The notes beneath the pieces were generated by a model. It worked only from the letters and a program-made list of their open reading frames with translations. It searched no databases and was not told the origin of the DNA. This document shows, in pieces, positions 1 through 64,000 of a DNA stretch of 64,000 nucleotides. The stretch is from Candidatus Thorarchaeota archaeon (GTDB taxonomy: Archaea; Asgardarchaeota; Thorarchaeia; Thorarchaeales; Thorarchaeaceae), in contig DXJO01000010.1 in NCBI GenBank assembly GCA_019057475.1, positions 128,001 to 192,000 on the forward strand, in the 5' to 3' direction. The translations under genes and the position numbers were made by a program. Numbering within the stretch: the stretch's first letter is position 1; each line of letters opens with the position of its first letter.

Positions 1-198
<198 letters not shown>

Positions 199-534
199 TT
201 ACATTCTATTAATCCTTTCAGTGTGTAACACACTCTGAAGATAACAACTGTGGCTTGCCTAAGCTACCTCTCTTCAGTATTCACAGATCACTGGACGAAT
301 TCAACTGGAACTGTAATGGTGATTGGTGTCCACGGGGATTGTTGAGAGCTCCGGATGCATGACGTAACAATCGAAAACGAGTCTAGGGTTACTGAACGCG
401 GACTATTATTTCTCATTCGCCTCCAGGATGCGGTCCTTACGGCGTGCGAGAGTTTCTGACTGCTTGTTTCATTGAATCTGTTACATGTGTTAATTGACCC
501 GGAAACCCAAGTATGGTGCAATCACCGCACGAGA

Positions 535-1785
535 TCAGCCATCATTCCCCTCGTTTCTCTCAGAGGACAACCATGAACATCTGGAGCCCGCCAATAGCAC
601 CGCGATGTAGCCAAGAGTGATGATGAGCGCTTGGACAATCCTCATGTCCGTTTCAGACAGCACACCCCTGACGGTAGTGAAGACGTAGACTGAAACCGCC
701 CAATTGCCCACGCTGTCTTGGGCGTACACATGAAGCAGATGTGGGCCGTTCTCCGAAGGTAGGGTGAGGTTGTAAGGCGCTACAAGGGTTATGTTCGTTC
801 TCATATCCCACCGACATACTACCCGAAATAATCCACTGACATCGACGATCGACAAGTTAACCATTGTATCCGGATCGTGAGTTGTACCGTTGGCTGGGCT
901 GTTCAGTGTGATGCTTGGCCCTGTGTCATCCACAGTGAATGTATAGGTCACGTGAGCTTGGTTCCCTGCCATATCCCATGCATAGACATCGATTGTGTGA
1001 AGACCGTCGCCCGCTGGCAAGGCCGTATCATATGGGCTGAGGAGGGTTGTATTGGTGTTTCCATCCCAACTTGATATGACTTCTGCAAGACCTAGCTGGT
1101 CCTCCACATTCAGATTTACTATGGTGCCAGACCTGTGAGCTGTGCTGCTTTGGGGGTTCGACAGGAATACTGTGGGACTGGTGTCATCTGTAACAAATCC
1201 GAATCTTTGGCCAGACCAATTTCCAGAGCCACCTTGGGCGTAGATGAAAAGCTCGTGTGGTCCATCGCCCACAGTCAGTTCGACATCGTAGGGGGCTGCG
1301 AGAGTATGAACTCCCCCAGTATCCCAATTGAATATGACTTGAACTACACCAGAAGCGTCGCTGACCTCAAGATCAATCATAATGCCCGAATGATGCATAC
1401 TGCCATTCTCTGGATAGACCAGCACGATGCTTGGGCCAGTTTCACTGGCAGAAACCGAGGATGTTTCTTCGCCACTGCCTATGGATTGATTCTGTTGGTT
1501 GGAGGTGGAAACATGGTCTTCAATGGGAGATGAGATACGGAAATCCCCTGCCTTTAAATCAGCATTCCTTCCGATTTGTGGGGGTGCTATCACCTGCAAT
1601 GCCATAGGTTCCTGGTGGATTGCACGCGTGTTTGAAGCTGGTGATTCCGAAGAAATACCACTCTCGTGCATTGTGGGAACCACGGAGTATGGAAGGGTAT
1701 AGGCGGAAGACAACGGGCAAAGAACCAAAGGCAATAGCAGAACAAGCATCCCAATCCCGGCGATTACTCTGGCGTTTGATGTCAA
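535..1785 (-). CDS. Secreted/cell-surface protein with three tandem Ig-like repeats and C-terminal membrane anchor
   Basis: Signal-like N-terminus, Ser-rich linker, three ~85-aa repeats (P.i.l..P.ng..h.sg..v.l.v.D.sG...V...WD....tL.aPY...Lp..dG.H.l.vYA.D..GN), C-terminal hydrophobic helix. Confidence 0.75.
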   Translation of the reverse strand: MTSNARVIAGIGMLVLLLPLVLCPLSSAYTLPYSVVPTMHESGISSESPASNTRAIHQEPMALQVIAPPQIGRNADLKAGDFRISSPIEDHVSTSNQQNQSIGSGEETSSVSASETGPSIVLVYPENGSMHHSGIMIDLEVSDASGVVQVIFNWDTGGVHTLAAPYDVELTVGDGPHELFIYAQGGSGNWSGQRFGFVTDDTSPTVFLSNPQSSTAHRSGTIVNLNVEDQLGLAEVISSWDGNTNTTLLSPYDTALPAGDGLHTIDVYAWDMAGNQAHVTYTFTVDDTGPSITLNSPANGTTHDPDTMVNLSIVDVSGLFRVVCRWDMRTNITLVAPYNLTLPSENGPHLLHVYAQDSVGNWAVSVYVFTTVRGVLSETDMRIVQALIITLGYIAVLLAGSRCSWLSSERNEGNDG

Positions 1786-2086
1786 GCAGGCTTTACCTCC
1801 CGATTTGCCTTAAAAAAGGACTGCACAACTAAGAATCTTTCTGTATGCTGATTCGGGGAAGGCTGCTGGATTTGCCCGCAGCGCGGGTGTGGTCATGATT
1901 TCTTTTGTTCTGATGTGGGTTCGTGTAATCCTCTCTCGGACTGATGCGATTTCGTTCGGGTTTCCGATGGTCTTCCTCCACACTGACAATTAGGCCCAGT
2001 CATGCTTATATCTGGGTAAACTTCAGAAATGGACCGTACAAACGACACAGACTATGAGGACATAATCCCTTACTGAGGCGAATGGA

Positions 2087-3415
2087 ATGAAGGTCATGAT
2101 AATCGGAGCTGGTTATGTGGGACTTACGATGGGCGTGGTCCTTTCAGCCACACACGAAGTTACGCTCTTGGATGTCGATGAAGACAAGGTGAAAGCCATT
2201 AACGAAATGAAATCACCAATCCATGAAAAAGGCATGTCTGATCTACTCACCCGGGGCATTTCAGAAGGACGCCTGAGGGCAATGACGCCGGATGAGGTTC
2301 TGGGTCGTCATGATATTGTGCTCATATGCGTCGGGACACCATCATCCTCAGATGGATCAGTTGACCTGAGCTACGTTGAGAGTGCCGCCACCATGGTTTT
2401 AGAAAGAGCCAATGAAATCTTCTCCAAGTACTGCGTCATTGGAATCAAGAGTACAGTTCCTCCTGGGACCACAAGAAGACTTGTGCTTGAACCTCTGGAC
2501 CGGGATGGATTCACCCATAGGGCTGGAGCTGCTTTCAACCCCGAGTTTCTGAGAGAAGGGTCCGCGATTGAGGACGCACAAAAACCCGACCGCATTGTGA
2601 TAGGTGCAAGTGATGCGAAGGCGTCAGAACTGGTGAAGCGCATGTACGAGGAATGCTTGACTAGAAACAGTACGGCATTCGTAGAAACATCTCTGGAATC
2701 AGCTGAACTATGCAAGTATGTAAGCAACAGTTTTCTTGCCTTGAAAATCTCTTTTGCAAACGAGATTGCTAACATTGTGGAGAGAATCCCTAGCGCAAAC
2801 TTCGCAGAGGTAATGATGGGGGTTGGATTGGACAGCAGGATTGCGCCTAGTTTCTTTGGTGCCGGCGCTGGCTACGGCGGTTCATGTTTGCCAAAGGATC
2901 TATCCGAGCTAATCCACCTGGCTCAGCATGACTTGAGCGTCGAAACTCCAATTCTGAAGGCGACACAACGAATCAATTCAGAAAGACCCCGGAAACTTGT
3001 TGACATGCTATTGAGATGTATCCCTGATGTTCATGGTGTAAAGATTTCTGTGCTAGGCTTGGCTTTCAAGCCCGAAACAGACGACATCCGCGAGTCGCCC
3101 AGTCTGAGCGTGATAGAAATACTCCAGACTCTTGGGGCAAAGGTCTGGGTTCATGACCCACTTCTCAACGAGATGCAACTAGATGACGAATTCATGAACT
3201 CCGTTACAGCAGTTGATGATCTTGACATTTGTCTGATAAACGCCTCTGGGTGCATTTTGATGACGAACTGGGAGAATTATGCGAATACAGGATTGGACGG
3301 CTTGACAAGACTTATGAAGAAGAAGATTTTTATCGATGGTCGAAGAGCATTCGTGAACGACAGCATGCCATCTGATGTTGTCTACATTGCTGTGGGGAAA
3401 CATCCTGGTTCGTGA
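2087..3415 (+). CDS. ugd: UDP-glucose/GDP-mannose 6-dehydrogenase
   Basis: GAGYVG, CVGTP, KSTVPPGTT, NPEFLREG, GYGGSCLPKD, LGLAFKPETDDIRESP motifs. Confidence 0.93.
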   Translation: MKVMIIGAGYVGLTMGVVLSATHEVTLLDVDEDKVKAINEMKSPIHEKGMSDLLTRGISEGRLRAMTPDEVLGRHDIVLICVGTPSSSDGSVDLSYVESAATMVLERANEIFSKYCVIGIKSTVPPGTTRRLVLEPLDRDGFTHRAGAAFNPEFLREGSAIEDAQKPDRIVIGASDAKASELVKRMYEECLTRNSTAFVETSLESAELCKYVSNSFLALKISFANEIANIVERIPSANFAEVMMGVGLDSRIAPSFFGAGAGYGGSCLPKDLSELIHLAQHDLSVETPILKATQRINSERPRKLVDMLLRCIPDVHGVKISVLGLAFKPETDDIRESPSLSVIEILQTLGAKVWVHDPLLNEMQLDDEFMNSVTAVDDLDICLINASGCILMTNWENYANTGLDGLTRLMKKKIFIDGRRAFVNDSMPSDVVYIAVGKHPGS

Positions 3416-3444
3416 AATGACTTCAGAACCTCTTTACGTAGGAA

Positions 3445-4413
3445 GTGCAAACACTGAGGGCAATAATACCAGTCGCCGGGAATGGATTACGCTTACGTCC
3501 GATTACTGAGTTGAAACCGAAGGTCCTCATCGAGGTTGCAGGCCGACCTGTTCTGGACCATATCCTCCGGAATCTTGCGGAGAGTAAGATCGACGAACTG
3601 GTGCTTATTGTGGGGCCCATGAAGAAGTTGGTAAAGGAATGGGCTGAGAAACTGTACGGTGACAGGTTCGCCCTGCGATACGTGAAGCAGGATAAGCAGT
3701 TGGGCTTGGGGCATGCGATCTACTGTGCGAAGGACTTCCTCGAAGGCAATGTACTGATTACTCTGGGAGATGAGATATTCTCCAGAAGCTATTCCTCGAT
3801 AATTGTATCAATGGGCTCTAACAACGCCGACGCAGCAATAGGAATTAAGGAAGTTGATGACCACCGTCACTATGGTATGATTAGAGTTGACAAAGACAAC
3901 ATTGTCACTGAGATGGTGGAGAAGCCACTGGAGTTTGATGGACGACTGGCTATTGCCGGCGTCTACTACCTGAGTGAAGCGTCACAGTTGAAGAAGGCTC
4001 TGGAGCAGACAATGAAGAAACGTGGCGTCGGAGGCGAGTATCAGCTCACTGATGCCCTTCAACTCATGGTTGAAGGTGGTATTCGCTTTTCGACTATCTC
4101 GGTAGGAGAATGGTATGACTGTGGCCGCCTTGAAACTTTGATGTCTAGCAATCGTCGTCTTCTAGAGAGAAGCCATTACGTGGATGAATCCGCGTACATT
4201 CTGAACTCTGAGATAATCGAACCCTGTTACATTGGTCCGAACACGAGAGTAGTCAACTCAAAGATAGGCCCCAATGTGTCCATGGGTGCAGGGGCATCGC
4301 TCGAAAGCTGTACACTTCGGGATTCGGTGGTCGAAAGCGGCACAATTGGAGCTGGCTATAACATTCGACAGTGCATTTTGTCCGGTAGTAAACTCCTTGG
4401 GTCAAACAGCTAA
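3445..4413 (+). CDS. Sugar-phosphate nucleotidyltransferase (glucose-1-phosphate thymidylyltransferase-like)
   Basis: AIIPVAGNGLRLRPIT...PK, QLGLGHA, EKP, GEYQLTDAL, WYDCG, and a C-terminal beta-helix-like tail. Confidence 0.88.
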   Translation: MQTLRAIIPVAGNGLRLRPITELKPKVLIEVAGRPVLDHILRNLAESKIDELVLIVGPMKKLVKEWAEKLYGDRFALRYVKQDKQLGLGHAIYCAKDFLEGNVLITLGDEIFSRSYSSIIVSMGSNNADAAIGIKEVDDHRHYGMIRVDKDNIVTEMVEKPLEFDGRLAIAGVYYLSEASQLKKALEQTMKKRGVGGEYQLTDALQLMVEGGIRFSTISVGEWYDCGRLETLMSSNRRLLERSHYVDESAYILNSEIIEPCYIGPNTRVVNSKIGPNVSMGAGASLESCTLRDSVVESGTIGAGYNIRQCILSGSKLLGSNS

Positions 4414-4423
4414 CGAGTGTTCC

Positions 4424-4486
4424 TCATAGCAGGTCGCTGACATGGAACACACCCACAATGTTTGTTTTTCCTTTTACATTCAATGT
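4424..4486 (-). repeat. Displaced remnant of pyruvate kinase 3' end (left island boundary)
   Basis: Reverse strand encodes TLNVKGKTNIVGVFHVSDLL*, versus pyk C-terminus TRNIEGKTNIVGVFHVRDLVE*. Confidence 0.85.
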
Positions 4487-4657
4487 CTATCCTTTTCATA
4501 CAATGAATTTCCTCACAAAGAAATGGAATTGACATCATCGTGAAATTCATGGGATATCTATCAATAAAGAAACTGGGAGCGGTAGAAAAGGCAGTTCATT
4601 CATGTTTTCGAAGAAGTCCCTAAGAGTTCAATTGCATGCATTTGCCATGAGATACGG

Positions 4658-5469
4658 GTGGTTGAACACATCCATCTTACAGCTGAACGGATAGCCAAGT
4701 ATGCCGCAGTCATTAGAAAGCACAAGCCACGTATTGTGGTATGCTATGCTTCATGTCTATACTTGTCTGCTGAATTCCTAAGAACTGAAAGCATAGAGAT
4801 TCCATGCCCACAGGGTGTTCAAAGCAGTGCTGAGATGCTTCATGACTGGCAACTGTCTGCAATAAGTGCACAGTTCGAGTGTCCGGTTATGACAGGTACG
4901 GATGTAGAGAGGTAGGCGACATTGTCCACGAGTGTTCAGCTCATGATGGACTACATATTTCGCAAGAACTGATGCACGTAGAAGTACTGAAGGATGGTGA
5001 ATCCACAGCCTATGGGGAAGAGGGTGATATAGTAATTACATCCTTCGCGAACTACGCTTTTCCATTCATTAGATGCCATATCGGAGATTTCGGTGTGCTC
5101 CTTGATCCCGATGATTCATGCACATGTGGAAGAAGTTTCATTAAGATGTCACCTAAGGTTGGACGAAGCACCGACATTTTTCACTTCGAAAACGGACTTA
5201 TTGTTCATGGTAAATTTTTCACCCATCTATTCTACGACGCTCTCTCAGTTCGTCAGTTTCAAGTAGTTCAGAAATCGTATTCTAAAATTGAAATTAGGAT
5301 TGTACCCTCAAACTCCCTAGATGATGTCTCAGTTGGTCCGATTACTGAGGTGACACGTCAGAGTGTAGGATTACCAATCGATGTGGACTTTGTATTCACT
5401 GACAGAATCAAACCATCTCCTACTGGGATGCATCGCTTTGCAGTTTCCGAAGTTAAGCCATTGTTATGA
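4658..5469 (+). pseudogene. Phenylacetate-CoA ligase/CapK-like adenylate-forming enzyme, 5'-truncated and frameshifted
   Basis: Two overlapping ORFs (..YASCLY..SSAEML.. and YDRYGCREVG..EC..H..G...ITSFANYAFPFIRC.IGD..GRSTD) form one CapK-type protein; the N-terminus is missing. Confidence 0.75.
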
Positions 5470-5562
5470 TCCCATTCGGGCGGCGAGTAGATAGTCATCT
5501 TTGGACATACAAATGCGGGGTCGTGCAGTATCACTCCAAATCGCCAATACTGGTTGCCAGAC

Positions 5563-7197
5563 TTAATGATTCTGTTGCAGGGGTTCATCACTTCCGGCGC
5601 TAGAATTCACAAGCGATAATACCATCCTCTCGTATTTCAAAATGGGGCCTATAGCGAGGTTTATCCCTCTCATGGCTCCTAACGCACCATCAAGAATTCT
5701 AATGTCCTGATCTCTCACTGCTCGAGTTAATGGCAACAGGGTCAAGTAGAAAAGAATGAACAATGAAAAACCTGCAATCACCGTTGCCACGTAGTGCATC
5801 TCAACCAGTTGGTTGAGCAGGAGTATCATCACTGCCGCGATGCCTGAGCTCAGATAGATTCTGCCCAAGCTCAGGAAATCATATTTCAAATGTAACTGCT
5901 GCTTGCCTTTCCAGAGTCCAACAATGCAGGCTAAGAGTGTGGATACAAAATGCGCGGCGATGAGACCTTGCCCTCCAGCTAGTGCCGTAGAAATGAATCC
6001 AAGAGGCAAGAAAGCTACCACGTAGACGACATAGAATAGCAATGTTAGGGTATTCTTCCCAACGCCGCTGAAGAAACTAGTCAAGACACCATTCCCAAGT
6101 CCTACAAGTAGGAACACGCTGGAGAAAAGGGTCAAATACATTGATGCTGTAGCATATTCGCTTCCGTACAGAAGAAGTATGATCTCTTGGGACATAATCA
6201 TGAATATGGTTGCTGCAGGAACGATTACTAACGCGACATAGCGATGAGCCATTGCGAAGGCGCGACTGATGTCGGAATCTCCTGACAATGTACTGACTCT
6301 CGAGAAAGCTGGGAGCAACGCAATAAAGAGAGGAGCGGAAACAGCTCGTAGCAAAGTGGAGATGTTTACTGCAACACTGAAGTTTCCCACATCAACATCA
6401 GAGCTGAATGCTGCCAGAAGTACAAGCCTATATTGAATGGCAAAAGCTGCGATAATGGTTACGGCGTAAAGCGGAAGACCAAAGATCATAATCAATTTCG
6501 TATAGTATGTCTTGTTTCGCCCTTTGAAATTCACTTCTCCGTATTTCTGGAGTTCCTTCGCAAGCAAAGCTATAGAAATCACTCCTGTGACAACATAGGA
6601 AAGAACGAATCCAGATATGGCTCCAAACATCTCTAGACCAATAAGTATTAAGAAAACGGACATGCCTGCTTTCATGGATGCTTGGAAGATTCTGATGAAC
6701 CCACTCCATGAGGGTTTGTCCAGGCTCTGGAGTGCAAAGAACGCCACCCAGAATAAACCCTCGAATGCAACAGCAATGCATGAGAATGCTATGTATGGAG
6801 CTAGTGATGGCCTACCAAGTACAGCTTCTGCAAACAGGCCAGACAGTAGGAATCCTGTGATAGAAACAAAGGCAACGATAAGCAGCCTTAGAAGGAGTCC
6901 CACTCTGAGGGTCCTTAGCGCTTCCTTGTCATTTCCTTCTGCACGCATCTTTGGAACATATCTGACTAGTGCGATATCTATTCCAAAGATCGAGAACGAG
7001 AATAATAGTGAGGGCAGGACAAGTGCCAGACTATACTGAGCATATAGAACTGGGCCAAGCAGTCTTCCAACTAGTATTGTGCCTATCCCGTTGACAATGG
7101 TAGCCGTAACCATACCAAGCACAAGGGAAGTTGCGCCTCTAATCGAATCCTCTGCAAGGTCGGTTAGATTCTCGTTCGTTGGATTTACCGCACTCAC
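5563..7197 (-). CDS. Polysaccharide flippase (Wzx/MOP family)
   Basis: About 14 hydrophobic segments; RLLGP..Y..YSL, G...ALVRY and LLPAFS motifs. Confidence 0.88.
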   Translation of the reverse strand: MSAVNPTNENLTDLAEDSIRGATSLVLGMVTATIVNGIGTILVGRLLGPVLYAQYSLALVLPSLLFSFSIFGIDIALVRYVPKMRAEGNDKEALRTLRVGLLLRLLIVAFVSITGFLLSGLFAEAVLGRPSLAPYIAFSCIAVAFEGLFWVAFFALQSLDKPSWSGFIRIFQASMKAGMSVFLILIGLEMFGAISGFVLSYVVTGVISIALLAKELQKYGEVNFKGRNKTYYTKLIMIFGLPLYAVTIIAAFAIQYRLVLLAAFSSDVDVGNFSVAVNISTLLRAVSAPLFIALLPAFSRVSTLSGDSDISRAFAMAHRYVALVIVPAATIFMIMSQEIILLLYGSEYATASMYLTLFSSVFLLVGLGNGVLTSFFSGVGKNTLTLLFYVVYVVAFLPLGFISTALAGGQGLIAAHFVSTLLACIVGLWKGKQQLHLKYDFLSLGRIYLSSGIAAVMILLLNQLVEMHYVATVIAGFSLFILFYLTLLPLTRAVRDQDIRILDGALGAMRGINLAIGPILKYERMVLSLVNSSAGSDEPLQQNH

Positions 7198-7420
7198 ATC
7201 TCCATTTCTAGTCTTAAGCCGCAGCTCGGTTTCTTGCTGGTTCAGCTCTCCTCCTTATTATGATTACCTCGCAAGTCAATCTAATGCTACCGAAACATAC
7301 TTCTGACAAGGAGGTGCGGAACCTGAAATGCCACTGTTCAACGGGCATGTGCAATCCTACTGAACACTCTCCATCCTCCACACAACTCAGGTTCTGTGCA
7401 AACATGACCCTGGAAAAGGG

Positions 7421-7561
7421 CTTCTGCTTCCTGAGCTACAAATTAGGGAGTATGTGATAGTGCATTTGGCCTATGCCATCGAGAAGATGAAGTCAATGGA
7501 AGCCAAGAAGACACTAGCACTCTTTGAAGAGATGGCGAAGTTCGCAGAAGAAACTGAATAG
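7421..7561 (+). pseudogene. hypC: Remnant of hydrogenase maturation chaperone HypC (C-terminal half)
   Basis: Manual translation LLLPELQIREYVIVHLAYAIEKMKSMEAKKTLALFEEM resembles HypC GDYVLVHxGxAI.K..EEEA..TL; no MCLAIP N-terminus in frame. Confidence 0.55.
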
Positions 7562-7618
7562 ACCTGGAGTTTGATTGTAGAAAATGGGCAGATGGATCTT
7601 TGGAGAATAATTCATTAG

Positions 7619-8119
7619 ATGAAGCCAATGGTGGAGGTCATGCGACGATTTCGTCCAGAGCTGCTCAAAGGACTCACTGTACTTTGCATCTTCTTTACCG
7701 TGATAGTTTCCACAGAACTACTCCTGCCTTATCCAATTGAACATGCCCGATACACGTCTATTGACATCAGGAAAATCATCCAGAATCCCATTCCCTTTGA
7801 AGGACATGAGATATCGTCGGCTGCAACAGTTTCTACAGTTATCACCAATGAGTCATTTTCTATAGCTGAGGTCGCGGAAGGAGTCATACTAGTTTTCTCT
7901 TCTTCAGTTGGTCATCCAAGAGAAGGCGACAGAGTCATGTTCCGCGGCACTTCCTGGATTCATTTGAACAACTCAATTCTGGTACACGAGTTCTACACGC
8001 TAGACTACAACAGCTCGTTAATTCGCTCCATTCCTGGAATCCTCTTGTTCTTGGTGATGTTTTTCACAGTCTTCACGATAGACCTCAATCGTCTGGCATT
8101 TGTGACCCGGAGGCGCTGA
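7619..8119 (+). CDS. Membrane-anchored hypothetical protein (possible OB-fold)
   Basis: N- and C-terminal TM helices flanking a beta-rich domain (P.EGDRV.FRG). Confidence 0.6.
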   Translation: MKPMVEVMRRFRPELLKGLTVLCIFFTVIVSTELLLPYPIEHARYTSIDIRKIIQNPIPFEGHEISSAATVSTVITNESFSIAEVAEGVILVFSSSVGHPREGDRVMFRGTSWIHLNNSILVHEFYTLDYNSSLIRSIPGILLFLVMFFTVFTIDLNRLAFVTRRR

Positions 8120-8120
8120 A

Positions 8121-8621
8121 ATGCCGGACGTGTTTACGCACTTCCTAGTCGGTGTGTCAATTGCACTACTTGTGCGCAAAGACGGCAGCAGGGCAGAACG
8201 GATGCTGATAATCTTAGGTGCGGTCTTGATAGATATTGAACGCCCATTCTCATGGTTACTCGCAAGTACTGAGTTCTATTGGATTGGACTGACCCCAGCG
8301 TTTCACTCCATATTAGGGGCTGTTTTCCTCTCCTACTCTGCAGCTGCCTGTTTCGATTTGGAGCACACCACTTTCAGGGAGCGGGTCAAGCTGATTCTCA
8401 TTGGTTGCACAGTTCATCTCCTACTGGACATGACAATGTATCCCTGGGAGGAGCGTGGCCTCTATCTTCTTTATCCTCTCAAAATCACGTTTTCATTCAA
8501 TCTTCTTTGGCCAGACTTCTGGTGGCTTCCTGTGTTTGGTATAGCGAGTCTTCTTGTTGCCTTGGGCATTAGATACCTGATGACTCTCACTCAGTCAAGT
8601 AAGGCAGAACGCGATTCGTAG
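8121..8621 (+). CDS. Membrane-bound metal-dependent hydrolase (YdjM-like)
   Basis: MPD.FTH, GA.L.DI, FHSI, HLLLD and G..LLYP motifs. Confidence 0.8.
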   Translation: MPDVFTHFLVGVSIALLVRKDGSRAERMLIILGAVLIDIERPFSWLLASTEFYWIGLTPAFHSILGAVFLSYSAAACFDLEHTTFRERVKLILIGCTVHLLLDMTMYPWEERGLYLLYPLKITFSFNLLWPDFWWLPVFGIASLLVALGIRYLMTLTQSSKAERDS

Positions 8622-9214
8622 ACACTTTCTGTTTGTTAGAGGCACGGAGTCTGAAGAGGTATGGCATGATTCCAAGGGCGACCTTTCACGAAACCTCGTC
8701 ATTTGGCCTTCTGTTCTCAATGATTCTCGACTTGCCAGACCGAGATTGACCTGACAATGATGGATTCACCAGAACTCCCTTCGATAGCTATCCGGAATTC
8801 CCCATAGTAACCTCACCTATGATTATTCTGTTGATGCGGCAGTATCATACACTGTCACCAGCCGACAATGTCCGGAAACCTGTGCCCTAGTTACTGAAGA
8901 CTTCTGACTCCCATACTAACATTGCCTGAAACAGGTGTTGATGTGAAAGCAATACTCAGGCAAAAGGAGTGGGGTGGTGCGAATCTCCTTGTGCATCTCA
9001 ATGGCCCTAATCCGCTCGTCAGCTTTTCTTGCAAACATTGGCGGGCAGGGGATTCCCGAAACATGTATCCGAGCGGGCATATCAACGAACGCGCTACATG
9101 TTTGCTCCATTCCTCGTTTCTCCCACGAAGACTTAAGAGATGTGGGCATACGTAATGGGGATGCGCAAGGCCCCAGTTTCAATGAAAAATGGGGGTACCA
9201 CGGAGGTTCGTTGA

Positions 9215-10348
9215 ATGAGGGTTGCCCATATTTGTCCCTTTGTAGGAGAGCAGATGGGTGGCAGCGAAAGATATGCATGGACTCTCGCGAAGAAACAGGC
9301 GAAAGAATATGACGTTCATGTATACACGACCACTCAAAACGCTAGACGTACAGGAACCATCGAGTCAAATGGTGTGACAATCCACCGATTCTACAGCCCA
9401 ATTGTTGTGTGGAACATCAACCCAATCAGTCTGATGCTTAGGTCACTTGTAAACTCAGATATCGACCTATTTCACATTCATTCGTACCTCTACACACCCT
9501 CGAACCAAGCCGTGTTCGCCAAGATAGTCAAAAAGAAGAAGGCCCTTCTGCAGTTACACGGTGGCATTGGGCTGCCACCGTACAAGACATGCTGGGTCAA
9601 GCTTGCTGCGAAGAAGTTCTATGACGTATCTCTTGGCAAGTTCATGATGAATCATAGCGATATAATCGCATCAGTGTCCAAGTCCGACCTAGATGCAGTC
9701 GAATCCCAGTTCTCTATTCCAAAGGGCCGGCTGCGTTACGTGCCGAATGTCGTAGACACCTCTGTTTTCAAACCCGAAACGAAGCAGCACTCGAATGGAA
9801 GAACACTGCTGTATGTAGGTGATTTGGAGCCCTGGAAAGGCGTTTGTTCACTGATGGAGTGGATGCGTGCTCAGAGTCGGTGGGATGGAGGCAATATCAC
9901 AGTGCGTTTTGTGGGTCAAGGCTCGTTGCTCAGTCGCCTTCGAAAGATGCAGCGTGAGTTTCAGAAAGACAGGCAAGATGTTCGCATTGAGGTCCTGGGC
10001 CCGAAAGACCACAGTGAAATACCTACGCTCATGAGGGACGCTGATGCATTGATACTCCCCTCCTATTGGGAAGGAATGCCAACTGTTGTTCTCGAGGCCA
10101 TGGCGTCTGGAACGCTTGTAATATCGACTCGTGTCGGTAACATACCTAGAATGATTGAACATCTTGGCACGGGCTTGTTGATTGATAGATCAGCTGCCAG
10201 TTTTCAAGAAGCAGTATCCACGGTTCTCTTTGATGTGAAAGCTGTGAGGCGCATCACTGAGAATGCAAGGAAACTGGTTGAGCGGGAGTTCAGTCTTGAC
10301 AAGGCCAACCTGATTCTACATGGTCTATACTCGGAGATGCTGGAGTGA
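9215..10348 (+). CDS. Glycosyltransferase family 4
   Basis: GGSE, VPNVVD, LPSYWEGMPTVVLEAMASG. Confidence 0.92.
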   Translation: MRVAHICPFVGEQMGGSERYAWTLAKKQAKEYDVHVYTTTQNARRTGTIESNGVTIHRFYSPIVVWNINPISLMLRSLVNSDIDLFHIHSYLYTPSNQAVFAKIVKKKKALLQLHGGIGLPPYKTCWVKLAAKKFYDVSLGKFMMNHSDIIASVSKSDLDAVESQFSIPKGRLRYVPNVVDTSVFKPETKQHSNGRTLLYVGDLEPWKGVCSLMEWMRAQSRWDGGNITVRFVGQGSLLSRLRKMQREFQKDRQDVRIEVLGPKDHSEIPTLMRDADALILPSYWEGMPTVVLEAMASGTLVISTRVGNIPRMIEHLGTGLLIDRSAASFQEAVSTVLFDVKAVRRITENARKLVEREFSLDKANLILHGLYSEMLE

Positions 10349-10446
10349 GCTGCCAACCGAACGTAGTGTGAATGAACACTTGCCGTTCCAGAGTTCTCTT
10401 TCCGAATGCGCAGGGGTTGGGCATCAAGCCGTAGATTATGATGAAT

Positions 10447-11484
10447 CTAGTGAGGATGTTTACTGCTGGCTCGTTTACGGCATTTCCCTGCTATAACTCC
10501 CGTGTCCCTAACCCATTGAATTGTCAGTTTAAGACCGGCGTTGATGTCAGTCTTAGGAATGTAGCCCAAGTCCTTTTTCGCCTTCTCAATACTTGCGAGG
10601 CTATCCCGCACATCACCTAGACGAGGTTCTCGAAACGTTTTCGTGGATTTGGATTCGGTTTCCTTGATAATCCTGTCAGCAAGGCTCTCAATGGTGGTTT
10701 GTGCCCCTCCACCAACATTGTATACATTTCCTTTTGACTGACTACTCTGGGCAGCCAAAAGATTGCACTCCACTATGTCATCAATGTACGTGAAATCTCT
10801 GGTTTGCTGACCATCGCCATCAATGAACAAGGGGCGATATCTCAACGCTTGAGAGATGAAGATGGCCATTACGCCTGCGTAGCTTCCGCCTCTTTGCCTT
10901 GGGCCATACACATTGAAATATCTCAGAGCACTGATGTTCATGTCATAGGTGGCACTGAAAACGAGCGCGATGCTCTCTTCTGCCAGCTTTGATGCGGCGT
11001 ACGGTGACATCGGATTCGTGTGCATATCCTCCGTCTTTGGTAAGGTAGTCGTGTCACCATAAACGGATGACGACGATGCCACTACTACTCTATCAACGTC
11101 TGCCTTACGACATTCATCCAAAACTACAGTAGTGCCCATCACATTCACATCAGTCACCAAGTGTGGATTATCGATGGAGAATGGTACACTTACTTTTGAT
11201 GCTTGATGGAAGACTAGTGACACGTCTCGAAGCGACTTCGCTACGTCGTTTCTGTTTCTGATGTCCCCTACGATTAGCTCGAACTCCCTCTTGTTCACCC
11301 ACTGAGCTATGTTCGACATGTCACCATTGCTCAAGTCATCCAGAACGCGCACAGAGGCTCCATTGCGCATGAGGAAGTCAACAATGTGAGACCCAATGAA
11401 TCCTGCGCCTCCAGTTACAAGGATGTGTGTTTCCTCAAAGCAACTAGCATCTATTACTACATTTGTCGGTTTCAAGCCAATCAA
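10447..11484 (-). CDS. NAD-dependent epimerase/dehydratase (GalE-like)
   Basis: VTGGAGFIGSH, ASSSSVYG, YAASK, LRYFNVYGPRQ, GDGQQTRDF. Confidence 0.92.
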   Translation of the reverse strand: MIGLKPTNVVIDASCFEETHILVTGGAGFIGSHIVDFLMRNGASVRVLDDLSNGDMSNIAQWVNKREFELIVGDIRNRNDVAKSLRDVSLVFHQASKVSVPFSIDNPHLVTDVNVMGTTVVLDECRKADVDRVVVASSSSVYGDTTTLPKTEDMHTNPMSPYAASKLAEESIALVFSATYDMNISALRYFNVYGPRQRGGSYAGVMAIFISQALRYRPLFIDGDGQQTRDFTYIDDIVECNLLAAQSSQSKGNVYNVGGGAQTTIESLADRIIKETESKSTKTFREPRLGDVRDSLASIEKAKKDLGYIPKTDINAGLKLTIQWVRDTGVIAGKCRKRASSKHPH

Positions 11485-11705
11485 TCCCCGTATCTAGCTC
11501 CTCCATTGACTTGGTCTTTATCCCTGACAGAAACCTAGTCGAATTCCCCATCTTTACTCACAGGCAAATCGTTATACATAGGTAACTTGAAGGATATCCC
11601 AAATGGGAGCAGATACTTAGGTCGAGGTCGATGACCCGCTTGCTAATAACGGTGTCTGGTCTACAATATCTTTCATCAAGGGAATAGTAGGTTTCAAGGA
11701 TAATT

Positions 11706-12858
11706 GTGTTGAGGGACATGTTCATGAAGGTCCTAATCACCCCACAGTGCTTCCCTCCTGATATGGGGGACGGGGCAACAAGAGCACACAGTGTCGCAGT
11801 GGGTCTTGTCAGGGCTGGATGTGAAGTCACCGTAGTTTCTGCAGCTCCACACTATCCAAGTGGAAACATTCCCATGAAGTATCGTTGGAATCCCTTGCGT
11901 ATCGAGTACGATAGTGAGATGAAAATCATCAGGGCTTTCGTCCCGCCAGTGGAATCAAGAGGATTCGCAAAGCGGGCAGTACTCTTCCTGTCATTTGTCC
12001 TCTCTTCGCTCTTTGCCATTCCCTTGGTCGGAACGGCTGATGTGGTCTTCGCAGCGAATCCTAACATCACAGTCATGTTTGCAGGATTGATCTACAGGAA
12101 TCTCAGCCGTTGTCCGCTTGTGCAGAATGTTGACAATCTCTGGCCTGAGGTTCTGTATGACTTGGGTGTAAGGCGAGGTTCGTTCATAGGTAGATTGGAC
12201 TAGTTGATGGCTAGGCTCGCGTATGGTTTGGCCTATGCCATAACATCGATTAGTCCCGCTTATGTTCATGTAATCAGAAGCAAATACGATATTGATTCGG
12301 GCAAAATACTCGTTGTGAAGGCTGGAGTATCTCATTCATGGGTTCTCGATGTTGAGAGAAACGGGAATCTCTGTCAATCTTGCTGTTGTTGGCTCACCTT
12401 CGCTGAATCAAATGGACTGTACGAAACGTATTCAGAAGCCTGTCATAGAACTTGACGTCGAGAATGACATGATTTTCACTGGACGAGTTGAGAACTCTTT
12501 GCTCCCCGGAGTTCTTAGTCAATTCGATGTGTTTGTGCATCCATCCAAGAGCGAAGGCACTCCAGTGAGCATTCTTGAGGCTATGGCCATGGAACTGCCG
12601 GTCGTGGCGACCGATGTGGGCGGGATTTCGGAACTCGTGGTGGATGGTGAAACTGGAATCATTGTTGAACCGATGAACTCTCCCTCAATCGCTTCAGCAA
12701 TCGCCTTTCTCTTGCAGAACCCTGCAGAGCGCACGAGAATGGGGCGGAGCGGCAGACAGAGAGTACTGGATTTATTCACCCGTGACAAGACAGTGACCGG
12801 ATACACTGAGGTCTATCACGAAACTGTGCGGAAACACCAGCACAGCAATCAAAACTAA
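11706..12858 (+). pseudogene. Disrupted GT4: WbuB-like N-terminus with in-frame TAG at 12201-12203, then frameshift/deletion into a GT4 C-terminus
   Basis: FPPDMG.GA.R, P.YP.G, LWPE in 11706-12203; the frame continues after the stop; PSKSEGTPVSILEAMA in 12349-12858. Confidence 0.78.
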
Positions 12859-12991
12859 TACTATACATCAATTTAAGGCGTTATGATAGGAATTAGGCTA
12901 AGGATGTGAGCCGAAATTTCAAAGGCACACCAGAGATATCGGGCTGTACATTCACTCAAGGTTTGTTAGCCCTTCATGAGAATAGAAGGAG

Positions 12992-14152
12992 ATGTTCCAC
13001 ACGCAGCGCAGGATTCGTATCTGTATTGTCGCCTTGTGTCCTGGACTCACTCCGATATCGGACCTCATTATGATCATGTCTAGGATTGCCCATGAGGTAT
13101 ACTTGGTCATTCCTGGGCTCCCGCGCAACATATTGCCGAATCTTTCCAACGTCAAGCATTTGACCGTTCCTCACAGAGTATCCTCTGGGCTCGTTTCGAG
13201 ACTGATGAATAGCATAATCACGCAATTTAGGGTGCTTCTTCAGGTCATGAAGATATCCAAGTCTGTAGACCTATACCTCTTCTCAATCAGTGGAGAAACA
13301 TTTCTTCTACCCTTGCTGGGTTTGAAATTCATGAGGCAATTAACGGCCTTCATGCCCGGGGGGAATGCAATAAGAGTTTCCAAGATTAATAACGATTTGC
13401 TTTCACTTCTTATCCCCTCTGTGGTTTATGCCGCTCTTGAATTGACACACCGTATCATTCTCTATTCATCGCATATGGCAAAGGAAGCGGTTTTCGCGAA
13501 ACACAAGAATAAGACGATATTCGCTCACAAGCACTTCATCAATTTCACTCGCTTTATGAGAGAGTATGACCTTTCCGAGAGACCAGAAACAGTTGGATTC
13601 ATCGGGCGCCTAAGCAGAGAGAAGGGAGTACTGAGCTTTGTTGACGCCATACCACAGGTACTTGACATAAGAGAATCTGTGAAGTTCCTGATTTGTGGCG
13701 ACGGATTATTGCTTGAGGAGGCTAAGATGCGCGTTGCGAAACGAGGGCTTGAATCATCTGTCAGGTTCACCGGGTGGGTATTTCGTCAACAGATTCCAGA
13801 CTTATTGAATTCTATGAAGTTGATGGTTCAACCGAGCCTAACCGAAGGGTTACCCAATAGCATCCTTGAGGCGATGGCCTGCGGAACGCCTGTTCTCGCT
13901 ACACCCGTCGGTGGCATTCCTGATCTGATTGTGGAGTCTGAAACCGGATTTTTCCTTCGTTCCAGGAATCCCGACCATATCGCGGAGAGAATCTGTTCGC
14001 TTCTTGGCAACACGGAACTGCTGGAGAATGTGAGCAATCGCGCCATGGACTTCGTTAATCAAGGCTTCTGCTTCTCGTATGTAGTTCAGAGTTGGCACAA
14101 CGTCCTTGCTCAGCTGGGTTTGAGAAACACTAAATCCCAAGGTGCTGAATAG
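12992..14152 (+). CDS. Glycosyltransferase family 4
   Basis: GFIGRLSREKG, PSLTEGLPNSILEAMACG. Confidence 0.9.
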   Translation: MFHTQRRIRICIVALCPGLTPISDLIMIMSRIAHEVYLVIPGLPRNILPNLSNVKHLTVPHRVSSGLVSRLMNSIITQFRVLLQVMKISKSVDLYLFSISGETFLLPLLGLKFMRQLTAFMPGGNAIRVSKINNDLLSLLIPSVVYAALELTHRIILYSSHMAKEAVFAKHKNKTIFAHKHFINFTRFMREYDLSERPETVGFIGRLSREKGVLSFVDAIPQVLDIRESVKFLICGDGLLLEEAKMRVAKRGLESSVRFTGWVFRQQIPDLLNSMKLMVQPSLTEGLPNSILEAMACGTPVLATPVGGIPDLIVESETGFFLRSRNPDHIAERICSLLGNTELLENVSNRAMDFVNQGFCFSYVVQSWHNVLAQLGLRNTKSQGAE

Positions 14153-14235
14153 CCTACTCAGCTCTGGATGTTCCTACCCTTTTCAACACTACGATTCTGC
14201 TCGCCAAACACAACTCTGGAGATCGGCCCGAGAAT

Positions 14236-14577
14236 GTCGGAAAACTCCTTGCGGCCAAGAATGCTCAGAAGGATCCAGACTTCATGGTGATTGCTAGAGT
14301 AGAAGCCCTCATCGCAGGATGAGGCATGGATGAAGATCTCACTAGGTTTCGCGAGTATGAACGAGCTGGGGCTGACACAATACTAATCCACCACAAGGAC
14401 TCAGACCCTTCCCCCATTCCGAAACTCATCAAGAAATGGAATGGTGGAGAGCCGCTTGTTCTTGTGCCAACCAAGTATCCATCATTCAACGAGAATCAGA
14501 TGAAATGGTCAGGAAGGGTGGGGATGGTAATCTATGCTAACCGTAGCATCAATCATTCCAGTTCCAGGCGGAATTGA
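14236..14577 (+). pseudogene. pepM: Phosphoenolpyruvate mutase remnant (phosphonate biosynthesis)
   Basis: In frame: VGKLLAAKNAQKDPDFMVIARVEALIAG*GMDE.L.R..EY..AGADTILIH...W....PLVLVPTKY...VGMVIYAN, matching the PEP mutase C-terminal half; TGA at 14320-14322 replaces the usual Trp. Confidence 0.8.
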
Positions 14578-14649
14578 AAACAGCATGCAAATATGAGCCA
14601 CAAGTAGATGGTATCCAAGTGGATATGTCAGTGCAGTTGAATCATATGG

Positions 14650-14880
14650 TTAGTAATCAGTCGGAAGTCTTTGATGTTCTATAATTGTTGAGATGTAGCG
14701 ACCATGATACTGCTTCACAAAGAGGTCCGTGTTGTCAGGCACCGTTTGCACCCGTGCCCAACCATACTCCTGCCTGAATATGCCTGAAACAGGATCATTC
14801 ACTTCTATCTTGAAGCCGTGAATGTCATAGTACTCCATTTTTCGGCACTGTTCCAAAAGCGAAGAGAACTTGGAGGTCAT
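14650..14880 (-). pseudogene. Short hypothetical ORF, probably a gene fragment
   Basis: Protein-like stretch MEYYDIHGFKIEV..; no family recognised. Confidence 0.3.
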
Positions 14881-14956
14881 TTTACTCTATCGCATGGCAA
14901 AAATGATTTGCTTTGATGAGTGTTTTAAAACTCATCTCAAATACAACTTCGATTCA

Positions 14957-16183
14957 TCAATTCCCCAGCACGCTGCGGTAGACGCCTAGCGTGATTCCAG
15001 CGACCTTGTTGATTGAATACCTCTGTTCAACGACTTGTTTCGCTCTGCGCCCCATTTTCTCAGCGGAATCCGGAGAGGATAAGACCTGATTCAGCAGATC
15101 CGTTAGGTCTTGAACTGCCCCTGCTGGAAACACTAGGCCAGTCGAGCCGGTTTCTATCAAGTCGGGGATGACTCCTACATCCGAGCCAATAACGGGAAGG
15201 GAGCAAGCATAGGCTTCAAGGATTGTCAGTGGAAACGTTTCATACCATGATGGCAAAACGAACACATTGGCATCCACAAAAGCTGCCTTCTTGTCCATTC
15301 CGTATAGCGGACCGGTGAATGTAACATGTTCCTGCACACCATTGGAAACTGCCAAGGACCGCAGATAATCTTGAAAGCCATAGTCCGGACCTGCAATCAC
15401 AAGGTGTGAACTGAGCCCGGATTTAATTGAACGCGAGTACGCCAGCAAAAGGGTGTCAAGTCCTTTTATTTCATGGATGCGCCCCAAGAAAAGCACAATA
15501 CTCGTTTCAGTATCAATGCCATACTTGGACCGGAATGTTCCTCGAGTGGGCATGATTTCGAAGTCTGCTAGATCAATACCATTTGGAACTACTTCAACTC
15601 GATTTGGCAGAAGTTCGAATCGTTGACACTGTTTCACTTCCTCATCGCAAAGGGCAAGCACCCGAGCCGCGTCACGTAGCATTGATGTTCCAAGAAGGTT
15701 GTCATATACAAGTTTCAAATTCTGGTGCCCGGCAATTCTTGGAAGGGAACCATGGGGTTGAACTACGAATGGAACACCATAATTGCGTGCAAGCCTATGA
15801 ACTACTACGTTCTGAAATGACCTATACCCATGAAGGTGTATTATGTCGAAATTCCGTAGATTTCGCGTGGCATGTGAAACCAACCCCGGTGTAATAAAGA
15901 GCCCAAGAATAGGCTGATGCAAGTGGTTCCTGAAATAGTGAACTTGCATGCTGCCTAGGTTGATATTGTTTCTCTGTTTCGGTATTCCCGCATCTGTAGT
16001 GTAGATCTCGACATCGTGGCTCTTACTTTGCTCCCTCGCCATCAAGTATGCGGCCATGGGAACTCCCCCATAACACAAAGCGGGAGGGAAATACGATACA
16101 ACATGCAGTATCTTCATCTTGTCCTCAAGGTGGGCGTTGGGCATCGCCCCTTTTCCATGTTCTGATGATGAGGGTCCAGCCAA
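14957..16183 (-). CDS. Glycosyltransferase family 4
   Basis: MKILHVVSYFPP..GG, FLGRIHEIKG, LPSWYETFPLTILEA. Confidence 0.92.
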   Translation of the reverse strand: MAGPSSSEHGKGAMPNAHLEDKMKILHVVSYFPPALCYGGVPMAAYLMAREQSKSHDVEIYTTDAGIPKQRNNINLGSMQVHYFRNHLHQPILGLFITPGLVSHATRNLRNFDIIHLHGYRSFQNVVVHRLARNYGVPFVVQPHGSLPRIAGHQNLKLVYDNLLGTSMLRDAARVLALCDEEVKQCQRFELLPNRVEVVPNGIDLADFEIMPTRGTFRSKYGIDTETSIVLFLGRIHEIKGLDTLLLAYSRSIKSGLSSHLVIAGPDYGFQDYLRSLAVSNGVQEHVTFTGPLYGMDKKAAFVDANVFVLPSWYETFPLTILEAYACSLPVIGSDVGVIPDLIETGSTGLVFPAGAVQDLTDLLNQVLSSPDSAEKMGRRAKQVVEQRYSINKVAGITLGVYRSVLGN

Positions 16184-16318
16184 ACTTCAACTGAGAACAC
16201 TCTAGATCTGATTAGCCAGTAACAGTATCTAGATTCTGAAGTAGTGGAAATATCACTCAATGAATCTCCTTAGTCACAAGCCTCGTGCATTGGAACAAGT
16301 GTATGAAGGAATGTATCT

Positions 16319-17344
16319 CTACACAACATAGGATCTCAGGTCTGTTTTTTCCTCTGGAGTTCTAATGACACTAACAGCTTCTCGGATTGCACTTGTGAAT
16401 GGCGATTGAAAGATGATTCTGGCTAGCAGGCCTGAGTGGAATGGTATCAGTGAGAGGTAATCCAGAACAGTTCTTGTAAAGCGGAATGAGTGACGAAACA
16501 ATCTCCAGTCGACGTTCATGGTCACCGCGTCAAGGTTCGTAGTACCAAGACCCACATCCTCGGCCTTTCTGATGTGGCCGATACTTCGTGGTTTGAAACC
16601 CATAATGCTCGTCCCTAGGGTGTCGGCAACCACAGAGTTGTTCGCGACAAGTAACAGATTCATCTTCACAGGTGTTCCAAACATCGGGCCATGGCCATCA
16701 AGAGCATATGTTCCGTCCACAACACAGATTGATGGCTTCCAGAGTTTCGTCAGGAGCGCAAGTTTTTCGTCAAGGTTATTATGGTACAAACATCTCATCG
16801 GGTCAGGGTAACAACCCCAAAGGTTCTTGATGCTGATGGTTACAGAGGTCATTGCATGGACCTTGAGAACCGGAACGTTCACGAAGCAATCGACTTGGCT
16901 CTGAAGTAGCTTGGGTATTTCCACTTTGACTCTCTTGGAACCCACCTTTTCTGAGATGAACTTGGTTGGCTCATTGGAGAGGTTAACAAGTTCTACTCCT
17001 AGATCCTTACAGATGGCATCCATCCCATGACCGCTGAACGCCTCCTCAGCTGTGAAGACGTTATTACCCCCATTCGATTCCACAACTGTTACTCCAGACG
17101 CTCTATTACACAATCTCGTCAAGAGCTGCTCCAGCAGAGCGGGGGTTGTTGTAACTCCTTCCTTGTAGCAGGGAAACGTGAAGTTGGGTTTCACAAAGAC
17201 GTGGTCATCACGTCCTACGATGTCTTTCCATCTGATATAATCGAGTCCGTTGGGGACGTTCCTATACACGTTCTCTGACTGAGCGATGTACGCCTTGAGT
17301 TCGGAACCTTCATGTGGGGTCATTATGAAGTAGCCTCTATCCAT
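16319..17344 (-). CDS. DUF362-family Fe-S protein
   Basis: VFVKPN, TTTP, NVPVLKVH..T.VT.SIKNLWG, H, VVDG...GP..G. Confidence 0.85.
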   Translation of the reverse strand: MDRGYFIMTPHEGSELKAYIAQSENVYRNVPNGLDYIRWKDIVGRDDHVFVKPNFTFPCYKEGVTTTPALLEQLLTRLCNRASGVTVVESNGGNNVFTAEEAFSGHGMDAICKDLGVELVNLSNEPTKFISEKVGSKRVKVEIPKLLQSQVDCFVNVPVLKVHAMTSVTISIKNLWGCYPDPMRCLYHNNLDEKLALLTKLWKPSICVVDGTYALDGHGPMFGTPVKMNLLLVANNSVVADTLGTSIMGFKPRSIGHIRKAEDVGLGTTNLDAVTMNVDWRLFRHSFRFTRTVLDYLSLIPFHSGLLARIIFQSPFTSAIREAVSVIRTPEEKTDLRSYVV

Positions 17345-17492
17345 TCTTGTCTGGGCCGTGTTTTAAGCTTCCTGAATGATGGCAGGTTCTTATGCTGGTT
17401 CGGTGTTTTTCGATACTAGCGCCTGAAGTACGCCGAAGAACATACCGGTAATCTCATCCTATTCCAGTGATTCTGAGAACCTCAGTGCTGCA

Positions 17493-17663
17493 TCAGAGAG
17501 TTCTTGGAACTGTTTCCGAGTCACCATAGACTGTTCCACCTGAAGACGCAAACATGACACTATTAATGCTACTCTTGCGCATTGATTCTAAGAAAGTCAT
17601 CCCACCAACCGTGTTGATCTCGAAATCGAACTTGGGCTTCTTCGTGCTCAGTTTCGCATCCGG
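17493..17663 (-). pseudogene. Internal fragment of NAD-dependent epimerase
   Basis: Manual translation PDAKLSTKKPKFDFEINTVGGMTFLESMRKSSINSVMFASSGGTVYGD. Confidence 0.75.
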
Positions 17664-17780
17664 CTCCCTGCGAGCTTGTAGTTCCGGTGCCCTATGATCT
17701 TGGAAAAGATCTACAACTCAGCTTCTATGCCTGATGAGCCTAGAAAGAATAGATTCCAACTTGGGGCCGATACACTTGAG
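17652..17780. repeat. Direct repeat copy 1 (3' end of the 27289-28548 GT plus downstream DNA)
   Basis: Colinear, high-identity match to 27223-27351. Confidence 0.92.
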
Positions 17781-18032
17781 GTGACGTACCACTCTTGATG
17801 GTATTCCTCCTCGGACCTTGTTGATTTGAGGGAGTGATTACTAACTACGAGAGCGAGTGCTCTCCCAACCATTCAGTCGCGAAGACTATAACCTATCAGG
17901 ATTTGATGCACAGAAGATACAATGCTTCGGAGATTCAGATCGCAGACGATGGTGTGTATTCCATCCTGAAACTGGAGCTTGGAGTTCCAGCTCTGCACGA
18001 CCACTGCAAGAGTCATACACGCTTTTGCTGTA

Positions 18033-19535
18033 CTAGTCTCCGAACATGAGGTTGAGAGCTGGGCTGGCATAAGCGTAGAATCTTCCAACAGTTTCCTCTG
18101 ACAGGATTGAACGGGCTATCTCATCGATGTCATTCCTAGTGATGATTCCCAGTCGCCCATAGCCCCCAACGGTCGCAAGAAGAAGCACCGGCACGCCAAC
18201 AAGCCAATGGATGTTGAACATAACCAGTATCATTGCAATAGACCCAGGAACCAATATCGTCTTGACGTACATACCCCAATCCAACCGATATCCGGTTCTG
18301 CGGCTGGATACAACCACAGCCAGGATCGCTATTGCAGGACCTAGTGAGTAGGAAATCGAGGCTCCTAATCCGGATATTGCGACAACTAGAGGGAAGTACA
18401 GGATAATTCGTCCAAGGTTCAACGAAACCCCTATTCCTGTCACATGTTGGTATTTGCCGGTTGCGTAGACATAGCTATTGTATCCCACCACGATAGGCGT
18501 AAGTAGGGCACCAAGCACCAGGATTTGCAGCATGAGTGACGCTGGTAAGTAATCCGGACCAAGCAGTAAGAATGGAAGGTATGAATAAACAGCTAATGTG
18601 CATGCCAGAGGTGCTGTTGCAACAAGCGAAAGCCGAATAGCTTGAGATATGGCTTGCTTTCGCCCGTGTTGCATACCACTAAGCAACGGGAACATCAACG
18701 CAAGCCCTCTTGTGGGCAAGACGTAGACGATTTGTCCTACCGCGAAAGCAAGATAGTATAACCCCGTTTCGCCGCTCCCGATAATGCTGAATACGATGAG
18801 AACGCCTACGGAGTTCCCGAGGGTTGCCAGAAGGCGCGGAATCCATGCCGCATATCCAGTCAGTACCAGATTCTTGAGACTGTCTAGGGTGGGCTTGAAC
18901 ATTGCCTTGGACGAGAAGACCCGTGTGCTGTAGAATAGGAAGACTGCATCAACAGTAATAAATCCCATAATGAAACCGGAAATTGCACCCCAGAACCCTA
19001 GCCCAAGATTGAGAAGCATAAGGCCTATAACGATTTTTAGTGTAGATGATGCTATCAATGACTTGGCAATTACCTCAGTTCTCATCGTAGCGATGAACAG
19101 AGAGTGAAAGAGAGGGCTCCATGATGTTAAGATGAGGATTAGTGCAATCAGGATAAGCTCAATTGCACTCAAACCCAAGAATCCTGTGCTTGTCAAGGAT
19201 CCCACAAGAATCGTGATGCTCACCAGAATATGGATAACAACCAGGTAGACTAGTCCGGTGCCGAAGTATGTGCTAATACTCTCTTCGTCACCTTTAGCAT
19301 AGATCATCCCTATGAAACGTTGTAGACCGGCAGGAATTCCTATTGAGAACAGCATTACCAATACACTTTGCAATGCCAGAATAACTGCAATGGATCCAAT
19401 AACGCTAGGTGACACGTATGCCGATACGACTATCCAGTACACATACCCCGCTGCATTTGAAACTATCGTCCCGATCAACAGCCAAAGACTGCTTCTGAAT
19501 ACCTCACCCAACTTCAGTTCATCTGTCACCTCCAA
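18033..19535 (-). CDS. Polysaccharide flippase (Wzx/MOP family)
   Basis: Multi-TM protein; GIPAGLQRF and MFPLLS motifs. Confidence 0.87.
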   Translation of the reverse strand: MEVTDELKLGEVFRSSLWLLIGTIVSNAAGYVYWIVVSAYVSPSVIGSIAVILALQSVLVMLFSIGIPAGLQRFIGMIYAKGDEESISTYFGTGLVYLVVIHILVSITILVGSLTSTGFLGLSAIELILIALILILTSWSPLFHSLFIATMRTEVIAKSLIASSTLKIVIGLMLLNLGLGFWGAISGFIMGFITVDAVFLFYSTRVFSSKAMFKPTLDSLKNLVLTGYAAWIPRLLATLGNSVGVLIVFSIIGSGETGLYYLAFAVGQIVYVLPTRGLALMFPLLSGMQHGRKQAISQAIRLSLVATAPLACTLAVYSYLPFLLLGPDYLPASLMLQILVLGALLTPIVVGYNSYVYATGKYQHVTGIGVSLNLGRIILYFPLVVAISGLGASISYSLGPAIAILAVVVSSRRTGYRLDWGMYVKTILVPGSIAMILVMFNIHWLVGVPVLLLATVGGYGRLGIITRNDIDEIARSILSEETVGRFYAYASPALNLMFGD

Positions 19536-19658
19536 TGACTTCTGGGATAATCGAGTGGCTGATGAATCGCGGTTGATTCAATAGCAAATCCCGCTGAAGA
19601 TGGGTCAGACTGCCAGGCCTATCAGGCATTGTCGGTGCTATGCCTTGAATGGATCTGA

Positions 19659-20972
19659 CTATTTCAGGAACCTCCTGAAAAAGGAAATTATGCGCTTTGA
19701 AACGAGAAACATCTTCAAAAATATCCAGAGCGCCCCCCTAGATGCAAGAGCTCTACCAACATAGAGATCGATCGCCAATAGGTAGGATTCTATGCCGGGG
19801 AGAGGAAATGCCTGTTTCTGTTCGACTATCGGGAACTTTTTCTGGAAGATACGGGAAATTCTCTTCCGACTAATGACTTTCTCAGGTTTCTTCGCTAAAC
19901 CCGGCTGCAAACTTCCTATGATGTCTTTCGCTAAAGGAGTTGCGTGGATTCTGTACGCTCTTTTTGCGTCCCTCACTAGGGACTCACCAAGAGCCGTTCG
20001 TGTAATCATAAGCGAATTGCCCATTCCGACAAGTTGTTGCGATGACCACATATCACCACACGAAACATCCGAGAACTCGTTGAACCCCTGTGTACAGATT
20101 GTGCATCTGAAAGGGAAGAAGTACTCAGTAACTCCTTGCCAATATTGGGGGTAAGATCGGGTCATTCGCCTTCTATTCTCTTGATTCCTTCTTTCGAGAA
20201 GTAAACGACCTGGCCACCCTCCTCCTCTATATTCGATTCTGGACAACGATTCAAGATCAAAGCCATAAAGGTGGAGGAGATAACGAGTGCCGAGGTATGT
20301 TGGAGCTCCTCCACAAAGTAATCCGATAATAAAAACAAGGCCTTTCTTATAGACTGGATTAATTTCTGTGAGCCTTCTGATGGCATATGCTTGACAAGGA
20401 AGAGCTACAACTCCAAATCGATTATTGGGGCCAAGCCGTTTCAGACCTTCTGCGAATGACACAGGACAGTACTTCGAGCCGGCAGCCAATGACACCTCCT
20501 TGGACGTGCGGGCCAAGAATGTTCTAGCATATGGCAGCCTATCGACCTCCAGTCGTGTTAGGACTGCCGAATCGATTATCCCTTTCTCGAATGCGAATTG
20601 CACCAGAGCAGTGACTATACCACCTGAGGATGATGAGTTGGCAATTGACTTATTCGTCGTGCTACCAGAATACGCATTGATGTGGTTGCCTAGCAGACCT
20701 GCGTTTTCTGAAACCAATCGCCCACTTGATTCCTGTTGGGCTACACCATAGCCGAAACAAACTTGGAGACACTTTTGACACAGTAGGCATGAATCCCTAT
20801 CTACTGACGGTATTGGAAGTCCCTTTGCAGAGTTGTATGTCATTCTTATCGAGTGGTTTGGGCAGGCTACTTCACATACTCCACAGCCCATGCAGAGGTT
20901 GTGATAGACTACATACTCGATGTTTCTCATCTCAACCATTTTGGATCCCACCGGCAGATCACCGTGATACAC
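19659..20972 (-). CDS. Coenzyme F420 hydrogenase/dehydrogenase beta-subunit (FrhB) family protein with N-terminal ferredoxin
   Basis: CMGCGVCEVACP and CLLCQKCLQVC; SSSGGIVT, GSKYCP, LPCQ, GLLCG, YRGGGWPG, RCTIC, SDVSCGDMW. Confidence 0.88.
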   Translation of the reverse strand: MYHGDLPVGSKMVEMRNIEYVVYHNLCMGCGVCEVACPNHSIRMTYNSAKGLPIPSVDRDSCLLCQKCLQVCFGYGVAQQESSGRLVSENAGLLGNHINAYSGSTTNKSIANSSSSGGIVTALVQFAFEKGIIDSAVLTRLEVDRLPYARTFLARTSKEVSLAAGSKYCPVSFAEGLKRLGPNNRFGVVALPCQAYAIRRLTEINPVYKKGLVFIIGLLCGGAPTYLGTRYLLHLYGFDLESLSRIEYRGGGWPGRLLLERRNQENRRRMTRSYPQYWQGVTEYFFPFRCTICTQGFNEFSDVSCGDMWSSQQLVGMGNSLMITRTALGESLVRDAKRAYRIHATPLAKDIIGSLQPGLAKKPEKVISRKRISRIFQKKFPIVEQKQAFPLPGIESYLLAIDLYVGRALASRGALWIFLKMFLVSKRIISFFRRFLK

Positions 20973-20981
20973 GTTTCAAAC

Positions 20982-22307
20982 TCACAGAATAGGTAATTGT
21001 GATTCAAGTACCTTTTTCAGCAAAGCTCCGTTCAAAAGTGCCCCCTTCTTGGCAGACATTACTATCGGAACTAGGCAACTGCTTATGTTTTCTCTCTCTG
21101 ACGCCATTCTTTGGACTAGATTAACGAGTTCTTGATTCTTATGATGCTCAACGTAATATATCCATTTTCCTTGTTTCAGCATACTCCCTACAAGGCCTAC
21201 TGACCTAACATCCGATTGATATGAGAGGGTACATGAAGGTGTACCCATTGATAGCGCACCTATAACTGAGTGTATCCTCGCTCCTATCATCAAATCCGAT
21301 TTGCCCATTAAGGCCTTCAATTCTGCAGTGGAGTACTCCTTTCGAAAGACGTGTACATTCTGGTGGTTTGTCATCACACTAGCGATATCCTCCCCCACAA
21401 CTCTATCATCGCGACCTTCATGTGATTCGATACAGTGCGGTAAGAAAAGTATTTCCCCATCAAGACTGTCTATTATCATGTCAAACGATTTGGCTAATTC
21501 CCTAACCGCCATGTCATACCTGAGGTTTTTTTCTGAAACAGAAGGATAGAATTTCAGAAGGAGACTTCTGGTTACTGTTACACTCACCAGTAACCTATCC
21601 TTGGGTATTTTCTCGTTCGTAAGTATCTGATCTGCCGTGCTCGAATCCGCTGCAGGGGCCAGAATCGCTGGGTCTCCTGTGAGAATCACGCGTGGAGATC
21701 CACCAGATAGCATCTTGAGGTATCGGTAAGAGTATTTGTCCCTCACTGTAACCAAAGCGGCACTCTTAAGAACGTAGCCCGCCAGTGACTCCCATATCTT
21801 CCTTTTGTATCCAGACGTACCATTGCCATAAACCACAATAGGCTTCTTGAGCACCCGGGCCACAAGAGTGATGTAGACTGGACTGTACGTGAGGAGGAAT
21901 CCTCCAGCACAACCCACACCATTATGACAGATTACGTAGAGGTCGGAATAAAAATACAGACTCCAGATCCGCTTTTTCATCACCTTTAGGACATTATTCC
22001 CAATGAGAATGTACAGCATGATAAAAAGGAAGTGCTGGATGAAACCAAAGAGCGCTGTTTTTAGGCTATTTAGTAGAGAATTATCATGAAGCACATCTCC
22101 AAGATGCAGGTCGCTTCGGATATCGACAGTACCAACACCGGATGGATATCGCGCCGCATCAATGAACGGCTGAAATGAGAAAACGTTGGCCTCGTAGTCG
22201 CCAAGAACGTCGAAAGTCTTGAGCATTCCATTGAGAATCGCCAGTTCGCCTTTGTTTAAACTGGGAATCCATTCTGCTATCAGAATTCGCACCTTGGACC
22301 CATTCAT
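20982..22307 (-). CDS. Polysaccharide pyruvyl transferase (WcaK-like)
   Basis: NKGELAI, VTVRD..S, TGDPA, IGARIHSVIGA, LSY. Confidence 0.87.
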   Translation of the reverse strand: MNGSKVRILIAEWIPSLNKGELAILNGMLKTFDVLGDYEANVFSFQPFIDAARYPSGVGTVDIRSDLHLGDVLHDNSLLNSLKTALFGFIQHFLFIMLYILIGNNVLKVMKKRIWSLYFYSDLYVICHNGVGCAGGFLLTYSPVYITLVARVLKKPIVVYGNGTSGYKRKIWESLAGYVLKSAALVTVRDKYSYRYLKMLSGGSPRVILTGDPAILAPAADSSTADQILTNEKIPKDRLLVSVTVTRSLLLKFYPSVSEKNLRYDMAVRELAKSFDMIIDSLDGEILFLPHCIESHEGRDDRVVGEDIASVMTNHQNVHVFRKEYSTAELKALMGKSDLMIGARIHSVIGALSMGTPSCTLSYQSDVRSVGLVGSMLKQGKWIYYVEHHKNQELVNLVQRMASERENISSCLVPIVMSAKKGALLNGALLKKVLESQLPIL

Positions 22308-22330
22308 TAGATTTGTTCCTCCGGATTAGT

Positions 22331-25300
22331 TCACCGCCCGAATAGCAATGCCAGTTTCCGTACCCGATCCGCTTTGCGCAGCTTTTTTTGTGTCTTGGAT
22401 AGAACACACCAAAGAGTACCCACGATTACGGACCATACAGTAAGCTGCAGAATACTCTCCACTTCGTTCCATTGAAACTTTATTGCAGTCGAAGTCTTCG
22501 TCCCTGTCAACGTGAATTCCGAGATGAATGTATAAGTGTCTGAGGCCATCAGCTTAAAACCGACATTACCTTCAAGCAGGATATCATCACCATCAACTGG
22601 CAGTTGCAGATGTGCATCATAAAGCGTGTACAGTGTTTTGAACTCAGACATCCCGGAGTTGTCAACCAGCAGGGGCGTTCTGGCAACTATCTCGAAATCC
22701 CCGAACAATGTCAATTCACTTAATTCGACATTGAATATCTGGGTTATATTCTCTGACACAACAGTAAGACTCACTTCCCCTTCCAGAAACCTAACAACGG
22801 GATTTCTCATGCGTAAGTTCACGTAGAAACCTTTCCCGGGAATAATTTCAAGCGTATCGCACGCGACGCTATTTAGATTTCTGCATGCAAAGTGAACGCC
22901 CTCTATCCCGGTGATAGTCCTCGTTTCATTCATTAGATGAATAATCCCCCGGGCAACATCAATAGCTGTAAATGAGGCGAGGGCACTGAATCTGGTTGTG
23001 CACTCACCTTGCAATTTCGCTGATTGGAAGAACGCGGTGCTGCCTCCGTACGCCCAAGTGTGTGTGCTCTCGGCCAGACTAATGTCGATGTCGACGATGT
23101 CGTACAAGCTTCCTAGAACCTGAACTAACGGCCTCCATTCTCTGATGCTGGCGACTGCATGAGTGTATGATTGGTTTATCTGCTGAGGCGTCAGGACGCT
23201 GTTATGGATTGCAACTGAATTCATGGAACCATTCAATAACCAGTTATCATCATGTCGTTTTCCAATGATTAGTGAAAGATTGTCAGGCGCAATCATCTCG
23301 CTGAATTCGCGATTCGCTATCCTCGAGCCGTCAACGTAGAAATTGACTTCTCCCGACCCTACTGTAACAGCCACATGATAATACCGACCCGGTTCCAGCT
23401 CCCTGAATCCAGCAGACACCGTGCTGTAAGTTGTTCCGTTGCCACTGTTGAAAAGGAAGTTGGTGCCATCAAACATGTAGCCATATCCGGTAGATACCTT
23501 GTATCCCTCTATCTTGCTGATTATTGTGAACCCATCATCGGGGCGTTCTGGACTAATCCATGCCTCAATTGATAGCTCGGTTGTTTCATTTAGCTCTTCA
23601 GCATTTGTTATCTCTACATAATCATCCACGCCATCGAAGCTCAAAGAGAACCCCAATGAATCAATGATTCTACTTGGTCCGAAAAGAGTTCCAGTGTTTG
23701 AATTACCTGAATAATCTGAAATCGACCCGCCAGTGGATTCATCGAAACGGAACTCAAGTATGCTTTTCGAGTAATTGAGTGTTTCGATGCTGAGGAGTTC
23801 CTTTATTATCGGAAAGATGTTCATATACACTAGGTGGACATTCCCGACAACTAATTTAGCAGCCAAAGCTGTACGGTTTTGATTGTTTGCGTACCACGCT
23901 ATGATTGTAGCATTGTCCTCTACGAAAGACAACTGCTCACATTCTACTGGCGAAGGAAGCAGAAGTGTGGAGTTATGATTCTCAATCCAGTATGCTACCA
24001 TTGTATCAGTTGTGTTCCTGTCGAAAAGCGCATTTGAAATGGGTCCAAACCCATTTTGATTAATAATAACAACCTGCGTCGAGCTCGGCTCGTTTTCGGC
24101 GTTGAGAGCAATGCTATTGAGTAAATCGAGAGTCGTGTTAGTATCTTCGGATAACACTACAATTTGAGAACCAAGAATCGTTTCTACATCGCTTGGAAGG
24201 CTCACTGTGTAGTTGTAACCACCAAGATACAGCATTTCATATGCGTAGAAGCCAGCTACACCTACTTCCTCACTGGTCACCAAAGTCAAGTCACTTGTGT
24301 ATGACGGGGGAACCCCAGCCAAAATCTCAAAGCACTCGACATCTTCGTTTGAGAAGACTTCTTTGAAAATGCTGGACATATGTGAGGCTAAGTAGCTCGT
24401 AAAGTAGGATTCTTGGATGTACTGCTGATCATCCTGTGTCAGATAGACGTAAGGCGAGGGGTATCCACTGCTCTGCAGAAGTATCAAGGGGATATCAGGA
24501 TACAAAGACCCCCAAACTGGCATTCGGTATCGGTTGATGCGGTAAGGCGACGGGACAAAATCCATGGTTCGTCGAGACGAATCTGAAACAGTCAGGATTG
24601 GAGTTCTTGCATCCCTGACTGTTGGTGATGAAAGGAACTCGATTGCTTCAAGGGTTCGCTCGTCGAGAGGCGGTGTCATTCTTGAGCTCCTGTACTCGAT
24701 AGTAATGAGAGTGGACATTAATCCACTGAACACAACAATCAGGATTACGCAGAATGCAAGTGACTTATTATTACTATCCAGTTTCTGAACTTTCTTCATG
24801 AAGGGCACCGAGGCGACAACCGAAACCATTGCTAGAACAAGCGGCAGGAATCGCCGCTCACCATAGCCGAAGTCAATAACAAATGCGTTCAGGATACTTA
24901 TTGACTTTCCAACGATGACTGTAGTAACAAGTATCACAATCGCAACTTTAAGACCCATCTTGAACCTCGGATTAGACAGCCATGGTAGACTTGCGGGGAG
25001 CATCATCCCCGCAACTCCCATGATTAGTGGGTATAGAATTATTGGTACGAAGTATGTACTCGAAACCGATGCTGCAGAGAAGCCATTCGGTATGCTAAGC
25101 CAGGAAAGCAGACCCGCGATAAGGATAATTAGCAAAATCGCCGCAATATGATTATGATTGATTGCTTTCAATGGATTTTCATACGTGGGGAACTGACTGA
25201 ATGATAATAGTGCCGTAGCGACGGCAATTCCCATAAGAATTAGCTGCTCAATGAGCGAGAATGGCTGAATAAACCCGCCAAATGACCCCGAAAGCCCGAC

Positions 25301-26593
25301 ACACAGCAGGAATACAATCACTCCCAGTAACGAAGAAACTGTGACCGGTCTGATGGAATCACGAAACGATTTGCCTGCGAACATAACGACCATGAACAAG
25401 ATGACTTGGAAAAGCAAGAGTTCTGGAAGGTGCACTAGACCTAGTATCAGGACTAGAAGAGCCACCAATATCATCTTCTTGAATCTCTGCATTTCGTTGT
25501 TAAGCATGATGTGAACAAGTACAAAAATTAGAACTAGTGAAACAGTCATAGGACGGAACCACAACCAGAGCCAAGGCCCATTGGCAGATCCAATGTCCCA
25601 ATAGGTCATGTCACGAAGAGTACGGAAAACAGTCCCCAGAGGGCCGTCAGGAAGCCACGGGGAGAATAGAGCAATCCAGCCGAACCCTGCGAAGAACGAG
25701 AAGAAGAGAGTCGAAAGCACAGCCATACGACTGTCATTCAGAAGCATCCTGGCCATAACATAGAATGCTGCAATGAAAATGATCCCAAGGAAGCTCAACC
25801 CAGTCAGAAGCACCTCAAAGGAGGGATTCAACATCGTGATGATAGTTGCCCAAGGCATGTGGAACCAAGGATAGACTGATTGATACACATCAGGCACTTG
25901 TACTAGCAGTGTTGCCTCAGAGAAATGCCGAACTATGTCCAGACCCTTTTGATGTGCCATTTGGGGGTATACACAGGCAATGACTGAAAGGAAGCCAAGA
26001 GATATCGAAAGCAGCATCGCTGATTCTGCGATACCAAGAGTGAATTTGACTTGACCAAAGCCTTGATGGTCCAGGACCCTTGATGTCGTCGAACGGAGGA
26101 CGAGGAGGGCTGACAAGACTGCATATGTTGCCAGAATCAACCATCGTGCATTGACGCCGACTGATACACACCCAGAATAGATAATTGAGGTCAAACCCAT
26201 ACTCAGCGCGAAAGAGAGGACAGGCCATTCAATCCAGCTTTTCATATGACGATATTGGAGGAATCTGAGAAGTGCGTAGCCTGGCAGGAAAAAAGCGATT
26301 GTGATTGCAATCATCGTCACTGCCAAGTCATTTAATTTCTGAATCGTGGCCCAAGTCAATACCACAATAGCGAGTAATATCATCACATTGATGGTGGCCT
26401 CGAGTTTCGTCGTGTCGAAGGTTATCGTGGTATGTTTCTGCTCTTCCCGAATTAGCAAATAGACAAGTGGGGGCATGGTAACTTGGATTGCAAAGAGGAC
26501 ATATTTCACTGGAGATACAAAATGGATGAGTATTCCGATTGCCATCAAAGCCGAAAAAATAGCCATAGCGGCGGCCATTGATTTCAAGTTCAT
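22331..26593 (-). CDS. Large polytopic membrane protein with extracellular LamG/concanavalin-like domain
   Basis: Many TM helices in the first ~630 aa; FRFDE..G..I.DYSGN.N.G..G....FDGVDDYV...WI.P....Y.HVAVT...FYVDG....IG LamG signature; C-terminal TM. Confidence 0.8.
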   Translation of the reverse strand: MNLKSMAAAMAIFSALMAIGILIHFVSPVKYVLFAIQVTMPPLVYLLIREEQKHTTITFDTTKLEATINVMILLAIVVLTWATIQKLNDLAVTMIAITIAFFLPGYALLRFLQYRHMKSWIEWPVLSFALSMGLTSIIYSGCVSVGVNARWLILATYAVLSALLVLRSTTSRVLDHQGFGQVKFTLGIAESAMLLSISLGFLSVIACVYPQMAHQKGLDIVRHFSEATLLVQVPDVYQSVYPWFHMPWATIITMLNPSFEVLLTGLSFLGIIFIAAFYVMARMLLNDSRMAVLSTLFFSFFAGFGWIALFSPWLPDGPLGTVFRTLRDMTYWDIGSANGPWLWLWFRPMTVSLVLIFVLVHIMLNNEMQRFKKMILVALLVLILGLVHLPELLLFQVILFMVVMFAGKSFRDSIRPVTVSSLLGVIVFLLCVGLSGSFGGFIQPFSLIEQLILMGIAVATALLSFSQFPTYENPLKAINHNHIAAILLIILIAGLLSWLSIPNGFSAASVSSTYFVPIILYPLIMGVAGMMLPASLPWLSNPRFKMGLKVAIVILVTTVIVGKSISILNAFVIDFGYGERRFLPLVLAMVSVVASVPFMKKVQKLDSNNKSLAFCVILIVVFSGLMSTLITIEYRSSRMTPPLDERTLEAIEFLSSPTVRDARTPILTVSDSSRRTMDFVPSPYRINRYRMPVWGSLYPDIPLILLQSSGYPSPYVYLTQDDQQYIQESYFTSYLASHMSSIFKEVFSNEDVECFEILAGVPPSYTSDLTLVTSEEVGVAGFYAYEMLYLGGYNYTVSLPSDVETILGSQIVVLSEDTNTTLDLLNSIALNAENEPSSTQVVIINQNGFGPISNALFDRNTTDTMVAYWIENHNSTLLLPSPVECEQLSFVEDNATIIAWYANNQNRTALAAKLVVGNVHLVYMNIFPIIKELLSIETLNYSKSILEFRFDESTGGSISDYSGNSNTGTLFGPSRIIDSLGFSLSFDGVDDYVEITNAEELNETTELSIEAWISPERPDDGFTIISKIEGYKVSTGYGYMFDGTNFLFNSGNGTTYSTVSAGFRELEPGRYYHVAVTVGSGEVNFYVDGSRIANREFSEMIAPDNLSLIIGKRHDDNWLLNGSMNSVAIHNSVLTPQQINQSYTHAVASIREWRPLVQVLGSLYDIVDIDISLAESTHTWAYGGSTAFFQSAKLQGECTTRFSALASFTAIDVARGIIHLMNETRTITGIEGVHFACRNLNSVACDTLEIIPGKGFYVNLRMRNPVVRFLEGEVSLTVVSENITQIFNVELSELTLFGDFEIVARTPLLVDNSGMSEFKTLYTLYDAHLQLPVDGDDILLEGNVGFKLMASDTYTFISEFTLTGTKTSTAIKFQWNEVESILQLTVWSVIVGTLWCVLSKTQKKLRKADRVRKLALLFGR

Positions 26594-26749
26594 TAGCTAT
26601 TTCAACCAATGTTTTCTCAAGACAATGGCCAGCTTATGCAGCCCTTCAGAGTCAGTCCCAGTTACAGAATCCATCAGTCTTGGCAATATGACTACGTGGC
26701 TTTTCCCCAGGTTATTAAGATTCTGTTTCCAAGCTGCAACTATACGATT

Positions 26750-27156
26750 CTAACAGTCTAGAAGTCGCACCAATAACTCAATCCAGATTACTAGTACCTT
26801 TGCAAAGTCAAAGCAGCTGGCCACATATTGGAGTGCATTGCCTGCAATTCGTTTCAGGGAATGGGGATCATCCAGTAGTTGGATGATACGATTGGAGCGC
26901 ATCGGAGGATCATTCGATTCAAGGATGAGCCCATTATGGCTGTTCTCAATGATTTCAGTCACTGACCCGACACCTGATATCAAGACACGTGTGCCGCACG
27001 CCATTGCTTCAAGCATTACATCAGGCAGTCCTTCAGTATAGGAGGGGAGTACAAATAGTCTTCCTCGTCGTAAAGACTCTCGCGCAGGTTTTTGATTACC
27101 TTACCCCGCACCCTTTTTTCATTGTACGCTGGGATTGCGACAATCAACCTGGACAA
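26750..27156 (-). pseudogene. Chimeric scar: GT2 N-terminal fragment fused to GT4 C-terminal fragment
   Basis: From 27156 downward encodes LSRLIVAIPAYNEKR (GT2 start); ~27060-26750 encodes LFVLPSYTEGLPDVMLEAMACG (GT4 end) in another frame. Confidence 0.75.
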
Positions 27157-27222
27157 GGGGACTCCACACTCTCCTTTCTTGATGAGCAGTGGATACTATG
27201 GCACATAAATGTGCTTGGTCTG

Positions 27223-27351
27223 CTTTGCGTCGGGTTCCCTGCGAGCTTGTAGTTCCGGTGTCCTATAATCTTGGATAGGCTCTACAACTCAGCTTCTATG
27301 CCTGATGAGCCTAGAAAGAATAGTTTCCAACTTGTCGCCGATACACTTGAG
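27223..27351. repeat. Direct repeat copy 2
   Basis: Matches 17652-17780. Confidence 0.92.
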
Positions 27352-28548
27352 TGAAAGGTGACTTTCCACATATCTTTTCCCCTTCATTCCCATAAGCTTG
27401 CCAACTGACGGGGTTTGCTCTAGTCCATCAATGAAATCAAACGCCCGTTCAATCCGGTTTTGACTAACCGAAAGTCCACACTCTGCTATTTCAACCAGCT
27501 GCGCAGGCTGACCTTTTCCAAGAACAAGAACTGGTCGTTCGAAGGCCATGAAATCGAGTAATTTGGAAGGTATTGCGGTAGTGGAGATGAAATTGTCTTT
27601 CATAGGTAGTATGAACACTGTTGCTGTTTTCATGAAACTTGCGTATTCCTCATTAGTCATGTGCTTTCGGAGCACCTGTACATTGGAGAGGTTCCTAGCC
27701 TTAATCCCTCTTCTAAGAAGATTTGTCGTCATGCCAAGCCCTTTCACTATGAATGTCCAGTTCTTGTTTCTTTCTTGTGCCAGCTTTGCAATGTTCAGAA
27801 TCAGGTTGAAGTCGTATGCAGGTCCAAGTGCACCAGCATAGATGATTCGGATTGTATCATTGGTTGGAATTGCTACCTCATCATCAAATCTACGAAACCT
27901 GCTATAGTCGAAGCCTACCTCGATTGTCTTAATTCGATCTTGAGGAATCCCATTTCTTATCAAGTATCGCGTGATTGCACCAGCTATGGGAATAACGTAA
28001 TCTGACATCTTCAGCATCGCGTTCCTTACAGCGGCCAACCCGCGAAGCATCAGATTATTCTGCACTATTCCTAGATCAGCAAGAGCTTCTGGCCAGAGGT
28101 CATCCACATTCATTATCAACGGAGTCCTCTTGCACATCTTATAGAGGAGTCCCAAAGGATACACAAAGAAGTTTGGGCTCATGGCCATGACCAAGTCGCT
28201 CTCCCCCACCAATGGGAGGACTAGTAGGCTCGCGAGCATGAAATAGAGATAGTTTGCCATCCTACCGGCAGTGCTGTGATGGCTCATAGGCGGCATCCAC
28301 AATCTGATGACAGTAAGTCTTCCCTTGGTCTGGAACTGATACATTTTTCGATTGCACAAGGCTCTATTATTCCCATCTGGATAATGTGGCACGCCTGTCA
28401 CTAGTACAACTTCATAACCACGACTCAGCATATCTTTCACGATGTGAAACGTTCTCATTCCAGAACCTGCTATATCTGGTGGGAAATACTGTGATATGAG
28501 GCAGACTCTTTTGATGCCCTTTGACTCGTTATTAACCATCACAATCAC
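27289..28548 (-). CDS. Glycosyltransferase family 4 (WbuB-like)
   Basis: SQYFPPD, VPHYPDG, DLWPE, YAGALG, PSKLLDFMA. Confidence 0.9.
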   Translation of the reverse strand: MIVMVNNESKGIKRVCLISQYFPPDIAGSGMRTFHIVKDMLSRGYEVVLVTGVPHYPDGNNRALCNRKMYQFQTKGRLTVIRLWMPPMSHHSTAGRMANYLYFMLASLLVLPLVGESDLVMAMSPNFFVYPLGLLYKMCKRTPLIMNVDDLWPEALADLGIVQNNLMLRGLAAVRNAMLKMSDYVIPIAGAITRYLIRNGIPQDRIKTIEVGFDYSRFRRFDDEVAIPTNDTIRIIYAGALGPAYDFNLILNIAKLAQERNKNWTFIVKGLGMTTNLLRRGIKARNLSNVQVLRKHMTNEEYASFMKTATVFILPMKDNFISTTAIPSKLLDFMAFERPVLVLGKGQPAQLVEIAECGLSVSQNRIERAFDFIDGLEQTPSVGKLMGMKGKRYVESHLSLKCIGDKLETILSRLIRHRS

Positions 28549-28590
28549 CGAAACTCCTACCAGTTCCCATCGGCATGCCTCTTGTGATTT

Positions 28591-30333
28591 CTACCCCTTT
28601 TTCGTTAATAGATAATCTCCTATTGCGAGATGGTCCAGTTCACTCTCCAAAAACGTTTCAACCGCTACTTCTGGTGATCCAACAATCGGATAGCCGTGAA
28701 GGTTGAAAGATGTGTTCAAAACGACAGGGACACCAGTGATTTCAGCGAACTTCTGGATCATTGAATACCACCCAGAGTTATGGCTTCTGGCAACAGATTG
28801 AGGACGCCCAGTGTAGTCATATGGGTGCAGTGCAGCAGGGATTTCTACACCTCTTTCTGTCGTTGGAAATGCTTCTATCATATATCTTGCAGGTCGTGCG
28901 TTCACAAAGTACTCTGCCATTCTATCTTCAAGTATTGATGGTGCAAAGGGCATCCAGAAGTCCCTGTACTTTATCGCGAAGTTTATCCTCCTGACCACTC
29001 TCAAATCCCTCGGATCCGCGACTATGCTGCGATTTCCCAGAGATCTGGGTCCAAACTCTTCTCGCCCTGAGAATCTCGCAACAATCATGCCATCTGCCGC
29101 TTTTTCAGCAATGCATGTTTCGAGATCATCGCGGAATTCATATTCGAGTTTTTCGTCATACTTCGCGATTACAGACATGACTCTGTCATTGTCGAATTGC
29201 CGACCTAGGTACAGGTCCTCTAGAGGAACCCGCTTGGGTTTCACTCCGTCAAGCTTGCAGAGATGATAGTATCCCATCAATGCACCTCCGATTGGAGTCC
29301 CGCCATCATCACAAGCAGGATGGAAGAAAACATCTTCAACCTCGGGAAGGTTTCTGATGAGACTGTTCGCTTTTACATTCAGGAAACTGCCTCCAGCTGT
29401 CACAATTTTGTTTATTCCCGTTTCTTCTATTGCGTTTTTCACCCACTGAATCACTAGTTCTTCGAACCGTTCTTGACATGCAGCCGTAATATTGTCAAAC
29501 CTCTCACCTGCAAACATCTTACGCAGTTTTCCTTGTGAGTTCTTCCCGTAGGGACCGAGTATGTTCCTGAATCTAAGCGGATGTTCTGAATCCAAAGTGC
29601 AGATTCGTCGCATCTTGTCAATGCAGTATTGAGATCGTCCATAAGGAGCCATCCCCATAACCTTGTACTCATGCTCCCACCGTTTGAGTCCGAGGAATCC
29701 AGTTATCTCGCTATACATGTTGTTGCTTATGCTATCATAATATGTTGACCAATCTACTCGCTCGATATCATACCCTGTCCCAATGCTCACAGTCGAGCTG
29801 ACACCATCTCCTGCACCATCCAGAGTGAGAATAAGTGTGTCCTGATCCCAAGGTCTTTGATAGTAAGCTGTGGCGGCATGTGCTAAATGATGTTCTATGA
29901 ACGTACACTCAACATCGCTTATACCCATCTCTGCAAGGCATCTATCAATCTCTTTCAGAGTGCGGAAGCGATGAAGTATCCTCACATATGTTCTGGCGAA
30001 CCACCTTGAATGAAGAATCCTAGACACAGATCTGAACATCTTCACTCTGAGGCTGTCTTCTTCCACAAGTGGTGCTGTTGATCGCACAAGGCCCACAATC
30101 GAAACTAAGTTAGTGTCGACTGGATTAATCCCTGCGATTCTGTACACCTCTCCAATTGCCAGTACAGGTGGACCGCTGAAATTCTTGATGTTTCGCATCC
30201 GTTCCTCACTGACAGCTGCGACAATTCTTCCGTCGCGAAGCAACGCAGCCCCAGCCCCATGCCCATCATGAATTCCTAGAATAACATACCTTTTTGCCAT
30301 CGTTTCCTTCCACAATGCGAGCATTTTGTCCAT
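28591..30333 (-). CDS. Carbamoyltransferase (NodU/CmcH family)
   Basis: ILGIHDGH, EER, EHHLAHA, DGAGD, EYKVMGMAPYG, GG..LNVKAN, EFGPRSLGNRSI, NTSFNLHG.PIV. Confidence 0.93.
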   Translation of the reverse strand: MDKMLALWKETMAKRYVILGIHDGHGAGAALLRDGRIVAAVSEERMRNIKNFSGPPVLAIGEVYRIAGINPVDTNLVSIVGLVRSTAPLVEEDSLRVKMFRSVSRILHSRWFARTYVRILHRFRTLKEIDRCLAEMGISDVECTFIEHHLAHAATAYYQRPWDQDTLILTLDGAGDGVSSTVSIGTGYDIERVDWSTYYDSISNNMYSEITGFLGLKRWEHEYKVMGMAPYGRSQYCIDKMRRICTLDSEHPLRFRNILGPYGKNSQGKLRKMFAGERFDNITAACQERFEELVIQWVKNAIEETGINKIVTAGGSFLNVKANSLIRNLPEVEDVFFHPACDDGGTPIGGALMGYYHLCKLDGVKPKRVPLEDLYLGRQFDNDRVMSVIAKYDEKLEYEFRDDLETCIAEKAADGMIVARFSGREEFGPRSLGNRSIVADPRDLRVVRRINFAIKYRDFWMPFAPSILEDRMAEYFVNARPARYMIEAFPTTERGVEIPAALHPYDYTGRPQSVARSHNSGWYSMIQKFAEITGVPVVLNTSFNLHGYPIVGSPEVAVETFLESELDHLAIGDYLLTKKG

Positions 30334-30590
30334 CTCATAAGCTTTGCGTCATCCGTGGCTCTGCTGCAGGACTCGTAGATTGACTCATAGGAAGATATGG
30401 ACTCTTCATGCATAAGAGAACTCCGAGGCCCATTTGTTTACATGTCTTGCTGAGCACTGATTCCCGCTGAGAGTTTATTATAAGGAGCGAATACAAAGAG
30501 TGACATTGAATACAGCACTCAATTCGGATCATATGCGGTGCCGAAAGAAACATCTGGGGGGAAACATCTGGATTGAACGGGGCTAAGCGG

Positions 30591-31682
30591 ATGACCAAAG
30601 TTGCATTAATTACAGGGATTACCGGGCAAGATGGATCGTATTTGGCAGAATGTCTCTTGAGCCTAGGCTATGAGGTCCATGGAATGATACGCAAGGCAAG
30701 TACATTCAACACAGCTAGAATCGACCATCTGTACAAGGATCCTCACGATCCAGAGGCGAAACTTTTTCTTCACTATGGCGACATCACGGATTCCGCTAGC
30801 GTCACTCGAATTCTTGAAGATGTCGAGCCAGATGAAGCGTATAACTTGGCAGCTCAGAGCCATGTTAGGGTGAGCTTTGACATGCCGGTCTATACGGGAC
30901 AGGTCTCCGGAATCGGCACAGCCTGCATGCTAGAGTCGATACGAAAGAGCGACATAAACACAAGATTCTATCAGGCGTCGTCCTCCGAGATGTTTGGTTT
31001 CTCTCCCCCTCCTCAGAATGAGCAAACACGCTTTCACCCGCGAAGTCCATATGCCGCAGCGAAGATCTATGCCTACTGGATTACGGTGAACTACAGAGAA
31101 GCCTATGGATTACATGCTTCCAATGGAATACTGTTCAACCATGAATCTCCTCGACGTGGAGAAACTTTCGTCACTCGGAAGATAACTCGTGCGGTAGCGC
31201 GTATAGTGGCTGGCACTCAGGACAAGCTCTACCTCGGGAACTTGAAAGCCAAGCGTGACTGGGGCTACGCTCCAGAGTACGTGGTCGGAATGGTTCACAT
31301 TCTGAAGCATAATACGCCTGACGACTTCGTCTTGGGCACAGGAACTAGCAATTCCGTTGAAGAGTTCTTACGTTTCTCCTTTGAATATGTTGGACTAGAC
31401 TGGAACGATTATGTTGAAATCGATTCTAGATACCTGCGACCTGCTGAAGTCGAGAATCTTCAAGCTGACCCATCGAAAGCACGTAGCACAATTGGATGGA
31501 ACCCCAAGGTTCTTGCTCCAGAACTAGCGAAGGTGATGATTGATTGCGATATGTTCAGGTGCGGCCTCAAACCACCTGATGAAGGACGCGAGATCTTGAC
31601 TCGCTGTGGTTTGGATTGGGTCGTTGAGCCTATCAAGGAATTCACTGGACAGGAAGTTACAACATGGAGAAATCCGACCTGA
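30591..31682 (+). CDS. gmd: GDP-mannose 4,6-dehydratase
   Basis: [46 protein letters not shown]. Confidence 0.96.
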
Positions 31683-32608
31683 TTTATGTTGCAGGGCATG
31701 CTGGACTTGTGGGGTCCGCTATTGTCAGGAGTTTGAATCAGAGTGGGTTTCATAACCTACTCCTTAGAACGCATGCGGAGCTTGACCTCACTTGTCAACA
31801 TGCCGTTGAGAAGCTATTCCAGGAGTACAGACCAGACTATGTTTTTTTGGCTGCTGCAAAGGTGGGTGGCATCCTTGCCAATTGGGAACGTTCTGCGGAA
31901 TTTATCTATGAGAATCTGATGATTCAGAACAACGTGATTCACCAAAGCTATGTTTCTGGAGTCAAGAAACTTCTTTTCCTTGGAAGCTCGTGCATCTATC
32001 CGAAGTTCGCAAATCAACCAATATCTGAGGATGAGCTTCTTTCAGGGAAACTCGAACCGACGAATGAACCGTATGCAATTGCCAAGATCGCAGGAATCAA
32101 GCTTTGCGATAGCTACCGGCGGCAGTATCAGGCCAACTTCATATCTGCCATGCCAACCAACTTGTATGGACCTAACGACAATTTCGATTTGGAAACGTCG
32201 CATGTGCTTCCGGCCCTCATGCGCAAGATTCACGACGCAAAGGTCAATGAAGACGACACGGTAGTAGTATGGGGCTCAGGACAGCCAAGAAGAGAGTTCC
32301 TATACATCGACGACTTAGCAGACGCTCTGCTATTCCTAATGGGGAACTACTCATCTGAGGGTCCTATAAACGTCGGCTGTGGCTTAGATATCTCAATACT
32401 TGAGCTGACTCATCTTCTTATGGAGGTGATTAGCTATCAGGGATTGATTGAGTTCGACCAATCGAAGCCAGATGGCACACCTAGAAAGATGCTCGACACC
32501 ACAAAGCTCGATAAGATTGGATGGCGACCGAAAGTGTCACTGAAAGAGGGGATTGAGCTGACATACAACTGGTTCCTAGACAACGTAGCAAAACACTTTG
32601 GCCAATGA
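31664..32608 (+). CDS. fcl: GDP-L-fucose synthase
   Basis: [47 protein letters not shown]. Confidence 0.96.
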
Positions 32609-32647
32609 ATGCACTTCAGGCGGCGATAGCCCATCCCTTTTCTTCAG

Positions 32648-32731
32648 TCAATGGTGGCTGTGTTCTGGTAGGATGTTTCGCGTGTGGAACACACCTACAA
32701 TGTTCGTTATTCCTTTAATGTTCCTAGTGCC
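32648..32731 (-). repeat. Second displaced remnant of pyruvate kinase 3' end (right island boundary)
   Basis: Encodes GTRNIKGITNIVGVFHTRNILPEHSHH*, versus pyk GTRNIEGKTNIVGVFHVRDLVE*. Confidence 0.85.
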
Positions 32732-32763
32732 AAAAAAGCGATATCCCTAACTGCCTGTCACCC

Positions 32764-34191
32764 TTACTCTACCAAGTCCCGAACATGGAATACGCCCACG
32801 ATGTTTGTCTTCCCCTCGATATTTCTAGTGCCGGACGTGAAGACGATGTCCTTGTCCTTTGATATCAATCCCTGAGCATAAACCGCACGGACCGATTCCC
32901 GCACCTGATCGTCCACGTACTCAATGTGCTTTCCATAGTGAACCGGATGAACTCCCCACAGAAGCCGAAGCCGCCTCATGACCCTTGGATCCAGTGTCAC
33001 CGCGTAGATATGGACTGGTGGACGGAACTTCGAAACCCACCTTGCTGTGAATCCCGACCTCGTCGCAGTGATGACGCCATCCACTTGGTCCGGAATCAAC
33101 GATACCGCGTTGTAGACAAGATTGCCAATGATTTCAACAATCATTCTCTTAGGCGACGTAATCTCAGCGGGATTCACGAGGGGCAATCGCGGTTCCACCC
33201 GCTTGATGATTCGGTTCATCATCTCCACGGCCGCGACCGGGTCAACACCGACGGCGGTTTCCCCGCTTAGCATGACTGCATCCGCCCAATCGAACACCGC
33301 ATTGGCCACATCGCTGACCTCCGCCCGCGTAGGCACTCTCTCGTGGGTCATCGACTCAAGCATATGAGTGGCGACAATCGCCGGTTTCGCCCAAGTATTC
33401 GCCTCACGTATCAGGTCCCTCTGGAGAATGGGTACGTCCTCGATTGGCACCTCAATGCCGAGGTCACCGCGAGCAATCATCACCCCATCCGAGTGCTCCA
33501 GAATTGCATGGTAGTTCTCGACCGCCAACTTGTGCTCTATCTTGCTTATCAACCCCGCATCGCTCGGACCATTGGACTTCAGGATGTTTCTTACGTTGAT
33601 AACGTCCCTGTGGTCAATGACAAAGGATAGAGCCACGAAATCCGGCTCAAGTTTCGCAGCCAAGTCAAGGTCCCTGCAGTCCTGTTCGGTCGGCACTCTA
33701 CAGGACAGCTCAATTCCCGGGATGTTCACGCCCTTTCGAGTTGATATCACTCCTCCGTGAATGACCTCCGTGACCACCTCGTCGCCCTGAATATACTTCA
33801 CCTGCAGTCTAACGATTCCATCATTGATTGCAATCATATCGCCTGGTTGAACGTCGTTGGGCAGCTCCTTGTGCGAGATTGAGACGCGCTTCTCATCTCC
33901 GATGAAGTCCTCGATTGATATGGTGAATTCCTGGCCACTCTCCAATTCCACCGGGGTTCTTAGTTCACCAATCCTAATCTTCGGGCCTTGAATATCAAAC
34001 ATGATTGGGATGGAGTCGTCCACAGAACGAATGGTCTTGAACGTCTTCTTAGCGGACGGATGGTCTTCGTGCGAGAGGTTGATTCTCGCGACATCCATTC
34101 CTGCTTCTACCATCTTGGCCAGCGTTTTTTTCGACCTAGACGCAGGGCCGATTGTGCAGACGATCTTGGTTCGAGTCTTATCGAATATCAA
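32764..34191 (-). CDS. pyk: Pyruvate kinase
   Basis: TKIVCTIGPAS, GPKIR, SKIE, MIARGDLG, PTRAEVSDVANA, MLSGETA; probable TTG start at 34191 after GGAG. Confidence 0.96.
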   Translation of the reverse strand: MIFDKTRTKIVCTIGPASRSKKTLAKMVEAGMDVARINLSHEDHPSAKKTFKTIRSVDDSIPIMFDIQGPKIRIGELRTPVELESGQEFTISIEDFIGDEKRVSISHKELPNDVQPGDMIAINDGIVRLQVKYIQGDEVVTEVIHGGVISTRKGVNIPGIELSCRVPTEQDCRDLDLAAKLEPDFVALSFVIDHRDVINVRNILKSNGPSDAGLISKIEHKLAVENYHAILEHSDGVMIARGDLGIEVPIEDVPILQRDLIREANTWAKPAIVATHMLESMTHERVPTRAEVSDVANAVFDWADAVMLSGETAVGVDPVAAVEMMNRIIKRVEPRLPLVNPAEITSPKRMIVEIIGNLVYNAVSLIPDQVDGVITATRSGFTARWVSKFRPPVHIYAVTLDPRVMRRLRLLWGVHPVHYGKHIEYVDDQVRESVRAVYAQGLISKDKDIVFTSGTRNIEGKTNIVGVFHVRDLVE

Positions 34192-34381
34192 GGCTGAGCA
34201 CTCCGCTTGGGGCACTTCTTCGAGATAACGTTCTTCGGTCCTTATAACAAAAAGGTTTGCCAACCAGCGGACCAGACTGAGCCGATACAGATTCAGTTAT
34301 TTGGCACGTTTACATTGACTAAGACATAGCTCAGACGAAACACCATAAACCAGAACACCGGAATGGTTTCTGAAGGGTGGC

Positions 34382-35689
34382 GTGGCAATCATGGTTGAGA
34401 TTAAGCAGATTAGGGCTACTGAGATACTGGATTCACGCGGTAACCCCACACTGATGACTAGGGTGACTCTATCCGATGGCACGATCGGTATCGCCAAGGT
34501 TCCCAGTGGCGCCTCCACAGGTGAACACGAGGCTGTGGAGCTCCGAGATGGGGGCAAGAGGTTCGGCGGCAAAGGCGTTCAGAAGGCAGTTGGAAATGTT
34601 AATGATGTGATTGCAACGGAATTGGCCTCGGCTGACCCGCTATCCCAGAGTGATATTGATGCCACACTCCTCAAGTTGGACCCAAGCACTGGGAAGAGTC
34701 AGTTGGGTGCTAACGCAATCCTTTCCGTATCCATGGCTACGGCAGTCGCCGCTTCTGCACACTTGGGTCTTGAACTCTTCCAGTACTTGAGCACTCGCGT
34801 TCTAGGTCGTAAACTCAAGTATCTTCAACCAGTCCCAATGTCCAATGTCATTAATGGAGGCACTCACGCAGGAAATGACCTGGCGATACAGGAGTTCATG
34901 ATCTTGCCAATAGGCGCTTCTGATATTCTTGAGAGCATCCGCTGCCTGAGCGAGGTCTACCAGACGCTTGGAAAGAGGATGATTAAGAAGTATGGTCGGA
35001 TGGCAAAGCATGTGGGTGATGAGGGAGGCTTCTGTGGCTTCGGACTCAAGAATACGCGGGTAGCATTCGAAGAGATTCTGGGTGCCATAGAGGCGGCTGG
35101 ATACTCCCCCGGCAGTGATGTGGTCCTAGGAATGGATGCCGCTGCCAGTGAGTTCTATCACGATGGCAGCTACACCATTGACGGCAAATCGGTGAATGCA
35201 GGCGAGCTACTGGACTTCTACATAGACTTGGAGAAGACATTCCCATTGGAAACAGTAGAAGATCCATTTGATGAGAATGCCTTCGATGACTTTGCTGAGT
35301 ACACGAAGAAGACCAAGATACAGGTTGTGACCGACGACCTAACTGTTTCAAATCCTGAGATTGTTAGCAGGGCAATAGCGGAGGGTGCTGGAAACGCTCT
35401 ACTATTGAAAGTGAACCAAATTGGAAGCGTTACTGAAGCCATTGAAGCCGCAATGGTTGCGAACAAAGCCGAGTGGCCCGTTGTTGTGAGTCATAGAAGC
35501 GGAGAAACTAGTGACACGTTCATTGCAGACCTTGCAGTTGCTCTCTCAACCGGTCAGCTAAAAACCGGTGGCCCGGCACGCAGTGATCGCGTTGCGAAGT
35601 ATAACAGACTCATTGAAATACACCACCTTTTGAATGGCGAATGCAGCTACCCAGGAAAGGATTTCATGACCGCCTGGAGGAGATTCTAG
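34382..35689 (+). CDS. eno: Enolase
   Basis: EILDSRGNPT, VPSGASTG, GDEGGF, LLKVNQIGS, SHRSGET. Confidence 0.97.
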   Translation: MAIMVEIKQIRATEILDSRGNPTLMTRVTLSDGTIGIAKVPSGASTGEHEAVELRDGGKRFGGKGVQKAVGNVNDVIATELASADPLSQSDIDATLLKLDPSTGKSQLGANAILSVSMATAVAASAHLGLELFQYLSTRVLGRKLKYLQPVPMSNVINGGTHAGNDLAIQEFMILPIGASDILESIRCLSEVYQTLGKRMIKKYGRMAKHVGDEGGFCGFGLKNTRVAFEEILGAIEAAGYSPGSDVVLGMDAAASEFYHDGSYTIDGKSVNAGELLDFYIDLEKTFPLETVEDPFDENAFDDFAEYTKKTKIQVVTDDLTVSNPEIVSRAIAEGAGNALLLKVNQIGSVTEAIEAAMVANKAEWPVVVSHRSGETSDTFIADLAVALSTGQLKTGGPARSDRVAKYNRLIEIHHLLNGECSYPGKDFMTAWRRF

Positions 35690-35692
35690 CTA

Positions 35693-36934
35693 ATGGATCA
35701 GAAGCGCACAGCAATTCTGGTAGTGCTCGATGGACTTGGAGACCGCCCAGTGATTGAACTAGGAGGTCTCACACCGCTTCAAGCGGCAAAGACCCCGAAC
35801 TTGGACCAGCTTGCAGCTGAAGGGCAGACCGGTCTGATGTATGTGATATCACCCGGCGTCACTCCAGGAAGTGATGTAGCCCATCTGTTTCTGTTTGGAT
35901 ATGATCCTTTAACGCACTATCCGGGTAGAGGTGCCCTGGAAGTTCTCGGAACCGAGCTCCCATTCAAACCCGGTGACATTGGGTTTCGGGCGAACTTCGC
36001 CACAGTCGACTCGGACCTTACAGTCACGGACCGCCGAGCGGGCCGGAACATCACTCCTGAGGAAGGTCGCATTTTACAGAAGGCAATAGACGGTCTTGTG
36101 ATTGACGGAATTAAAGTGCATTTCACCCATACCGTACAACATCGTGGTGCTCTTGTTCTAGAGGGGAACGGTCTCTCTGACAAGATAACGTCTGTTGACC
36201 CCCGAGAAACTGGGCTCAAAATCCTTGAATCAAAGCCGCTTGAACCCAAAGCGAAGAAGACCGCAAAAGTCGTGAACAAGCTTGTTCAGATTGCTCATGA
36301 AAGACTTCGTGATTTGGAAGTGAACAAGAAGCGGGAGAAGAAGGGATTACTGCCAGCTAATGCACTTCTGCTGAGGGGTCCCGGTCAGCTCGATGTTGTG
36401 AAGACGCTGAAAGATCTTTGGGGTGTCAAGTCTGCCGTAATTGCTGGAGGTGCTCTCTACATTGGCACAGCCAAATACGTCGGAATGGAACATGTTCCGG
36501 TCGAGGGTCAGACTGGCACGATAGACACTAACTTCGATAACATCGCCGAGAAAGCAATCGAGTGCGTTGATTCGGGGTACGATTTCATCTTCGTCCACAT
36601 CAAAGCGACAGACAATGCGAGTCATGATCAGGATGCTAAGAAGAAGGTCCTCGCAATCGAGAGATCAGACGCGATGATTGGCAAGATTGTCGATGCGCTT
36701 CATGAAAGAGTCGTATTGATTGTCACTGCAGATCATTCCACGCCTATCGCTGTCGGAGAGCACACCTGTGACCCTGTCCCTGTGCTTCTCTGGAGTAGCT
36801 TCATCAGAGCGGACTCGGTACAGGCGTTCTCAGAGCTAGACGCCGCTAAGGGAGCGCTTCATAACTTTCGAGGTCTGAGTCTGCTACCACTCATGTTTGG
36901 TTACGCTGGCCTACTCGAGAAGGTTGGTGCGTAA
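35693..36934 (+). CDS. apgM: 2,3-BPG-independent phosphoglycerate mutase, archaeal type
   Basis: LDGLGDRP, TPNLD, PGSDVAH, GRG.LE, AGR, HIKATD..SHD, TADHSTP. Confidence 0.94.
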   Translation: MDQKRTAILVVLDGLGDRPVIELGGLTPLQAAKTPNLDQLAAEGQTGLMYVISPGVTPGSDVAHLFLFGYDPLTHYPGRGALEVLGTELPFKPGDIGFRANFATVDSDLTVTDRRAGRNITPEEGRILQKAIDGLVIDGIKVHFTHTVQHRGALVLEGNGLSDKITSVDPRETGLKILESKPLEPKAKKTAKVVNKLVQIAHERLRDLEVNKKREKKGLLPANALLLRGPGQLDVVKTLKDLWGVKSAVIAGGALYIGTAKYVGMEHVPVEGQTGTIDTNFDNIAEKAIECVDSGYDFIFVHIKATDNASHDQDAKKKVLAIERSDAMIGKIVDALHERVVLIVTADHSTPIAVGEHTCDPVPVLLWSSFIRADSVQAFSELDAAKGALHNFRGLSLLPLMFGYAGLLEKVGA

Positions 36935-36956
36935 GCGCTTATTAGACCGAGGCTTT

Positions 36957-38306
36957 TCAGGAGGTCTTCTGAACTCCTCGTTTGCCCACACATCTATACT
37001 CGAAGCCCTTGGAGGTAACAATTTCCTCATCGAACACATTCCGCCCATCAACGATGATTGGTGTTCGCATTATTTTCTTGACCTTATCCAAGTCCAAGGA
37101 GAAGTATTCAGCATGCTTGGTAACAAGCACGAGGCAGTCTGAATCCTTGGCTGCTTTCATGATGTCCCTCTCAATCTCAAGTGGTCCGAAATCCCACTCC
37201 CTCACAAAGGGGTCGTGGAGTCGCACCTCTGCTCCCTTCGCCTGTAATGAGGCAATCAGAGGAGCGGCAGGTGTGTTCCTCGTGTCATCTGAGTCCTCCA
37301 GATATGCGCCGCCCAAGACTGTTATTGTAGCACCACGAAAGGCCACCCCTTTGGCGTACAGCGCATTCTCAACAAGGTTCGCCATGTGTACTGGCATGTG
37401 ATCATTGATTCTCCGGGCCAGCGATATGAATTCAGGCTCTAGCTTCCAAGTCCCGTACTCGTATAGCCCATAACGCAAGAGCCACGGGTCCTTTGGAAGA
37501 CAATGTCCTCCAACACCTGCACCGGGGGTGTGCATCATCCTATCGTGCCGTTTGTTAATTGCATTGATTATCTTGTAGATATCAACACCCAGACTCTCGC
37601 ACACGAGCGCCATCTCATTTGCGAATGCAATATTCACGTCGCGATAGGCGTTTTCTATGGTCTTGGAAAGCTCCGCACTGAGAGTATCTAGGGTGGTGAT
37701 GTCCTCCTTGACTATCTTGGAATAGAGCTCTACTGCTCTCTCGGTGCTCCGGGGGGTGATTCCACCCACTACTCGAGGCATGTTAACAATGAACTCTATC
37801 AGTTTGCCAGGCATGACTCTCTCGTATGAGAAGGCTAGGTCGAAGTCCTTGCCACCCTTGAAGCCTGACTCCTTCTCGATAATTTCTTGCACAACATTCT
37901 CAGTGGTCCCCGGCGCAACTGTAGATTCCACAACCACAAGAGCTCCTTTCTTGAGGCGCATACCGATGTTCTTGCTAACTTCCCGGAGGGACACGTACTG
38001 AGGCATGTTCTGCTGGTCAGTGGGTGTCTGCACGTCGATTAGGATGATGTCTGCATCTTTGAGCACTTCGATGTCATCAGTGACCTTGAAGGTTCCCTTG
38101 GCCACAACTTTGGCAATCAGCTCATCCAGTCCCGGCTCATCACCCTCGAATGGGGACTTTCCACTATTCAGTACGTCTATTTTCCAGCCGGACCTCTTCG
38201 ATTTTCGCTGAAGTCCTGTGACTTGAATTCCCTCAACGTCAGCCAGTAGGGCCGCGCAGGGGATGCCAACATATCCCATCCCGACAACTACGATGTTCGT
38301 GACCAT
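36957..38306 (-). CDS. Nucleotide-sugar dehydrogenase (UDP-ManNAc/GlcNAc 6-dehydrogenase, WecC-like), paralog 1
   Basis: GMGYVG, ESTVAPGTT, ERVMPG, ENAYRDVNIAFANE, PGAGVGGHCLPKDP. Confidence 0.9.
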   Translation of the reverse strand: MVTNIVVVGMGYVGIPCAALLADVEGIQVTGLQRKSKRSGWKIDVLNSGKSPFEGDEPGLDELIAKVVAKGTFKVTDDIEVLKDADIILIDVQTPTDQQNMPQYVSLREVSKNIGMRLKKGALVVVESTVAPGTTENVVQEIIEKESGFKGGKDFDLAFSYERVMPGKLIEFIVNMPRVVGGITPRSTERAVELYSKIVKEDITTLDTLSAELSKTIENAYRDVNIAFANEMALVCESLGVDIYKIINAINKRHDRMMHTPGAGVGGHCLPKDPWLLRYGLYEYGTWKLEPEFISLARRINDHMPVHMANLVENALYAKGVAFRGATITVLGGAYLEDSDDTRNTPAAPLIASLQAKGAEVRLHDPFVREWDFGPLEIERDIMKAAKDSDCLVLVTKHAEYFSLDLDKVKKIMRTPIIVDGRNVFDEEIVTSKGFEYRCVGKRGVQKTS

Positions 38307-38461
38307 TAGAAGCTACCTTCCTCAATGTGAACCTAATGTCGTTCTTTCCGTGACAGAGGCCCCTTCTAGTTTGTTAAAAGGCTTGCTTTGAACCCGGAGT
38401 TGCACTGCGATTCATACAAGGCTATGCATCATCTGTAATGCCGGTCTAGGTGAGAGCGTGC

Positions 38462-39814
38462 TCATATGACGTGCTTGGCGCCAGACTTCCCGACGCAACG
38501 ATACTCGAATCCCTTGGACTCGACCTTCTCTCGGTCGAATACGTTTCGGCCGTCAACAATCGTCGGAGTTCTCATCGTGTTCTCCATCTTGTCAAGGTCA
38601 AGCGAGTAGTATTCCTTGTGTTTCGTGACTAGTACAAGACAGTCCGAACCTTCAGCAGCCTTCATAATGTCTCTCTCAATCTCCAAGCTATCAAAGTCCC
38701 ACTCCCTCACATGTGGATCATGCAGGCGCACTGTTGCTCCTTTGGCCTGAAGTGACGCAATTAGGGGCGCTGCTGGTGTGTTTCTTGTATCATCTGAGTT
38801 CTCGAGATACGCTGCACCCAAGACGGTGATTACTGAGCCGTGAAGCCGAACTCCTCTTGCGAGCAGTGCATTCTCCACCAAGTGTGACATGTGGATTGGC
38901 ATATGGTCGTTGATTCGCCTAGCCAAGGAGATAAATTCTGGCTCGACTTTGCTGGAGCCATACTCATGGAGTCCATGTCTCAGCAGCCATGTATCTTTTG
39001 GCAGACAATGTCCTCCAACTCCTGCGCCCGGAATGTGCATGTTTCTGCTGGCAAGCACATTAACCAGTTCAATAATTTCGTAGACATTCACTCCGAGGCT
39101 CTCGCAAACAAGCGCCATCTCATTTGCAAATGCAATGTTCACGTCGCGATAGGCGTTTTCTATGGTCTTGGAGAGTTCAGCCGTTAATACAGTTGTTTTG
39201 AAGATCTTCTTCTTTACAATCTTCGAATATATCTTAACGGCTCTATCAGTGCTTCGCGGAGTGATTCCACCCACTACTCGAGGCAGGTTAACGATGTTGT
39301 GGATGAGCTTTCCAGGCATCACTCGCTCATAGGAGAATGCCAGATCGAAGTCCTCGCCCGCCTTTAGACCTGACTTGTCTTCAATGATGACTTGAACTAT
39401 GTTCTGTGTCGTACCCGGTGCCACAGTCGATTCAACGACAACAAGAGTGCCCTTTTTCATGTGTTTGCCAATATTCTCGCTCACTTCACGCAAGGAGCGG
39501 TATTGGGGAGTATGTTTAGCATCAGTCGGAGTCTGAACATCAACCAGAATGACCTCTGCAGTTGAAAGCACATTGATGTCATCAGTCACTCTGAACGTTC
39601 CCTTTTTGACAACCTTTGCTACGAGCTCATCAAGGCCCGGCTCATCCCCTTCAAAAGGCGATTTTCCGCTGTTCAGTACATCTATTTTCCAGCCGGACCG
39701 CTTGGACTTCCTCTGCAGTCCCGTCACGTCAAACCCGTCAACATCAGCCAGTAGGGCCGCACAGGGTATTCCTACGTAACCCATTCCAATTACGACGATC
39801 TTTGTTGTCATCAA
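38462..39814 (-). CDS. Nucleotide-sugar dehydrogenase (WecC-like), paralog 2
   Basis: Same motifs; closely similar to 36957-38306. Confidence 0.9.
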   Translation of the reverse strand: MMTTKIVVIGMGYVGIPCAALLADVDGFDVTGLQRKSKRSGWKIDVLNSGKSPFEGDEPGLDELVAKVVKKGTFRVTDDINVLSTAEVILVDVQTPTDAKHTPQYRSLREVSENIGKHMKKGTLVVVESTVAPGTTQNIVQVIIEDKSGLKAGEDFDLAFSYERVMPGKLIHNIVNLPRVVGGITPRSTDRAVKIYSKIVKKKIFKTTVLTAELSKTIENAYRDVNIAFANEMALVCESLGVNVYEIIELVNVLASRNMHIPGAGVGGHCLPKDTWLLRHGLHEYGSSKVEPEFISLARRINDHMPIHMSHLVENALLARGVRLHGSVITVLGAAYLENSDDTRNTPAAPLIASLQAKGATVRLHDPHVREWDFDSLEIERDIMKAAEGSDCLVLVTKHKEYYSLDLDKMENTMRTPTIVDGRNVFDREKVESKGFEYRCVGKSGAKHVI

Positions 39815-39952
39815 TCAACGCCTCTCGCTTGAGTAATACACTGCCGAGTGCGTCTGCGCATTTAATTCACTAAAAAGGTTGTCTTCTTTTACGTGTCTTC
39901 TCTCCTTGTCGATAGTGCAGTTTCAGGGAGATGCCAGTCACGAATGGTGGAA

Positions 39953-40780
39953 TCATTCTACGTCTACCAGAGAAGCAATCCTCTCTATGGTTTCTTCGTA
40001 GATTGCATCGCTCTCGATTGTCAATTTGATTGCTCCCTCAGGACACTCTTCAACGCAGCGGCCACACCCTCTACATTCATCACTAATGACCGCCCTACCA
40101 TTTACAAGGGTGATGGCATCCACAAAGCACACATCATCCGTGCAGGTGCCACAGCCAGTGCACCCATCAGTCACACGCACGTTCACACCATCCATTCTGG
40201 CAATCTTGCGAGCTATCTGCGGGTTGAAATCAGGCAGTGCATTCCACAGGCAACAACACGGGCAGCAGTTACAAACCGTCAGGAGCTTACTCCCGGGTCC
40301 AATATTGAGCCACATAGTATCTAGCTTGTTCCTGCCTATCATCTGAACCAAGCCAGCGTCTTGGCATTTCCTCAAATGCTCGAACGCTTCTTCCTTTGTT
40401 ACCTCACGCCCCAGTTGGGGATTGATTCCCAGCACTGCTTCCCCAAGAAAGAGGCATCCAAGATCTATTGGATAGTCCTTGCATTGGTCGGAGTCGCGGC
40501 AAATGCACTTATTCATGATCCAGCAATGGCTGGCTTTTTCGATGAAGTGCTCCACAATCGTCGACGGCAGGATGGTATCTGTAGGTCGCTCAATGGACTT
40601 CCCCACATGGATAGACATCTTGACAACATTGTCCTTTGGAAGGTAGACGACACCATCCTCCTTGAACATCATGTTGTAGACTATTTTCCCCACACCCGGA
40701 ATACGGGTCACTTTTGCAATGATGCGTTTGTAGGCATATGCTTGCTTGAGCAATTCCACAAACCAAAGAGGATTAGCCAT
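39953..40780 (-). CDS. 4Fe-4S binding protein
   Basis: [34 protein letters not shown]; probable start MANPLW. Confidence 0.88.
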
Positions 40781-40906
40781 ACTGCTTGACCGACGTAGAG
40801 CAACTGATAATGGTTCCGAAAGCGAAAGGTATAATCTTGGTGTAACCGCACAAGACGATACTATCATATGGCTCCACGGTTATCATGCAGCAGTTGACGC
40901 GCTTGA

Positions 40907-43900
40907 TTGGTGGACCAAATGAAGCATGCTAAGATCCTATTCATTTTCATCATACTCACCCTGATTGCCATTACGGTCGCTAGCACCGCATACGGTTGGT
41001 TCCTCGGACAGAACATCTACCAGAGTACATACTCAGCCAAGGCCGGAGTCAACTTCTGGGACACTTGGACCTTGGAGAACAACATCTTCACGGCCTCATT
41101 GCTACTAACACTTCTGAGTGTCATAACCCTGCCGCAGCGATCAACATTTCTCTCTTTCATGTCAGCAATCTCGCAATCCGGGCCTGTAACCAAGCGCCTT
41201 GATATGACATCTGCGGTGATTTGGAGGCTGCTTGAGTTTGGCGGGTTTTTCGTATTCTACGTGTCGACAGGCGGCTATTCGTTGACCGGCCAGAATGTAG
41301 CATTTCTAATGATGTTGTTGGGCCATGGATCCATCTCAATCACATCCGCTGATGTAGGAACGCTCTTTTCACTACCCTTCGCGCCGGGAACCAGCTCTGA
41401 GTCGATAGTGAGTCTAGTTCCAGCGATGGAGGCATATCAGCTCTATCTTGGGCTCTTTGCTACTTTCTTGGTTCTCACCGGAGTCCGGCTTGTTCTGTCC
41501 GCCCTTACTAACATGATGAGCCACAATCGCGACATGTTTGTTGTGATTCCCAAGATTCTGCTAGCAGTTTCCATTGCGATCAGCCTTGAGATTCTGGGTG
41601 TACCCATGTGGACAGTAAACGCCGGAACATGGATGAGCTATATGGCCCTGATAGTATCGCTCTTCGCTAGCATAGCAGGCGCTGTGCTATTCTTGTTCCT
41701 CCGAGTTCATATGGGCGATGCACAGCAGCGCACAAGAAGCAAAATATCACAGCTGGAGGAAGATTTCGCCCGTTTTCAGGGAGAGTTGGTATCTCTTCGT
41801 AACGAATACGAGAGTGGCGACGTCACTCCCATTGATTATCGCAGGAGGGTCACCCTCCTAATGGAGGACCGAGCCCACATTGCCAAAGAGTTGGGTCATC
41901 TCAAGCTCGAGAGTCTAATTCCAATTAGGGACTCCCCTCGGAAATTCGGTTTCCTTGCAGTCATTCTTATTGCGATGGTCATTATCCTGCCTCTCACACA
42001 AGGTTTCTACTATGGTATTCAAATGGAAGGCGACAAGTACATCGATTGGAAATTCAACTACGAAACCCACAAGGAAATTACCATAACGAATTGGGCTGCA
42101 GGATTGGATGACATGGAATCGCTGACGCTAGACGATCTCACATTGAACGCAACGCCAGAGGGAGAGGTCGAGTTTCTCACGACAGTCCGACAATGGGATC
42201 AGGCTGCCAGCTTCCTACGTATGAAGAACCAGATTGGGACGAATTGGATGGAGCTGGCAGATTCTGACATCGTCTATCTCAGGGGGCATGAGTACTGGAT
42301 AGCACCCTTGACATTTGATTACAGCGCAACCAGGACTAGCTTCATCAATCAACACCTCATCTACACGCATACTGAGGGTCTTATCGTACTCGATGCTTAC
42401 AGTGGTGACGTAATCGAACAGGATTCCCTAGTCGCTCTATTGAACCGAAGCGAGTCCATCGACATCTACTACGGTGAGGGGCGCGGTTTCGGAGATGTCG
42501 TCTTCACAGATGTTTCCGGCTTTGAGGAGATAAACAATGCCACCTTTCAGGGAACGCCTGACTACAATCTTGCAGGTTTCGAGTCCACCTTCTACATGCT
42601 AGCCATGGGTCCGGATGCGTGGTCTTTCATGGGCCGAAACATGAGTATGTTGGTCCAGCGTGATGTACTCTCAAGAGTGCGGACCATTCTGTTGCAGGGG
42701 TTGACTGCTGATAGAGACCCCTACATTGTTGTTGACACAGCTGGGAATCTCCATTATGCGGTATCAATCTACATTGACTATCAACTTGCCACAGGTTATG
42801 CCAAGGAGAACTACATGCGGTTTCTGGGCGTTGTCCTTGTAGACATAGGCACAGGCGAGCTGGAGTTCTACAAGTCACCCACTGCAGAGGAATCATTCTT
42901 CATTGACAGAACATACATGGACTACTACGACTGGCAGGAAGCACCCCATTGGCTTCAGAGCCAGATGAAATGGCCAGAGGACCTTTATGAACGCCAGCTT
43001 GATGTGGCATATATCTATCACGTTGATGATGGTCTTGTCTGGCAAGCGGGTCAGGATTTCCACGAATCACCGGATAACTCTGACACACGATACATCATAA
43101 TGCGAATAGGTGGCGAAGACCGATTCGTCGCCATGCACAACAGTGAGTTTCTCGACTCTGCGGGACGGAACTTGGCTGGCATCTATGTGATGGGATGCGG
43201 TGACACTGACTTTGGCAAGCTGACTTTCTATAGTGCGGGAGAGCCAGGGTTCTCCACGCTGCTTGGTCCAACCGCGGCAGTTCAAGCGTTTGAAACGAAT
43301 GACGAGGTTCGGACTCAGCTGCAACTCTGGGGCAAGCACAGGTATGGCAATCGACTCCTCTATCATCTAGGCGGGGATCTATTCTTCGTAATCCCCGTGT
43401 TTCTCGAAGTGGAGTCATCCACAAACATTGTCATTGAGAAGTTGGGAGGGGTTGGCCTTGTGGACGCTGAGAGCGGTGAACAAGTAGAGTTGGGCAGTAG
43501 TGTAGTAGAGGCATACTACAAGATGTTTGGGCTTCTCAATCAGACCGCTGTGGAAGCAGGAGCCGTTGGCGTAGAGAGCGCAATCTTTGACCCCCTTACG
43601 ATAGATTCAGGCGCTTTCTCACAACTAGTATTGGGTCTTAGAAACAATGACAATGTGAGCAACGATCTATGGGTTGACATTGTGATTGTAGCCGGCAACT
43701 TCTCGGTTTCGTGGCATGGAAGCGAAGTCGCTCCAACAGTATATCCCTCGAATACCACATTCACATTGAGCATAGGTACAGTGGGTGCAGGTGATATCTA
43801 TGGCACCTCACCGTCGGTTACAGTCTATCTGCCTACCGGCTTGGTGCTTGGCCAGTATCTGGTTTATGTGATTCTGAGGACAGAGGAAGGAGTCGCTGAT

Positions 43901-43930
43901 CAGGTCAGCCTAATCCTGACAGTGACATGA
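40907..43930 (+). CDS. UPF0182-family membrane protein
   Basis: N-terminal TM bundle, then VRQWD, HLIYTH..G, IYYGE, DPYIV, NYMR, WPEDL..Q, GN.L, IPVF motifs of the family. Confidence 0.78.
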   Translation: MVDQMKHAKILFIFIILTLIAITVASTAYGWFLGQNIYQSTYSAKAGVNFWDTWTLENNIFTASLLLTLLSVITLPQRSTFLSFMSAISQSGPVTKRLDMTSAVIWRLLEFGGFFVFYVSTGGYSLTGQNVAFLMMLLGHGSISITSADVGTLFSLPFAPGTSSESIVSLVPAMEAYQLYLGLFATFLVLTGVRLVLSALTNMMSHNRDMFVVIPKILLAVSIAISLEILGVPMWTVNAGTWMSYMALIVSLFASIAGAVLFLFLRVHMGDAQQRTRSKISQLEEDFARFQGELVSLRNEYESGDVTPIDYRRRVTLLMEDRAHIAKELGHLKLESLIPIRDSPRKFGFLAVILIAMVIILPLTQGFYYGIQMEGDKYIDWKFNYETHKEITITNWAAGLDDMESLTLDDLTLNATPEGEVEFLTTVRQWDQAASFLRMKNQIGTNWMELADSDIVYLRGHEYWIAPLTFDYSATRTSFINQHLIYTHTEGLIVLDAYSGDVIEQDSLVALLNRSESIDIYYGEGRGFGDVVFTDVSGFEEINNATFQGTPDYNLAGFESTFYMLAMGPDAWSFMGRNMSMLVQRDVLSRVRTILLQGLTADRDPYIVVDTAGNLHYAVSIYIDYQLATGYAKENYMRFLGVVLVDIGTGELEFYKSPTAEESFFIDRTYMDYYDWQEAPHWLQSQMKWPEDLYERQLDVAYIYHVDDGLVWQAGQDFHESPDNSDTRYIIMRIGGEDRFVAMHNSEFLDSAGRNLAGIYVMGCGDTDFGKLTFYSAGEPGFSTLLGPTAAVQAFETNDEVRTQLQLWGKHRYGNRLLYHLGGDLFFVIPVFLEVESSTNIVIEKLGGVGLVDAESGEQVELGSSVVEAYYKMFGLLNQTAVEAGAVGVESAIFDPLTIDSGAFSQLVLGLRNNDNVSNDLWVDIVIVAGNFSVSWHGSEVAPTVYPSNTTFTLSIGTVGAGDIYGTSPSVTVYLPTGLVLGQYLVYVILRTEEGVADQVSLILTVT

Positions 43931-43942
43931 CTCAGTCCAAGA

Positions 43943-44905
43943 CTACTGCATATGGTTTCGATACCAGTTGATAGTATGCTCCAGACCGGTTTCAAAGGGT
44001 ATCTCTGGTGTGAATCCAAGAACACTCTGGGCCCTTTCCATCGACCCTATGCTATGTCTGACATCACCTATCCTCGGGTCAACATGAATAATCTTCGATC
44101 CCTCGGAGGATGCCGCCTGATTGATTTTGTTTGCAATATCTAGTATTCGAATCAAGTCCAAACCGGACACATTGATGACTTCGCCATTCGCCTGTGGTGT
44201 TTTCCCTGCAAGGAATGTCCCCCTGGCTACATCGGTCACATAGACAAAACTTCGGGTCTGCTCACCATCCCCCTCCACAGCAATCGGTTCACTCCTGATT
44301 GCATGGTTTATGAAGATGGAAATCACTCCACTGTACTCGGAGTACGCCTGCCTGGGACCATAGACATTGAAGTACCTGAGGATGGTGGTTTCGATTCCGT
44401 ACGTTTCGCGAAACGCTTTCATATACTCCTCACCGGCAATCTTGGAAGCTGCATAGGGGCTAAGCGGATTTACGGGGGTTTCCTCTACTATCGGCATCTT
44501 CTCCGGATTTCCATACACGGCAGCACTAGAGCTAAACACGGCGCGACTGACATCCAATGCTCTCGCAATATCCAAAATGTTAACGATACCAGTCACGTTG
44601 TTTCTGTTGACCAGAATTGGATCTTCAATGGAGGCAGTCACGGAGGAGATGGCTGCAAGATGAAAAACTAGGCTGATGTCCGATGACAACTTCGACTTCA
44701 GGCTAGGACTGCAAACATCCGCCTCAATGAAACGGAATTCGGGATGTGATGAGAATGAAACCATATTGCCTTGGTTACCAGTTCTCATGTTGTCGATGCC
44801 AATGACACCACGTCCCTCTTCCAAGAGACACTCAACCAAATGGCTACCTATGAAGCCCGCACACCCAGTCACAAGTACTTTACCATCCATCTCGGCAACC
44901 ACCAA
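43943..44905 (-). CDS. NAD-dependent epimerase/dehydratase
   Basis: VTGCAGFIGSH, SSSAAVYG, YAASK, LRYFNVYGPRQ. Confidence 0.92.
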   Translation of the reverse strand: MVVAEMDGKVLVTGCAGFIGSHLVECLLEEGRGVIGIDNMRTGNQGNMVSFSSHPEFRFIEADVCSPSLKSKLSSDISLVFHLAAISSVTASIEDPILVNRNNVTGIVNILDIARALDVSRAVFSSSAAVYGNPEKMPIVEETPVNPLSPYAASKIAGEEYMKAFRETYGIETTILRYFNVYGPRQAYSEYSGVISIFINHAIRSEPIAVEGDGEQTRSFVYVTDVARGTFLAGKTPQANGEVINVSGLDLIRILDIANKINQAASSEGSKIIHVDPRIGDVRHSIGSMERAQSVLGFTPEIPFETGLEHTINWYRNHMQ

Positions 44906-45034
44906 TGAAGCGATAACGCTACCGTCTTATCTCTTGCGTGTCACGCCGTCAGACTTATGAACCAAGCTCATTGCCTCGTATCAATCAACCGATTAACTGC
45001 TAGACGCGGGCAGGGATGTCTGATGATTTCACAA

Positions 45035-45222
45035 CCGTTCATTGTAAGTTGGACAAACTTTGACAGGGAGTCTTTGTCCTCCCAAGAGCGGCACTGGGAA
45101 TATACTCCTTGAGGTCATTTTCCTGTCATTCAACCTCAAGAAACAGTGTCATGATTTGAGCATATAAGGTCGTATTCGAAAATGTCCAATATCATCCAAG
45201 TTTTGAGCAGCTGTCTGCAACC
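45035..45222 (-). mobile_element. Miniature non-autonomous element B sharing both ends with the tnpB element
   Basis: rc 45183-45222 aligns ungapped with tnpB-element left end 57588-57627; rc 45035-45097 matches tnpB-element right end 59860-59919; GG at both junctions. Confidence 0.85.
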
Positions 45223-45505
45223 CTTTGAGTTTATTCAGCTAATAGTCCTAATCCTGACCGTAGTCTTTTTTCTCTTGGCAATCGAGTACCGAAAGCTCTC
45301 ATTTGCAGTGATCGCATTCGCAATTGGCAATGGTTTCCTGAGCCTTACCTTCTTCGCCCTCGGTGCCCCCTTTGTGGCTGTCTTCAACTTCAGCATGTTC
45401 TCAGGCGCCATCGCAATCCTGTTTCTTGCTGCTATGAGTCTTGAGGCGCCAGCAGAGGAGGAATGTCCGGAGGATGATGATTATTGTGAGGTGAGTACCC
45501 AATGA
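45182..45505 (+). CDS. NuoJ-like (N-terminal part)/MnhB-related membrane subunit
   Basis: Three TM helices with L.APFVA...FSGAIAILFL; first gene of the nuoK-L-M-N-like operon. Confidence 0.75.
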   Translation: MSNIIQVLSSCLQPFEFIQLIVLILTVVFFLLAIEYRKLSFAVIAFAIGNGFLSLTFFALGAPFVAVFNFSMFSGAIAILFLAAMSLEAPAEEECPEDDDYCEVSTQ

Positions 45506-45768
45506 AACACAAGATTGCAGCAATCATGCTGTCAGTCATCATGGTACTCTTGATTGGCGTGCAACTCATGGACTTCACCGTTTTTTCCTTGAGCGCACCC
45601 ACAGAACCGCTTCTGAATCCCGCAGATTGGGATATCATAGGTCAAAGGGTTGGTGAGCTGATGTGGTCATACCGCGTGGTTGATGTGTTGATTCAGGTCA
45701 CATTGCTTCTTGCAGCAGTGATTGGTGCCTCAGCAATGTTTCGTTCAATGCGGAAGGAGGAGAACTAA
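45502..45768 (+). CDS. NuoJ-like C-terminal half
   Basis: IG..LM.Y...V.....LLLAAVIGA motif of the NuoJ C-terminus; overlaps upstream stop (ATGA). Confidence 0.7.
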   Translation: MKHKIAAIMLSVIMVLLIGVQLMDFTVFSLSAPTEPLLNPADWDIIGQRVGELMWSYRVVDVLIQVTLLLAAVIGASAMFRSMRKEEN

Positions 45769-45769
45769 G

Positions 45770-46099
45770 ATGTTCGACATGCTTCAAATCTATCTCATCT
45801 TTGCTCTCATCCTCTACGTCTTGGGCATCTATACATTAGCCAGCGCTAGAAATATGGTCAAGCTCGTTATTGGCATCGAGATCTTGGTCGCGGCGGCAAA
45901 CTTGAACTTCCTTGCTCTGGCCGCGTTCACTGCGGGGCCGAATATTCTTGGACCAATCGACCCCACTGTACAGACCTTCGTTATTCTTTCTATCATAGTC
46001 GGTGGAGTAGTAGCAGCAGTGGCCATGAGCCTTATTGTCAACGCTTACCGCCACTACGGGACACTTGACATCCGTGAACTCAGGAGGTTGAGGGAATGA
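45770..46099 (+). CDS. nuoK: NADH-quinone oxidoreductase subunit K / MnhC-like
   Basis: GIY....RNMVKLVIGIEILV.AANLNF, TLDI.ELR.L. Confidence 0.85.
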   Translation: MFDMLQIYLIFALILYVLGIYTLASARNMVKLVIGIEILVAAANLNFLALAAFTAGPNILGPIDPTVQTFVILSIIVGGVVAAVAMSLIVNAYRHYGTLDIRELRRLRE

Positions 46100-48096
46100 T
46101 TCTGCCTCTAGAATTGTTAGGCTGGCTTGTGTTTGTAGTGCCAATAGCTGGTGCCCTCTTCACGCCTGTCTTCGGCAAGATTCACCCCACTCTAAGAGAA
46201 GTCATGGCAGTCCTTGTTGGTTTCATCACCGCCTTTCTTGCTCTTGATATGGTTCTGGACATGCTAATTAGCCCCACCTCAATCGATAACAACCTAATCA
46301 CTTGGGTGATAACGGCTGGAATTGAGGTGGAGTTTGGTGTCCTAATCGACCCTCTCAGTGTCCTGTTGGCCTGCATTGCAGGAGGCATTGGTTCACTAAT
46401 CATCCTCTTCAGCGTGGGATACATGACTGGCCATGATGCCGAAGGAAATGTAGTCAAGGACCCAAGCCTGACCCGGTACTACTTCTTCATGCAATTCTTC
46501 GTTGCAGGAATGATCCTCCTAGTAATGGCGAACAACATGCTCATGACCTTCATTGGCTGGGAAATCGTTGGAATGTGCAGCTACGCGCTCATAGGTTTCT
46601 GGCACAACCTAAAGGAACCCAGTCCGGTGCCGGAGTACAAGACGGAGGGCGAGTACAACGCCGCGAGCGGCATGAAGGCATTCATGGTCACGAGGGTTGG
46701 CGACATCGGCCTGCTTGCAGGAATTCTGCTTCTCTTCTTCATCACGGGCACTTTCAACTACACTGAGATGCTCCAAACCGACGCTTGGGCTGTGGGTCTA
46801 TTCCATCTGTTGCCCATTGTGGCGATACTGATCTTTGCCGGCCCAATTGGCAAGAGTGCGCAGTTCCCCCTTCATATATGGCTGCCAGAGGCGATGGCTG
46901 GACCTACGACGGTCAGTGCGCTCATTCATGCAGCAGCGATGGTTAAAGCGGGGGTCTATCTTGTCGCGAGAATCATCCCCATCTTCCTAGAGGTCATGCA
47001 GACCGTGCCAGAAATGATTGTGTTCTTCCAGACGGTCGCGGCCATTGGTGCGTTCACTGCATTCATGGCGGCCACGATGGCCCTCGTACAGGACGAAATC
47101 AAGAAGGTCCTAGCGTATTCCACGGTTTCACAACTAGGATACATGTTCATGGCGCTCGGTGCGACTGGTCTTGTAGCAGAGAGCGTTTCTGCATATGCCG
47201 CCGGAACTTTTCATCTACTTGCTCACGCTTTGTTCAAGGCTCTACTATTTCTCGCCGCTGGGTCCGTCTTACACGCAGTCCAGAGTAAGAAAATGAGCGA
47301 CATGGGCGGAATCAGAAAGGACATGAAGGTCACTTTTGCAGCATTTACGGTCGGAGCACTCTCATTGGCCGGGGTATTCCCGTTCGTTGGCTTCTGGTCG
47401 AAAGAGCTGATTTTCGAGGCGTTATGGCTTGGTGGGCAGTACATCATCTTCCTCATTGCCTTCATAACGGCCATCCTGACGGCGTTTTACACATTCAGAA
47501 TGGTTGGTATCACGTTCTTTGGCGAGAAGTCCGAGCATATCAAGAGTCTGGAGTCACATGGGCATCATATTCACGAAGCACCTCCAACAATGACGATACC
47601 CCTCATCATACTGGCGGTGCTTGCCGCAACTGGTGGCATCCTTGAGATTGTATTCTTCGGATACTTCTCAGGGCTTGAAACCGGCGCACTCACACACTTC
47701 GATTGGGCACATCTTGCACCGTTTGCTCTGGGGATAACTACGATATTCACAATCGCTGTGTGGCTTGTGGGTATCACTCCAGCATATCTCATCTATTGGA
47801 GGAACAAGTACGACCTGAGCAGGTTCAAAGATGGGTTCCTCTACAAGTTCCTGTGGAATCGATGGTACATCAACGCACTCTGGTACAGAATCTTCGTTGA
47901 TGGTTACCTATGGCTGAGCAATGCAATCCATGCTCGCGTGGAATCCGCGCTGTTGGCGTTCAGTGGCGCCTTGAGCGGTGGCATGGATGGCGTATCGCGT
48001 GGTTGGAGACGTACCATGACTGGTGTGCTCAATACCAATGTATTGGGCATGATGGTTGGTATCATCGCGTTTCTATTGATTCTGATATTCTTGTAG
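46096..48096 (+). CDS. nuoL: Proton-translocating subunit NuoL
   Basis: FIGWEIVG.CSYALIGFW, KAF.VTRVGD, GKSAQFPLH.WLPEAMAGPTTVSALIHAA.MVKAG, HALFKALLFL. Confidence 0.92.
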   Translation: MILPLELLGWLVFVVPIAGALFTPVFGKIHPTLREVMAVLVGFITAFLALDMVLDMLISPTSIDNNLITWVITAGIEVEFGVLIDPLSVLLACIAGGIGSLIILFSVGYMTGHDAEGNVVKDPSLTRYYFFMQFFVAGMILLVMANNMLMTFIGWEIVGMCSYALIGFWHNLKEPSPVPEYKTEGEYNAASGMKAFMVTRVGDIGLLAGILLLFFITGTFNYTEMLQTDAWAVGLFHLLPIVAILIFAGPIGKSAQFPLHIWLPEAMAGPTTVSALIHAAAMVKAGVYLVARIIPIFLEVMQTVPEMIVFFQTVAAIGAFTAFMAATMALVQDEIKKVLAYSTVSQLGYMFMALGATGLVAESVSAYAAGTFHLLAHALFKALLFLAAGSVLHAVQSKKMSDMGGIRKDMKVTFAAFTVGALSLAGVFPFVGFWSKELIFEALWLGGQYIIFLIAFITAILTAFYTFRMVGITFFGEKSEHIKSLESHGHHIHEAPPTMTIPLIILAVLAATGGILEIVFFGYFSGLETGALTHFDWAHLAPFALGITTIFTIAVWLVGITPAYLIYWRNKYDLSRFKDGFLYKFLWNRWYINALWYRIFVDGYLWLSNAIHARVESALLAFSGALSGGMDGVSRGWRRTMTGVLNTNVLGMMVGIIAFLLILIFL

Positions 48097-48108
48097 GAGG
48101 TTGGTGAG

Positions 48109-49644
48109 ATGCAAGGAATAATCGATATCCCCATCCCCTCACACGACCTGATGATTCTCACACTGCTCGGCCTCATCTTCGGTGGACTTCTTGTCATGCT
48201 TGCAGGAAAGTGGTCTGAGAAGGGCGCACAGGCACTTGCAAGTCTTGTTCTACTTGGTGGCCTTGCACTGAACGTATTTCTCCTACTCGGTCCTGAGGTG
48301 TGGAGTGGGGGCGAGGTTCTCTATGAGGTAGTCTGGCTTGGGTCCGCAGATTCCCCAATAATGAACATGGGTTTCAGAGGCGACGGTCTCAGTACACCTA
48401 TTGCCATTCTGGTTCTTGGCTTGGGCCTTTTCTCAATCCTCTTCTCGACGGTCTACATGAAGAATCTGAAGCAGCCTGGTCTGTACTACTCCTTAATGGT
48501 CTGGTTCGTCGCCGCCATGGTGGGGGTAATCTACGCAACGGACCTCATGCAGTTCTTCGTGTTCTACGAGCTGATGCTCATACCTGCTTTCGTCTTGGTA
48601 TACGTCTATGGAGTTTCAGAAGATCCTGTCAAGCGGTCGAAGAACGCCCTTCAGTTCTGGATATGGACTGCCGCAGGCGGGATTGTATCTCTCTTTGCGG
48701 TGTTCATGCTGTTCGGTTACGCTGGCACAATGAGCATCTCGACACTGACGTCAGCATCGATTCCTGTCGAGATTGCAAAGTTCATTGGAATCATCTTTCT
48801 CTTGGGATTCGGCATGAAGCTCGGGCTCGTGCCTTTGCACGTGTGGGCGCCTCCTGTCTATGGTGAAGCGCCCATCCCGGTGCTTATTCTCCTCAGTGGA
48901 GCCATGACCAAGACTGCTGCCTATGGTGTGATTAGAATCGTCATCCCCATTCTATCTGAGGGACTCCGCGGTTACGCCTCTGGTCTGATGGTGATATCTC
49001 TCATCACAATGTTCTACGGCGCAATGATGGCAATCTCCCAAAAGGATCTCAAGATGATGCTTGCTTACTCCAGCATAAGCCAGCTTGGATACTTGATGTT
49101 TGGATACTCGACCATGACCTCCATCGGTGTCAATGGTGCAGCATTCCAGCTGATCAATCACGGGATTCTGGCCAGTCTGACATTCTTCTGTGCGGGTGCC
49201 TTGAAGATGAAGACTGGAACAATGAAATTCGACAAGCTGGGGGGTCTTGCTCCCAAGATGCCCGTACTTGCCACAGTCTACATTATTGGCGCACTCGCTC
49301 TTGCTGGCACTCCACCGATGTCAGCATTCGTGGGCGAGTGGATGATATTCGCCGGTGCAGCTGAACGTACTGCATTGGCCGGAGTTGGCCAGCCATTTTA
49401 CTTGGTCATGACTGTTCTTGCTGTAGTGGCTACGGGTCTTACTGCAGCCTACTACCTCTGGTCCATTAGGCGTATTTTCTTCGGACAAGTTCCGGAAGGT
49501 ATGGAGGACGCCAGGGATTCACCGCGGTTAATCTTGGTAATCACAGGACTGATGGCATTCGTCGTTGTGATTCTAGGCGTTTGGCCATGGATGCTTTGGA
49601 GATTCATAGGTCCGGTTCTGACCGGAGTTGTAGGAGGCGGCTGA
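48109..49644 (+). CDS. nuoM: Proton-translocating subunit NuoM
   Basis: FFVFYELMLIP, KLGLVPLHVW.P, KT.AYG, AYSSISQLG, GEW. Confidence 0.88.
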   Translation: MQGIIDIPIPSHDLMILTLLGLIFGGLLVMLAGKWSEKGAQALASLVLLGGLALNVFLLLGPEVWSGGEVLYEVVWLGSADSPIMNMGFRGDGLSTPIAILVLGLGLFSILFSTVYMKNLKQPGLYYSLMVWFVAAMVGVIYATDLMQFFVFYELMLIPAFVLVYVYGVSEDPVKRSKNALQFWIWTAAGGIVSLFAVFMLFGYAGTMSISTLTSASIPVEIAKFIGIIFLLGFGMKLGLVPLHVWAPPVYGEAPIPVLILLSGAMTKTAAYGVIRIVIPILSEGLRGYASGLMVISLITMFYGAMMAISQKDLKMMLAYSSISQLGYLMFGYSTMTSIGVNGAAFQLINHGILASLTFFCAGALKMKTGTMKFDKLGGLAPKMPVLATVYIIGALALAGTPPMSAFVGEWMIFAGAAERTALAGVGQPFYLVMTVLAVVATGLTAAYYLWSIRRIFFGQVPEGMEDARDSPRLILVITGLMAFVVVILGVWPWMLWRFIGPVLTGVVGGG

Positions 49645-49649
49645 GCTAG

Positions 49650-51209
49650 ATGCAGCTGGATTTCCTGTTCTCTCCTGAGTTTGCGACTGTGATGCCAGTA
49701 CTGATCCCAATCGTCTTTGCGATCTTGGTTGCAGTACTCTCCGAGGGGGTCCGCGTCGCCGTAAAGCGAGTCCCCAAAGGTCTCCCAGACGCTATTGCAG
49801 TCATAGGCTTCGCATTAGCCCTCGTGTACACGTACATGCTTGGAACCGAGGTTTGGGGCAACGGAGTGCACACATTCGTTTTCTCTTGGAGCGGCGGTAA
49901 TTACGTGATGGCCGCAGACGAGTTTTCCGTCTTGATGATGGGACTCTTCACATTCATGGGTCTTGTTGTTGCCTTGTACTCCGTGGGCTACATGAAAAAA
50001 GACACCGGCCTAGCTCAGTACTACATCCTGCTTCTGATCATGGTGGGCGCAATGAACGGAGTCGTGATTTCCACGGACCTGTTCACACTCTACATGTTCT
50101 ACGAGACCATGGGTGTTTGCAGTTTCATCCTTGTGGCTTTCAGAAGGACCTGGGAGGGTATCGAAGCCGCTATCAAGTACCTCATGATGTCTGCGATTGG
50201 GTCGACTCTAGTGCTTATGTCTGCTAGCTACCTTTACGGTCTAACTGGCACGCTCAACCTAGCTCTGATGTCACAGGCATTACAAGCACACCCCGAGAAT
50301 CCTCTTATTCCAATCCTCATTGCCCTACTCACTGCTGGGTTCGCTGTGAAGGGTGCTGTGGTTCCATTTGCAGCATGGCTTGCAGACGCTCATCCAGCGG
50401 CACCAAGTGGCATCAGCGCCATGTTGTCTGCTGTTGTGATCAAGGTTGGCATCTACGGTATCATTCGCATTAACACACTGTTGTTCCCAATTCACACCAT
50501 CTACTTCGACTGGCCGCTATTAATCTCAATCCTAGCCTTAGTGACAATGACCGCCGGCAACTTCTGGGCACTCACACAGAAGGACCTCAAGCGAATGCTG
50601 GCATACAGTTCGATAACTCAGATAGGCTTCATTCTCTTTGCATTCGGAACGGCCACACCATTTGGATATCAGTCCGGAACATTCTACATCGTCGTTCATG
50701 CTCTAACTAAGGGACTCCTATTCCTCTGCGCAGGAGCGTTCCTGCATGCAGTCGGCAGTCGTGATTTGGATGACCTCAAAGGAGTTGGCAAGATGATGCC
50801 TGTGACAGGTGCGTTCTTCGCAATTGGTGTGCTATCTCTCATGGGCATGCCGCCCTTGGCTGGCTTCTACGCGAAGTTCCTGATCCTCGCCGCTGGTGTC
50901 GATGCGGGAATCAACTTCACGGGCTATTACCTGTTGTTCACAGTCGTCGCCCTGTTCAATGCTCTGCTTGGCCTTGGCTACTACCTGAGGATGATAAAGA
51001 CAGTCTGGTTCGAGTCCATGTCCGAGAATGTCAGAAATGCCCATCGTGCTAGTTCTTCAGTCATCTTGGGGATGGGGATTCTTGCAGTCGCCCTTCTGGT
51101 CATAGGTGTGTATCCAGCTCCAATCTACAGTATCGCTGAGGCAGCAGGAACTGCCTTGTTGGACGTCGGTGGTTTCGTCACAGAGATTTTGAGCGCTGGA
51201 ACACCATGA
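49650..51209 (+). CDS. Proton-translocating subunit NuoN/MrpD-like
   Basis: EAAIKY, K...VPF..WL.DAHPAAPS..SA.LS, KRMLAYSSI, PPLAGF.AKF. Confidence 0.88.
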   Translation: MQLDFLFSPEFATVMPVLIPIVFAILVAVLSEGVRVAVKRVPKGLPDAIAVIGFALALVYTYMLGTEVWGNGVHTFVFSWSGGNYVMAADEFSVLMMGLFTFMGLVVALYSVGYMKKDTGLAQYYILLLIMVGAMNGVVISTDLFTLYMFYETMGVCSFILVAFRRTWEGIEAAIKYLMMSAIGSTLVLMSASYLYGLTGTLNLALMSQALQAHPENPLIPILIALLTAGFAVKGAVVPFAAWLADAHPAAPSGISAMLSAVVIKVGIYGIIRINTLLFPIHTIYFDWPLLISILALVTMTAGNFWALTQKDLKRMLAYSSITQIGFILFAFGTATPFGYQSGTFYIVVHALTKGLLFLCAGAFLHAVGSRDLDDLKGVGKMMPVTGAFFAIGVLSLMGMPPLAGFYAKFLILAAGVDAGINFTGYYLLFTVVALFNALLGLGYYLRMIKTVWFESMSENVRNAHRASSSVILGMGILAVALLVIGVYPAPIYSIAEAAGTALLDVGGFVTEILSAGTP

Positions 51210-51234
51210 ACTACTCTTTGAGTCGCAGCCATAG

Positions 51235-51858
51235 TCATCCTATCAATAACACAATGATTGACCTAATTACGAACGTGTAGACAAGATGCAAAATCGTAAC
51301 GAGGAACGAGGCAGCGATGAAGAGCAGTGCATTTGTTCGGGGCTCAGCATCTCTCTTCTTGATAGTCAGGAAGAAGAGCAAGAACAGGAATGATGCCCCA
51401 CCCCAACCGAATGGAACTATTGGCGGCATCTCGTACCAAACAGGTATTGCCTCAGGCGGCCATACCCACCAGCCGGTTTCAGGAGCCCCTGCTGCTATTT
51501 CTACGGGCAACGAGATGAACGCAGTGATGACTGCGGCAGTTAGCAGGATTGCCCAGAGATTATCTTTCCATTTTGGAGCAAATGCTTCAAGGATTCTGTT
51601 TCCAACCACCCAGCTTGCATAGAATGACACAGACCATCCAAACCACATCACCATCGGCGCCGCTCCAATGTAGAACGCATGATCTGGGTAGGAATACATG
51701 CCAGGCATTAGAGCAACAATGTTCTCGCGCACTACTCCAAAGATGAATCCTCCAATGAAGAAAGCGGCCGTTAGCCAATGTTCTCTATGCATCCAGCCAT
51801 GAATGAAGCACAGCAAAGATCCAATCATCACTGCAGCCGTCACTATCTCAGCTAGCAC
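51235..51858 (-). CDS. Membrane protein (carotenoid biosynthesis/CruF-like, tentative)
   Basis: Six TM helices; E...Y.Y, P....GW, E.......WW.W, P.....GW pattern. Confidence 0.6.
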   Translation of the reverse strand: MLAEIVTAAVMIGSLLCFIHGWMHREHWLTAAFFIGGFIFGVVRENIVALMPGMYSYPDHAFYIGAAPMVMWFGWSVSFYASWVVGNRILEAFAPKWKDNLWAILLTAAVITAFISLPVEIAAGAPETGWWVWPPEAIPVWYEMPPIVPFGWGGASFLFLLFFLTIKKRDAEPRTNALLFIAASFLVTILHLVYTFVIRSIIVLLIG

Positions 51859-52033
51859 TCTCTGACCTCCTTAGCTTCAAGACTGCAACAAGCCAAAGCA
51901 CTAACACCAGTGAGAGTGGCACTGCTGAAAGGGCCCGCATCGGGTCTCCAATTATGAACAGATTGACTCCCGTCATTGACAATATCACGCCCAATATCGC
52001 CAAGACTGGGAGAATGTCTTCATGAATCTCCAT
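51848..52033 (-). CDS. Small two-TM membrane protein
   Basis: MEIHEDILPVLAILG...; overlaps the start of the next gene. Confidence 0.55.
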   Translation of the reverse strand: MEIHEDILPVLAILGVILSMTGVNLFIIGDPMRALSAVPLSLVLVLWLVAVLKLRRSESAS

Positions 52034-52066
52034 GTGCAAGACACACCAGTTCTCCATTGATTGGGG

Positions 52067-52346
52067 GGCATGCAACAGCTGCCAAGAACTTGTACAATCC
52101 TGGACATTTTGTAGGTGTTTAAAACATACTGTTCAGGATTGAGTGGTGTGGATGTTCAATGCAGATTGCTAGGACCTCCATGCGATTTGGTCGCCGCCAG
52201 TTGGACGGAGACAGAAAACGCCTGTGGAGAGGACGTGAGACTTGTCGCAGATCCAGTAGGATCTGCAGAGCAGACCTCAATGAATCAGGAACCGAACATC
52301 AGTCAAGGACATTGCTGTCCAAGATTGTGCAAGTTTCGGGCAACGG
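52067..52346 (+). mobile_element. Miniature non-autonomous element C with the same end architecture
   Basis: Left end 52067-52106 and right end 52316-52346 align ungapped with the ends of elements A and B and are imperfect inverted repeats of each other; GG at both junctions. Confidence 0.78.
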
Positions 52347-52351
52347 CGAGT

Positions 52352-53449
52352 CTAAAGGTTTCCTGCTTCCTGGTTTCGTCGAGATTGGGCCGGTCTAATT
52401 AGCTCCCGAATCGTTATCGACATGAATAGCAGGAAACCAATCACGAAGAACGACAGATAACCAAGAACGCTTATGATAGCCGTGATGTCGGGGATGACTG
52501 CCCAGACTAGTATCAAGAGGATAAGCAAACCATACCATCGCTTCAAATCTTTCATTCCTAACAGCTTGGAGTCGGCGCTCGGAATGGACTTGGATTCATC
52601 GACTGGAGGACTTGCATAGATGAGCAATATCACAAAGGCGTAGATGAAGAGAGTAGCGATGATTGTTTCAATACCTGGAATGCGCTCAGGTAGGAGAGTC
52701 GGGAATGTGATTGCGTACAGGAGGACAACGTACGTGCCAGTCAGAGCCAGACCTTTCCTTCCCAATCTCAGTGATTGAATCGAGAACGACCCTCCTCCGC
52801 GCCTTTTGATAAGATAGTACGGGATTAGAATCAGGATAAGGCTGCCAAGCGCTGTAACCCCCGCCACGATGAAATTGTATCCTGAACTAACTGTCATAAA
52901 CAAGGACCCTATGATAAAGGCGTACAGGTATAACACTGAATTCCTTCGACTTCTCTGAAGGAATGAGGTGTGAGTCGGGAAGGTGGTTTCCATTCCCTCA
53001 TTAGACGTGTTGCCAGCTTGAGCTATAATCTGGAATACCAGAATCGGTAGGACGAATGCCATTACTGGGTGCCAGAACATGAGCAGCACGATGTTCTCAG
53101 CAACTGCAAACCCAAAGACCGTGCCAAGAAGAGGTGGATCAGTGAGGTATCCCACCCAGAGAACCTTTGTGACCCACGACTCATAGAGTCCGAATAATAT
53201 TCCCCAGAGATACAGTTGACCCACTGACGTTCTCTTGGATCTCATAGCAAGGTTTAGGAAGAGCAGAGTGTGTGACCAGTAGAGGGGCAGCGTGACAAAC
53301 CAGGCCCACTCGGTGATGAACCAAAGAATGGATGAGCCCGAGAACGCCTCGGCGAACACCATCGACAGGAAGCCGATAAGCACCAACTGAGCCCACCTTG
53401 AATCTGCTGGTTTCTCTGATTCTTGCATGCCCATCCAGATAATTGCCAC
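52352..53449 (-). CDS. Polytopic membrane protein, unknown function
   Basis: About 10 TM helices; FAE..SGS, YE....KVLW, WHP. Confidence 0.75.
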   Translation of the reverse strand: MAIIWMGMQESEKPADSRWAQLVLIGFLSMVFAEAFSGSSILWFITEWAWFVTLPLYWSHTLLFLNLAMRSKRTSVGQLYLWGILFGLYESWVTKVLWVGYLTDPPLLGTVFGFAVAENIVLLMFWHPVMAFVLPILVFQIIAQAGNTSNEGMETTFPTHTSFLQRSRRNSVLYLYAFIIGSLFMTVSSGYNFIVAGVTALGSLILILIPYYLIKRRGGGSFSIQSLRLGRKGLALTGTYVVLLYAITFPTLLPERIPGIETIIATLFIYAFVILLIYASPPVDESKSIPSADSKLLGMKDLKRWYGLLILLILVWAVIPDITAIISVLGYLSFFVIGFLLFMSITIRELIRPAQSRRNQEAGNL

Positions 53450-53524
53450 GCGAATATCTCTTCCTAGAACGAGATGTATTCCAAAGAACTATATCACGTA
53501 CTGGGCGCTCCCGTGTGACCGGAG

Positions 53525-53812
53525 ATGCCTTACTACGTCTACATAATCGAAACAGGGACTGGCACTTACTACACTGGTCAGACTAATGATCTAAAACGAC
53601 GACTGAACGAGCATATGTCCGGGAATTCAAAGTCCGCAGCATACTTTCACATGCATCAGCCCAAGTACCTTGTATACGTGGAAGAATGCAACACCAGAGG
53701 TGATGCTCTTCGTCGTGAGCGTCAGATTAAACGAAATCGACGACTTAAGCTGTTCTTGGTCGGTGACCGACGAGATCTCCAAGGACTCGTGAATTCAGAG
53801 ACCATCTCCTAG
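53525..53812 (+). CDS. GIY-YIG nuclease (UPF0213/YhbQ-like)
   Basis: YYVYI....GTYYTGQTNDLKRRL.EH..G, A.RRE.QIK. Confidence 0.9.
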   Translation: MPYYVYIIETGTGTYYTGQTNDLKRRLNEHMSGNSKSAAYFHMHQPKYLVYVEECNTRGDALRRERQIKRNRRLKLFLVGDRRDLQGLVNSETIS

Positions 53813-53861
53813 GACCGATTAGTTTTCATATCCGGGACATGTTGTTAATGACTGGTGCGCA

Positions 53862-55385
53862 GTGATGACTGAAATAATCTTGGCGTTGGATGTCGGAACC
53901 ACCGGAGTGCGCTCTTTGGTCTTTGACACAGAGGGTGCAGTTCTCGCGCGAGCCTACAAAGAGTTCGAGAGTTCCTATCCCAAGCCCTCCTGGGTGGAGC
54001 AGAATGCGCAAACCTGGTGGGACACTGCCTGCGTAACAACCAAGCAATGCCTCAAAAACCCGGGTGTCAGCGCTGAGAGTATCTGTGGGTTGAGCGTGAC
54101 TAACCAACGTGAAACGGTCGTTCCAATCGACGATGCTGGTAATCCACTACGTAGTGCCATTGTGTGGCAGGACCGTCGAACTGTGCCCCAATGTAACTGG
54201 ATTCGAAATGTCATGTCGCCGGCTGATGTCTATTCAATCACTGGGCTCACCATTGATCCGTACTTCACCGCTCCCAAGATTCTCTGGATAAAGGAGAACG
54301 AGCCTGAGGTCTTCAGAAAGGCTTGGAAGTTTCTCTTGGTTCACGATTTCATGGTCTTCAAGCTCACTGGTAAAACAATTACTGACCATTCCAATGCAAG
54401 CAGAACGATGCTTTTCGACATCAAGAACGCAGGGTGGTCTGAAAAGATGCTCAACGCATTTGACATCCCGCGTGAGAAGCTCCCTGACCCTCTGCAGTCT
54501 GGTACCCCCGCAGGAGAAGTAACTGCGAAGGCAGCCAACGATTGTGGGCTTAAGGAAGGCACTCCTGTGGTTGCGGGAGGCGGAGACCAGCAGTGTGCGG
54601 CGCTAGGAGTGGGTGTGGTTCGCGAGGGCTCAATCAAGTCAACTACAGGAACAGGTACTTTCCTGCTTGCCTACTCTGACACTCCCAGATTCGATAGCAG
54701 AATACGCGTGCTCTGCAGCCGCCATGTTGTCCCGGGCGCCTTTGTTGTGGAGGCAAGCATGTTCACCACGGGCTCAGCTCTCAGGTGGTTTCGCGATAAC
54801 CTTGGTGCGGAGGAGTGCAATCTTGCCAAAGAGCGGGGCGTTGATCCCTATGAGGTCATGTCGGAAGGGGCGGGCGCGATTCCAGCTGGTTCTGAAGGTG
54901 TCATCCACCTGCCGCATTTCGCAGGGGCTGGTGCACCCTACTGGAATCCACACGCGCGTGGTGTGTTTGCCGGTCTTGCCCTTGGCCACACTAGAAAGCA
55001 TCTCATGCGATCTATCTTGGAGGGCGTTTCTTATGAGATTAGAACCAACCTCGAGATCATGAACGATATTGGGATTCCTGCCTCAGAGGTTCGCGTGACT
55101 GGAGGCGCTGCCAGAAGTCAAGTGTGGATGCAGATACAGGCAGATGTGCTTGGAATGCCAGTAATCCGAACCGAGATGGAAGAGGCTACCGCTCTAGGAG
55201 CCGCAATCCTTGCCTGCAAAGGGGTGGGTTTGTTTGACTCGATGGTAGCAGCCGCTGACAGCATGGTGAAACCATTGGATCCACTTAAACCGCAAGAAAC
55301 GAATCGCAACGTCTACGCCGAAGGATTTGCGCGGTTCAAGCAGCTCTATGCTTCAATATCCAACATCGAGTGGCCTAGCCATTAG
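53862..55385 (+). CDS. xylB: FGGY-family carbohydrate kinase (xylulokinase-like)
   Basis: ALDVGTT, WVEQ, NQRET, WQD.R, ASRTML, GGGDQQ, GTG, LEG, GGAARS. Confidence 0.88.
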   Translation: MMTEIILALDVGTTGVRSLVFDTEGAVLARAYKEFESSYPKPSWVEQNAQTWWDTACVTTKQCLKNPGVSAESICGLSVTNQRETVVPIDDAGNPLRSAIVWQDRRTVPQCNWIRNVMSPADVYSITGLTIDPYFTAPKILWIKENEPEVFRKAWKFLLVHDFMVFKLTGKTITDHSNASRTMLFDIKNAGWSEKMLNAFDIPREKLPDPLQSGTPAGEVTAKAANDCGLKEGTPVVAGGGDQQCAALGVGVVREGSIKSTTGTGTFLLAYSDTPRFDSRIRVLCSRHVVPGAFVVEASMFTTGSALRWFRDNLGAEECNLAKERGVDPYEVMSEGAGAIPAGSEGVIHLPHFAGAGAPYWNPHARGVFAGLALGHTRKHLMRSILEGVSYEIRTNLEIMNDIGIPASEVRVTGGAARSQVWMQIQADVLGMPVIRTEMEEATALGAAILACKGVGLFDSMVAAADSMVKPLDPLKPQETNRNVYAEGFARFKQLYASISNIEWPSH

Positions 55386-55594
55386 GTCGAGTAGATAGCT
55401 AGCTTGTTACCCTTGTCCAAGACAAGTATCTTCACGTCTGGATCATTGGATATCCACTCGTCGACTGCAGCTTGTGGGTCCTCCGCCTTGTCCATGTGCG
55501 CTTTTTCTACGGTATCTATGTCGAGATTTGTGAACATCTGAATGCCTCAAAGGACTTCTAAGAGATCAGCGAATTTGTGCGCTTTGTGCTCGTA
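55382..55594 (-). pseudogene. Diverged duplicate of the larA 3' end with an in-frame stop
   Basis: Colinear 212-bp match to 56261-56472; encodes YEHKAHKFADLLEVL*GIQMFT...DKGNKLAIYST*. Confidence 0.9.
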
Positions 55595-55633
55595 GGTCAA
55601 AGGTAGTTCCCTACGTATAGTTATATCGCAGAA

Positions 55634-56167
55634 TTGGTAAATAGACAATGCTTTCCTCAGATGCTTGATACAGAAGGTTATAGAATGAGAGTTTCTGTCT
55701 TGGTTGGATCTCTGGTCATGTTATCCTTGCTAGCTCCCATGACCATTGTTGGTATTGAAAGTCTTGTAGGGATTGGACCACAAACCATGATGGAAGTTTA
55801 CTGGGTCTTCGTCTATGGTACCTATAATTATTCCAATCAGCAGTTTCATTTTCTTGAATTCTACGTATCAGTTTATGTGCTCATGTCACTACTCTGGGTC
55901 TGTATTGGATTGATAATCTCACATGCATTACTCTTTGACAAGTTTCCACAGTCATCAACGAAGGAAGCATGGGTCCTAGGTATGATAGCTCTGGGGGTTC
56001 AATTGACCTCTGCATTTATAGCTCCTCTGTTCCATTTGCAGCCCCCAACCATTCGGACTTTAGCATACTCCATTCCAATCCCCCTTCAGTCCATTTTGTT
56101 GCTTGTCTTTCTAGCATATGATTGGCGTAGTAGACGCCACAGACTACCCAACAATGATCGTTTCTGA
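55634..56167 (+). CDS. Hypothetical membrane protein (islet cargo)
   Basis: Four hydrophobic segments; lies between the two larA 3' ends. Confidence 0.6.
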   Translation: MVNRQCFPQMLDTEGYRMRVSVLVGSLVMLSLLAPMTIVGIESLVGIGPQTMMEVYWVFVYGTYNYSNQQFHFLEFYVSVYVLMSLLWVCIGLIISHALLFDKFPQSSTKEAWVLGMIALGVQLTSAFIAPLFHLQPPTIRTLAYSIPIPLQSILLLVFLAYDWRSRRHRLPNNDRF

Positions 56168-56259
56168 CACGACGTACAACGGTGGTTGGTGGAATGCATT
56201 CATCTTTGCCGCAAATATCGGGGAGCCGACTCCTTTGACTATCAAACGCCCAAGAAATC

Positions 56260-57546
56260 CTAGGTCGAGTAGATAGCTAGCTTGTTGCCCTTGTCCAAAA
56301 CAAGTATCTTCACGTCTGGGTCATTTGATATCCACTCATCGACCACAGCTTGTGGATTCTCCGTCTTGTCTAGGTGAGCCGATTCTACGGTTTCTCTATC
56401 GAGCTCTGTGAACATCTGAATGCTTGAGAGGTTTTTCAGAAGCTCAGCGAACTTGTACGCCTTGTGCTCGTACAGATGATATTTCCCGCTTATCGACTCT
56501 ATCACAGTGTCAAGTGGAGCAGTCAACTTGTTGTAGAAATTCTCCATTGCACTCTCAGGTGCTACACCATCTCTGCACTCAGCAAGAAACAGAATCTCTC
56601 CTCCTTCTGACACTGCATTCTTAGTGAGTTCAAGTGCTCTCTGGGCATGATACAGGCTCTTGTCTTGGGGGTAACCTCCTGGGGACACCACAATGCGTGG
56701 TCTGGCGGTTACAGTGAAGCTTGCCGTTTCATCGAGCACCTTAATGCCATCAGATATCACTGGCTCCATGCGGCCGGCGCCAGCCCACACTACTTTGTCG
56801 CCATTCGATACGGTTGAGAGAGTGAAGATCGTAGCACCCTTGGTTATCATCTCAGCCGCTTCTCTCATGTCATCCGCGAGTGGGTTGGTTCGCCTTGCTG
56901 GGTCTGGGTGGTATGGATGCGTTCCGAAGGTCGACTTGGGGTCAAGTGCCATTGAATGATTGGCTTCGATTGATGCAAACCCGCACACTCCTGGCAAGAA
57001 GTCCTTGAGAGCATTGGAGTATCCACTGAAGTAATGGGCCTTCATATCAGCAAGAGGAACGTACACATTGTGACCGACGGCAGCGGCGTTAACAATGACT
57101 GGCGTACCTCTGCTTGTTTTCCCCAAGTCAGCCATGTCCGGTTCTTGGCAATCATGAATCTTCACTTTGTAGTTCTCAAGCCCGGCATCAGCAGACGCTC
57201 GTTTGATCATGTCCACGATTTCTAGGTTCCCGGGGTGTTCTACTTCGTGTGACCCGGTTGTGACTATGTACTGGATTCTGTGTGCATACTTCAGTTTTGG
57301 GGCAACCGAGCTGAGGAGTGCCCAATGAGGCTCGTCTCTAGTATGGTCCTCCACCAAAACGCAGACACTCCTGCCCTTGACGATATCCGTCAGAGCGGGT
57401 CCGTATGGGTTCGCAAGGACCCTGTTGAGTTCCTCTAGACTATTTTCTGCAGTCCTGGCTTTCTTCGGCGCGACTGTTCCAGCGAGGTTCTTTTCAGGAA
57501 TCTGCAAGTCAACAGTTCCTTCGCCGTAATTTAGAGTCACTTTCAT
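56260..57546 (-). CDS. larA: Nickel-pincer-dependent lactate racemase (LarA) family
   Basis: D.TR, TGSH, G.TSRGTPV, H.FSGYS..K..LPG, NH, SPGGYP.D..LY, AEC.DG. Confidence 0.88.
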   Translation of the reverse strand: MKVTLNYGEGTVDLQIPEKNLAGTVAPKKARTAENSLEELNRVLANPYGPALTDIVKGRSVCVLVEDHTRDEPHWALLSSVAPKLKYAHRIQYIVTTGSHEVEHPGNLEIVDMIKRASADAGLENYKVKIHDCQEPDMADLGKTSRGTPVIVNAAAVGHNVYVPLADMKAHYFSGYSNALKDFLPGVCGFASIEANHSMALDPKSTFGTHPYHPDPARRTNPLADDMREAAEMITKGATIFTLSTVSNGDKVVWAGAGRMEPVISDGIKVLDETASFTVTARPRIVVSPGGYPQDKSLYHAQRALELTKNAVSEGGEILFLAECRDGVAPESAMENFYNKLTAPLDTVIESISGKYHLYEHKAYKFAELLKNLSSIQMFTELDRETVESAHLDKTENPQAVVDEWISNDPDVKILVLDKGNKLAIYST

Positions 57547-57587
57547 CCTGGTTGCCTCAACAACTGGATGGAACAGTCTTTGAAAAG

Positions 57588-59919
57588 GGTTGCCAATAGC
57601 TCCAAGAATCTTGGACAGACTTGGACACTTATTAGATAGTCGTCTGATGAAACACTTTTTGTGGAGTTTGAATTCTATTGCTGTTAGCTATTATAGCCCT
57701 AATTCTGTATGAGTTAATATTCTTCATCTAGGACCACGTTTTGAGGTAGTGGTTGATGAAGTCAGAAAAGCGGCGTCGTCCCCGCTCGTGCAAGACACCC
57801 GAGGCATCGAAACAGAAGACAATGGACGCCAACTATTATGGCTCTTCATCAACTACTTACCTTGTAGAGTCCTTTGCCCTGAACTCCTGTCAACGCGAAG
57901 TAGCACGAAAGGGAAGGGGCAGAGAACCCGACCCCGCGTACAGACGAGACAGGGATAGTTGGACACAGCAGCTAGTCAGTGTAGCAAGAAAGTGTGGGAG
58001 AAAGGTCGACGACATAGACCTAGCGACTCTCACTCTACATTTTGATAACTATGTCAAGGTTGTCAATCTCATCCTCTCACGGATATACCGGACGGATGGC
58101 CGCGCACAGACACTTGGGGAATCACTCTCGAAGTATAGAGGCAGAGCTTACACTCTGCTAAGAGAGCAGAGAGACCTTTGCTATCAACACAATGATGAAT
58201 ACAAAGAACTAGTGTATGAACGACTTCATCGAAATGCGCTTGAGCATGCCGGCAGAACACTGTTGGCTGATTGGACGCGGAGGCAACTCTTCAATGCTGC
58301 GATCAATCTGCTTCACGGGTCACATGATGATGCTCTACGACTTCTGAGAAGAAAGAATATTCCCTCGGACTTGATTCGAAGATTGCGGGACAGTTGCAAT
58401 GCAGTGAAGAAGAATGGTTCCGGATATCATTACGCTCTTAGTGTTCTAAGGCAGATTCGTCTTACTCTTGATAGTCATATTCTAGATACTCTCAGTATCA
58501 AGATCAGTTGGCGTGGAAGACAGAGGAAGAAGGTGTCTTCCTTACTTGCAAAGGGGTCTCCAGACTTTCAGTATGTCGAGAACCTTGTAGAGAACGAGCT
58601 CCGGAGCTGGGCAAAGAATGGATACTCTTTCACCGTCCCGCAACTAAGAAGCCTCAGTCTTGATTTCAGCGCAAGCACTGAGAACTCCATAGGTCAGGGA
58701 TACTGGTTCACTATTGATTCAGAGAGAGAGAATGAGATCATGCTGCACCTTAAGCTTCCTCCGGGGATAGATGGAAGAGAACACAGTGATTCCCCCTACA
58801 AGTCAAAGACCCTGACCTTCAGATTCCTTGACTGGTTGCCAAGAGCTGCGGCAAAAGATGCTGATAAGGCAAACAGAGCTGAGGAGACCGGTGACTATCA
58901 TCGAGGTGACCAGTTGAGGTTCAGAGCTGCAAAGTTCTCAGACATGCATGAACAACTCATGAACACCATTCAGTTCCAGCAGGTGGTTCATAGACTATCA
59001 AGGCTGAAACAAAGGAAGAGGAGTGATTCTACAGAGATTGCAGACCTAGAAGCAAACGCCCAGAGACTCAAGAGCTCCCGACGGAGTGCTCCTCCAAGAC
59101 TTCTCTTGAGAGGGCAGAGGGTCATCCTCCAGATTCCCTTTCTCTCGCCCAACGGTACAGTGAGCTCCAGAGTCCTAGGAGAGAGAGAATACACGACCAA
59201 GGCAGGAGCTGATAGGGGATTAAGAGTACCAGTTGCCCTCTCGGTTGAGAAAGACACCGAGTATGTAGACCTGTACATATCAGTAGAGTCCCTCATTGCG
59301 AAGAGGATGACACTGAGGAAGAATGCGTCGGTCCTACAGTCAGAGGTGGACAGGAGAAGAAACAACTGGGAGCGAAAGCGGCCCGGACAGACTTATCCCC
59401 GGTTCCTCTTCAAGAAGATGAGGCATCTGGAAGCCACATGGAAGAAGGTACGTCGTCTCGACCGCGAGATTGCTCGCATTATTGCATCAAAGACAGTGTG
59501 GTTCTGTGAAGGCCATCGGGTGAAGAAGGTGTTCTTCGAGGACCTGCGGAGCTTCCAAGCTAAAGGTGGTCTTAGGGACCTGTCGTGGTCGCTGAATACG
59601 AACCTGTGGGGAAAGATCATCGACACGGTCAGATACATGCGAGAGTCTCTTGGTCACTCACCCTATAGTGTGTGGACTGTGAACCCGCGGTACACTAGCC
59701 AGACATGCCATGTCTGTGGCGAGAGAGGTGTCAGGGTTGAGAATGAAACCTCGAAGACAAAGAAGAAGGGAGGAGAGTACTTCTATTGCGAAAAGTGTGG
59801 TTCTCATTTTCACGCTGATATAAACGCAGCAAGAAACATAATTCATGTTCAACCAAGATCCAGTGCCGTTCCTGGACGGACAGCTTGATGTCCAAGTTTG
59901 TCCAAATTACAATGAACGA
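57588..59919 (+). mobile_element. Element A: IS607-like, transposase-less element carrying a giant TnpB-like nuclease
   Basis: Inverted TTGGACA-N3-TTGGACA ends (57611-57627 / 59889-59905, 16/17 match); ends shared with elements B and C. Confidence 0.82.
57753..59888 (+). CDS. tnpB: RNA-guided RuvC nuclease, TnpB/Cas12f-like, 711 aa
   Basis: RuvC-I GADRG, RuvC-II FFEDL, VNPRYTSQTCHVCG...CEKCG zinc ribbon, RuvC-III HADINAARNI. Confidence 0.9.
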   Translation: MMKSEKRRRPRSCKTPEASKQKTMDANYYGSSSTTYLVESFALNSCQREVARKGRGREPDPAYRRDRDSWTQQLVSVARKCGRKVDDIDLATLTLHFDNYVKVVNLILSRIYRTDGRAQTLGESLSKYRGRAYTLLREQRDLCYQHNDEYKELVYERLHRNALEHAGRTLLADWTRRQLFNAAINLLHGSHDDALRLLRRKNIPSDLIRRLRDSCNAVKKNGSGYHYALSVLRQIRLTLDSHILDTLSIKISWRGRQRKKVSSLLAKGSPDFQYVENLVENELRSWAKNGYSFTVPQLRSLSLDFSASTENSIGQGYWFTIDSERENEIMLHLKLPPGIDGREHSDSPYKSKTLTFRFLDWLPRAAAKDADKANRAEETGDYHRGDQLRFRAAKFSDMHEQLMNTIQFQQVVHRLSRLKQRKRSDSTEIADLEANAQRLKSSRRSAPPRLLLRGQRVILQIPFLSPNGTVSSRVLGEREYTTKAGADRGLRVPVALSVEKDTEYVDLYISVESLIAKRMTLRKNASVLQSEVDRRRNNWERKRPGQTYPRFLFKKMRHLEATWKKVRRLDREIARIIASKTVWFCEGHRVKKVFFEDLRSFQAKGGLRDLSWSLNTNLWGKIIDTVRYMRESLGHSPYSVWTVNPRYTSQTCHVCGERGVRVENETSKTKKKGGEYFYCEKCGSHFHADINAARNIIHVQPRSSAVPGRTA

Positions 59920-59940
59920 TATCAGTTTTGGTGTATCACT
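59859..59940 (+). ncRNA. Predicted omega-RNA 3' scaffold (to ~59919) plus flank-derived guide
   Basis: Block conserved in element B; hairpins TCCAG/CTGGA and GGACA/TGTCC; loop CGTTC complementary to terminal GAACG. The 5' start is not determinable. Confidence 0.6.
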
Positions 59941-59981
59941 TGTGCAGAATGCTTATCCGTTCTTGATGTTACAGCAGAAGC

Positions 59982-60305
59982 ATGAGTGACCGCTATAGGG
60001 ATGGCACCTTCGCAGAAGCTGGGCGATGGTGTGCAGTCGCATCCGAACTCCCTTGTTCAGTCATAATCATGGTATTTATTGGACATCTTCTAGGTCAGAC
60101 CTGGTGGGGACTGCAGGGTGCAATGACCGGTGCTATGATTGGAGCGATTGTTGGCTTACTACTGGGCATGTACAGTGTCTACATCACGATTCAATACTAC
60201 GACAAGCTGGAAAAAGAGCGTCCAGTCATGCGGCCTTATCAGCCTCCACAGGAGGAGATTTACGAGGACGTTGAATTTCCCGACTACGAGAAACGTACTG
60301 AGTAG
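59982..60305 (+). CDS. AtpZ/AtpI-like small membrane protein
   Basis: Two TM helices with EL...V.....IG..LG......GA.IG..VG...G.Y pattern; next to ATP synthase genes. Confidence 0.6.
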   Translation: MSDRYRDGTFAEAGRWCAVASELPCSVIIMVFIGHLLGQTWWGLQGAMTGAMIGAIVGLLLGMYSVYITIQYYDKLEKERPVMRPYQPPQEEIYEDVEFPDYEKRTE

Positions 60306-60884
60306 CTATTTCACGAAATCAGAGTCATCTGCGTCCAGTACTTCAACTATCAATCTGGTGGAAGTTCGTCCTATCAGTGCTACAATGATCTGAACTAGAA
60401 GAGAAATGAAGAACGCTCCTAGCGCATATCCGAATATTCGAAGAGAAATGGAAGTATGAGATGCAGCCCATGGTTCTAGGAACCACAGATCAACTAGATA
60501 CCAGGTGTAGACACCTGTGGCGAACATGGTCAATACAAGGAGTCCATAGATGAAGATGACTGCCTTGACCCTTGGTGCGTTCATTTTAACTTGCTCGAGG
60601 CCATGTCCAACCACTGCATTGCTAAGCCTCCTAGAAAACCTGAGAAAGACGCTAAAGGCAGCTAGAAAGACAATGAGTGTGATGATAGATAGAATCAACA
60701 ATAGCAAAATCTGAATTTCGGGAGCAATTATGTCTAGGAAGCCTCCAATGTACCAGGCTAAGACAGAACCCACCATCACAATTATCGATAGAATCTCCAC
60801 CACGAAAGTGATAGTCGCAGAACTCCTAAACATTCCTCCAATGTCGAATTGACCATTGTTAGCTTCATCCGTCATATGAACCAC
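60306..60884 (-). CDS. Four-TM hypothetical membrane protein
   Basis: ORF with four hydrophobic helices. Confidence 0.65.
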   Translation of the reverse strand: MVHMTDEANNGQFDIGGMFRSSATITFVVEILSIIVMVGSVLAWYIGGFLDIIAPEIQILLLLILSIITLIVFLAAFSVFLRFSRRLSNAVVGHGLEQVKMNAPRVKAVIFIYGLLVLTMFATGVYTWYLVDLWFLEPWAASHTSISLRIFGYALGAFFISLLVQIIVALIGRTSTRLIVEVLDADDSDFVK

Positions 60885-61071
60885 ACCTGATAGCTGCTAT
60901 CTTCTGGTTTTGAATCCTTCTAATACATCTCATCTGGTACTAGACACGGCGCGATATTCAAACACTCACCATAGGGAGTTTTAACTCGCTGAGATAGCTC
61001 GTCAGCTTTATATCAATCGCGTGGGGGAAGTCAAATAATCCCCTTAAGGCTAATAGTGGGGCGGGTTTGTC

Positions 61072-62139
61072 ATGAAGGCCTACAAGGCTGCGAAAGAATT
61101 CGGATTCGTCAATGCAAGAGTGAGAGGACAGCTGGCACGATCCCTCAATATTGCTGACTACGAACGACTCTTGCGCTCCAAAGACTACAAGAAGTTCATC
61201 GGAGCATTGAGAGGAACCCGCTACGGCCCAGTCATTAGCGCTGCTACCCCTGTGGAGCAGCCGAGTCCTGAGGAGTTGGCGCTGGTTTTGGCCGTTGACT
61301 ACGCTGATGTCAGTCATAGGCTCACCCGGTCTTTGTCTGGGAAGGTACGCCGCTTCGCTAATGCATATTCTTTGGTCTTCTTGACAGAAGGCCTGAAAAC
61401 TGTGATTCGCGGGAAGCATGTGGGGCTTGAGAAGAGCGAGATACTCTCCTTTGTGGTACCAACTTCCACTGCACAGTCAAAAATGTTTGCGCGGTTACTC
61501 AGGAAGGAGAATGTGGAGAAACTCATTGAAGACATCCCGATTCTGGATCTGAAGGTCGCACTTCTCACCAAACTCCCCGCTTACGAAGAGTTCGATTCCC
61601 CAGTACCGCTTGATGTGGCTCTTGAGGAGTGGTACCTGCGAAAGATTATGGACTCACTAGAAGAATTCTCTAGTGACGACAAGCAGAGGATAGTTCAGCT
61701 TCTTGAAGCACGTGTGGACTTGCGTAACACTATCATGATGTTGCGCGCATTGATTCTGGGTTTCAACCGACGTATGATCAATGCTTCAATAGTACGATTC
61801 ACCGAAGACTCGCAGGCATTCGGGGACTCGATAAGCCAACTTGACTCTTGGAGCGGAGTGTTGATGCAGCTCAGGAAAACCAAACATGCCGAGATGGCTA
61901 CTAGGCTCAGGCGGATATATACCAATACCCAAGACTTAGCAGAGATCGAGATGGTTGTGGAAGACTACCTTGCACAACAGATTAAAAAGCAACTTACTGG
62001 TTTCCCATTCCATCTTGGTACTGTGATTGGATTCTTCAACCTCAAATACCTTGAGATGCGAAACTTGATATCCATCGCAGTAGGACTCGAGAAAGGAGAG
62101 CCTGCCTCAATAATAAGACAGATGATTACTATATGGTGA
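61072..62139 (+). CDS. atpC: A/V-type ATP synthase subunit C (d)
   Basis: FVNARVRG, L.GT.Y, K..IRGK, D.RN, K..E.RNL..I..G. Confidence 0.88.
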   Translation: MKAYKAAKEFGFVNARVRGQLARSLNIADYERLLRSKDYKKFIGALRGTRYGPVISAATPVEQPSPEELALVLAVDYADVSHRLTRSLSGKVRRFANAYSLVFLTEGLKTVIRGKHVGLEKSEILSFVVPTSTAQSKMFARLLRKENVEKLIEDIPILDLKVALLTKLPAYEEFDSPVPLDVALEEWYLRKIMDSLEEFSSDDKQRIVQLLEARVDLRNTIMMLRALILGFNRRMINASIVRFTEDSQAFGDSISQLDSWSGVLMQLRKTKHAEMATRLRRIYTNTQDLAEIEMVVEDYLAQQIKKQLTGFPFHLGTVIGFFNLKYLEMRNLISIAVGLEKGEPASIIRQMITIW

Positions 62140-62158
62140 TAATTGGAGGAAGCTAACA

Positions 62159-62560
62159 ATGAAAATCCACACCCTAAAAACCAGTCTTGCCTTACTAGTT
62201 GCCAGTGCACTAATCCTGTTTCTATCTTTGTCAGTACTTGCGTTTCTTGTTAAGGAGATGTACGCTGTCAGCGCATTGAGTATCATGCCGGGCCGTGACA
62301 TCAGGTTGCTGCAAACAACGGATAATACTCTGGCAATTATTGGTCTTGCGTTTGCTGCGGCAATCACCATGGGTACTGCTGGGGTTGGCGCAGCGCTGGG
62401 GATGGCGACGACTGGTGCAGCAGCTCTTGGAGCAATCACTGAGCGGCCGGAGCTTTTTGGCAAGACTGTACTGTATGTGGTGTTCATCGAGGCAGTCGCA
62501 ATCTACGGTTTCGTCATCGCATTCATGCTGGTCGGCTACATTCCATTACTGGTTGGATGA
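62159..62560 (+). CDS. atpK: A/V-type ATP synthase proteolipid subunit K (c)
   Basis: G.G.A.G....AA.GAITERPELFG, FIEAVAIYG. Confidence 0.92.
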   Translation: MKIHTLKTSLALLVASALILFLSLSVLAFLVKEMYAVSALSIMPGRDIRLLQTTDNTLAIIGLAFAAAITMGTAGVGAALGMATTGAAALGAITERPELFGKTVLYVVFIEAVAIYGFVIAFMLVGYIPLLVG

Positions 62561-62615
62561 GGTTCCCCTGAAGATGCATCATCAGCCTCCAGTCACACAC
62601 ACACATTCACGGATA

Positions 62616-63245
62616 TTAGACTGACGTGCTAATGTTTTTGAAAAGAATAGATGAAATTAACTTCCTTATCTCGCTCATCATTCGATCTCTGCGACCCTCG
62701 AGAGTATTGTCCACCCATTTTGTACCATCTTTGTTTTTCACCATGACTCCTCCAGCGGAGCGGATTTTTTCCTTTGACAGTGAAACTCCGGTCTTGATTC
62801 CTGTACGCTTCGTAATTTCCCGGCTTATCTTTGTGAGGTCCAGCTGTGGGCTTTGACCCCAGGGCAGTATTAGCTCAACTTCTTCAACAGCAAGGGCTGA
62901 GCCGCCTTCAATGGCAAGACTAACCAACATGTTAGCATAGCCCTTTGTCTTGTGTTTTTCCGACAGAGATTCAATCGCCAGTTCTAGGACCTCAGTAATC
63001 AGAGCCTCTTTTGCCGCGAGGATTGTGTGCCTCACCGCCAATCTTGCGTTGGCATCTCGCTTCACAATATCTGCTCGAGATTGTATCTCAGCTTCAACCA
63101 TCATTGCAGCTCTGTTGGCCTTGCCTTTCTTCCTTGCGTCCAGAAGCTTTGTTTCACTCAGTTTCCTTGCATCTCTAACTATCTTGTCTTCTTTCTCGGT
63201 CGCCTTTGCCTCAATCATCTTGATGATAGATTGAACACCGCTCAT
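62616..63245 (-). CDS. atpE: A/V-type ATP synthase subunit E
   Basis: MSGV..II..I, helical N-terminus, GGV.V...DG...VDNTLE.R, ILF. Confidence 0.9.
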   Translation of the reverse strand: MSGVQSIIKMIEAKATEKEDKIVRDARKLSETKLLDARKKGKANRAAMMVEAEIQSRADIVKRDANARLAVRHTILAAKEALITEVLELAIESLSEKHKTKGYANMLVSLAIEGGSALAVEEVELILPWGQSPQLDLTKISREITKRTGIKTGVSLSKEKIRSAGGVMVKNKDGTKWVDNTLEGRRDRMMSEIRKLISSILFKNISTSV

Positions 63246-63249
63246 ATCT

Positions 63250-63570
63250 TTACTCCCCTCCAAGTATCATCTCTACCACCGCACGCACTGCAACAGGCTT
63301 TCTATCTATTGAGGCCTCCTGCATCTGAGCGATTATTTTATCAACCTTCTTCTGGAACTTGCGTTCCCTGGCAGCTCTCTTTTCCTCGTTTTCGTCTAAC
63401 CGGGCTTCAGCCGCCTTCTTCCCCTTGGCGTCACTGTTCTTCATTATCTTCTTGATACTACTCTCAGTCTGCTTCCGAATCTCTCTTGCATTGTCCTCCG
63501 CGGCGCGAATTCTGTCCTCTGCTGTTTCTTCTGCCTTACGAATCAAATCGATGTCTTGAGCCTTGGGCAT
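63250..63570 (-). CDS. atpH: A/V-type ATP synthase subunit H/G
   Basis: IRKAEETAEDRIRAAE..A coiled coil, AV..VVE.IL C-terminus; start MPKAQD. Confidence 0.75.
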   Translation of the reverse strand: MPKAQDIDLIRKAEETAEDRIRAAEDNAREIRKQTESSIKKIMKNSDAKGKKAAEARLDENEEKRAARERKFQKKVDKIIAQMQEASIDRKPVAVRAVVEMILGGE

Positions 63571-63808
63571 AAAGTCTTTCCTCGCAACGTACTGTATCAG
63601 AAGTCCATAACTGGAATTCAAGATAAACATTAGCCTGCGCCGGCATGAATGATGTATTCGGTTCATTCGCGTGGTCATGGATAGTGAGTGGTTTACCCTT
63701 GATGTGGTTTCATAAGTCACAACGTTTATTTCTGGAGGACAAGCTTTGAGCCTTAAGGTGTCTGAACTGTTTGTTCTTCTATGACCCTCACTGACGGTGA
63801 TGTTGAAT

Positions 63809-64000
63809 ATGCGCCCCGAGAGTACGCTAGTTGCCAAGGTTGTTTCCCATCGCGACCTTGAGAGACAGGTCATTCTAGCTTTGGGGCAGTTCAGTCAGTT
63901 CGAATTCATCGATGTGCGGCTTCAAGCTGAGTTCATTGAAGTAAAAAAATCAGAAATAGAAGAAGACGTTCTTGATGCTCTTGAAAGGCTCTCCAAAGTA
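63809..64000 (+). CDS. atpI: A/V-type ATP synthase subunit I (a), N-terminus (runs off window)
   Basis: Manual translation MRPESTLVAKVVSHRDLERQVILALGQFSQFEFIDV; GGTGA RBS upstream. Confidence 0.7.
   Translation, partial: MRPESTLVAKVVSHRDLERQVILALGQFSQFEFIDVRLQAEFIEVKKSEIEEDVLDALERLSKV

Follow-up and report, generated by a model that had tools for sequence, protein, structure and literature searches.

Truncated pyruvate kinase gene ends in a variable surface-glycan region of a Thorarchaeota archaeon: probable scars of imprecise recombination

How does the 3' end of a glycolytic gene come to be present three times on one strand, with a block of surface-glycan genes lying between the copies? 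The question is raised by a metagenome-assembled genome (MAG) of a Thorarchaeota archaeon, of which we analysed a stretch of 64,000 nucleotides (hereafter the window) belonging to a 472-kb contig, C42. A membrane-linked recombination operon was also noted on this contig. Within the window the last 18-30 codons of pyk, the pyruvate kinase gene, occur as three minus-strand copies. A first-pass annotation had viewed the 28 kb adjoining pyk as a single island integrated at the 3' end of this gene, and pyk itself as a recurrent boundary for surface-glycan cassettes.

The intact pyk gene (32764..34263, minus strand) specifies a protein of 499 aa with Pfam PF00224 (PK) and PF02887 (PK_C) domains and a C-terminus reading ...GTRNIEGKTNIVGVFHVRDLVE*; its orthologues in 17 relatives share 63-95% amino acid identity. 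The 22 final codons (32764-32832, minus strand) were taken as the reference copy of the tail. The near copy is a 5'-truncated remnant (32648..32750, minus strand, with its stop at 32648-32650) which starts approximately 15-33 nt downstream of the intact stop and reads GTRNIKGITNIVGVFHTRNILPEHSHH*. Homology is clear over 32669-32731, and a probable upstream extension of ca. 8 codons to ~32750 (K-D-I-x-F, with a 4-nt gap) brings the remnant within 15 nt of the intact pyk stop. It is convergent with fcl, the spacer between them being 39 nt. The far remnant (4424..4486, minus strand), 28 kb from intact pyk, consists of 18 clear codons plus a stop and reads NVKGKTNIVGVFHVSDLL* (4427-4480, stop 4424-4426). 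The reported gap of 10 nt between this remnant and the stop (4413) of a convergent nucleotidyltransferase gene is borne out. The positions of all three copies are agreed upon by the translations, by tblastn with the last 60 pyk residues as query (both window remnants at E = 2.9e-6), and by an independent repeat search, which returned a three-copy family at 4443-4481, 32685-32723 and 32786-32824 (85% and 74% identity). A whole-genome DNA search with the pyk tail gave no copy beyond these three. The common start at G-T-R-N ascribed to both remnants holds approximately, but the near one is probably the ~8 codons longer and the far one is clear only from N481. Across the family the residues beyond the FHVxDL motif of pyk vary in length and sequence. 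An 11-nt match, GGCACTAGGAA, lying 30 nt past the pyk stop of genome G017 was considered as a shared core and rejected as chance, the sequence beyond it not being pyk-like.

Identity of the remnants to the intact tail is 65-74%, with exact runs in common of 8-11 nt at the longest. As had been claimed, the copies differ largely at synonymous sites: pS is 0.85 and pN 0.18 for the intact and near tails (Fisher p 3e-6), and 0.78 and 0.10 for the intact and far tails (Fisher p 9e-6). Since the differences are mainly synonymous, the copies once served as working pyk ends in other lineages; with synonymous sites near saturation and few replacement changes, their sequences mark both remnants as foreign.

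The region between the remnants is not a single unit, as had been proposed, but a composite which contains a second kind of scar and a 24.2-kb segment that appears to be a later insertion, all within a variable region of ~47 kb. Beyond the far remnant lie two accessory genes recognized by Pfam, a UDP-glucose dehydrogenase (2087-3415, plus strand) and the sugar-phosphate nucleotidyltransferase (3445-4413, plus strand), with orthologues in just 1-2 of the 12 family genomes searched. An ancestral adjacency of nucleotidyltransferase and pyk had been suggested; it was absent from all genomes searched, the closest homologues (P0002 and P0003) lying outside that search. Of these two, P0002, at 92%, is on a 24-kb contig. 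From the far pyk remnant to the second scar (4487..7423) there are two unannotated ORFs (4658-4915 and 4879-5469; no matches in Pfam or PHROGs) and a Wzx-like flippase (5563-7197, minus strand; Pfam Polysacc_synt). The second scar is the 3' half of hypC (7424..7561, plus strand), corresponding to HypC residues 31-75 of 77 aa (tblastn E = 6.6e-15, 64% aa identity). Against the intact gene it shows pS 0.79 and pN 0.22 (p = 2e-8). Intact hypC, the left-flank gene, is located ~36 kb leftward, at about window positions -28705 to -28472. The similar nucleotide identities of the two remnants (66% for hypC, 65% for the near pyk copy) were considered as a sign of a single donor, but the comparison is uninformative because the synonymous sites are saturated.

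To the right of the hypC scar a 166-aa membrane protein (7619-8119, plus strand) and a YdjM-family protein (8121-8621, plus strand) are followed by the 24.2-kb glycan cassette (8594..32647; Pfam assignments). It includes five GT4 glycosyltransferases, one of them split at 11706-12858, a PEP-mutase relic (14326-14577), a glycosyltransferase fragment (26753-27100), an epimerase, DUF362, a second flippase, an FrhB-like protein, a pyruvyl transferase, a 1420-aa LamG membrane protein, a carbamoyltransferase, gmd and fcl. The second flippase and the FrhB-like, pyruvyl transferase and LamG proteins form a 9.4-kb sub-cassette (17645..27351) which the repeat search found to be bracketed by direct repeats of 136 nt with 89% identity (17645-17780 and 27216-27351). 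Beyond pyk the conserved right flank continues with enolase (eno, 34382-35689, plus strand) and the archaeal phosphoglycerate mutase (apgM, 35693-36934, plus strand), both identified with Pfam. The G+C content is modestly low (46.6% vs 48.3%, 8th percentile), with 46.8% in the 24.2-kb cassette vs 49.7-49.9% in the flanks, and tetranucleotide composition is unexceptional, in keeping with related donors. Composition was discarded as a proof that the DNA is foreign, since so modest a dip with ordinary tetranucleotides neither proves nor excludes transfer from relatives.

Is this arrangement peculiar to one genome? All of the genomes compared are MAGs, and some of their contigs may be mis-binned. 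The pyk-eno-apgM flank is conserved across the family while the glycan genes 3' of pyk differ. The eno-apgM flank is syntenic in G009, G014, G011 and others, and the same slot, with pyk-eno-apgM on one side and a conserved block on the other, is found in G014 and G011. At least 10 genera carry glycan genes 3' of pyk, and the conserved slot holds differing content in G009, G014, G011, G012, G013, G015, G018 and others. The glycosyltransferases, epimerases and flippases of the relatives have 20-60% identity to those of the island, or no counterpart there. The variable glycan content predicted downstream of pyk in related MAGs is thus found. In five congeners the right flank is kept at 90-93% nucleotide identity (92% in G004) and the island DNA has no nucleotide match, the assemblies of these congeners being incomplete. 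Relative to congener G006 the nucleotide identity of pyk is 89-96% over the first 1100 nt and then falls to 87, 85, 85 and 81% toward the 3' end, despite which the protein identity stays at 95%.

A metagenome contig from a close relative, L122, bears on the right-hand junction. Here the pair encoding the 166-aa membrane protein and YdjM directly faces pyk; the contig matches window positions 7721-8593 (87.6%) and 32768-32971 (86%) with 122 nt between the matches, and 8594-32767 of the window is extra relative to it. The junctions could be located 15 nt past the pyk stop, at 8593/8594 and at ~4486. No third pyk remnant was seen at the YdjM-side junction (8594-9240). A pyk gene facing fcl occurs natively in G058:C159.

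Extra pyk tails also turn up elsewhere in the order, in at least two MAGs (G038 and G069) that belong to two other genera. All tails, in the window, G038:C299 and G069:C136, are oriented like the intact gene. A further G038 contig, G038:C311, is possibly mis-binned; its remnant resembles the pyk of genus g1. Together with the differing glycan genes of relatives, the absence of island matches from the five incomplete congeners and the YdjM-facing pyk of L122, these tails support the idea of pyk as a recurrent boundary, or hotspot, for surface-glycan cassettes.

We consider it probable that the locus is a glycan island of the replacement type which has grown as related archaea recombined imprecisely, with homology as the anchor. 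This view is based upon the foreign tails with their varied breakpoints, the failure to find recombinase genes on the contig, the conserved slot of differing content, the comparisons with L122 and the congeners, the scars of both flank genes, the other gene scraps and the repeat-bracketed sub-cassette. A hypervariable surface-glycan region of ~47 kb fills a conserved Thorarchaeia slot, limited on the left by the conserved block starting after hypC and on the right by pyk-eno-apgM, and the stretch described here is its pyk-proximal part. Related archaea may swap glycan cassettes by recombination in which the conserved flank genes serve as homology, most exchanges being presumably clean swaps. 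In an occasional event one end would be homologous and the other illegitimate or misaligned, as in homology-facilitated illegitimate recombination; such a one-sided event would add DNA and leave a 5'-truncated flank-gene tail, the donor's or the displaced resident's, as a scar. At least two additions appear to have been stacked at the pyk edge of this genome. The older may have left the far tail joined to the nucleotidyltransferase gene, and the later would have brought 8594-32750, that is, the 24-kb cassette with a donor pyk tail facing fcl. From the opposite flank, the hypC remnant at 7424 would be an equivalent scar. The recombination pathway, the direction and the order of events are those suggested by the arrangement of the sequences. 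One feature counts against this explanation: the first remnant follows the intact stop at a distance of just 15-95 nt, in the window as in G038. Such proximity is unexpected for random illegitimate joins and might point to some more specific mechanism.

A rival explanation is site-specific integration, in which an attP carrying a replacement pyk 3' end inserts repeatedly to give a tandem array, the integrase having been lost or being encoded elsewhere. The geometry is the classic one: behind an intact gene lie displaced 3' tails that point the same way. In the window the starts of the two remnants are ~3-10 codons apart, and this closeness, to within a few codons, also counts against the explanation that we prefer. 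The genome-wide profile search returned eight tyrosine recombinase matches on other contigs, and these could act in trans. The 472-kb contig itself has zero matches to PF00589 (tyrosine recombinase) or PF16795, confirming on a larger scale the earlier statement that the window is without an integrase. No mobile-element family was found in the island (Pfam on large and gap ORFs, PHROGs on unannotated ORFs), nor any tRNA gene or Rfam family in the window, and the cargo is purely glycan genes. An identical core repeat was not found at the junctions, where old age could have erased one, and the runs in common do not exceed the 8-11 nt given above. Across G038, G069 and the window the remnants start at residues 273, 361, 396, 419, 454, ~468 and ~479, those of the other genomes spanning 273-454; this scatter argues against a fixed att site. 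Known att cores are short, far below the 226 codons of one remnant. The hypC scar within the same island likewise speaks against integration. An integrative element with its att in the pyk 3' end, as envisaged by the first-pass annotation, is accordingly unlikely, since recombinase and identical core are wanting and the remnant starts vary.

Replacement of the core-gene allele is to be rated as similarly unlikely. A fragment of a relative's eno-pyk would have entered by homologous exchange on its right and an illegitimate one inside the resident pyk, leaving the old tail behind the new pyk and the glycan genes unmoved. The near remnant (15-33 nt) and the long G038 remnant, 95 nt past its intact pyk stop, lie directly behind the intact gene, as expected of a recombination tract that stops where homology ends, and the intact pyk of G038 carries an abnormal tail of 13 residues. 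On the other hand, L122 has an intact-type pyk tail (86-89%) and YdjM but neither cassette nor near remnant, which is better fitted by joint arrival of the two. The far remnant, 28 kb off, is left unexplained, and allele replacement may fit the near remnant only.

An artefact of assembly or binning, in which strain variants of the pyk end were joined into one contig, is very improbable. The genome is a MAG, and hypervariable islands often break assemblies, as at the contigs of G006 and L122, which end just past pyk or within ~1 kb of it. Against this, exact runs common to the copies are ≤11 nt, through which we judge a graph assembler unable to join; no more than ~100 nt separate the near copy from the intact tail; like structures occur in G038 and G069; and C42, 472 kb long, is syntenic with G014 on both sides. 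Least credible, and strongly disfavoured, is tandem duplication of the pyk 3' end in place with the extra copies decaying afterwards. Although the near copy has the orientation of the intact tail and lies ~100 nt from it, decay should strike both site classes alike (pN/pS is 0.12-0.22, at a nearly saturated pS), 28 kb separate the far copy from pyk, and the long G038 remnant is no nearer to its own pyk (67%) than to those of other genera (65-66%).

The preferred reading, a replacement-type island with one-sided additions, may be compared with several known systems. In 2014 Lopez-Perez, Martin-Cuadrado and Rodriguez-Valera described flexible genomic islands of the replacement type that encode surface glycans (PMC4033161), with elevated divergence of a bordering gene as a boundary signature (PMC4033161); the cell-wall island of Haloquadratum walsbyi is an example (PMC4535781). 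As in those islands there is a fixed slot between conserved genes which holds different gene sets of equivalent function, a raised divergence of the border gene, and no integrase or tRNA. Unlike them, this island contains truncated foreign tails of both flank genes, cassettes have been added and not just swapped, and the host is an Asgard archaeon. Our literature search found no paper describing such a glycan island in an Asgard archaeon. Bacterial O-antigen and capsule loci also sit between conserved flanks, such as galF-gnd and dexB-aliA. They resemble the present locus in serotype-style exchange via flanking housekeeping genes, which become unusually polymorphic; the differences are the archaeal host, the pyk and hypC flanks, and the stacking of cassettes with flank-gene scars. 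Integrative elements form tandem arrays at the 3' ends of tRNA, tmRNA and some protein genes, where intact target, displaced partial 3' copies in direct orientation and intervening foreign DNA recur; here integrase, identical att core and fixed crossover point were all looked for and none was found. The orphan immunity arrays of the Vibrio cholerae T6SS have been ascribed to homology-facilitated illegitimate recombination (PMC5361080, in which Rhs C-terminal displacement is cited). In common with these are a conserved anchor followed by same-orientation displaced 3' pieces with foreign cargo between them, growth at the anchor-proximal end and freedom from integrases. In those arrays a polymorphic toxin gene serves as anchor, and what is displaced are variable toxin ends together with immunity genes, maybe still used, whereas the present locus is anchored on a glycolytic housekeeping gene, its scars being tails of conserved sequence with no evident use and its cargo a set of glycan genes that measures tens of kilobases.

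Asgard archaea have been cultured barely or not at all and, to our knowledge, their cell-surface chemistry and modes of gene exchange are largely unknown. The locus offers sequence-level evidence for quick turnover of surface-glycan gene sets between related Thorarchaeia, at a defined slot and through recombination anchored in housekeeping genes, without a recognisable mobile element. As a rather doubtful extension, Thorarchaeia and perhaps Asgard archaea generally might habitually add foreign DNA at core-gene 3' ends without an integrase; inter-core intervals of diverged relatives, captured by flank-tail pairing and stacked beside the resident gene with foreign tails left as scars, could reflect a dedicated route of DNA exchange and recombination, to which the recombination operon on C42 might belong. 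The flank-gene scars themselves are rare direct footprints of imprecise recombination, of a kind whose absence has been reported for replacement-island boundaries in bacteria (PMC4033161). They ease the finding and typing of the hypC-pyk slot in metagenomes, by primers or read recruitment, and such typing would let one ask whether glycan diversity tracks virus pressure.

The full-length pyruvate kinase gene (pyk, with PK barrel and C-terminal domain) occupies 32764-34263 on the minus strand of the window, which comprises bases 128001-192000 of a 472-kb contig; divergent from it lies enolase (eno, 34382-35689), followed by the archaeal phosphoglycerate mutase (apgM, 35693-36934). The source genome (3.34 Mb, 96% complete), like every genome in this study, relatives included, is a MAG. 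The final 22 codons of the intact pyk gene read GTRNIEGKTNIVGVFHVRDLVE*. As the first-pass annotation had noticed, its tail occurs twice more on the minus strand, as a near remnant at 32648-32731 (GTRNIKGITNIVGVFHTRNILPEHSHH) and a far remnant at 4424-4480 (NVKGKTNIVGVFHVSDLL). Both were recovered by tblastn with the last 60 pyk residues (E = 2.9e-6 each), and an unguided repeat search returned the same three-copy family. A DNA search of the whole genome found no pyk-tail copies beyond these three, and the longest exact run common to them is at most 11 nt. In the DNA alignment, similarity of the near remnant probably runs some 8 codons further upstream, over a 4-nt gap, so that only 15 nt would separate it from the intact stop. 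Comparison of the stops confirmed that the far remnant ends 10 nt from the stop of the convergent sugar-phosphate nucleotidyltransferase gene (3445-4413).

The copies were also said to differ largely at synonymous sites, and Nei-Gojobori counts agree. Between the intact and near tails 13.3 of 15.7 synonymous and 8.7 of 47.3 replacement sites have changed (Fisher p 3e-6); between the intact and far tails the values are 10.0 of 12.8 and 4.0 of 41.2 (p 9e-6). A dead copy decaying in place is expected to change alike at synonymous and replacement sites, and this excess of synonymous change speaks strongly against decayed in-place duplicates of the pyk end. Since synonymous changes far exceed replacement changes, unlike in-place decay, the counts indicate that the tails diverged as working pyk ends of separate lineages and were brought together afterwards. 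All three tails retain TNIVGVFH, the motif found in the window's own genus; the donors were therefore fairly close relatives.

Such tails are found elsewhere in the order. The C-terminal 230 pyk residues were used to search 87 genomes, of which 54 matched. In G038 (which is also G031) the intact pyk has, 95 nt behind it, a 226-codon remnant that spans residues 273-498 and is interrupted by a stop and frameshifts; a scrap of residues 361-390 and then an epimerase come next. On a second contig of G038 a remnant of residues 419-499 with stops lies between a methyltransferase and an epimerase. G069 carries tails of residues 396-499 and 454-499 on either side of a UDP-sugar dehydrogenase, amid sulfotransferase, GT2 and methyltransferase genes. 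The long G038 remnant shows about 67% identity to every pyk, its own included, and those of G069 show 84-85% to the pyk of their own genome; the second-contig remnant of G038 is nearest to the window's genus (77-82%, versus 56% to its own pyk), reflecting either inter-genus transfer or mis-binning. With remnants starting at residues 273, 361, 396, 419, 454, ~468 and ~479, the alignments point to no common crossover site. Extra matches in G058, G048, G016 and G034 were not counted, being contig-edge pieces or frameshifted or split assemblies. At 1460-1560 of the G038 contig C299 the intact pyk extends 13 codons beyond its usual end, with the tail PKHPRKKLRRKGG, and only then does the long remnant begin; the native stop codon appears to have been lost at the junction.

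The arrangement pyk-eno-apgM is conserved among the relatives, and glycan genes lie downstream of pyk in nearly every genus, different in each. Compared gene by gene with G014, G009 and G011, the left conserved block ends at about window position -14000 and the right block starts at pyk; the variable region measures ~47 kb in the source genome and ~50 kb in G014. Left of the far remnant, the nucleotidyltransferase and a UDP-glucose dehydrogenase have orthologues in only 1-2 of 12 family genomes, and in none of the twelve beside pyk. On this distribution both are accessory genes, which places the far remnant inside the variable region and not at its edge. A 92% homologue of the nucleotidyltransferase is carried on a 24-kb contig.

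The right flank (32764-52000) is matched at 90-93% nucleotide identity in five other species of the genus. In the same five MAGs, which are 67-92% complete, 12800-32763 was without a nucleotide match (not found, as distinct from absent) and the sole match to 1-12800 was weak (65%). The metagenome scan gave few close relatives. One of its contigs, Ga0114919_10270027 (1.2 kb), shows 86% identity to the 3' end of pyk and 87.6% to window 7721-8593; the latter segment encodes a 166-aa membrane protein beside one of the YdjM family, and the two matches lie only 122 nt apart. Both the variable glycan content and the near-direct adjacency anticipated for relatives downstream of pyk were thus observed. 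Relative to this contig's genome, window 8594-32767 (24.2 kb) is an insertion, with the near remnant at its pyk-proximal end, facing fcl. In another relative (G058:C159) the native pyk itself faces fcl, with gmd and a carbamoyltransferase next in line (61-69% identity). Most simply, the near remnant would be a stump of the donor's pyk, brought in together with the 24.2-kb cassette. A live alternative for its origin is that pyk itself was replaced from the right side. In two genomes the first remnant begins only 15-95 nt past the intact stop, a closeness that random joining fails to explain.

In the congener G004 (C152:1-14874) eno-apgM is 92% identical and homology to the window breaks off precisely where pyk starts (34258); left of eno are PIN-domain, AAA_14/DUF4143 ATPase, AbiEi-like and helicase-like genes in place of pyk. 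Because other genes lie there and no pyk was found in this MAG (84% complete), it would seem that the variable zone can swallow pyk itself.

Divergence within pyk rises toward the island: against G006 the first 1100 nt show 89-96% identity, followed by 87, 85, 85 and 81%, while the proteins are 95% identical overall. In this respect pyk resembles the bordering genes of replacement genomic islands, in which raised divergence is a reported boundary signature (PMC4033161). After the conserved FHVxDL motif, pyk ends vary across the family by 0-22 residues of unrelated sequence, and the extreme end is therefore already part of the exchanged DNA. At about 50 Thorarchaeia loci these residues fall into recurring types, e.g. 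QQPKARY and DTRILFG, which may mark allele classes tied to particular downstream cassettes. In the GC comparison proposed earlier the 28-kb stretch was modestly low at 46.6% (genome 48.3%, flanks 49.7-49.9%), in the 8th percentile among 28-kb windows, but its tetranucleotide profile is unremarkable, with 22% of windows equally or more distant. This composition fits donors among related archaea.

The island holds further debris. A 3'-half hypC remnant (7424-7558; 64% identity to residues 31-75 of intact HypC, tblastn E = 6.6e-15) differs from the intact gene (about -28705 to -28472) with pS 0.79 and pN 0.22 (p = 2e-8), the same foreign signature as that of the pyk tails; it may have arrived with the YdjM pair or before. 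Also present are a split GT4 gene (11706-12858), a GT tail (26753-27100), an internal epimerase scrap (17505-17666) and an 83-aa C-terminal relic of PEP phosphomutase (14326-14577; Pfam E = 1.1e-7), which suggests an earlier phosphonate-glycan module. Direct repeats of 136 nt with 89% identity (17645-17780 and 27216-27351) bracket a 9.4-kb module encoding a flippase, an FrhB-like protein, a pyruvyl transferase and a 1420-aa membrane protein; the module could be a unit of exchange inside the island. The sole Pfam match of the 1420-aa protein (22331-26593) is a LamG-type lectin domain, making it a candidate glycan polymerase or ligase in which one part binds carbohydrate. The region as a whole is a mosaic produced by repeated imprecise joins. 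A ~190-nt repeat family (copies 81-93% identical) occurs a dozen or more times in the genome, at window ~45034-45224, at 221590-221781 of the same contig, on at least 10 other contigs and just upstream of hypC (window -28950 to -28760; contig 99050-99240), and many times in G001, G004, G005 and G006. Rfam has no family for the window copy; the repeat could represent either a MITE-like element or an RNA not yet described.

These data fit a replacement-type glycan island with occasional one-sided exchanges. In such an exchange homologous pairing would take place in the flank gene and an illegitimate or misaligned join at the other end, adding DNA and leaving a truncated flank-gene tail behind. 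The same logic has been proposed for the orphan arrays beside T6SS and Rhs genes (PMC5361080). At least two additions would have taken place at the pyk edge, the older marked by the far remnant and the later one being 8594-32750.

The first-pass annotation had proposed pyk as a repeatedly used integration or replacement hotspot for surface-glycan cassettes, pointing to integrative elements that target gene 3' ends. The hotspot is supported by recurrent tails in the order and variable glycan genes; the integrative elements are not, with no recombinase found on the contig and the remnant starts being varied. The absence of an integrase extends from the window to the entire 472-kb contig, on which tyrosine recombinase and archaeal integrase families had zero matches; the genome's eight recombinase matches are all on other contigs. 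No tRNA genes or Rfam families were matched in the window. The large island ORFs are all glycan-pathway or membrane proteins or lack a match, and its gap and unannotated ORFs gave no mobile-element or viral family. None of the three defining features of integrase-mediated integration that were tested was found, which makes this route the less likely one.

Exchange of glycan islands by recombination at conserved flanks is a well-known phenomenon in bacteria and has been reported in Haloquadratum (PMC4033161, PMC4535781). For Asgard archaea, the literature searched gave no account either of an island of this kind or of tail scars from flank genes. The locus matters mainly as direct evidence of recombination-driven surface-glycan turnover in the Asgard archaea.

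Follow-up and report, generated by a model that had tools for sequence, protein, structure and literature searches.

In PMC10691335, which cites Altae-Tran et al. 2021, stand-alone omegaRNAs are described for bacterial IscB/IsrB/TnpB loci, where they were tested experimentally and work in trans. Gene-less PATEs, as seen in Geobacillus, often encode omegaRNAs that need TnpB in trans (PMC10055086), and the archaeal PATEs of Haloquadratum are gene-less IS200/IS605 derivatives formed by core deletion (PMC3119063). On the IS607 side, TnpB was reported to maintain its element by cutting empty sites, and the omegaRNA of the CboIStron is also functional when supplied in trans (bioRxiv 10.1101/2023.11.20.567912). 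A homing model has been published for the TnpB proteins of both IS605 and IS607 elements (PMC10055086; bioRxiv 10.1101/2023.11.20.567912).

We analysed a window of 64,000 nucleotides from the genome of a Candidatus Thorarchaeota archaeon, which contains a 183-bp gene-less element of IS607 type, hereafter called element B (45035..45217, minus strand). Our main reading, to which we assign a probability of roughly 0.6, is that B is a non-autonomous IS607-family mini-transposon acting as a mobile, promoter-bearing omegaRNA gene. Most likely, it relies on an RNA-guided nuclease whose gene lies at another place in this genome. The initial annotation had taken the region for a stand-alone guide-RNA gene, and comparison with related copies supports this: a TATA box at conserved distance, a predicted start at the foot of a hairpin, a covarying scaffold of ~105 nt (close to the ~110 nt estimated earlier) and a copy-specific flank. 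These features are more than chance, judging by their repetition at constant spacing and by their recurrence in many other genera with compensatory base changes.

The three B-type copies of this genome, 87-89% identical, align across the whole span, from GGG then TTGC... to ...AACGG, and differ beyond it. The range proposed earlier (45015-45180) held the right features within misplaced borders: since the mobile unit is 45035-45217, that range took in 20 nt of flank and left out the left terminus, 37 nt long. A search with 1.3 kb spanning the locus showed that in four congeneric genomes (G001, G004, G005 and G006) nothing separates the two flanks; the empty site reconstructed in the initial annotation is thus found in nature, the sole difference being one base before GG. 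When the filled site is compared with these four orthologous empty sites, the left junction reads GGG then T, the right end ...AACGG, and there is no target duplication, only GGTTG being common to both junctions. B is a recent, precise 183-bp insertion at GG, and its GG-core insertion without target-site duplication is that of an IS607-type element. In the congeners, B-type copies occupy other loci. Minus-strand frames inside B reach at most 36 aa, all with a TTG start and of chance length, in agreement with the earlier remark that it has no sense-strand ORF; too short for a protein and present in many copies at different loci, B is a MITE.

The same insertion geometry, again without duplication, is found for a related copy of a second type (type 2, described below) on contig C40, which has a paralogous empty site in the same genome. 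In that unoccupied site (G000 C40:330-470 vs C40:76280-76600), GGG is followed by 17/18 bases of the predicted guide of the type-2 mini-element, making it a potential self-target if the system is active.

The left end of B (45180..45217) combines a CAGCTGC word with two TTGGAYA-like subterminal repeats, which are the inverted counterparts of TGTCCAA words at the right end; these subterminal words are probably recombinase binding sites. The left-end plan is also found in the type-2 copies, in element A of the same window (from 57588) and in a recombinase-bearing element of another genome (G034:C24). There, a B-like left-end plan is followed by a 200-aa serine recombinase with MerR-HTH and resolvase domains, a remnant of an A-type nuclease and the core. 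The ends of B are therefore common to an element with a MerR-HTH serine recombinase (TnpA), as in IS607, and a similar arrangement is seen on contig C53 of the present genome. We base the IS607 assignment on the GG junctions without duplication together with the like left end of this recombinase-bearing element. The present genome has two serine recombinase genes, one apparently shortened and the other in an element with different ends; no Y1 transposase was found in it. The serine recombinase element on C19 was considered as the mobiliser of B and rejected, its ends being different from those of B.

The C53 locus (L127, G000 C53:1-9400) carries a 177-aa MerR-HTH serine recombinase (742-1275), an A-type nuclease (6995-9286) and, on the opposite strand, a 1822-aa open frame (1344-6812) without a Pfam match. 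A recombinase-nuclease gap of 5-6.5 kb, as in this locus, recurs in two other genomes (G025 and G066), and the arrangement suggests a larger cargo-carrying transposon. The 11 bases 3' of its right end repeat the first 11 bases after the left-end GGG.

Type 2 is represented in this genome by 13 copies of ~190 bp, with the same plan as B and a different sequence; TATA box, hairpin and scaffold keep a constant spacing throughout the 3 B-type and 13 type-2 copies. With a covariance model built on the core (76 nt), we found 25 matches in this genome, only 4 of which adjoin nuclease genes (element A, its paralogues on C53 and C54, and a partial gene on C39), and gene-less copies stand to nuclease genes at about 5:1. 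The model matches 27/36 other genomes of the archaeal family to which this one belongs, the maximum being ~70 cores per genome, and 0/24 genomes outside the family; the top match of a genome is almost always a gene-less element of ~190 bp. Among 66 such elements, the left junction is GGG in 57, suggesting GGG as the predicted target motif (TAM), and the first flank base is T in 54. Eight genomes of the family are without both core and nuclease and most core-bearing genomes also have the nuclease, with the reservation that draft assemblies may conceal copies and that related genomes are no independent samples. In three genomes (G016, G018 and G012), 51-70 cores coexist with an A-type nuclease gene that persists as short or stop-interrupted fragments only, pointing to a spread independent of the nuclease, as far as draft genomes that may miss copies allow.

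Several loci depart from the common pattern. The right flanks of a B-type copy (G000 C9:3856-3896) and of a type-2 copy (C51:31064-31104) are near-identical over 40 nt, and both end in AACAG, not AACGG; either the two copies would be located in two copies of another repeat, or their flanks would have been exchanged. On contig C39 (76537-76740, minus strand of G000), an orphan right end without H1 has a decayed TATA region joined directly to an A-like coding tail, and seems to derive from a nuclease-bearing element by simple deletion of its core. The window itself contains a third gene-less element, element C (52067-52346), whose left end is related, whose interior differs and whose right end reads ...GCAACGG; it is probably the carrier of an RNA belonging to another type of TnpB.

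Read on the minus strand, the predicted RNA opens with hairpin H1 (45108..45140), whose stem is kept by two-sided changes across genera. This is the 8-bp hairpin of the initial annotation, with arms at 45108-45115 and 45133-45140, and it starts 21 nt after the TATA word. It is followed by stem-loop S2 (45080..45099), which has a covarying stem and the loop UGCCGCUC in B, and by stem S3 (45051..45079), in which GGACAAA pairs with UUUGUCC and GC is replaced by UA in type 2 and other subfamilies. The single-stranded tail (45035..45050) ends at the transposon boundary and varies little or not at all across all 20 cores of this genome and the 48 mini-elements. Two long-range pairings tie the 5' module to the core, their 3' strands being both enclosed by S3. 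The first, PKa, joins the GGAGU linker (45104..45108) to ACUCC inside S3 (45067-45071) and encloses S2, with compensatory changes in 4/6 pairs. The other, PKb, joins the GACAY word of the H1 loop (45122-45127) to RUGUC beside that ACUCC (45062-45067), with two-sided changes across genera; its end pair varies between CG, GC and UA. Finally, a pseudoknot between the S2 loop and the terminal AACGG, PKt, is conserved without compensatory change.

In the 20 cores of this genome, S2 and S3 are 91% paired, compared with 21-45% when the partners are slid; the pairing survives GC-to-UA and UA-to-CG exchanges, and RNAalifold recovers both stems. The whole scaffold, with its six helices H1, S2, S3, PKa, PKb and PKt, was tested on 48 gene-less elements from more than a dozen genera. 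Over 32 pairs, 93.2% of 1510 cells are paired (35-47% when slid), two-sided changes occur in 12 pairs and 0/500 shuffles reach the observed value, in a setting where the structure was derived from the same sequences that test the helices and these are mutually related sequences. The B rows are one column off in PKa of this alignment, and in the MAFFT alignment A1 H1 is misaligned between subfamilies, hence its exclusion from counting. Except for PKt, the scaffold thus presents the conserved pseudoknotted structure with covariation that characterizes an omegaRNA. The strand bias of the mini-elements is modest, with 58 G-U pairs against 43 A-C mismatches; this excess being too weak alone, we read the strand polarity mainly from the TATA box and from homology. 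An Rfam 15 scan of the whole window matched no family at the gathering threshold.

The TATA-like word read by the initial annotation on the minus strand is present as the reverse complement of 45162-45169, and we regard it as the predicted internal promoter of B. In 50/66 mini-elements, an octamer resembling TATA is found 133-135 nt away from the right end, within divergent surrounding sequence, and the stretch from TATA to H1 differs among subfamilies. The usual archaeal TATA-to-start spacing is ~25 nt, which places the predicted start at the foot of H1 and sets the length of the predicted scaffold. In one subfamily (G016; L033, L088 and L091), the elements are gene-less and without H1; their TATA box is located 31 nt before S2, so that the predicted RNA is the core alone, and this 70-nt core may by itself be sufficient as an RNA. 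A scan for sigma-70 promoters and terminators was set aside as uninformative for an archaeon.

Element A encodes a 711-aa TnpB/Cas12-like nuclease (57753..59888, plus strand) with a RuvC D-E-D triad, a zinc finger and a match to Pfam Cas12f1-like_TNB at E = 1e-15. This nuclease is ~300 aa longer than a typical TnpB. Alignment with solved TnpB/Cas12f-like chains covers the catalytic motifs and the zinc finger but is confined to the last ~230 aa; the N-terminal part of ~480 aa has no match in structure-chain searches. The right-end RNA core of element A, made of S2, S3 and the tail (59848..59919, plus strand), overlaps the last nuclease codons and scores 70 bits with covariance model R1. We recover the conserved scaffold named in the initial annotation, with 45036-45097 of B 79% identical to 59860-59918 of A. 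The last ~70 nt of the B scaffold match right ends behind intact TnpB-like genes of 711-766 aa. As in omegaRNAs, the right-end scaffold is hence homologous to an RNA overlapping the 3' end of tnpB and stops at the boundary, both in 4 A-type genes and in the gene-less copies. Nuclease A is our candidate trans partner for the predicted B RNA, their compatibility being assumed.

Loss of RNP formation through the loop mismatch (CGCTC vs GAACG) had been raised as a possible objection. The B variant of the S2 loop (C for U) also adjoins intact nuclease genes of 712-733 aa, among them that of the G005 orthologue of A, 92% identical; the mismatch is therefore natural variation and unlikely to disable the RNA. 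The type-2 variant of S3, GUAC, is found behind no nuclease gene of this genome. The nuclease-linked copies have S2, S3 and the tail in common with the gene-less ones, and coding sequence where H1, PKa and PKb would be; no supported counterpart of these three was found in them. A hairpin upstream of S2 in the nuclease-linked copies, in the A-D-x-N-A-A codons, was tried as one and rejected, as it is broken in 6/17 and one wobble-position pair varies. With the 5' module missing there, the RNA of the mini-elements cannot simply be equated with the RNA native to the nuclease.

The predicted guide of B is its flank at 45015..45034 (minus strand), outside the element, where the initial annotation had also noted a word after the scaffold, namely the reverse complement of 45018-45034. 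The flank is identical to the right half of the congeners' empty site, and each copy has a different one. It spans the original start codon region of a nuoJ-like gene, which in four congeners begins at an ATG equivalent to 45022, four codons before the insertion point, giving a protein that starts MISQPFEF.... In this genome, the insertion parts the native ATG from the gene, and an ATG in the left end of the element (45182-45184) restores the frame (MSNIIQVLSSCLQPFEF...). B is located between this gene and a divergent epimerase gene, toward which the predicted RNA points. The native start region being now beyond the element, the predicted RNA would be antisense to the new nuoJ-like leader; by position, this agrees with the antisense relation to the nuo leader proposed earlier. 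Such repeats of ~190 bp, up to ~70 per genome, need masking or labelling in annotation, since they change gene starts, as for the nuoJ-like gene.

A role of the elements as mobile promoters was considered and is unsupported, the orientations of the copies relative to neighbouring genes being mixed. For many type-2 copies, an upstream open frame of the same direction stops right before the element, for example at C6:9119-9304, C45:55534-55719, C51:31105-31290, C51:75585-75770 and C54:61069-61254. Several type-2 left ends start with TAG or TAA, and the element may provide or substitute the stop codon of the gene at its landing site.

We now propose a cycle for B as a mobile omegaRNA gene. It is modelled on the published homing of IS605 and IS607 TnpB (PMC10055086; bioRxiv 10.1101/2023.11.20.567912) and on the trans activity reported for stand-alone omegaRNAs (PMC10691335). 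Transcription would start at the foot of H1, ~25 nt downstream of the TATA box, and proceed through the scaffold and the right end into the flank; this read-through would yield an RNA whose guide is ~17-20 nt of flank. A TnpB-like nuclease from element A or a paralogue would bind the RNA in trans. Excision of B by a recombinase, also supplied in trans, would leave a restored site composed of GGG and the guide sequence. This site would be cut and then repaired from a copy still carrying B, so that the mini-element would be retained at the expense of both recombinase and nuclease.

Other readings of the same data have to be weighed. The conserved words and symmetries could all be recombinase sites and transposition signals of a mini-element that functions as DNA only, with no functional RNA. 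IS607 recombinases work on double-stranded ends and require no internal hairpins. TGTCCAA at one end is the inverse of TTGGACA at the other, as expected for recombinase sites, and 50-70 copies are present in some genomes that have no intact nuclease gene. However, all six helices, three of them long-range, hold through two-sided changes, some of which fall outside the repeated words, and the distance of the TATA box is fixed despite divergent surroundings; we find an element without RNA decidedly unlikely. Alternatively, an RNA would be made without being a homing guide, and would serve as a decoy that titrates the nuclease, or would regulate its neighbours by antisense or read-out, being antisense to the nuoJ-like leader and in sense towards the epimerase gene. 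The 5' module private to the mini-elements and missing from nuclease-linked copies, the 5 to 1 excess of gene-less copies over nuclease genes in this genome and the position of B between divergent genes, with its RNA overlapping a new leader, are compatible with this. The scaffold nevertheless always ends exactly at the boundary with an invariant tail, as a guide-bearing RNA must, the copies have mixed orientations relative to neighbouring genes, and published stand-alone omegaRNAs guide effectors (PMC10691335), so we consider such a role doubtful.

The partner of the RNA could also be a nuclease other than A, for example one of the TnpB-like proteins of ~400 aa or ~570-600 aa of this genome. 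In it, at least 12 further open frames score above the cut-off for the TnpB zinc-ribbon domain, and nothing behind the A-type genes corresponds to the 5' module. Yet the core model matches only A-type right ends and gene-less elements and no other TnpB locus, and core and A-type nuclease largely co-occur (eight searched genomes are without both), which leaves another partner very unlikely. Scarcely plausible is the proposal, made in the initial annotation, that the dispersed mini-elements act as a scattered repertoire of guides, here for defence against viruses and plasmids. There are many different guides per genome, and stand-alone omegaRNAs add target sites according to a published discussion (PMC10691335). 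Each guide is nonetheless the element's own chromosomal flank, and that of B has neither another site in the genome nor an exact match in viral contigs when searched together with GG; the element region is without a match in the plasmid collection, and we see no mechanism by which guides would be acquired. Further genomic targets of the guides occur in about the number expected by chance, apart from the paralogous empty site at C40:403. The core pattern has two matches in viral contigs, both due to chance and without stems. For these guides, a selfish homing role fits better than a repertoire.

More speculatively, the gene-less elements would be an old, separate lineage of guide-only parasites and not decayed leftovers. 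Their private domain (H1 and the two long-range pairings clamping the core) and their own promoter would give them an advantage in loading over the RNA native to the nuclease, a single Asgard TnpB-like enzyme of ~710 aa thereby serving tens of mobile guides. We hold this view to be unlikely. If true, it would offer a natural split between effector and guide, in parallel to the passage from transposon RNA to free-standing CRISPR guides.

Returning to B as a mobile omegaRNA gene, its interest would lie, provided that the RNA is made and loaded, in a clear archaeal case of an RNA-guided nuclease and its guides residing on separate mobile elements. The guide element would have its own promoter and an RNA domain missing from the nuclease's own RNA, and would be an example of a parasite on a parasite, exploiting the recombinase and the nuclease of other elements. 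It would also supply a compact scaffold of ~105 nt and a predicted GGG motif for an uncharacterised Asgard TnpB-like enzyme of ~710 aa, while a dated insertion with known empty sites would make a substrate for a homing test.

How does B compare with the systems described so far? The partner nuclease of element A has RuvC motifs and a zinc ribbon in common with solved TnpB/Cas12f chains, the best being 8hr5_A, followed by Cas12f and ISDra2-like chains, at E = 7e-6 at best and over the last ~230 aa only. In the literature searched, we found no IS607-type Asgard form with a fixed-distance promoter, a private 5' module bringing two extra long-range helices and a partner of ~710 aa. With the CboIStron, B shares a serine-recombinase transposon, a pseudoknotted guide scaffold at the right end and the proposed cutting of empty donor sites; there, the RNA is located within a nuclease-bearing element with a group I intron, whereas the RNA of B travels alone. 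PATEs are likewise short, non-coding and trans-dependent, keep both ends and outnumber their parents, and the orphan right end at C39:76537 resembles their formation by core deletion. They differ from B in their Y1 hairpin ends, TAM-adjacent insertion and single-strand chemistry, B having IS607-type ends, GG junctions and a link to serine recombinases. Closest are the stand-alone omegaRNAs: mobilised copies of a scaffold without effector or transposase gene, with their own flank as guide, in genomes that have effector loci. In contrast to these bacterial, experimentally tested RNAs, B is IS607-type and archaeal, has a TATA promoter at fixed distance and an extra 5' module, and is predicted from sequence. 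Altogether, the kind is already known from stand-alone omegaRNAs and from PATEs with omegaRNAs, and B is an unusually elaborate form of it.

Follow-up and report, generated by a model that had tools for sequence, protein, structure and literature searches.

IS607-type elements with shared ends, one encoding a 710-aa TnpB, in a Thorarchaeota genome

Three elements, here called A, B and C, lie in the window, a stretch of 64,000 nucleotides from a Candidatus Thorarchaeota genome (contig DXJO01000010.1), and we conclude, at a probability of about 0.85, that all three are non-autonomous members of one IS607-family group in this Asgard archaeon. A first-pass annotation, made from the letters alone, had proposed an IS607-like family of three elements with shared ends. 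That reading is borne out by paired copies of the ends in the genome, by empty sites in relatives and by a serine transposase with a MerR-type HTH encoded between family ends. The coordinates are collected in Table 1.

Table 1. Features of elements A, B and C, in positions of the window
Feature	Position	Strand	Basis or description
Element B, protein-less MITE of the giant-TnpB lineage	45035..45222 (188 bp)	-	Ends, empty sites
Element C, MITE of the conventional-TnpB subfamily	52067..52346 (280 bp)	+	Ends, empty sites, parent element
RAGATH-18-like core in C	52221..52291	+	Rfam RF03064, 25.4 bits (gathering score 44.9)
Element A, non-autonomous IS607-type (left end, 710-aa tnpB, right end)	57588..59919 (2332 bp)	+	Ends; absent in relatives
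Left end of A	57588..57640	+	GG core, conserved AGCT block, two TTGGACA 10 bp apart, TATA-like TTATTAG
tnpB, 710 aa	57756..59888	+	ATG at 57756; the listed ORF begins one codon earlier, at TTG
Conserved hairpin (59859-59876) and GGAC/GTCC stem in A	59859..59903	+	RNAalifold
Right end of A	59889..59919	+	Two TGTCCAA 10 bp apart, 12-nt spacer, terminal GA
Inverted host flank beside A	59920..59955	.	Comparison with all five relatives; begins exactly at the right junction of A

All six end sequences quoted for the three elements were verified in place, and both left and right ends are common to A, B and C. The three longest inverted repeats in the region 44000-61000 pair the left ends of B and A, the right ends of B and A, and the left ends of B and C; the right ends of B and A match at 93% over 30 nt. 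Each end has two 7-bp motifs spaced 10 bp apart, which start 24 bp from the tip on the left (in A, with the TTGGACA pair) and 15 bp from it on the right. The right-end terminus is AAC-GG; A alone has AAC-GA, its terminal GA being unique where all other copies have GG. A start of the left end of A at GGG was also considered and rejected, since in five A-type left ends of relatives the element starts with GG, the G at -1 belonging to the flank.

The motif pairs of the left and right ends are mutual reverse complements, and profiles of the two ends cross-match. Such mirrored GACA-type motifs might be taken for the inverted repeats of classical MITEs moved by a DDE transposase. We regard this as very improbable: the inverted symmetry does not extend to the outermost 14-23 bp of the two ends, four empty-site comparisons reveal no target duplication beyond the 2-bp core, and every protein-coding element with family ends carries a serine tnpA and/or a tnpB, and none a DDE gene. 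The mirrored pairs also speak against the IS607 reading, as IS607 elements are, to our knowledge, described as being without terminal inverted repeats.

Profiles were built from the three left and three right ends of the window and applied with thresholds of E <= 0.001 (left) and E <= 0.01 (right). The window copies were recovered at E = 2e-11 to 6e-9, and approximately 41 left ends and 49 right ends were found across the 3.34-Mb genome, in line with the earlier expectation of many copies genome-wide. The right tips comprise two 11-mers, with 21 and 24 occurrences where ~1.6 would be expected. Protein-less derivatives are more numerous than coding copies, and some copies hold a passenger gene of ~1800 aa; searches of Pfam, NCBIfam and Atlas with the 1822-aa passenger protein gave no lead. 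Since 29 of the 112 contig ends break off inside family repeats, further copies, possibly intact ones, may be unassembled.

Orthologous empty sites were found within the same genus for all three elements: in five genomes for A, in four for B and in two for C. Empty sites contain one core dinucleotide and filled sites one at each junction, and nothing further is duplicated, as the first-pass annotation had supposed. At the site of B, a single CC in the empty allele corresponds to a CC at both junctions in the filled one; at that of C, a single GG is found in the empty allele. Element A has GG at its left junction and GA at its right junction, and its empty allele reads GA; this fits a published result, according to which mismatched cores leave the donor dinucleotide at the left junction (bioRxiv 10.1101/2023.11.20.567912). 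It follows from these comparisons that all three insertions are younger than the split from the same-genus species. When the flanks of 23 paired copies were joined and searched against the genome, only one paralogous empty site was recovered (on contig C40). Exact-sequence look-up of the flanking proteins gave nothing or led back to the contig of this same strain alone, in which A is present.

Independent metagenome contigs also contain unoccupied sites: those from three runs skip 186 bp at B, and C is skipped as well. Sequencing depth at C is 10-20 times that of its flanks, and many differing flanks are joined to positions 52066 and 52346. Supposing instead that the shared motifs were host transcription-factor operators at fixed positions would suit their location (intergenic or in 5' regions, with TATA-like boxes); this is already refuted by the empty alleles, which are exact for each of the three elements, and with dozens of copies in unrelated contexts and such a variety of metagenomic flanks it retains virtually no probability.

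The host sequence beside A has a peculiarity of its own. The 31-37-bp inversion at its right junction is not accounted for by simple insertion. Loose ends of metagenome contigs fall at 59916-59918, and an 'opposite strands' joint (59918>59958) was found in an independent metagenome. B, for its part, lies within a nuoJ-like gene, just behind codon 4, and supplies this gene with a new in-frame ATG. The possibility that B acts as a promoter of this gene was rejected because its TATA-like box is only ~17 nt from the new ATG, unlike archaeal spacing.

The left junctions read AG/GG in A and B and GG/GG in C. Over the genomic ends the target logo is RAG/GG/Y, with R at -3, A at -2 in 30 of 41, G at -1 in 37 of 41 and Y at +1 in 44 of 49. 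Of the NGGG previously read at the left junctions and predicted as TAM, the G-rich left flank and the G at -1 were thus retained, the logo itself being RAGGG rather than NGGG. It may reflect transposase preference, a TnpB TAM or both, the two being inseparable at sequence level.

As had been remarked from the window, no transposase is encoded there; neither a resolvase nor a Y1 transposase was detected on its contig. Another contig, C53, has an ORF with HTH_17/MerR and Resolvase domains behind a family left end, and the product of this ORF matches the NCBIfam model NF033518 ('IS607 family transposase') at 141.7 bits (cut-off 110). Matching left ends precede tnpA homologues (197-216 aa) in relatives, the same arrangement being found in six genomes; in one of these (G014:C1, locus L057) the element is compact, with tnpA and then tnpB between the left and the right end. 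The layout of the left end of A recurs upstream of tnpA in the tnpA-bearing relatives. The MerR-HTH/serine-recombinase TnpA that had been suggested as a thing to look for is therefore located inside same-ended elements, on C53 and in several relatives. A second resolvase locus, on C19, has different ends.

Movement as single strands by a Y1 transposase, as in IS200/IS605-type elements (PATEs), was weighed against these data. Two features would agree with it, namely tnpB, which is common to the IS200/IS605 family, and the fixed short motif in the left flank, which resembles IS605 target sites. The Y1 transposase domain (PF01797, Y1_Tnp), however, found no match in the whole 96%-complete genome, both junctions carry the core dinucleotide, of which the empty site has one copy, and the tnpA of same-ended elements encodes a serine recombinase, so that we hold this alternative to be extremely improbable. 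With a MerR-HTH serine TnpA between the same ends and no Y1 transposase found, the IS607 reading holds. It appears that one transposase family serves at least two TnpB lineages together with their protein-less derivatives.

The C53 tnpA is the only family-matching tnpA in the assembly, and it is frameshifted after approximately residue 160, with loss of the conserved C-terminal helix region; an orthologue in G005 shares the frameshifted C-terminus. Present-day mobility in this strain is therefore putative. The elements may now be immobile fossils here, made by a past TnpA and persisting by inertia or by TnpB-driven retention alone, and we give this possibility a little less than an even chance. 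Besides the damaged tnpA, it is favoured by the identity among copies (88-93% among those of C type, with a median of 66% among those of B type) and by the transposase-binding motif region, which is the most variable part of C-type copies (pi 0.21). Against it stand the intact tnpA genes of close relatives, the recency of all three window insertions relative to the same-genus species split, and the contig ends in repeats, where intact copies may have escaped assembly.

Within the IS607 group, the two miniatures differ in descent. C derives by deletion from a sister subfamily whose TnpB has 404 aa, and is not a miniature of A. It is composed of a 115-bp left end/promoter part and a 171-bp 3' part, and its parent is a 1.34-kb element (C18:13644-14981) with an ordinary TnpB (342.8 bits against NCBIfam IS607_TnpB). 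B is a derivative of the giant-TnpB lineage and retains both ends together with two covarying hairpins. It shares with giant-TnpB 3' ends only the last ~63 nt (79-81% identical), so that it may have an incomplete scaffold. The earlier description of both as miniature copies of the giant-TnpB element consequently fails for C, and for B it stands to the extent of these terminal nucleotides.

Element A has no tnpA. Its 710-aa TnpB comprises a complete TnpB core (approximately residues 315-710) preceded by a ~310-aa N-terminal extension, which is lineage-specific. The protein matches Pfam PF07282 (TNB domain) at 9.8e-16, and NCBIfam guided_TnpB covers residues 483-697 only. D487, E596 and D689 (RuvC-I D, RuvC-II E and RuvC-III D) are invariant across 36 homologues, as are C652, C655, C679 and C682 of the CxxC...CxxC zinc finger; the catalytic triad is intact. 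In the AF2 model the core fits Cas12f/TnpB structures (Foldseek E down to 3.5e-9), and the extension holds a 210-residue helical domain that is folded confidently. Searched in isolation against the PDB with Foldseek, this N-terminal domain gave no match at E <= 0.001. Its best neighbours by VIA-align are the N-terminal REC-type regions of Cas12-lambda, Cas12l, Cas12k, Cas12m and Fanzor2, at Z 5.7-6.9, values that are middling and within the chance range of helical bundles; homology of the domain to REC lobes is therefore conjectural.

A candidate guide-RNA scaffold can be recognized in both lineages. In C, the RAGATH-18 model is matched over its full length at 25.4 bits, below the gathering score of 44.9, and the match recurs in C-type copies of two relatives (26.2 and 25.6 bits). 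The conserved RAGATH-18 segments CCUGUGGAG and AUGAA..CAGGAA are present in C-type copies. Rfam scans of B and of the 3' end of A gave no credible match and no RAGATH-18 similarity. In A, a conserved hairpin is accompanied by the GGAC/GTCC stem, which reaches across the stop codon and the inner of the two right-end motifs. In an RNAalifold alignment of 10 giant-TnpB 3' ends from eight genomes the closing pair covaries (UA/CG/GC), and the hairpin is also found, with compensatory changes, in B-type MITEs. This structure is a candidate for the 3' part of the scaffold. Among genomic C-type copies the RAGATH-18-like segment is the least variable (pi 0.054, as against 0.11-0.15 in the left part). 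A scaffold that is least variable next to a transposase-binding part that is most variable hints that RNA-guided retention, and not only transposition, may shape the swarm.

The following course of events would best account for these observations. A TnpA (MerR-HTH serine recombinase) encoded elsewhere would recognize the GACA-type motifs, phased by 10 bp, close to either end and excise the element as a double-stranded circle. Integration would be a crossover within a core of two base pairs, as a rule GG, leaving one core copy per junction and nothing else duplicated. By analogy with characterised IS607 and IS605 systems, copies transcribed through the right end would yield a scaffold ending in ...ACGG joined to a flank-derived guide, and TnpB, whether encoded by the same copy or by another, would cleave the empty donor joint (RAGGG plus target), so that retention of the element would be favoured. 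What we infer here from related systems is the binding of the transposase to the motifs, the circle, the transcription of the copies, their use of guides and the TAM.

A further-reaching proposal is that the MITEs are promoter-bearing, stand-alone guide-RNA cassettes under selection, which load the 710-aa or 404-aa TnpB made elsewhere with guides to their own sites. The genome would then contain a dispersed, trans-acting, multi-guide system of RNA-guided type, and the 710-aa TnpB, with its REC-like extra domain, a transposon-borne intermediate between TnpB and Cas12-sized effectors. We consider this proposal speculative and rather unlikely.

The elements document, from natural genomes, an IS607 system of Asgard archaea, and their empty and filled alleles confirm scar-free chemistry at a GG core outside bacteria. 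The helical domain of 210 residues, uncharacterised and folded with confidence, makes the 710-aa TnpB a candidate for genome-editing screens as well as for work on how TnpB grew towards Cas12.

IS607 of H. pylori, IS1535, ISC1926 and the Clostridium botulinum IStron have the same TnpA, a serine recombinase with an N-terminal MerR-type HTH, an accessory tnpB downstream, and a GG core of which the target has one copy and each junction one, without target duplication. IS607-family elements have motifs phased by ~10 bp at ~20 bp from the tip, a G-rich target/TAM and a ...CGG end (PMC6188088; bioRxiv 10.1101/2023.11.20.567912). The phased subterminal motifs of IS1535 begin ~24 bp from the tip (PMC6188088), as do those described here. 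CboIStron, the IS607-family element of Clostridium botulinum, has a TGGG target and TAM and a scaffold ending in ...UCGG (bioRxiv 10.1101/2023.11.20.567912), which parallel the present target logo. Unlike known IS607 elements, those described here have an Asgard archaeal host, mirrored motif pairs, a ~1800-aa passenger in some copies, a protein-less swarm outnumbering the coding copies and, in one subfamily, a TnpB of 710 aa instead of ~390-430 aa.

The TnpB of ISFba1-type IS607 elements uses a RAGATH-18-derived guide RNA lying outside the coding sequence and a purine-rich TAM, AGGAG (PMC11061315). The C-type subfamily is alike in having a TnpB of ~400 aa and a RAGATH-18-like core flanked by ~45 and ~55 nt and ending at the right tip, and AGGAG resembles the RAGGG flank. 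It differs in that the 3' ~140 nt of tnpB fall within its candidate scaffold and in that its RAGATH-18 match (25-26 bits) is below the gathering score, A and B being without such similarity. With compact Cas12 proteins (Cas12f, Cas12-lambda, Cas12k) and Fanzor2 the comparison is structural: the core of the 710-aa protein has the Cas12f/TnpB fold, and its gene, unlike those of compact Cas12, lies between transposon ends with no CRISPR array or cas genes. PATEs are protein-less IS200/IS605 derivatives that encode omega RNAs and need TnpA and TnpB in trans (bioRxiv 10.1101/2023.03.14.532601). They resemble B and C, which would likewise need both proteins in trans, as miniature non-autonomous elements that keep their ends and a guide-RNA region, and differ from them in relying on Y1, single strands and hairpin ends, whereas the elements described here point to a serine recombinase, double-stranded DNA and a GG core.

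The six end sequences quoted in the first-pass annotation for element A, which carries the giant TnpB gene, and for the protein-less miniature elements (MITEs) B and C were found as written. The window corresponds to C42:128001-192000, and the proteins nearest to its own carry the label Candidatus Thorarchaeota.

Limits of the three elements, in window coordinates
Element	Positions	Strand
A	57588-59919	
B	45035-45222	minus
C	52067-52346	

The three longest inverted repeats within 44000-61000 pair the left end of B with that of A, the right end of B with that of A (93% over 30 nt) and the left end of B with that of C. When nhmmer profiles built from the three left and three right ends were applied to the genome (3.34 Mb in 56 contigs, a fragmented assembly), 41 left and 49 right ends were detected, in line with the anticipated abundance of copies. 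Right-end tips are of two types (18 A/B-like and 30 C-like), and the paired copies comprise a 187–189 bp class (B type), a 279–284 bp class (C type), one 1338-bp element and A. Since 29 of the 112 contig ends stop no more than 330 bp from a family end, these repeats break the assembly and the copy numbers are lower bounds. Same-genus genomes contain both B-type and C-type copies; right ends of the A type are found in many genera within the same family and in none of the 13 genomes searched from other families.

The empty-site alleles sought in relatives (one genome per species) were seen for all three elements. The B allele reads CACAA-CC-NTTTGAG in four relatives, with CC at both insert junctions in the window, and the C allele reads TGCAG-GG-CGAGTC in two, with GG at both junctions; A is absent from this site in five relatives, where only ~33–45 bp separate the larA-like flank from the downstream flank. 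The same single-core pattern was found at a paralogous empty site of a B-type copy. Independent cold-seep and marine-sediment metagenome contigs also skip B (186 bp) and C (~282 bp), metagenome depth over C is 10–20 times that of its flanks, and many differing flanks adjoin the edges of C (52066 and 52346). A, B and C are therefore mobile elements that duplicate the 2-bp core only, as the first-pass annotation had proposed and the B and C alleles bear out. The alternative, that the paired motifs are fixed transcription-factor operators, is ruled out by the precise empty alleles in same-genus genomes.

The right end of A finishes in GA rather than GG, and GA stands at the same place in the relatives' empty allele. 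With mismatched cores the donor dinucleotide goes to the left junction (bioRxiv 10.1101/2023.11.20.567912), a behaviour that this junction fits. Immediately to the right of A (59920-59955), a block of 31–37 bp has the opposite orientation to that in all five relatives and in a metagenome contig. In the empty allele it lies between GGA and TCC. An attractive but unproven explanation is that a recombinase flipped it between cores of opposite orientation; the far end of the block is not what a clean inversion would leave. A 212-nt direct repeat (84% identity) has one copy at the larA-like gene's 3′ end (55383-55594) and the other just past the FGGY kinase gene (56261-56472).

A domain search of the genome revealed no Y1 transposase and two resolvase-domain loci. 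One of these, on contig C53, comes straight after a matching left end; its product has HTH_17/MerR and Resolvase domains and scores 141.7 bits against the NCBIfam IS607 transposase (cut-off 110). The tnpA homologues of relatives likewise follow left ends that are built alike, with GG followed by an ACAGCT block, by two GACA-type motifs spaced 10 bp apart and by a TATA-like box (TGATTAG/TTATTAG, ~27 nt ahead of the tnpA ATG). The MerR-HTH/serine-recombinase TnpA predicted for same-ended elements thus exists on C53 and in relatives; in one of these (G014:C1) the left end, tnpA, tnpB and the right end follow one another in a compact arrangement. Both the C53 tnpA and the orthologous G005:C84 are frameshifted after about residue 160; the relatives' genes are open (197–216 aa). 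Contig C19 (L004:1883-5393) holds a second IS607-like pair, whose ends differ from these: a 207-aa resolvase-domain protein beside a 707-aa protein with only a faint TNB match.

The C53 gene belongs to an 8.6-kb family element (L003:669-9294), with similar ones on C54 (L005) and G013:C18 (L055, L056), in the order left end, tnpA, a ~1800-aa gene on the opposite strand, a 763-aa tnpB and right end. Searches of Pfam, NCBIfam and Atlas gave no lead for the passenger protein. Its gene is kept at the same position in another genus (25–48% identity), so it is cargo rather than a chance insertion; serine-recombinase-associated TnpB elements have already been noted to carry rare cargo (PMC10691335). 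At its left tip the C53 element is unlike its G005 orthologs and repeats ~13 bp of DNA just past its own right end (L003:669-685 and 9291-9305).

The tnpB of A starts with the ATG at 57756 and encodes 710 aa. It matches over its full length >100 homologues of ~700–720 aa, nearly all from Thorarchaeota. The catalytic triad (D, E, D) and the four cysteines of the zinc finger do not vary among 36 homologues. When 1.8 billion cluster representatives were searched, the N-terminal 480 residues matched only a handful of clusters and the C-terminal RuvC/TNB part matched ordinary TnpBs. The AF2 model (pLDDT 76) comprises a disordered, basic segment (residues 1–88), a helical domain (90–300) and, from about residue 315, a complete TnpB core matching Cas12f/TnpB structures. 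Modelled on its own, the helical domain folds with confidence (pLDDT 90) and has no Foldseek match; VIA-align places it nearest to N-terminal REC-type regions in several Cas12 proteins and in Fanzor2, with Z of 5.7–6.9, inside the chance range for helical bundles. Orthologs 93% identical to this tnpB (L010 on G005:C17 and L011 on G006:C107) share a site differing from that of A. The G005 copy is without an A-type left end and so looks like a decayed, fixed copy. Four more TnpB-like genes with open frames of ~570–600 aa (C9:22325, C18:47630, C42:35620 and C54:74875) lie outside both the A-type and C-type subfamilies.

C had been regarded as a miniature copy of A; its parent is instead a conventional-TnpB element with C-type ends. 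This 1338-bp element (C18:13644-14981) encodes a 404-aa TnpB (342.8 bits against NCBIfam IS607_TnpB), one of four such genes in the genome, and C consists of its first ~115 bp (left end, TATA-like box and first codons) and last ~171 bp. The 3′ part of C matches Rfam RAGATH-18 over the full length of the model but below the threshold (25.4 bits), as do C-type copies of two relatives (26.2 and 25.6 bits, also sub-threshold), and the 171 nt kept agree in size with a RAGATH-18-type guide-RNA scaffold plus flanks. Among C-type copies, pi is lowest in the RAGATH-18-like segment (0.054), 0.11–0.15 in the left part and highest in the left transposase motifs (0.21), a distribution that may reflect selection on the scaffold and is suggestive of it, not proof.

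Copies of the B type differ considerably from one another (median identity 66%), and the last ~63 nt are the only part that they have in common with giant-TnpB elements. Two hairpins in them show compensatory changes, and one of the two is also conserved at the giant tnpB 3′ end in eight genomes. Within 45030-45230, B interrupts a nuoJ-like gene, the head of an Mrp/Nuo-like operon, after codon 4. The left end of B contains an ATG (45182) in frame with that gene, from which a 13-residue leader would take the place of the first four residues.

The G-rich left junction first given as NGGG proved narrower: of 41 left flanks, 37 have G at -1, 30 have A at -2 and 33 have a purine at -3; of 49 right flanks, 44 have a pyrimidine at +1. 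The target logo is RAG|GG|Y, with right ends terminating in AAC-GG. These features run parallel to the Clostridium botulinum IStron CboIStron, where TGGG is both TnpA target and TnpB TAM and the scaffold ends in UCGG, its C, third from the end, shielding the element from self-cleavage (bioRxiv 10.1101/2023.11.20.567912). By analogy, the same self-protection logic (AGGG versus ACGG) would operate here. The family is mechanistically IS607, as first suggested (PMC6188088; bioRxiv 10.1101/2023.11.20.567912), and guide-RNA-carrying protein-less derivatives are known for IS605 (bioRxiv 10.1101/2023.03.14.532601). A literature search found no paper combining 'TnpB' and 'Thorarchaeota'. What is new is the combination: the host is an Asgard archaeon, its 710-aa TnpB has an extra domain, a single end architecture is shared by at least two TnpB lineages, and MITEs with candidate scaffolds form a large swarm.

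Follow-up and report, generated by a model that had tools for sequence, protein, structure and literature searches.

A 710-residue TnpB-family protein as the sole gene of a non-autonomous transposon in Candidatus Thorarchaeota

Introduction

A TnpB-like open reading frame of unusual length lies in a 64,000-nucleotide stretch from a Candidatus Thorarchaeota archaeon (contig DXJO01000010.1, positions 128,001 to 192,000, forward strand; hereafter the window), which raises the question of whether it encodes a transposon nuclease, a CRISPR effector, one half of a larger machinery or a host gene. An original prediction, made from the letters of the DNA, described a 711-aa TnpB/Cas12-like nuclease with an expanded recognition part. 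The analysis presented here suggests that the ORF probably encodes an active, enlarged RNA-guided DNA endonuclease of the TnpB family. No other gene is present in the surrounding non-autonomous transposon of 2,331 bp (element A), which has a predicted 3'-encoded guide RNA and would be moved in trans.

Catalytic core of the protein

The following features define the gene and its nuclease core:

57756–59888, + strand: tnpB-like ORF, 710 aa with ATG as start and 711 aa with TTG (57753), ending in TGA at 59886–59888
59076–59852, + strand: RuvC and TNB zinc-ribbon core, from hhalign to canonical TnpBs and from invariant catalytic and Cys residues
59211–59213, 59538–59540 and 59817–59819, + strand: triad codons D487, E596 and D689
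59706–59798, + strand: Cys652 to Cys682

The reading frame at 57753–59888 is uninterrupted, as originally described, and holds 711 codons counted from TTG. The length given with it is less well founded: the ATG at 57756, with a product of 710 aa, is the more likely start because it aligns with the Met of the homologues, which are mostly 707–710 aa long. In the 711-aa frame, the motifs read GADRG (D487), FFEDL (E596) and HADINAARN (D689), the zinc-ribbon cysteines form the pairs C652xxC655 and C679xxC682, and a basic KRRRPR patch occupies residues 6–11. The hallmark of TnpB, a RuvC D-E-D triad split by a TNB zinc ribbon, is present, and the three catalytic residues and all four cysteines are invariant in 53 full-length homologues. 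Thus the intact triad, the paired CxxC motifs and the basic N-terminal patch of the original prediction were all recovered.

Family searches led to the same part of the protein. Pfam PF07282 (Cas12f1-like TNB) matched residues 619–696 (E 1e-15), whereas the NCBIfam model for guided TnpB (NF040570) reached 60.7 bits over residues 483–697 only, under its cut-off of 100, which reflects a divergent N-terminus and not the absence of the core. By profile-profile alignment with hhalign, residues 442–700 alone aligned to ordinary TnpBs (a set of 390–460-aa proteins; probability 99.9%), and the closest solved structure by sequence was CnCas12f1 (8hr5, E 7e-6). The earlier placing of the RuvC motifs and zinc ribbon in the last ~230 aa agrees with these matches, which are limited to the C-terminal third. 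In the hhalign alignment, E596 corresponds to the EDL glutamate of ordinary TnpBs, supporting the earlier argument from its canonical position against a rearranged active site of the Fanzor type. By sequence, the 710-aa protein is a TnpB-type RuvC and zinc-ribbon nuclease.

Enlarged N-terminal half

The enlargement lies on the N-terminal side:

57753–59075, + strand: family-specific N-terminal ~440 residues, with WED-like strands and two helical regions

These residues stand in place of the ~145-residue WED/REC part of ordinary TnpBs, to which hhalign did not align them. No Pfam or NCBIfam match was obtained for them, and in a search of 1.84 billion representatives they were covered by members of the 710-aa family only. 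An AlphaFold2 (AF2) model of the whole protein had a pLDDT of 77, rising to about 90 over residues 100–290 and falling below 50 at residues 1–36 and 45–87. In this model, the N-terminal part is mainly helical, with a helical region at 90–289, WED-like strands at 36–43, 317–359 and 449–464, and a second helical insert (362–442) between such strands. The ~480 aa originally called unrecognised and largely helical are therefore indeed unmatched and mostly helical but also contain WED-like strands. Likewise, the expanded-REC proposal was right about the side of the enlargement but not about a single REC expansion, since the model divides the extra ~300 aa into three parts (low-confidence stretches, helical region and second insert).

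The originally proposed comparison with ISDra2 TnpB, Cas12f and Fanzor gave fold matches to all three, which span residues 34–705: AsCas12f (Z 17.6), Fanzor2 (Z 15.2) and ISDra2 TnpB (Z 14.3). Similarly, the model aligned from residue ~34 to ~705 with AsCas12f, ISDra2 TnpB and ISFba1 TnpB (Z 14–17.6). The model thus suggests WED and REC lobes in the TnpB/Cas12 arrangement, enlarged and undetectable by sequence.

Cas12f entries were the top structural matches, and the protein is close in size to Cas12j and Cas12g, which would suit an effector of some Cas12 subtype, belonging to a type V CRISPR system with its array elsewhere. This reading is nevertheless extremely improbable. TRF found nothing over the whole window, regularly spaced direct repeats were absent from 52000–64000 and from 44000–61000, and Rfam had no match over the window, in agreement with the array-free locus originally reported. 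PF01867 detected no Cas1 in the source genome or in five relatives. Moreover, the gene has transposon ends with mini-element relatives and, like TnpB genes, a conserved RNA at its own 3' end.

Distribution and selection

Matches to the N-terminal 470 residues were confined to one GTDB family, where they occurred in 10 of 26 genomes (none of 124 elsewhere in the phylum) in a patchy manner, with 1–10 matches per genome. All 80 related loci came from Thorarchaeota or Asgard MAGs. The dN/dS ratio was 0.19 against L008 and L009, the two relatives nearest to it at 92% aa identity, and 0.10–0.13 against more distant ones, indicating strong purifying selection on the whole protein.

Borders, empty sites and mini-elements of element A

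The borders of the mobile unit could be placed as follows:

57588–59918, + strand: element A, whole, with the large tnpB as its sole gene
57588–57664, + strand: left end, GGTTGCCAATAGCTCC...CTTGGACAGACTTGGACAC..., 70% complementary to the mini-element arm
45036–45226, − strand: gene-less mini-element, both ends in common with element A

Element A is flanked by larA on one side and by a gene for a small membrane protein on the other. Its arms at 57584–57630 (left) and 59889–59918 (right) match both ends of the mini-element in reverse orientation, and its right end occurs about 20 times in the genome. The site is empty in five same-genus genomes, in which the match to the left flank extends to 57587 and continues in the right flank beyond the element (empty-site sequence in the genus: …CTTTGAAAAGGATTAACC…). 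One of these five genomes (G010) has a copy on another contig, 91% identical over the N-terminal 470 aa.

The right end of element A, with its RNA structure, recurs in about 17 gene-less mini-elements of 186–188 bp, each of which also has a TATA-like box. With a slash marking the junction, their left junctions read G/GGTT in 15 of 17 cases (G/GATT or G/CGTT in the other two), and right junctions read AACGG/T in most of 70 copies, so that a GG core, a feature of the IS607 group, is present at both junctions. Repeats resembling TTGGACA occur in both element ends, overlap hairpin 2 of the RNA described below and could be recombinase-binding sites. The window copy is an ordinary non-autonomous derivative.

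Several features of this copy depart from the common pattern. Its left end resembles that of an 8.6-kb element on another contig (C53), which starts GGGTTCCGTAACTGC, and L008 and L009 share upstream sequence with it only from about 57665 onward, so the left end of element A looks swapped in. A search for a fixed left-end motif in the related loci gave no match, since left ends differ between sub-lineages. At the right side, the junction is the atypical AACG/AT instead of AACGG/T, and the 39-nt flank has the opposite orientation to that in the empty sites; the usual match between guide and empty site may therefore have been lost in element A. Fragments of the 710-aa family also lie elsewhere in the genome (C16, and C39 with an in-frame TAG). 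The unusual junction and flank, the apparently exchanged left end and these fragments would all be expected of a stranded, decaying copy whose gene is intact only through recent insertion and which forms no useful RNA-protein complex. We consider this very unlikely: the frame is full-length with every conserved residue kept, the promoter-like and RNA elements are intact, and the dN/dS of 0.19 was obtained against 92%-identical copies of other genomes.

The same selection on the whole protein could instead be read as a sign of domestication, in which TnpB would serve the host, for example as a TldR-like RNA-guided regulator or a defence nuclease, and would not be a transposon gene. In line with this, a sub-lineage about 50% identical (C54-type) adjoins a tRNA gene, and the sequence past its right end is conserved in several genomes (CCAGTGGCTTAGC...). 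The flank of the window copy, however, is not conserved, copy number is variable and patchy, and element A is absent from the same site in the five genomes above; the triad is also intact, while described exapted TnpBs are mostly inactivated (PMC10691335). Domestication therefore has a low probability for this copy.

Predicted guide RNA at the right end

Transcription signals and an RNA structure were sought in the sequences around the gene:

57714–57747, + strand: putative archaeal promoter and leader (TATA-like TTAATATT at 57714–57721; GAGGT at 57743–57747)
59859–59918, + strand: 3' scaffold of the predicted guide (omega) RNA, with covarying hairpins and a pseudoknot
59859–59876, + strand: hairpin 1
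59878–59903, + strand: nested hairpin 2
59866–59871 with 59914–59918, + strand: pseudoknot between loop CCGTTC and terminal GAACG
59919–59940, + strand: flank that would template the guide segment, variable after its first 2 nt

The TTTATAT box and GAGGT are retained in most related upstream regions, which is consistent with a promoter and leader function at 57714–57747. The scaffold overlaps the final 10 codons of the ORF. Among 42 aligned right ends, 89.7% of cells were paired (100% for hairpin 1), and the covariation score of 0.29 exceeded the value for shuffled alignments (0.136, with 0 of 500 shuffles reaching 0.29) and for slid ones (at most 0.11). Compensatory changes were found in hairpin 1 (pair 4–21: CG 23, UA 18, GC 1; pair 8–17: GC 28, CG 10, GU 4) as well as in the pseudoknot (pair 16–73: CG 17, GC 13, UA 4), where GTTC:GAAC is exchanged for GTTG:CAAC among loci. 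Both hairpins were recovered by the MFE fold. The last 179 nt of the 3' region folded no better than shuffles (z = -0.15), and the case for the RNA hence depends solely on covariation in the last 60 nt. Two hairpins with a pseudoknot are predicted, as expected of a guide-RNA scaffold.

In the sequences that follow ...AACG at 70 right ends, conservation was limited to the first two positions (+1, G in 54 cases; +2, T in 61 cases), and information content past +2 was about 0. A flank that is uninformative after AACGGT would look like a read-through guide, and the length and use of the guide may be as in known TnpB systems.

Giant Cas1-like neighbour of related loci

Of the 80 related loci, 49 contain a giant gene (~1,400–1,930 aa), which in 45 of them is arranged head-to-head with tnpB. 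Two paralogous loci of the source genome show this arrangement with a gene of the 710-aa family, and all five giant genes of the genome have a TnpB-like neighbour 180–360 nt away on the opposite strand. In some loci, the order is tandem instead, with the giant-tnpB linkage kept and a RadA-like ATPase in between. A second, smaller TnpB-like group in the genome (C9, C18, C42) has giant partners homologous to those of the 710-aa family. Element A itself has no giant neighbour. Neither the mobile element with its mini-element relatives nor the giant Cas1-like protein as the usual partner had been seen in the original prediction.

The giant protein combines a Cas1-like N-terminal fold, a nuclease-like PD-(D/E)xK-like motif and a RecA-like domain. 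Its residues 1–230 matched Cas1/casposase catalytic domains by fold only (ten entries, Z 12.7 to 9.0), and the motif H165-x5-D171-x2-D174 (LDFVDMIR) resembles LDLSEEFR of Cas1; the suggested likeness to Cas1 comes from fold and motif only. Sequence methods gave nothing comparable: hhalign against eight Asgard Cas1s returned a probability of 0.1%, Pfam and NCBIfam yielded an insignificant SbcD match (E 0.036) and nothing else, phmmer against PDB and a profile search found no match, and the ESM Atlas feature search scored 0.77, under the usable level.

Several other identifications were rejected. An initial reading of the loci as not aCas1-associated, based on the PF01867 result, was dropped after the N-terminus of the giant had matched Cas1 by fold. 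PF01867-positive ORFs of 1,323–1,363 aa from another Asgard family, which represent other large Cas1 fusions, matched neither the giant nor the TnpB profile. Aloposons (PMC8813620) differ in having tandem 3,000–6,000-aa genes at tRNA sites. Casposon-like target-site duplications were sought around the giant-plus-tnpB units; three odd cases aside, no general flanking duplication exceeded the shuffled controls, as would be expected of the IS607 group.

The close linkage admits the reading that the large TnpB and the giant protein are two components of a single system, in which, for example, an RNA-guided nuclease or targeting module would guide or aid Cas1-like integration and the window copy would be a detached half serving giants elsewhere in the genome. 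The frequency of the pairing, its occurrence at all five giants of the genome, its survival of the switch to tandem order and the domains of the giant are all in favor of this possibility, and aCas1 has been proposed as the transposase of such loci (PMC10691335). On the other hand, linkage may mean only co-transport in one transposon. The "no giant" state is scattered over the tree (about 12 changes), implying that TnpB persists without this neighbour, and the giant gene is missing from element A and from about 17 mini-elements; moreover, the active site is intact, unlike that of the nuclease-dead Cas12k of CRISPR-associated transposons. We regard such a two-part system as possible but unlikely. 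A more far-reaching proposal, that the enlarged N-terminal half is an adaptation to the giant protein and that the two constitute an RNA-guided machinery for integration or homing, specific to Asgard archaea and unlike both IS607 transposition and CRISPR-associated transposons, with the solo copy and mini-elements supplying guide and nuclease in trans, is likewise speculative and rather improbable.

Recombinase and proposed mechanism

The 8.6-kb relative on C53 encodes an IS607-type serine recombinase with a MerR HTH (residues 1–48) and a resolvase domain (65–158), and in five related loci (L022, L037, L063, L070, L082) a gene with this combination immediately precedes tnpB. Most related loci had no serine recombinase within the fetched flank, element A is without one, and only one recombinase-bearing copy of the 710-aa family was found in the source genome.

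Under the favored interpretation of element A as a non-autonomous transposon with a functional TnpB, the 3' end of tnpB and the right end would jointly encode the omega RNA scaffold, a hairpin pair locked by the pseudoknot, to which transcription past the right end would append flank sequence as the guide. If it behaves like the TnpBs studied so far, the RNA-protein complex would cleave copies of the site from which the element is missing, whether through loss or because none was ever inserted, and repair off the occupied copy would retain the element at the site. The target-adjacent motif is probably G-rich, given that left junctions read (A)G/GGTT. Movement of element A would require a recombinase in trans, for which the IS607-type serine recombinase is the best candidate and the giant Cas1-like partner a possible alternative. 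RNA binding, guide use, the target-adjacent motif, cleavage and the choice of mobilising recombinase are what we infer here, whereas the family, active site, borders, empty sites, RNA covariation, selection, distribution and neighbours were observed directly.

Comparison with known systems

Two groups of Asgard-linked, aCas1-associated TnpBs, "Cas1H-Asgard-1/-2", were listed by Altae-Tran et al. in 2023 (PMC10691335), reportedly building on work by Makarova et al. in 2020, and the 710-aa family is very likely one of these and not an undescribed lineage. The original prediction had considered that the protein might fall within an already described clade, and this is probably true in part. Like the published groups, the 710-aa family comprises Asgard-restricted TnpBs beside a Cas1 homologue (here a candidate by fold and motif) in transposon-like loci, with a conserved T after the scaffold end (here AACGG-T) followed by a variable stretch; in addition, a GTTCACTCA-like motif occurs near the 3' ends of the smaller TnpB-like genes on C9, C18 and C42. 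In contrast to the published groups, the 710-aa family shows no such conserved motif beyond the variable stretch. The giant-tnpB pairing is already known, and the 710-aa protein is a fresh example of such a TnpB, while protein size and structure, the IS607-type recombinase of some copies, the solo 2.3-kb form and the mini-elements are not described in that report (PMC10691335). The near-constant pairing with a Cas1-like protein of ~1,800 aa, noted in the literature and not studied, is the most interesting issue raised by the clade.

The 710-aa family resembles IS607-family TnpB elements, which pair TnpB with a serine-recombinase TnpA, and solo-TnpB elements of the IS1341 type. Its RNA scaffold overlaps both the tnpB 3' end and the element's right end, the ends are asymmetric with GG at both junctions, some copies have a TnpA with MerR HTH and resolvase domains, and solo forms that are non-autonomous occur besides RNA mini-elements that stand alone. 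The 710-aa family differs in its protein, which is about 300 aa longer on the N-terminal side, in the ~1,400–1,930-aa passenger or partner gene of most copies, and in the rarity of TnpA, which only a minority of the examined loci contain. The assets of element A are its mapped ends, a predicted guide scaffold that is compact and covaries, empty sites and many natural guide-only mini-elements. Of the evolutionary and editing interest originally claimed, the former stands, whereas the size of the protein removes the main appeal of TnpB as an editing tool.

With Cas12f and ISDra2 TnpB, the protein shares the order of WED, REC, RuvC and TNB, the D-E-D triad and the zinc ribbon (Z 17.6 over 368 aligned residues for AsCas12f 8dzj, 16.1 for CnCas12f1 8hr5 and 14.3 for ISDra2 TnpB 8h1j), but only about 350–385 of 711 residues superpose, at 12–17% identity, and there is no CRISPR array here. 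Fanzor hosts are eukaryotic or viral, and Fanzor1 has a rearranged RuvC-II glutamate; the Thorarchaeota/Asgard hosts of the 80 loci and the canonical glutamate argue against a Fanzor identity. Mimivirus Fanzor2 (9b0l; Z 15.2, 365 residues aligned) is similarly an enlarged TnpB descendant of IS607-type ancestry with a basic N-terminus, whereas the 710-aa protein has an archaeal host and a canonical RuvC-II glutamate, and no closer sequence relationship was seen. Because its TnpB grew in nature to almost twice the usual size but did not become a CRISPR effector, and because the clade is limited to the close archaeal relatives of eukaryotes, the 710-aa family offers a useful comparison for the growth of TnpB into Cas12 and Fanzor.

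Enlarged TnpB and its clade

The open reading frame predicted at 57753-59888 (+) was borne out by sequence check and is the sole cargo of a transposon, hereafter element A, with the following features:

57588-59918 (+), element A
57714-57721, TATA-like TTAATATT ahead of the tnpB start, retained in relatives
57743-57747, GAGGT ahead of the tnpB start, retained in relatives
57753-59888 (+), tnpB open reading frame
59859-59876, hairpin 1 of the predicted RNA
59878-59903, hairpin 2 of the predicted RNA
59866-59871 with 59914-59918, predicted pseudoknot

Since the homologues, mostly 707-710 aa long, start in alignment with ATG 57756, a product of 710 aa from this codon appears likelier. The D-E-D triad (D487 in GADRG, E596 in FFEDL and D689 in HADINAARN), the zinc-ribbon cysteine pairs (C652xxC655 and C679xxC682) and the N-terminal basic patch KRRRPR of the original prediction are all present; as it had also claimed, no CRISPR array was found, nor was any Rfam family. 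Profile-profile comparison with ordinary TnpBs, in which the alignment was limited to residues 442-700, placed E596 on their EDL glutamate, in agreement with the proposed canonical position of this residue.

Matches to PF07282 (E 1e-15), NCBIfam guided_TnpB (60.7 bits, below the cut-off of 100) and the solved structure closest in sequence, CnCas12f1 (8hr5, E 7e-6), were all restricted to the C-terminal third of the protein. More than 200 homologues of ~700-720 aa (53-94% identity) were identified, every named one of which is from Candidatus Thorarchaeota. When 1.84 billion representatives were scanned exhaustively with HMMER, solely this family was recovered (two full-length 50% clusters plus fragments), beyond which the next matches fell to E ~1e-13 and covered the RuvC part alone. 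In an alignment of 53 homologues, the triad and the four cysteines are invariant and conservation spans the entire length. The dN/dS ratio was 0.19 relative to copies of 92% identity and 0.10-0.13 relative to those further removed. The open reading frame is a real, intact, enlarged TnpB, and it belongs to a Thorarchaeota-specific clade that has probably already been noted in the literature for its Cas1-like partner.

The AlphaFold model of the protein (pLDDT 77) matched, across residues ~34 to ~705, the whole structures of Cas12f, TnpB and Fanzor2, including AsCas12f (8dzj; Z 17.6, 368 residues aligned), Fanzor2 (9b0l; Z 15.2, 365 residues) and ISDra2 TnpB (8h1j; Z 14.3, 351 residues). According to the secondary structure of the model, the extra ~300 residues form three parts, namely low-confidence stretches (residues 1-36 and 45-87, pLDDT <50), a helical region (90-289) and a helical insert between WED-like strands (362-442). 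Thus, the idea of an expanded REC is roughly right, but it does not correspond to a single insertion.

Predicted guide RNA at the right end

All related loci have a common right-end architecture, comprising hairpin 1 (NCCAG-TGCCGTTN-CTGGN), a nested hairpin 2 (GGAC…CTTG-loop-CAAG…GTCC) and the terminus ACAAT(G/C)AACGG. Pairing and covariation were counted on 42 aligned right ends, with shuffled and slid alignments as controls. Paired cells reached 89.7%, compared with 81.0% in shuffled and 25-50% in slid controls; 84 cells had changed on both sides (31.5 when shuffled), and the covariation score was 0.29, versus 0.136 for shuffled (0/500 reaching 0.29) and <=0.11 for slid alignments. Hairpin 1 was paired at 100%, with two covarying pairs. 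The terminal GAACGG pairs with the loop CCGTTC in a pseudoknot whose two sides change jointly to CCGTTG:CAACGG (pair 16-73 being CG in 17, GC in 13 and UA in 4 cases). Thermodynamic folding alone of the region was not significant. A predicted guide-RNA scaffold at the right end of element A is well supported by these comparisons. The structure overlaps the final ten codons of tnpB, so that the conserved SSAVPGRTA tail would be dual-coding. Past the terminal AACG, the flank retains a G at +1 (54/70) and a T at +2 (61/70) and thereafter carries zero information, which is consistent with a guide being supplied by read-through into the flank.

In one sub-lineage (L104 on contig C54 of the source genome, and L020, L023, L025, L034, L055 and L068), the sequence after the right end (CCAGTGGCTTAGC...) is conserved between genomes, which points to a location that is fixed or site-specific, and likewise to a fixed guide. 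The 3' end of an apparent tRNA gene comes after this stretch in C54, L020 and L023.

Element A as a mobile transposon

The flanks of tnpB (57584-57630 and 59889-59918) correspond, in reverse orientation, to both ends of the element at 45036-45226, which is ~190 bp long. The right-end 60 nt (59859-59918) occur ~20 times across the genome, ~17 of these being gene-less mini-elements of 186-188 bp, each of which combines a TATA-like box with the left end GGGTTGCAAACAGCTGC and the right end common to element A. The flank carrying larA continues exactly to 57587 in five congeneric genomes, and the right flank then resumes; the site is therefore empty in them. On a different contig, one of the five contains a copy that is 91% identical across its N-terminal 470 aa. 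Among 150 sampled genomes of the phylum, this N-terminal query matched in one GTDB family alone (10/26 genomes, 1-10 matches per genome; 0/124 in 26 other families). On the basis of the common ends, mini-elements, empty sites and distribution, the 2,331-bp element A is a mobile transposon, non-autonomous and with a single gene. Its closest relatives, L008 and L009, lack its left end (57588-57664), which thus probably came from another element of the group through recombination.

Several other features were observed in the window. A second kind of mini-element (52067-52346) has arms resembling the left end of element A at 52075-52110 and, in inverted orientation, at 52315-52344. To the right of element A, 39 nt (59919-59957) are the reverse complement of the empty-site sequence (gattaaccattctgcacaagtgatacaccaaaactgatat) of the five genomes and lie between the terminal GAACG and a flanking CCGTTC, an arrangement that suggests an inversion involving the right-end core and a pseudo-site in inverted orientation; this alters the predicted guide. 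The larA 3' end is duplicated as a 212-nt direct repeat (55383-55594 and 56261-56472, 84% identical), with an unannotated 177-aa ORF between the copies.

Giant Cas1-like neighbour and mobilisation

A giant ORF (1,407 to ~1,930 aa when complete) was found near tnpB in 49 of the 80 related loci, lying upstream on the other strand, at a distance of 135-370 nt, in 45 and in tandem in 4, with a RadA/KaiC-like ATPase gene between. The order giant, RadA/KaiC-like ATPase, 230-240-aa unknown protein and tnpB on one strand was noted in L009, L032, L040, L046 and L083. The source genome has five head-to-head pairs (giants 1,646-1,822 aa, TnpB-like genes 558-763 aa):

C9:15748-22933, L100, smaller TnpB-like family (558-598 aa)
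C18:41295-48280, L101, smaller TnpB-like family
C42:28775-36123, L102, smaller TnpB-like family
C53:1344-9286, L103, 710-aa family
C54:166132-173867, L104, 710-aa family

The C9 pair adjoins the 3' side of a 16S rRNA gene, of which a 17-nt string (TTCTTGCACACACCGCC) recurs ~100 nt past the TnpB-like stop.

The giant family was found in Thorarchaeota only, and sequence searches of Pfam, NCBIfam and PDB gave no match; profile methods gave no link to Cas1. In a model of the first 1,150 residues (pLDDT 81), residues 1-230 adopt the fold of a Cas1 or casposase catalytic domain (ten Cas1 entries, Z 12.7 to 9.0, the sole matches to this region among the 50 matches listed) and residues 608-890 a RecA/KaiC/Rad51 fold (Z ~12). 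The invariant H165-x5-D171-x2-D174 (LDFVDMIR) resembles Cas1 LDLSEEFR, and the invariant GRVDL…EIKTK resembles a PD-(D/E)xK nuclease motif (D416, E444 and K446 in the own-genome giants, whose C-termini are Cys/His-rich). Large ORFs of 1,323-1,363 aa with a weak Pfam Cas1 match (E 1e-10 to 1e-6) in another Asgard family (L127, L128 and L129) proved unrelated to the giant by HMM and have no TnpB of the 710-aa family beside them.

The relative on C53 (L103, 670-9301) is an 8.6-kb unit composed of the left end, an IS607-type TnpA (742-1275; MerR HTH plus resolvase), the giant gene, a 763-aa tnpB and the right end. Immediately past its right end, the opening 12-13 nt of the left end (GGTTCCGTAACTG) recur, and similar repeats of the left-end start follow the right end in L056 and L061. 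In five related loci, a TnpA of this type immediately precedes tnpB, and contexts having the giant, tnpA or neither of these intermingle in the tree. The left junction (A)G|GGTT and the right junction AACGG|T, at which no general target duplication was found, fit serine-recombinase chemistry better than Cas1-type integration. The G-rich left junction, the common ends and the right-end hairpin and pseudoknot, described previously, held up on re-testing, and the left junction points to a putative G-rich TAM. The favoured mechanism is that element A would be mobilised in trans by an IS607-type recombinase. The role of the giant Cas1-like partner with the TnpBs of this clade is the more interesting question.

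Comparison with aCas1-TnpB systems

Altae-Tran et al. proposed aCas1 as the transposase of such loci and described a variable stretch between a conserved T and a GTTCACTCA motif, which lies downstream of aCas1-associated tnpB genes (PMC10691335). The conserved T is likewise present at the loci studied here, two groups occur in both datasets, and GTTCACTCA-like motifs (gtgttcactcac, tttcactcac and gtcactcac) accompany the second, smaller group at its 3' ends, lying near or after the stops of the TnpB-like genes of C9, C18 and C42 (34447-36123). Based on these three similarities, the giant is very probably the aCas1 of Altae-Tran et al., and there is a good chance that their two aCas1 groups include the 710-aa family.
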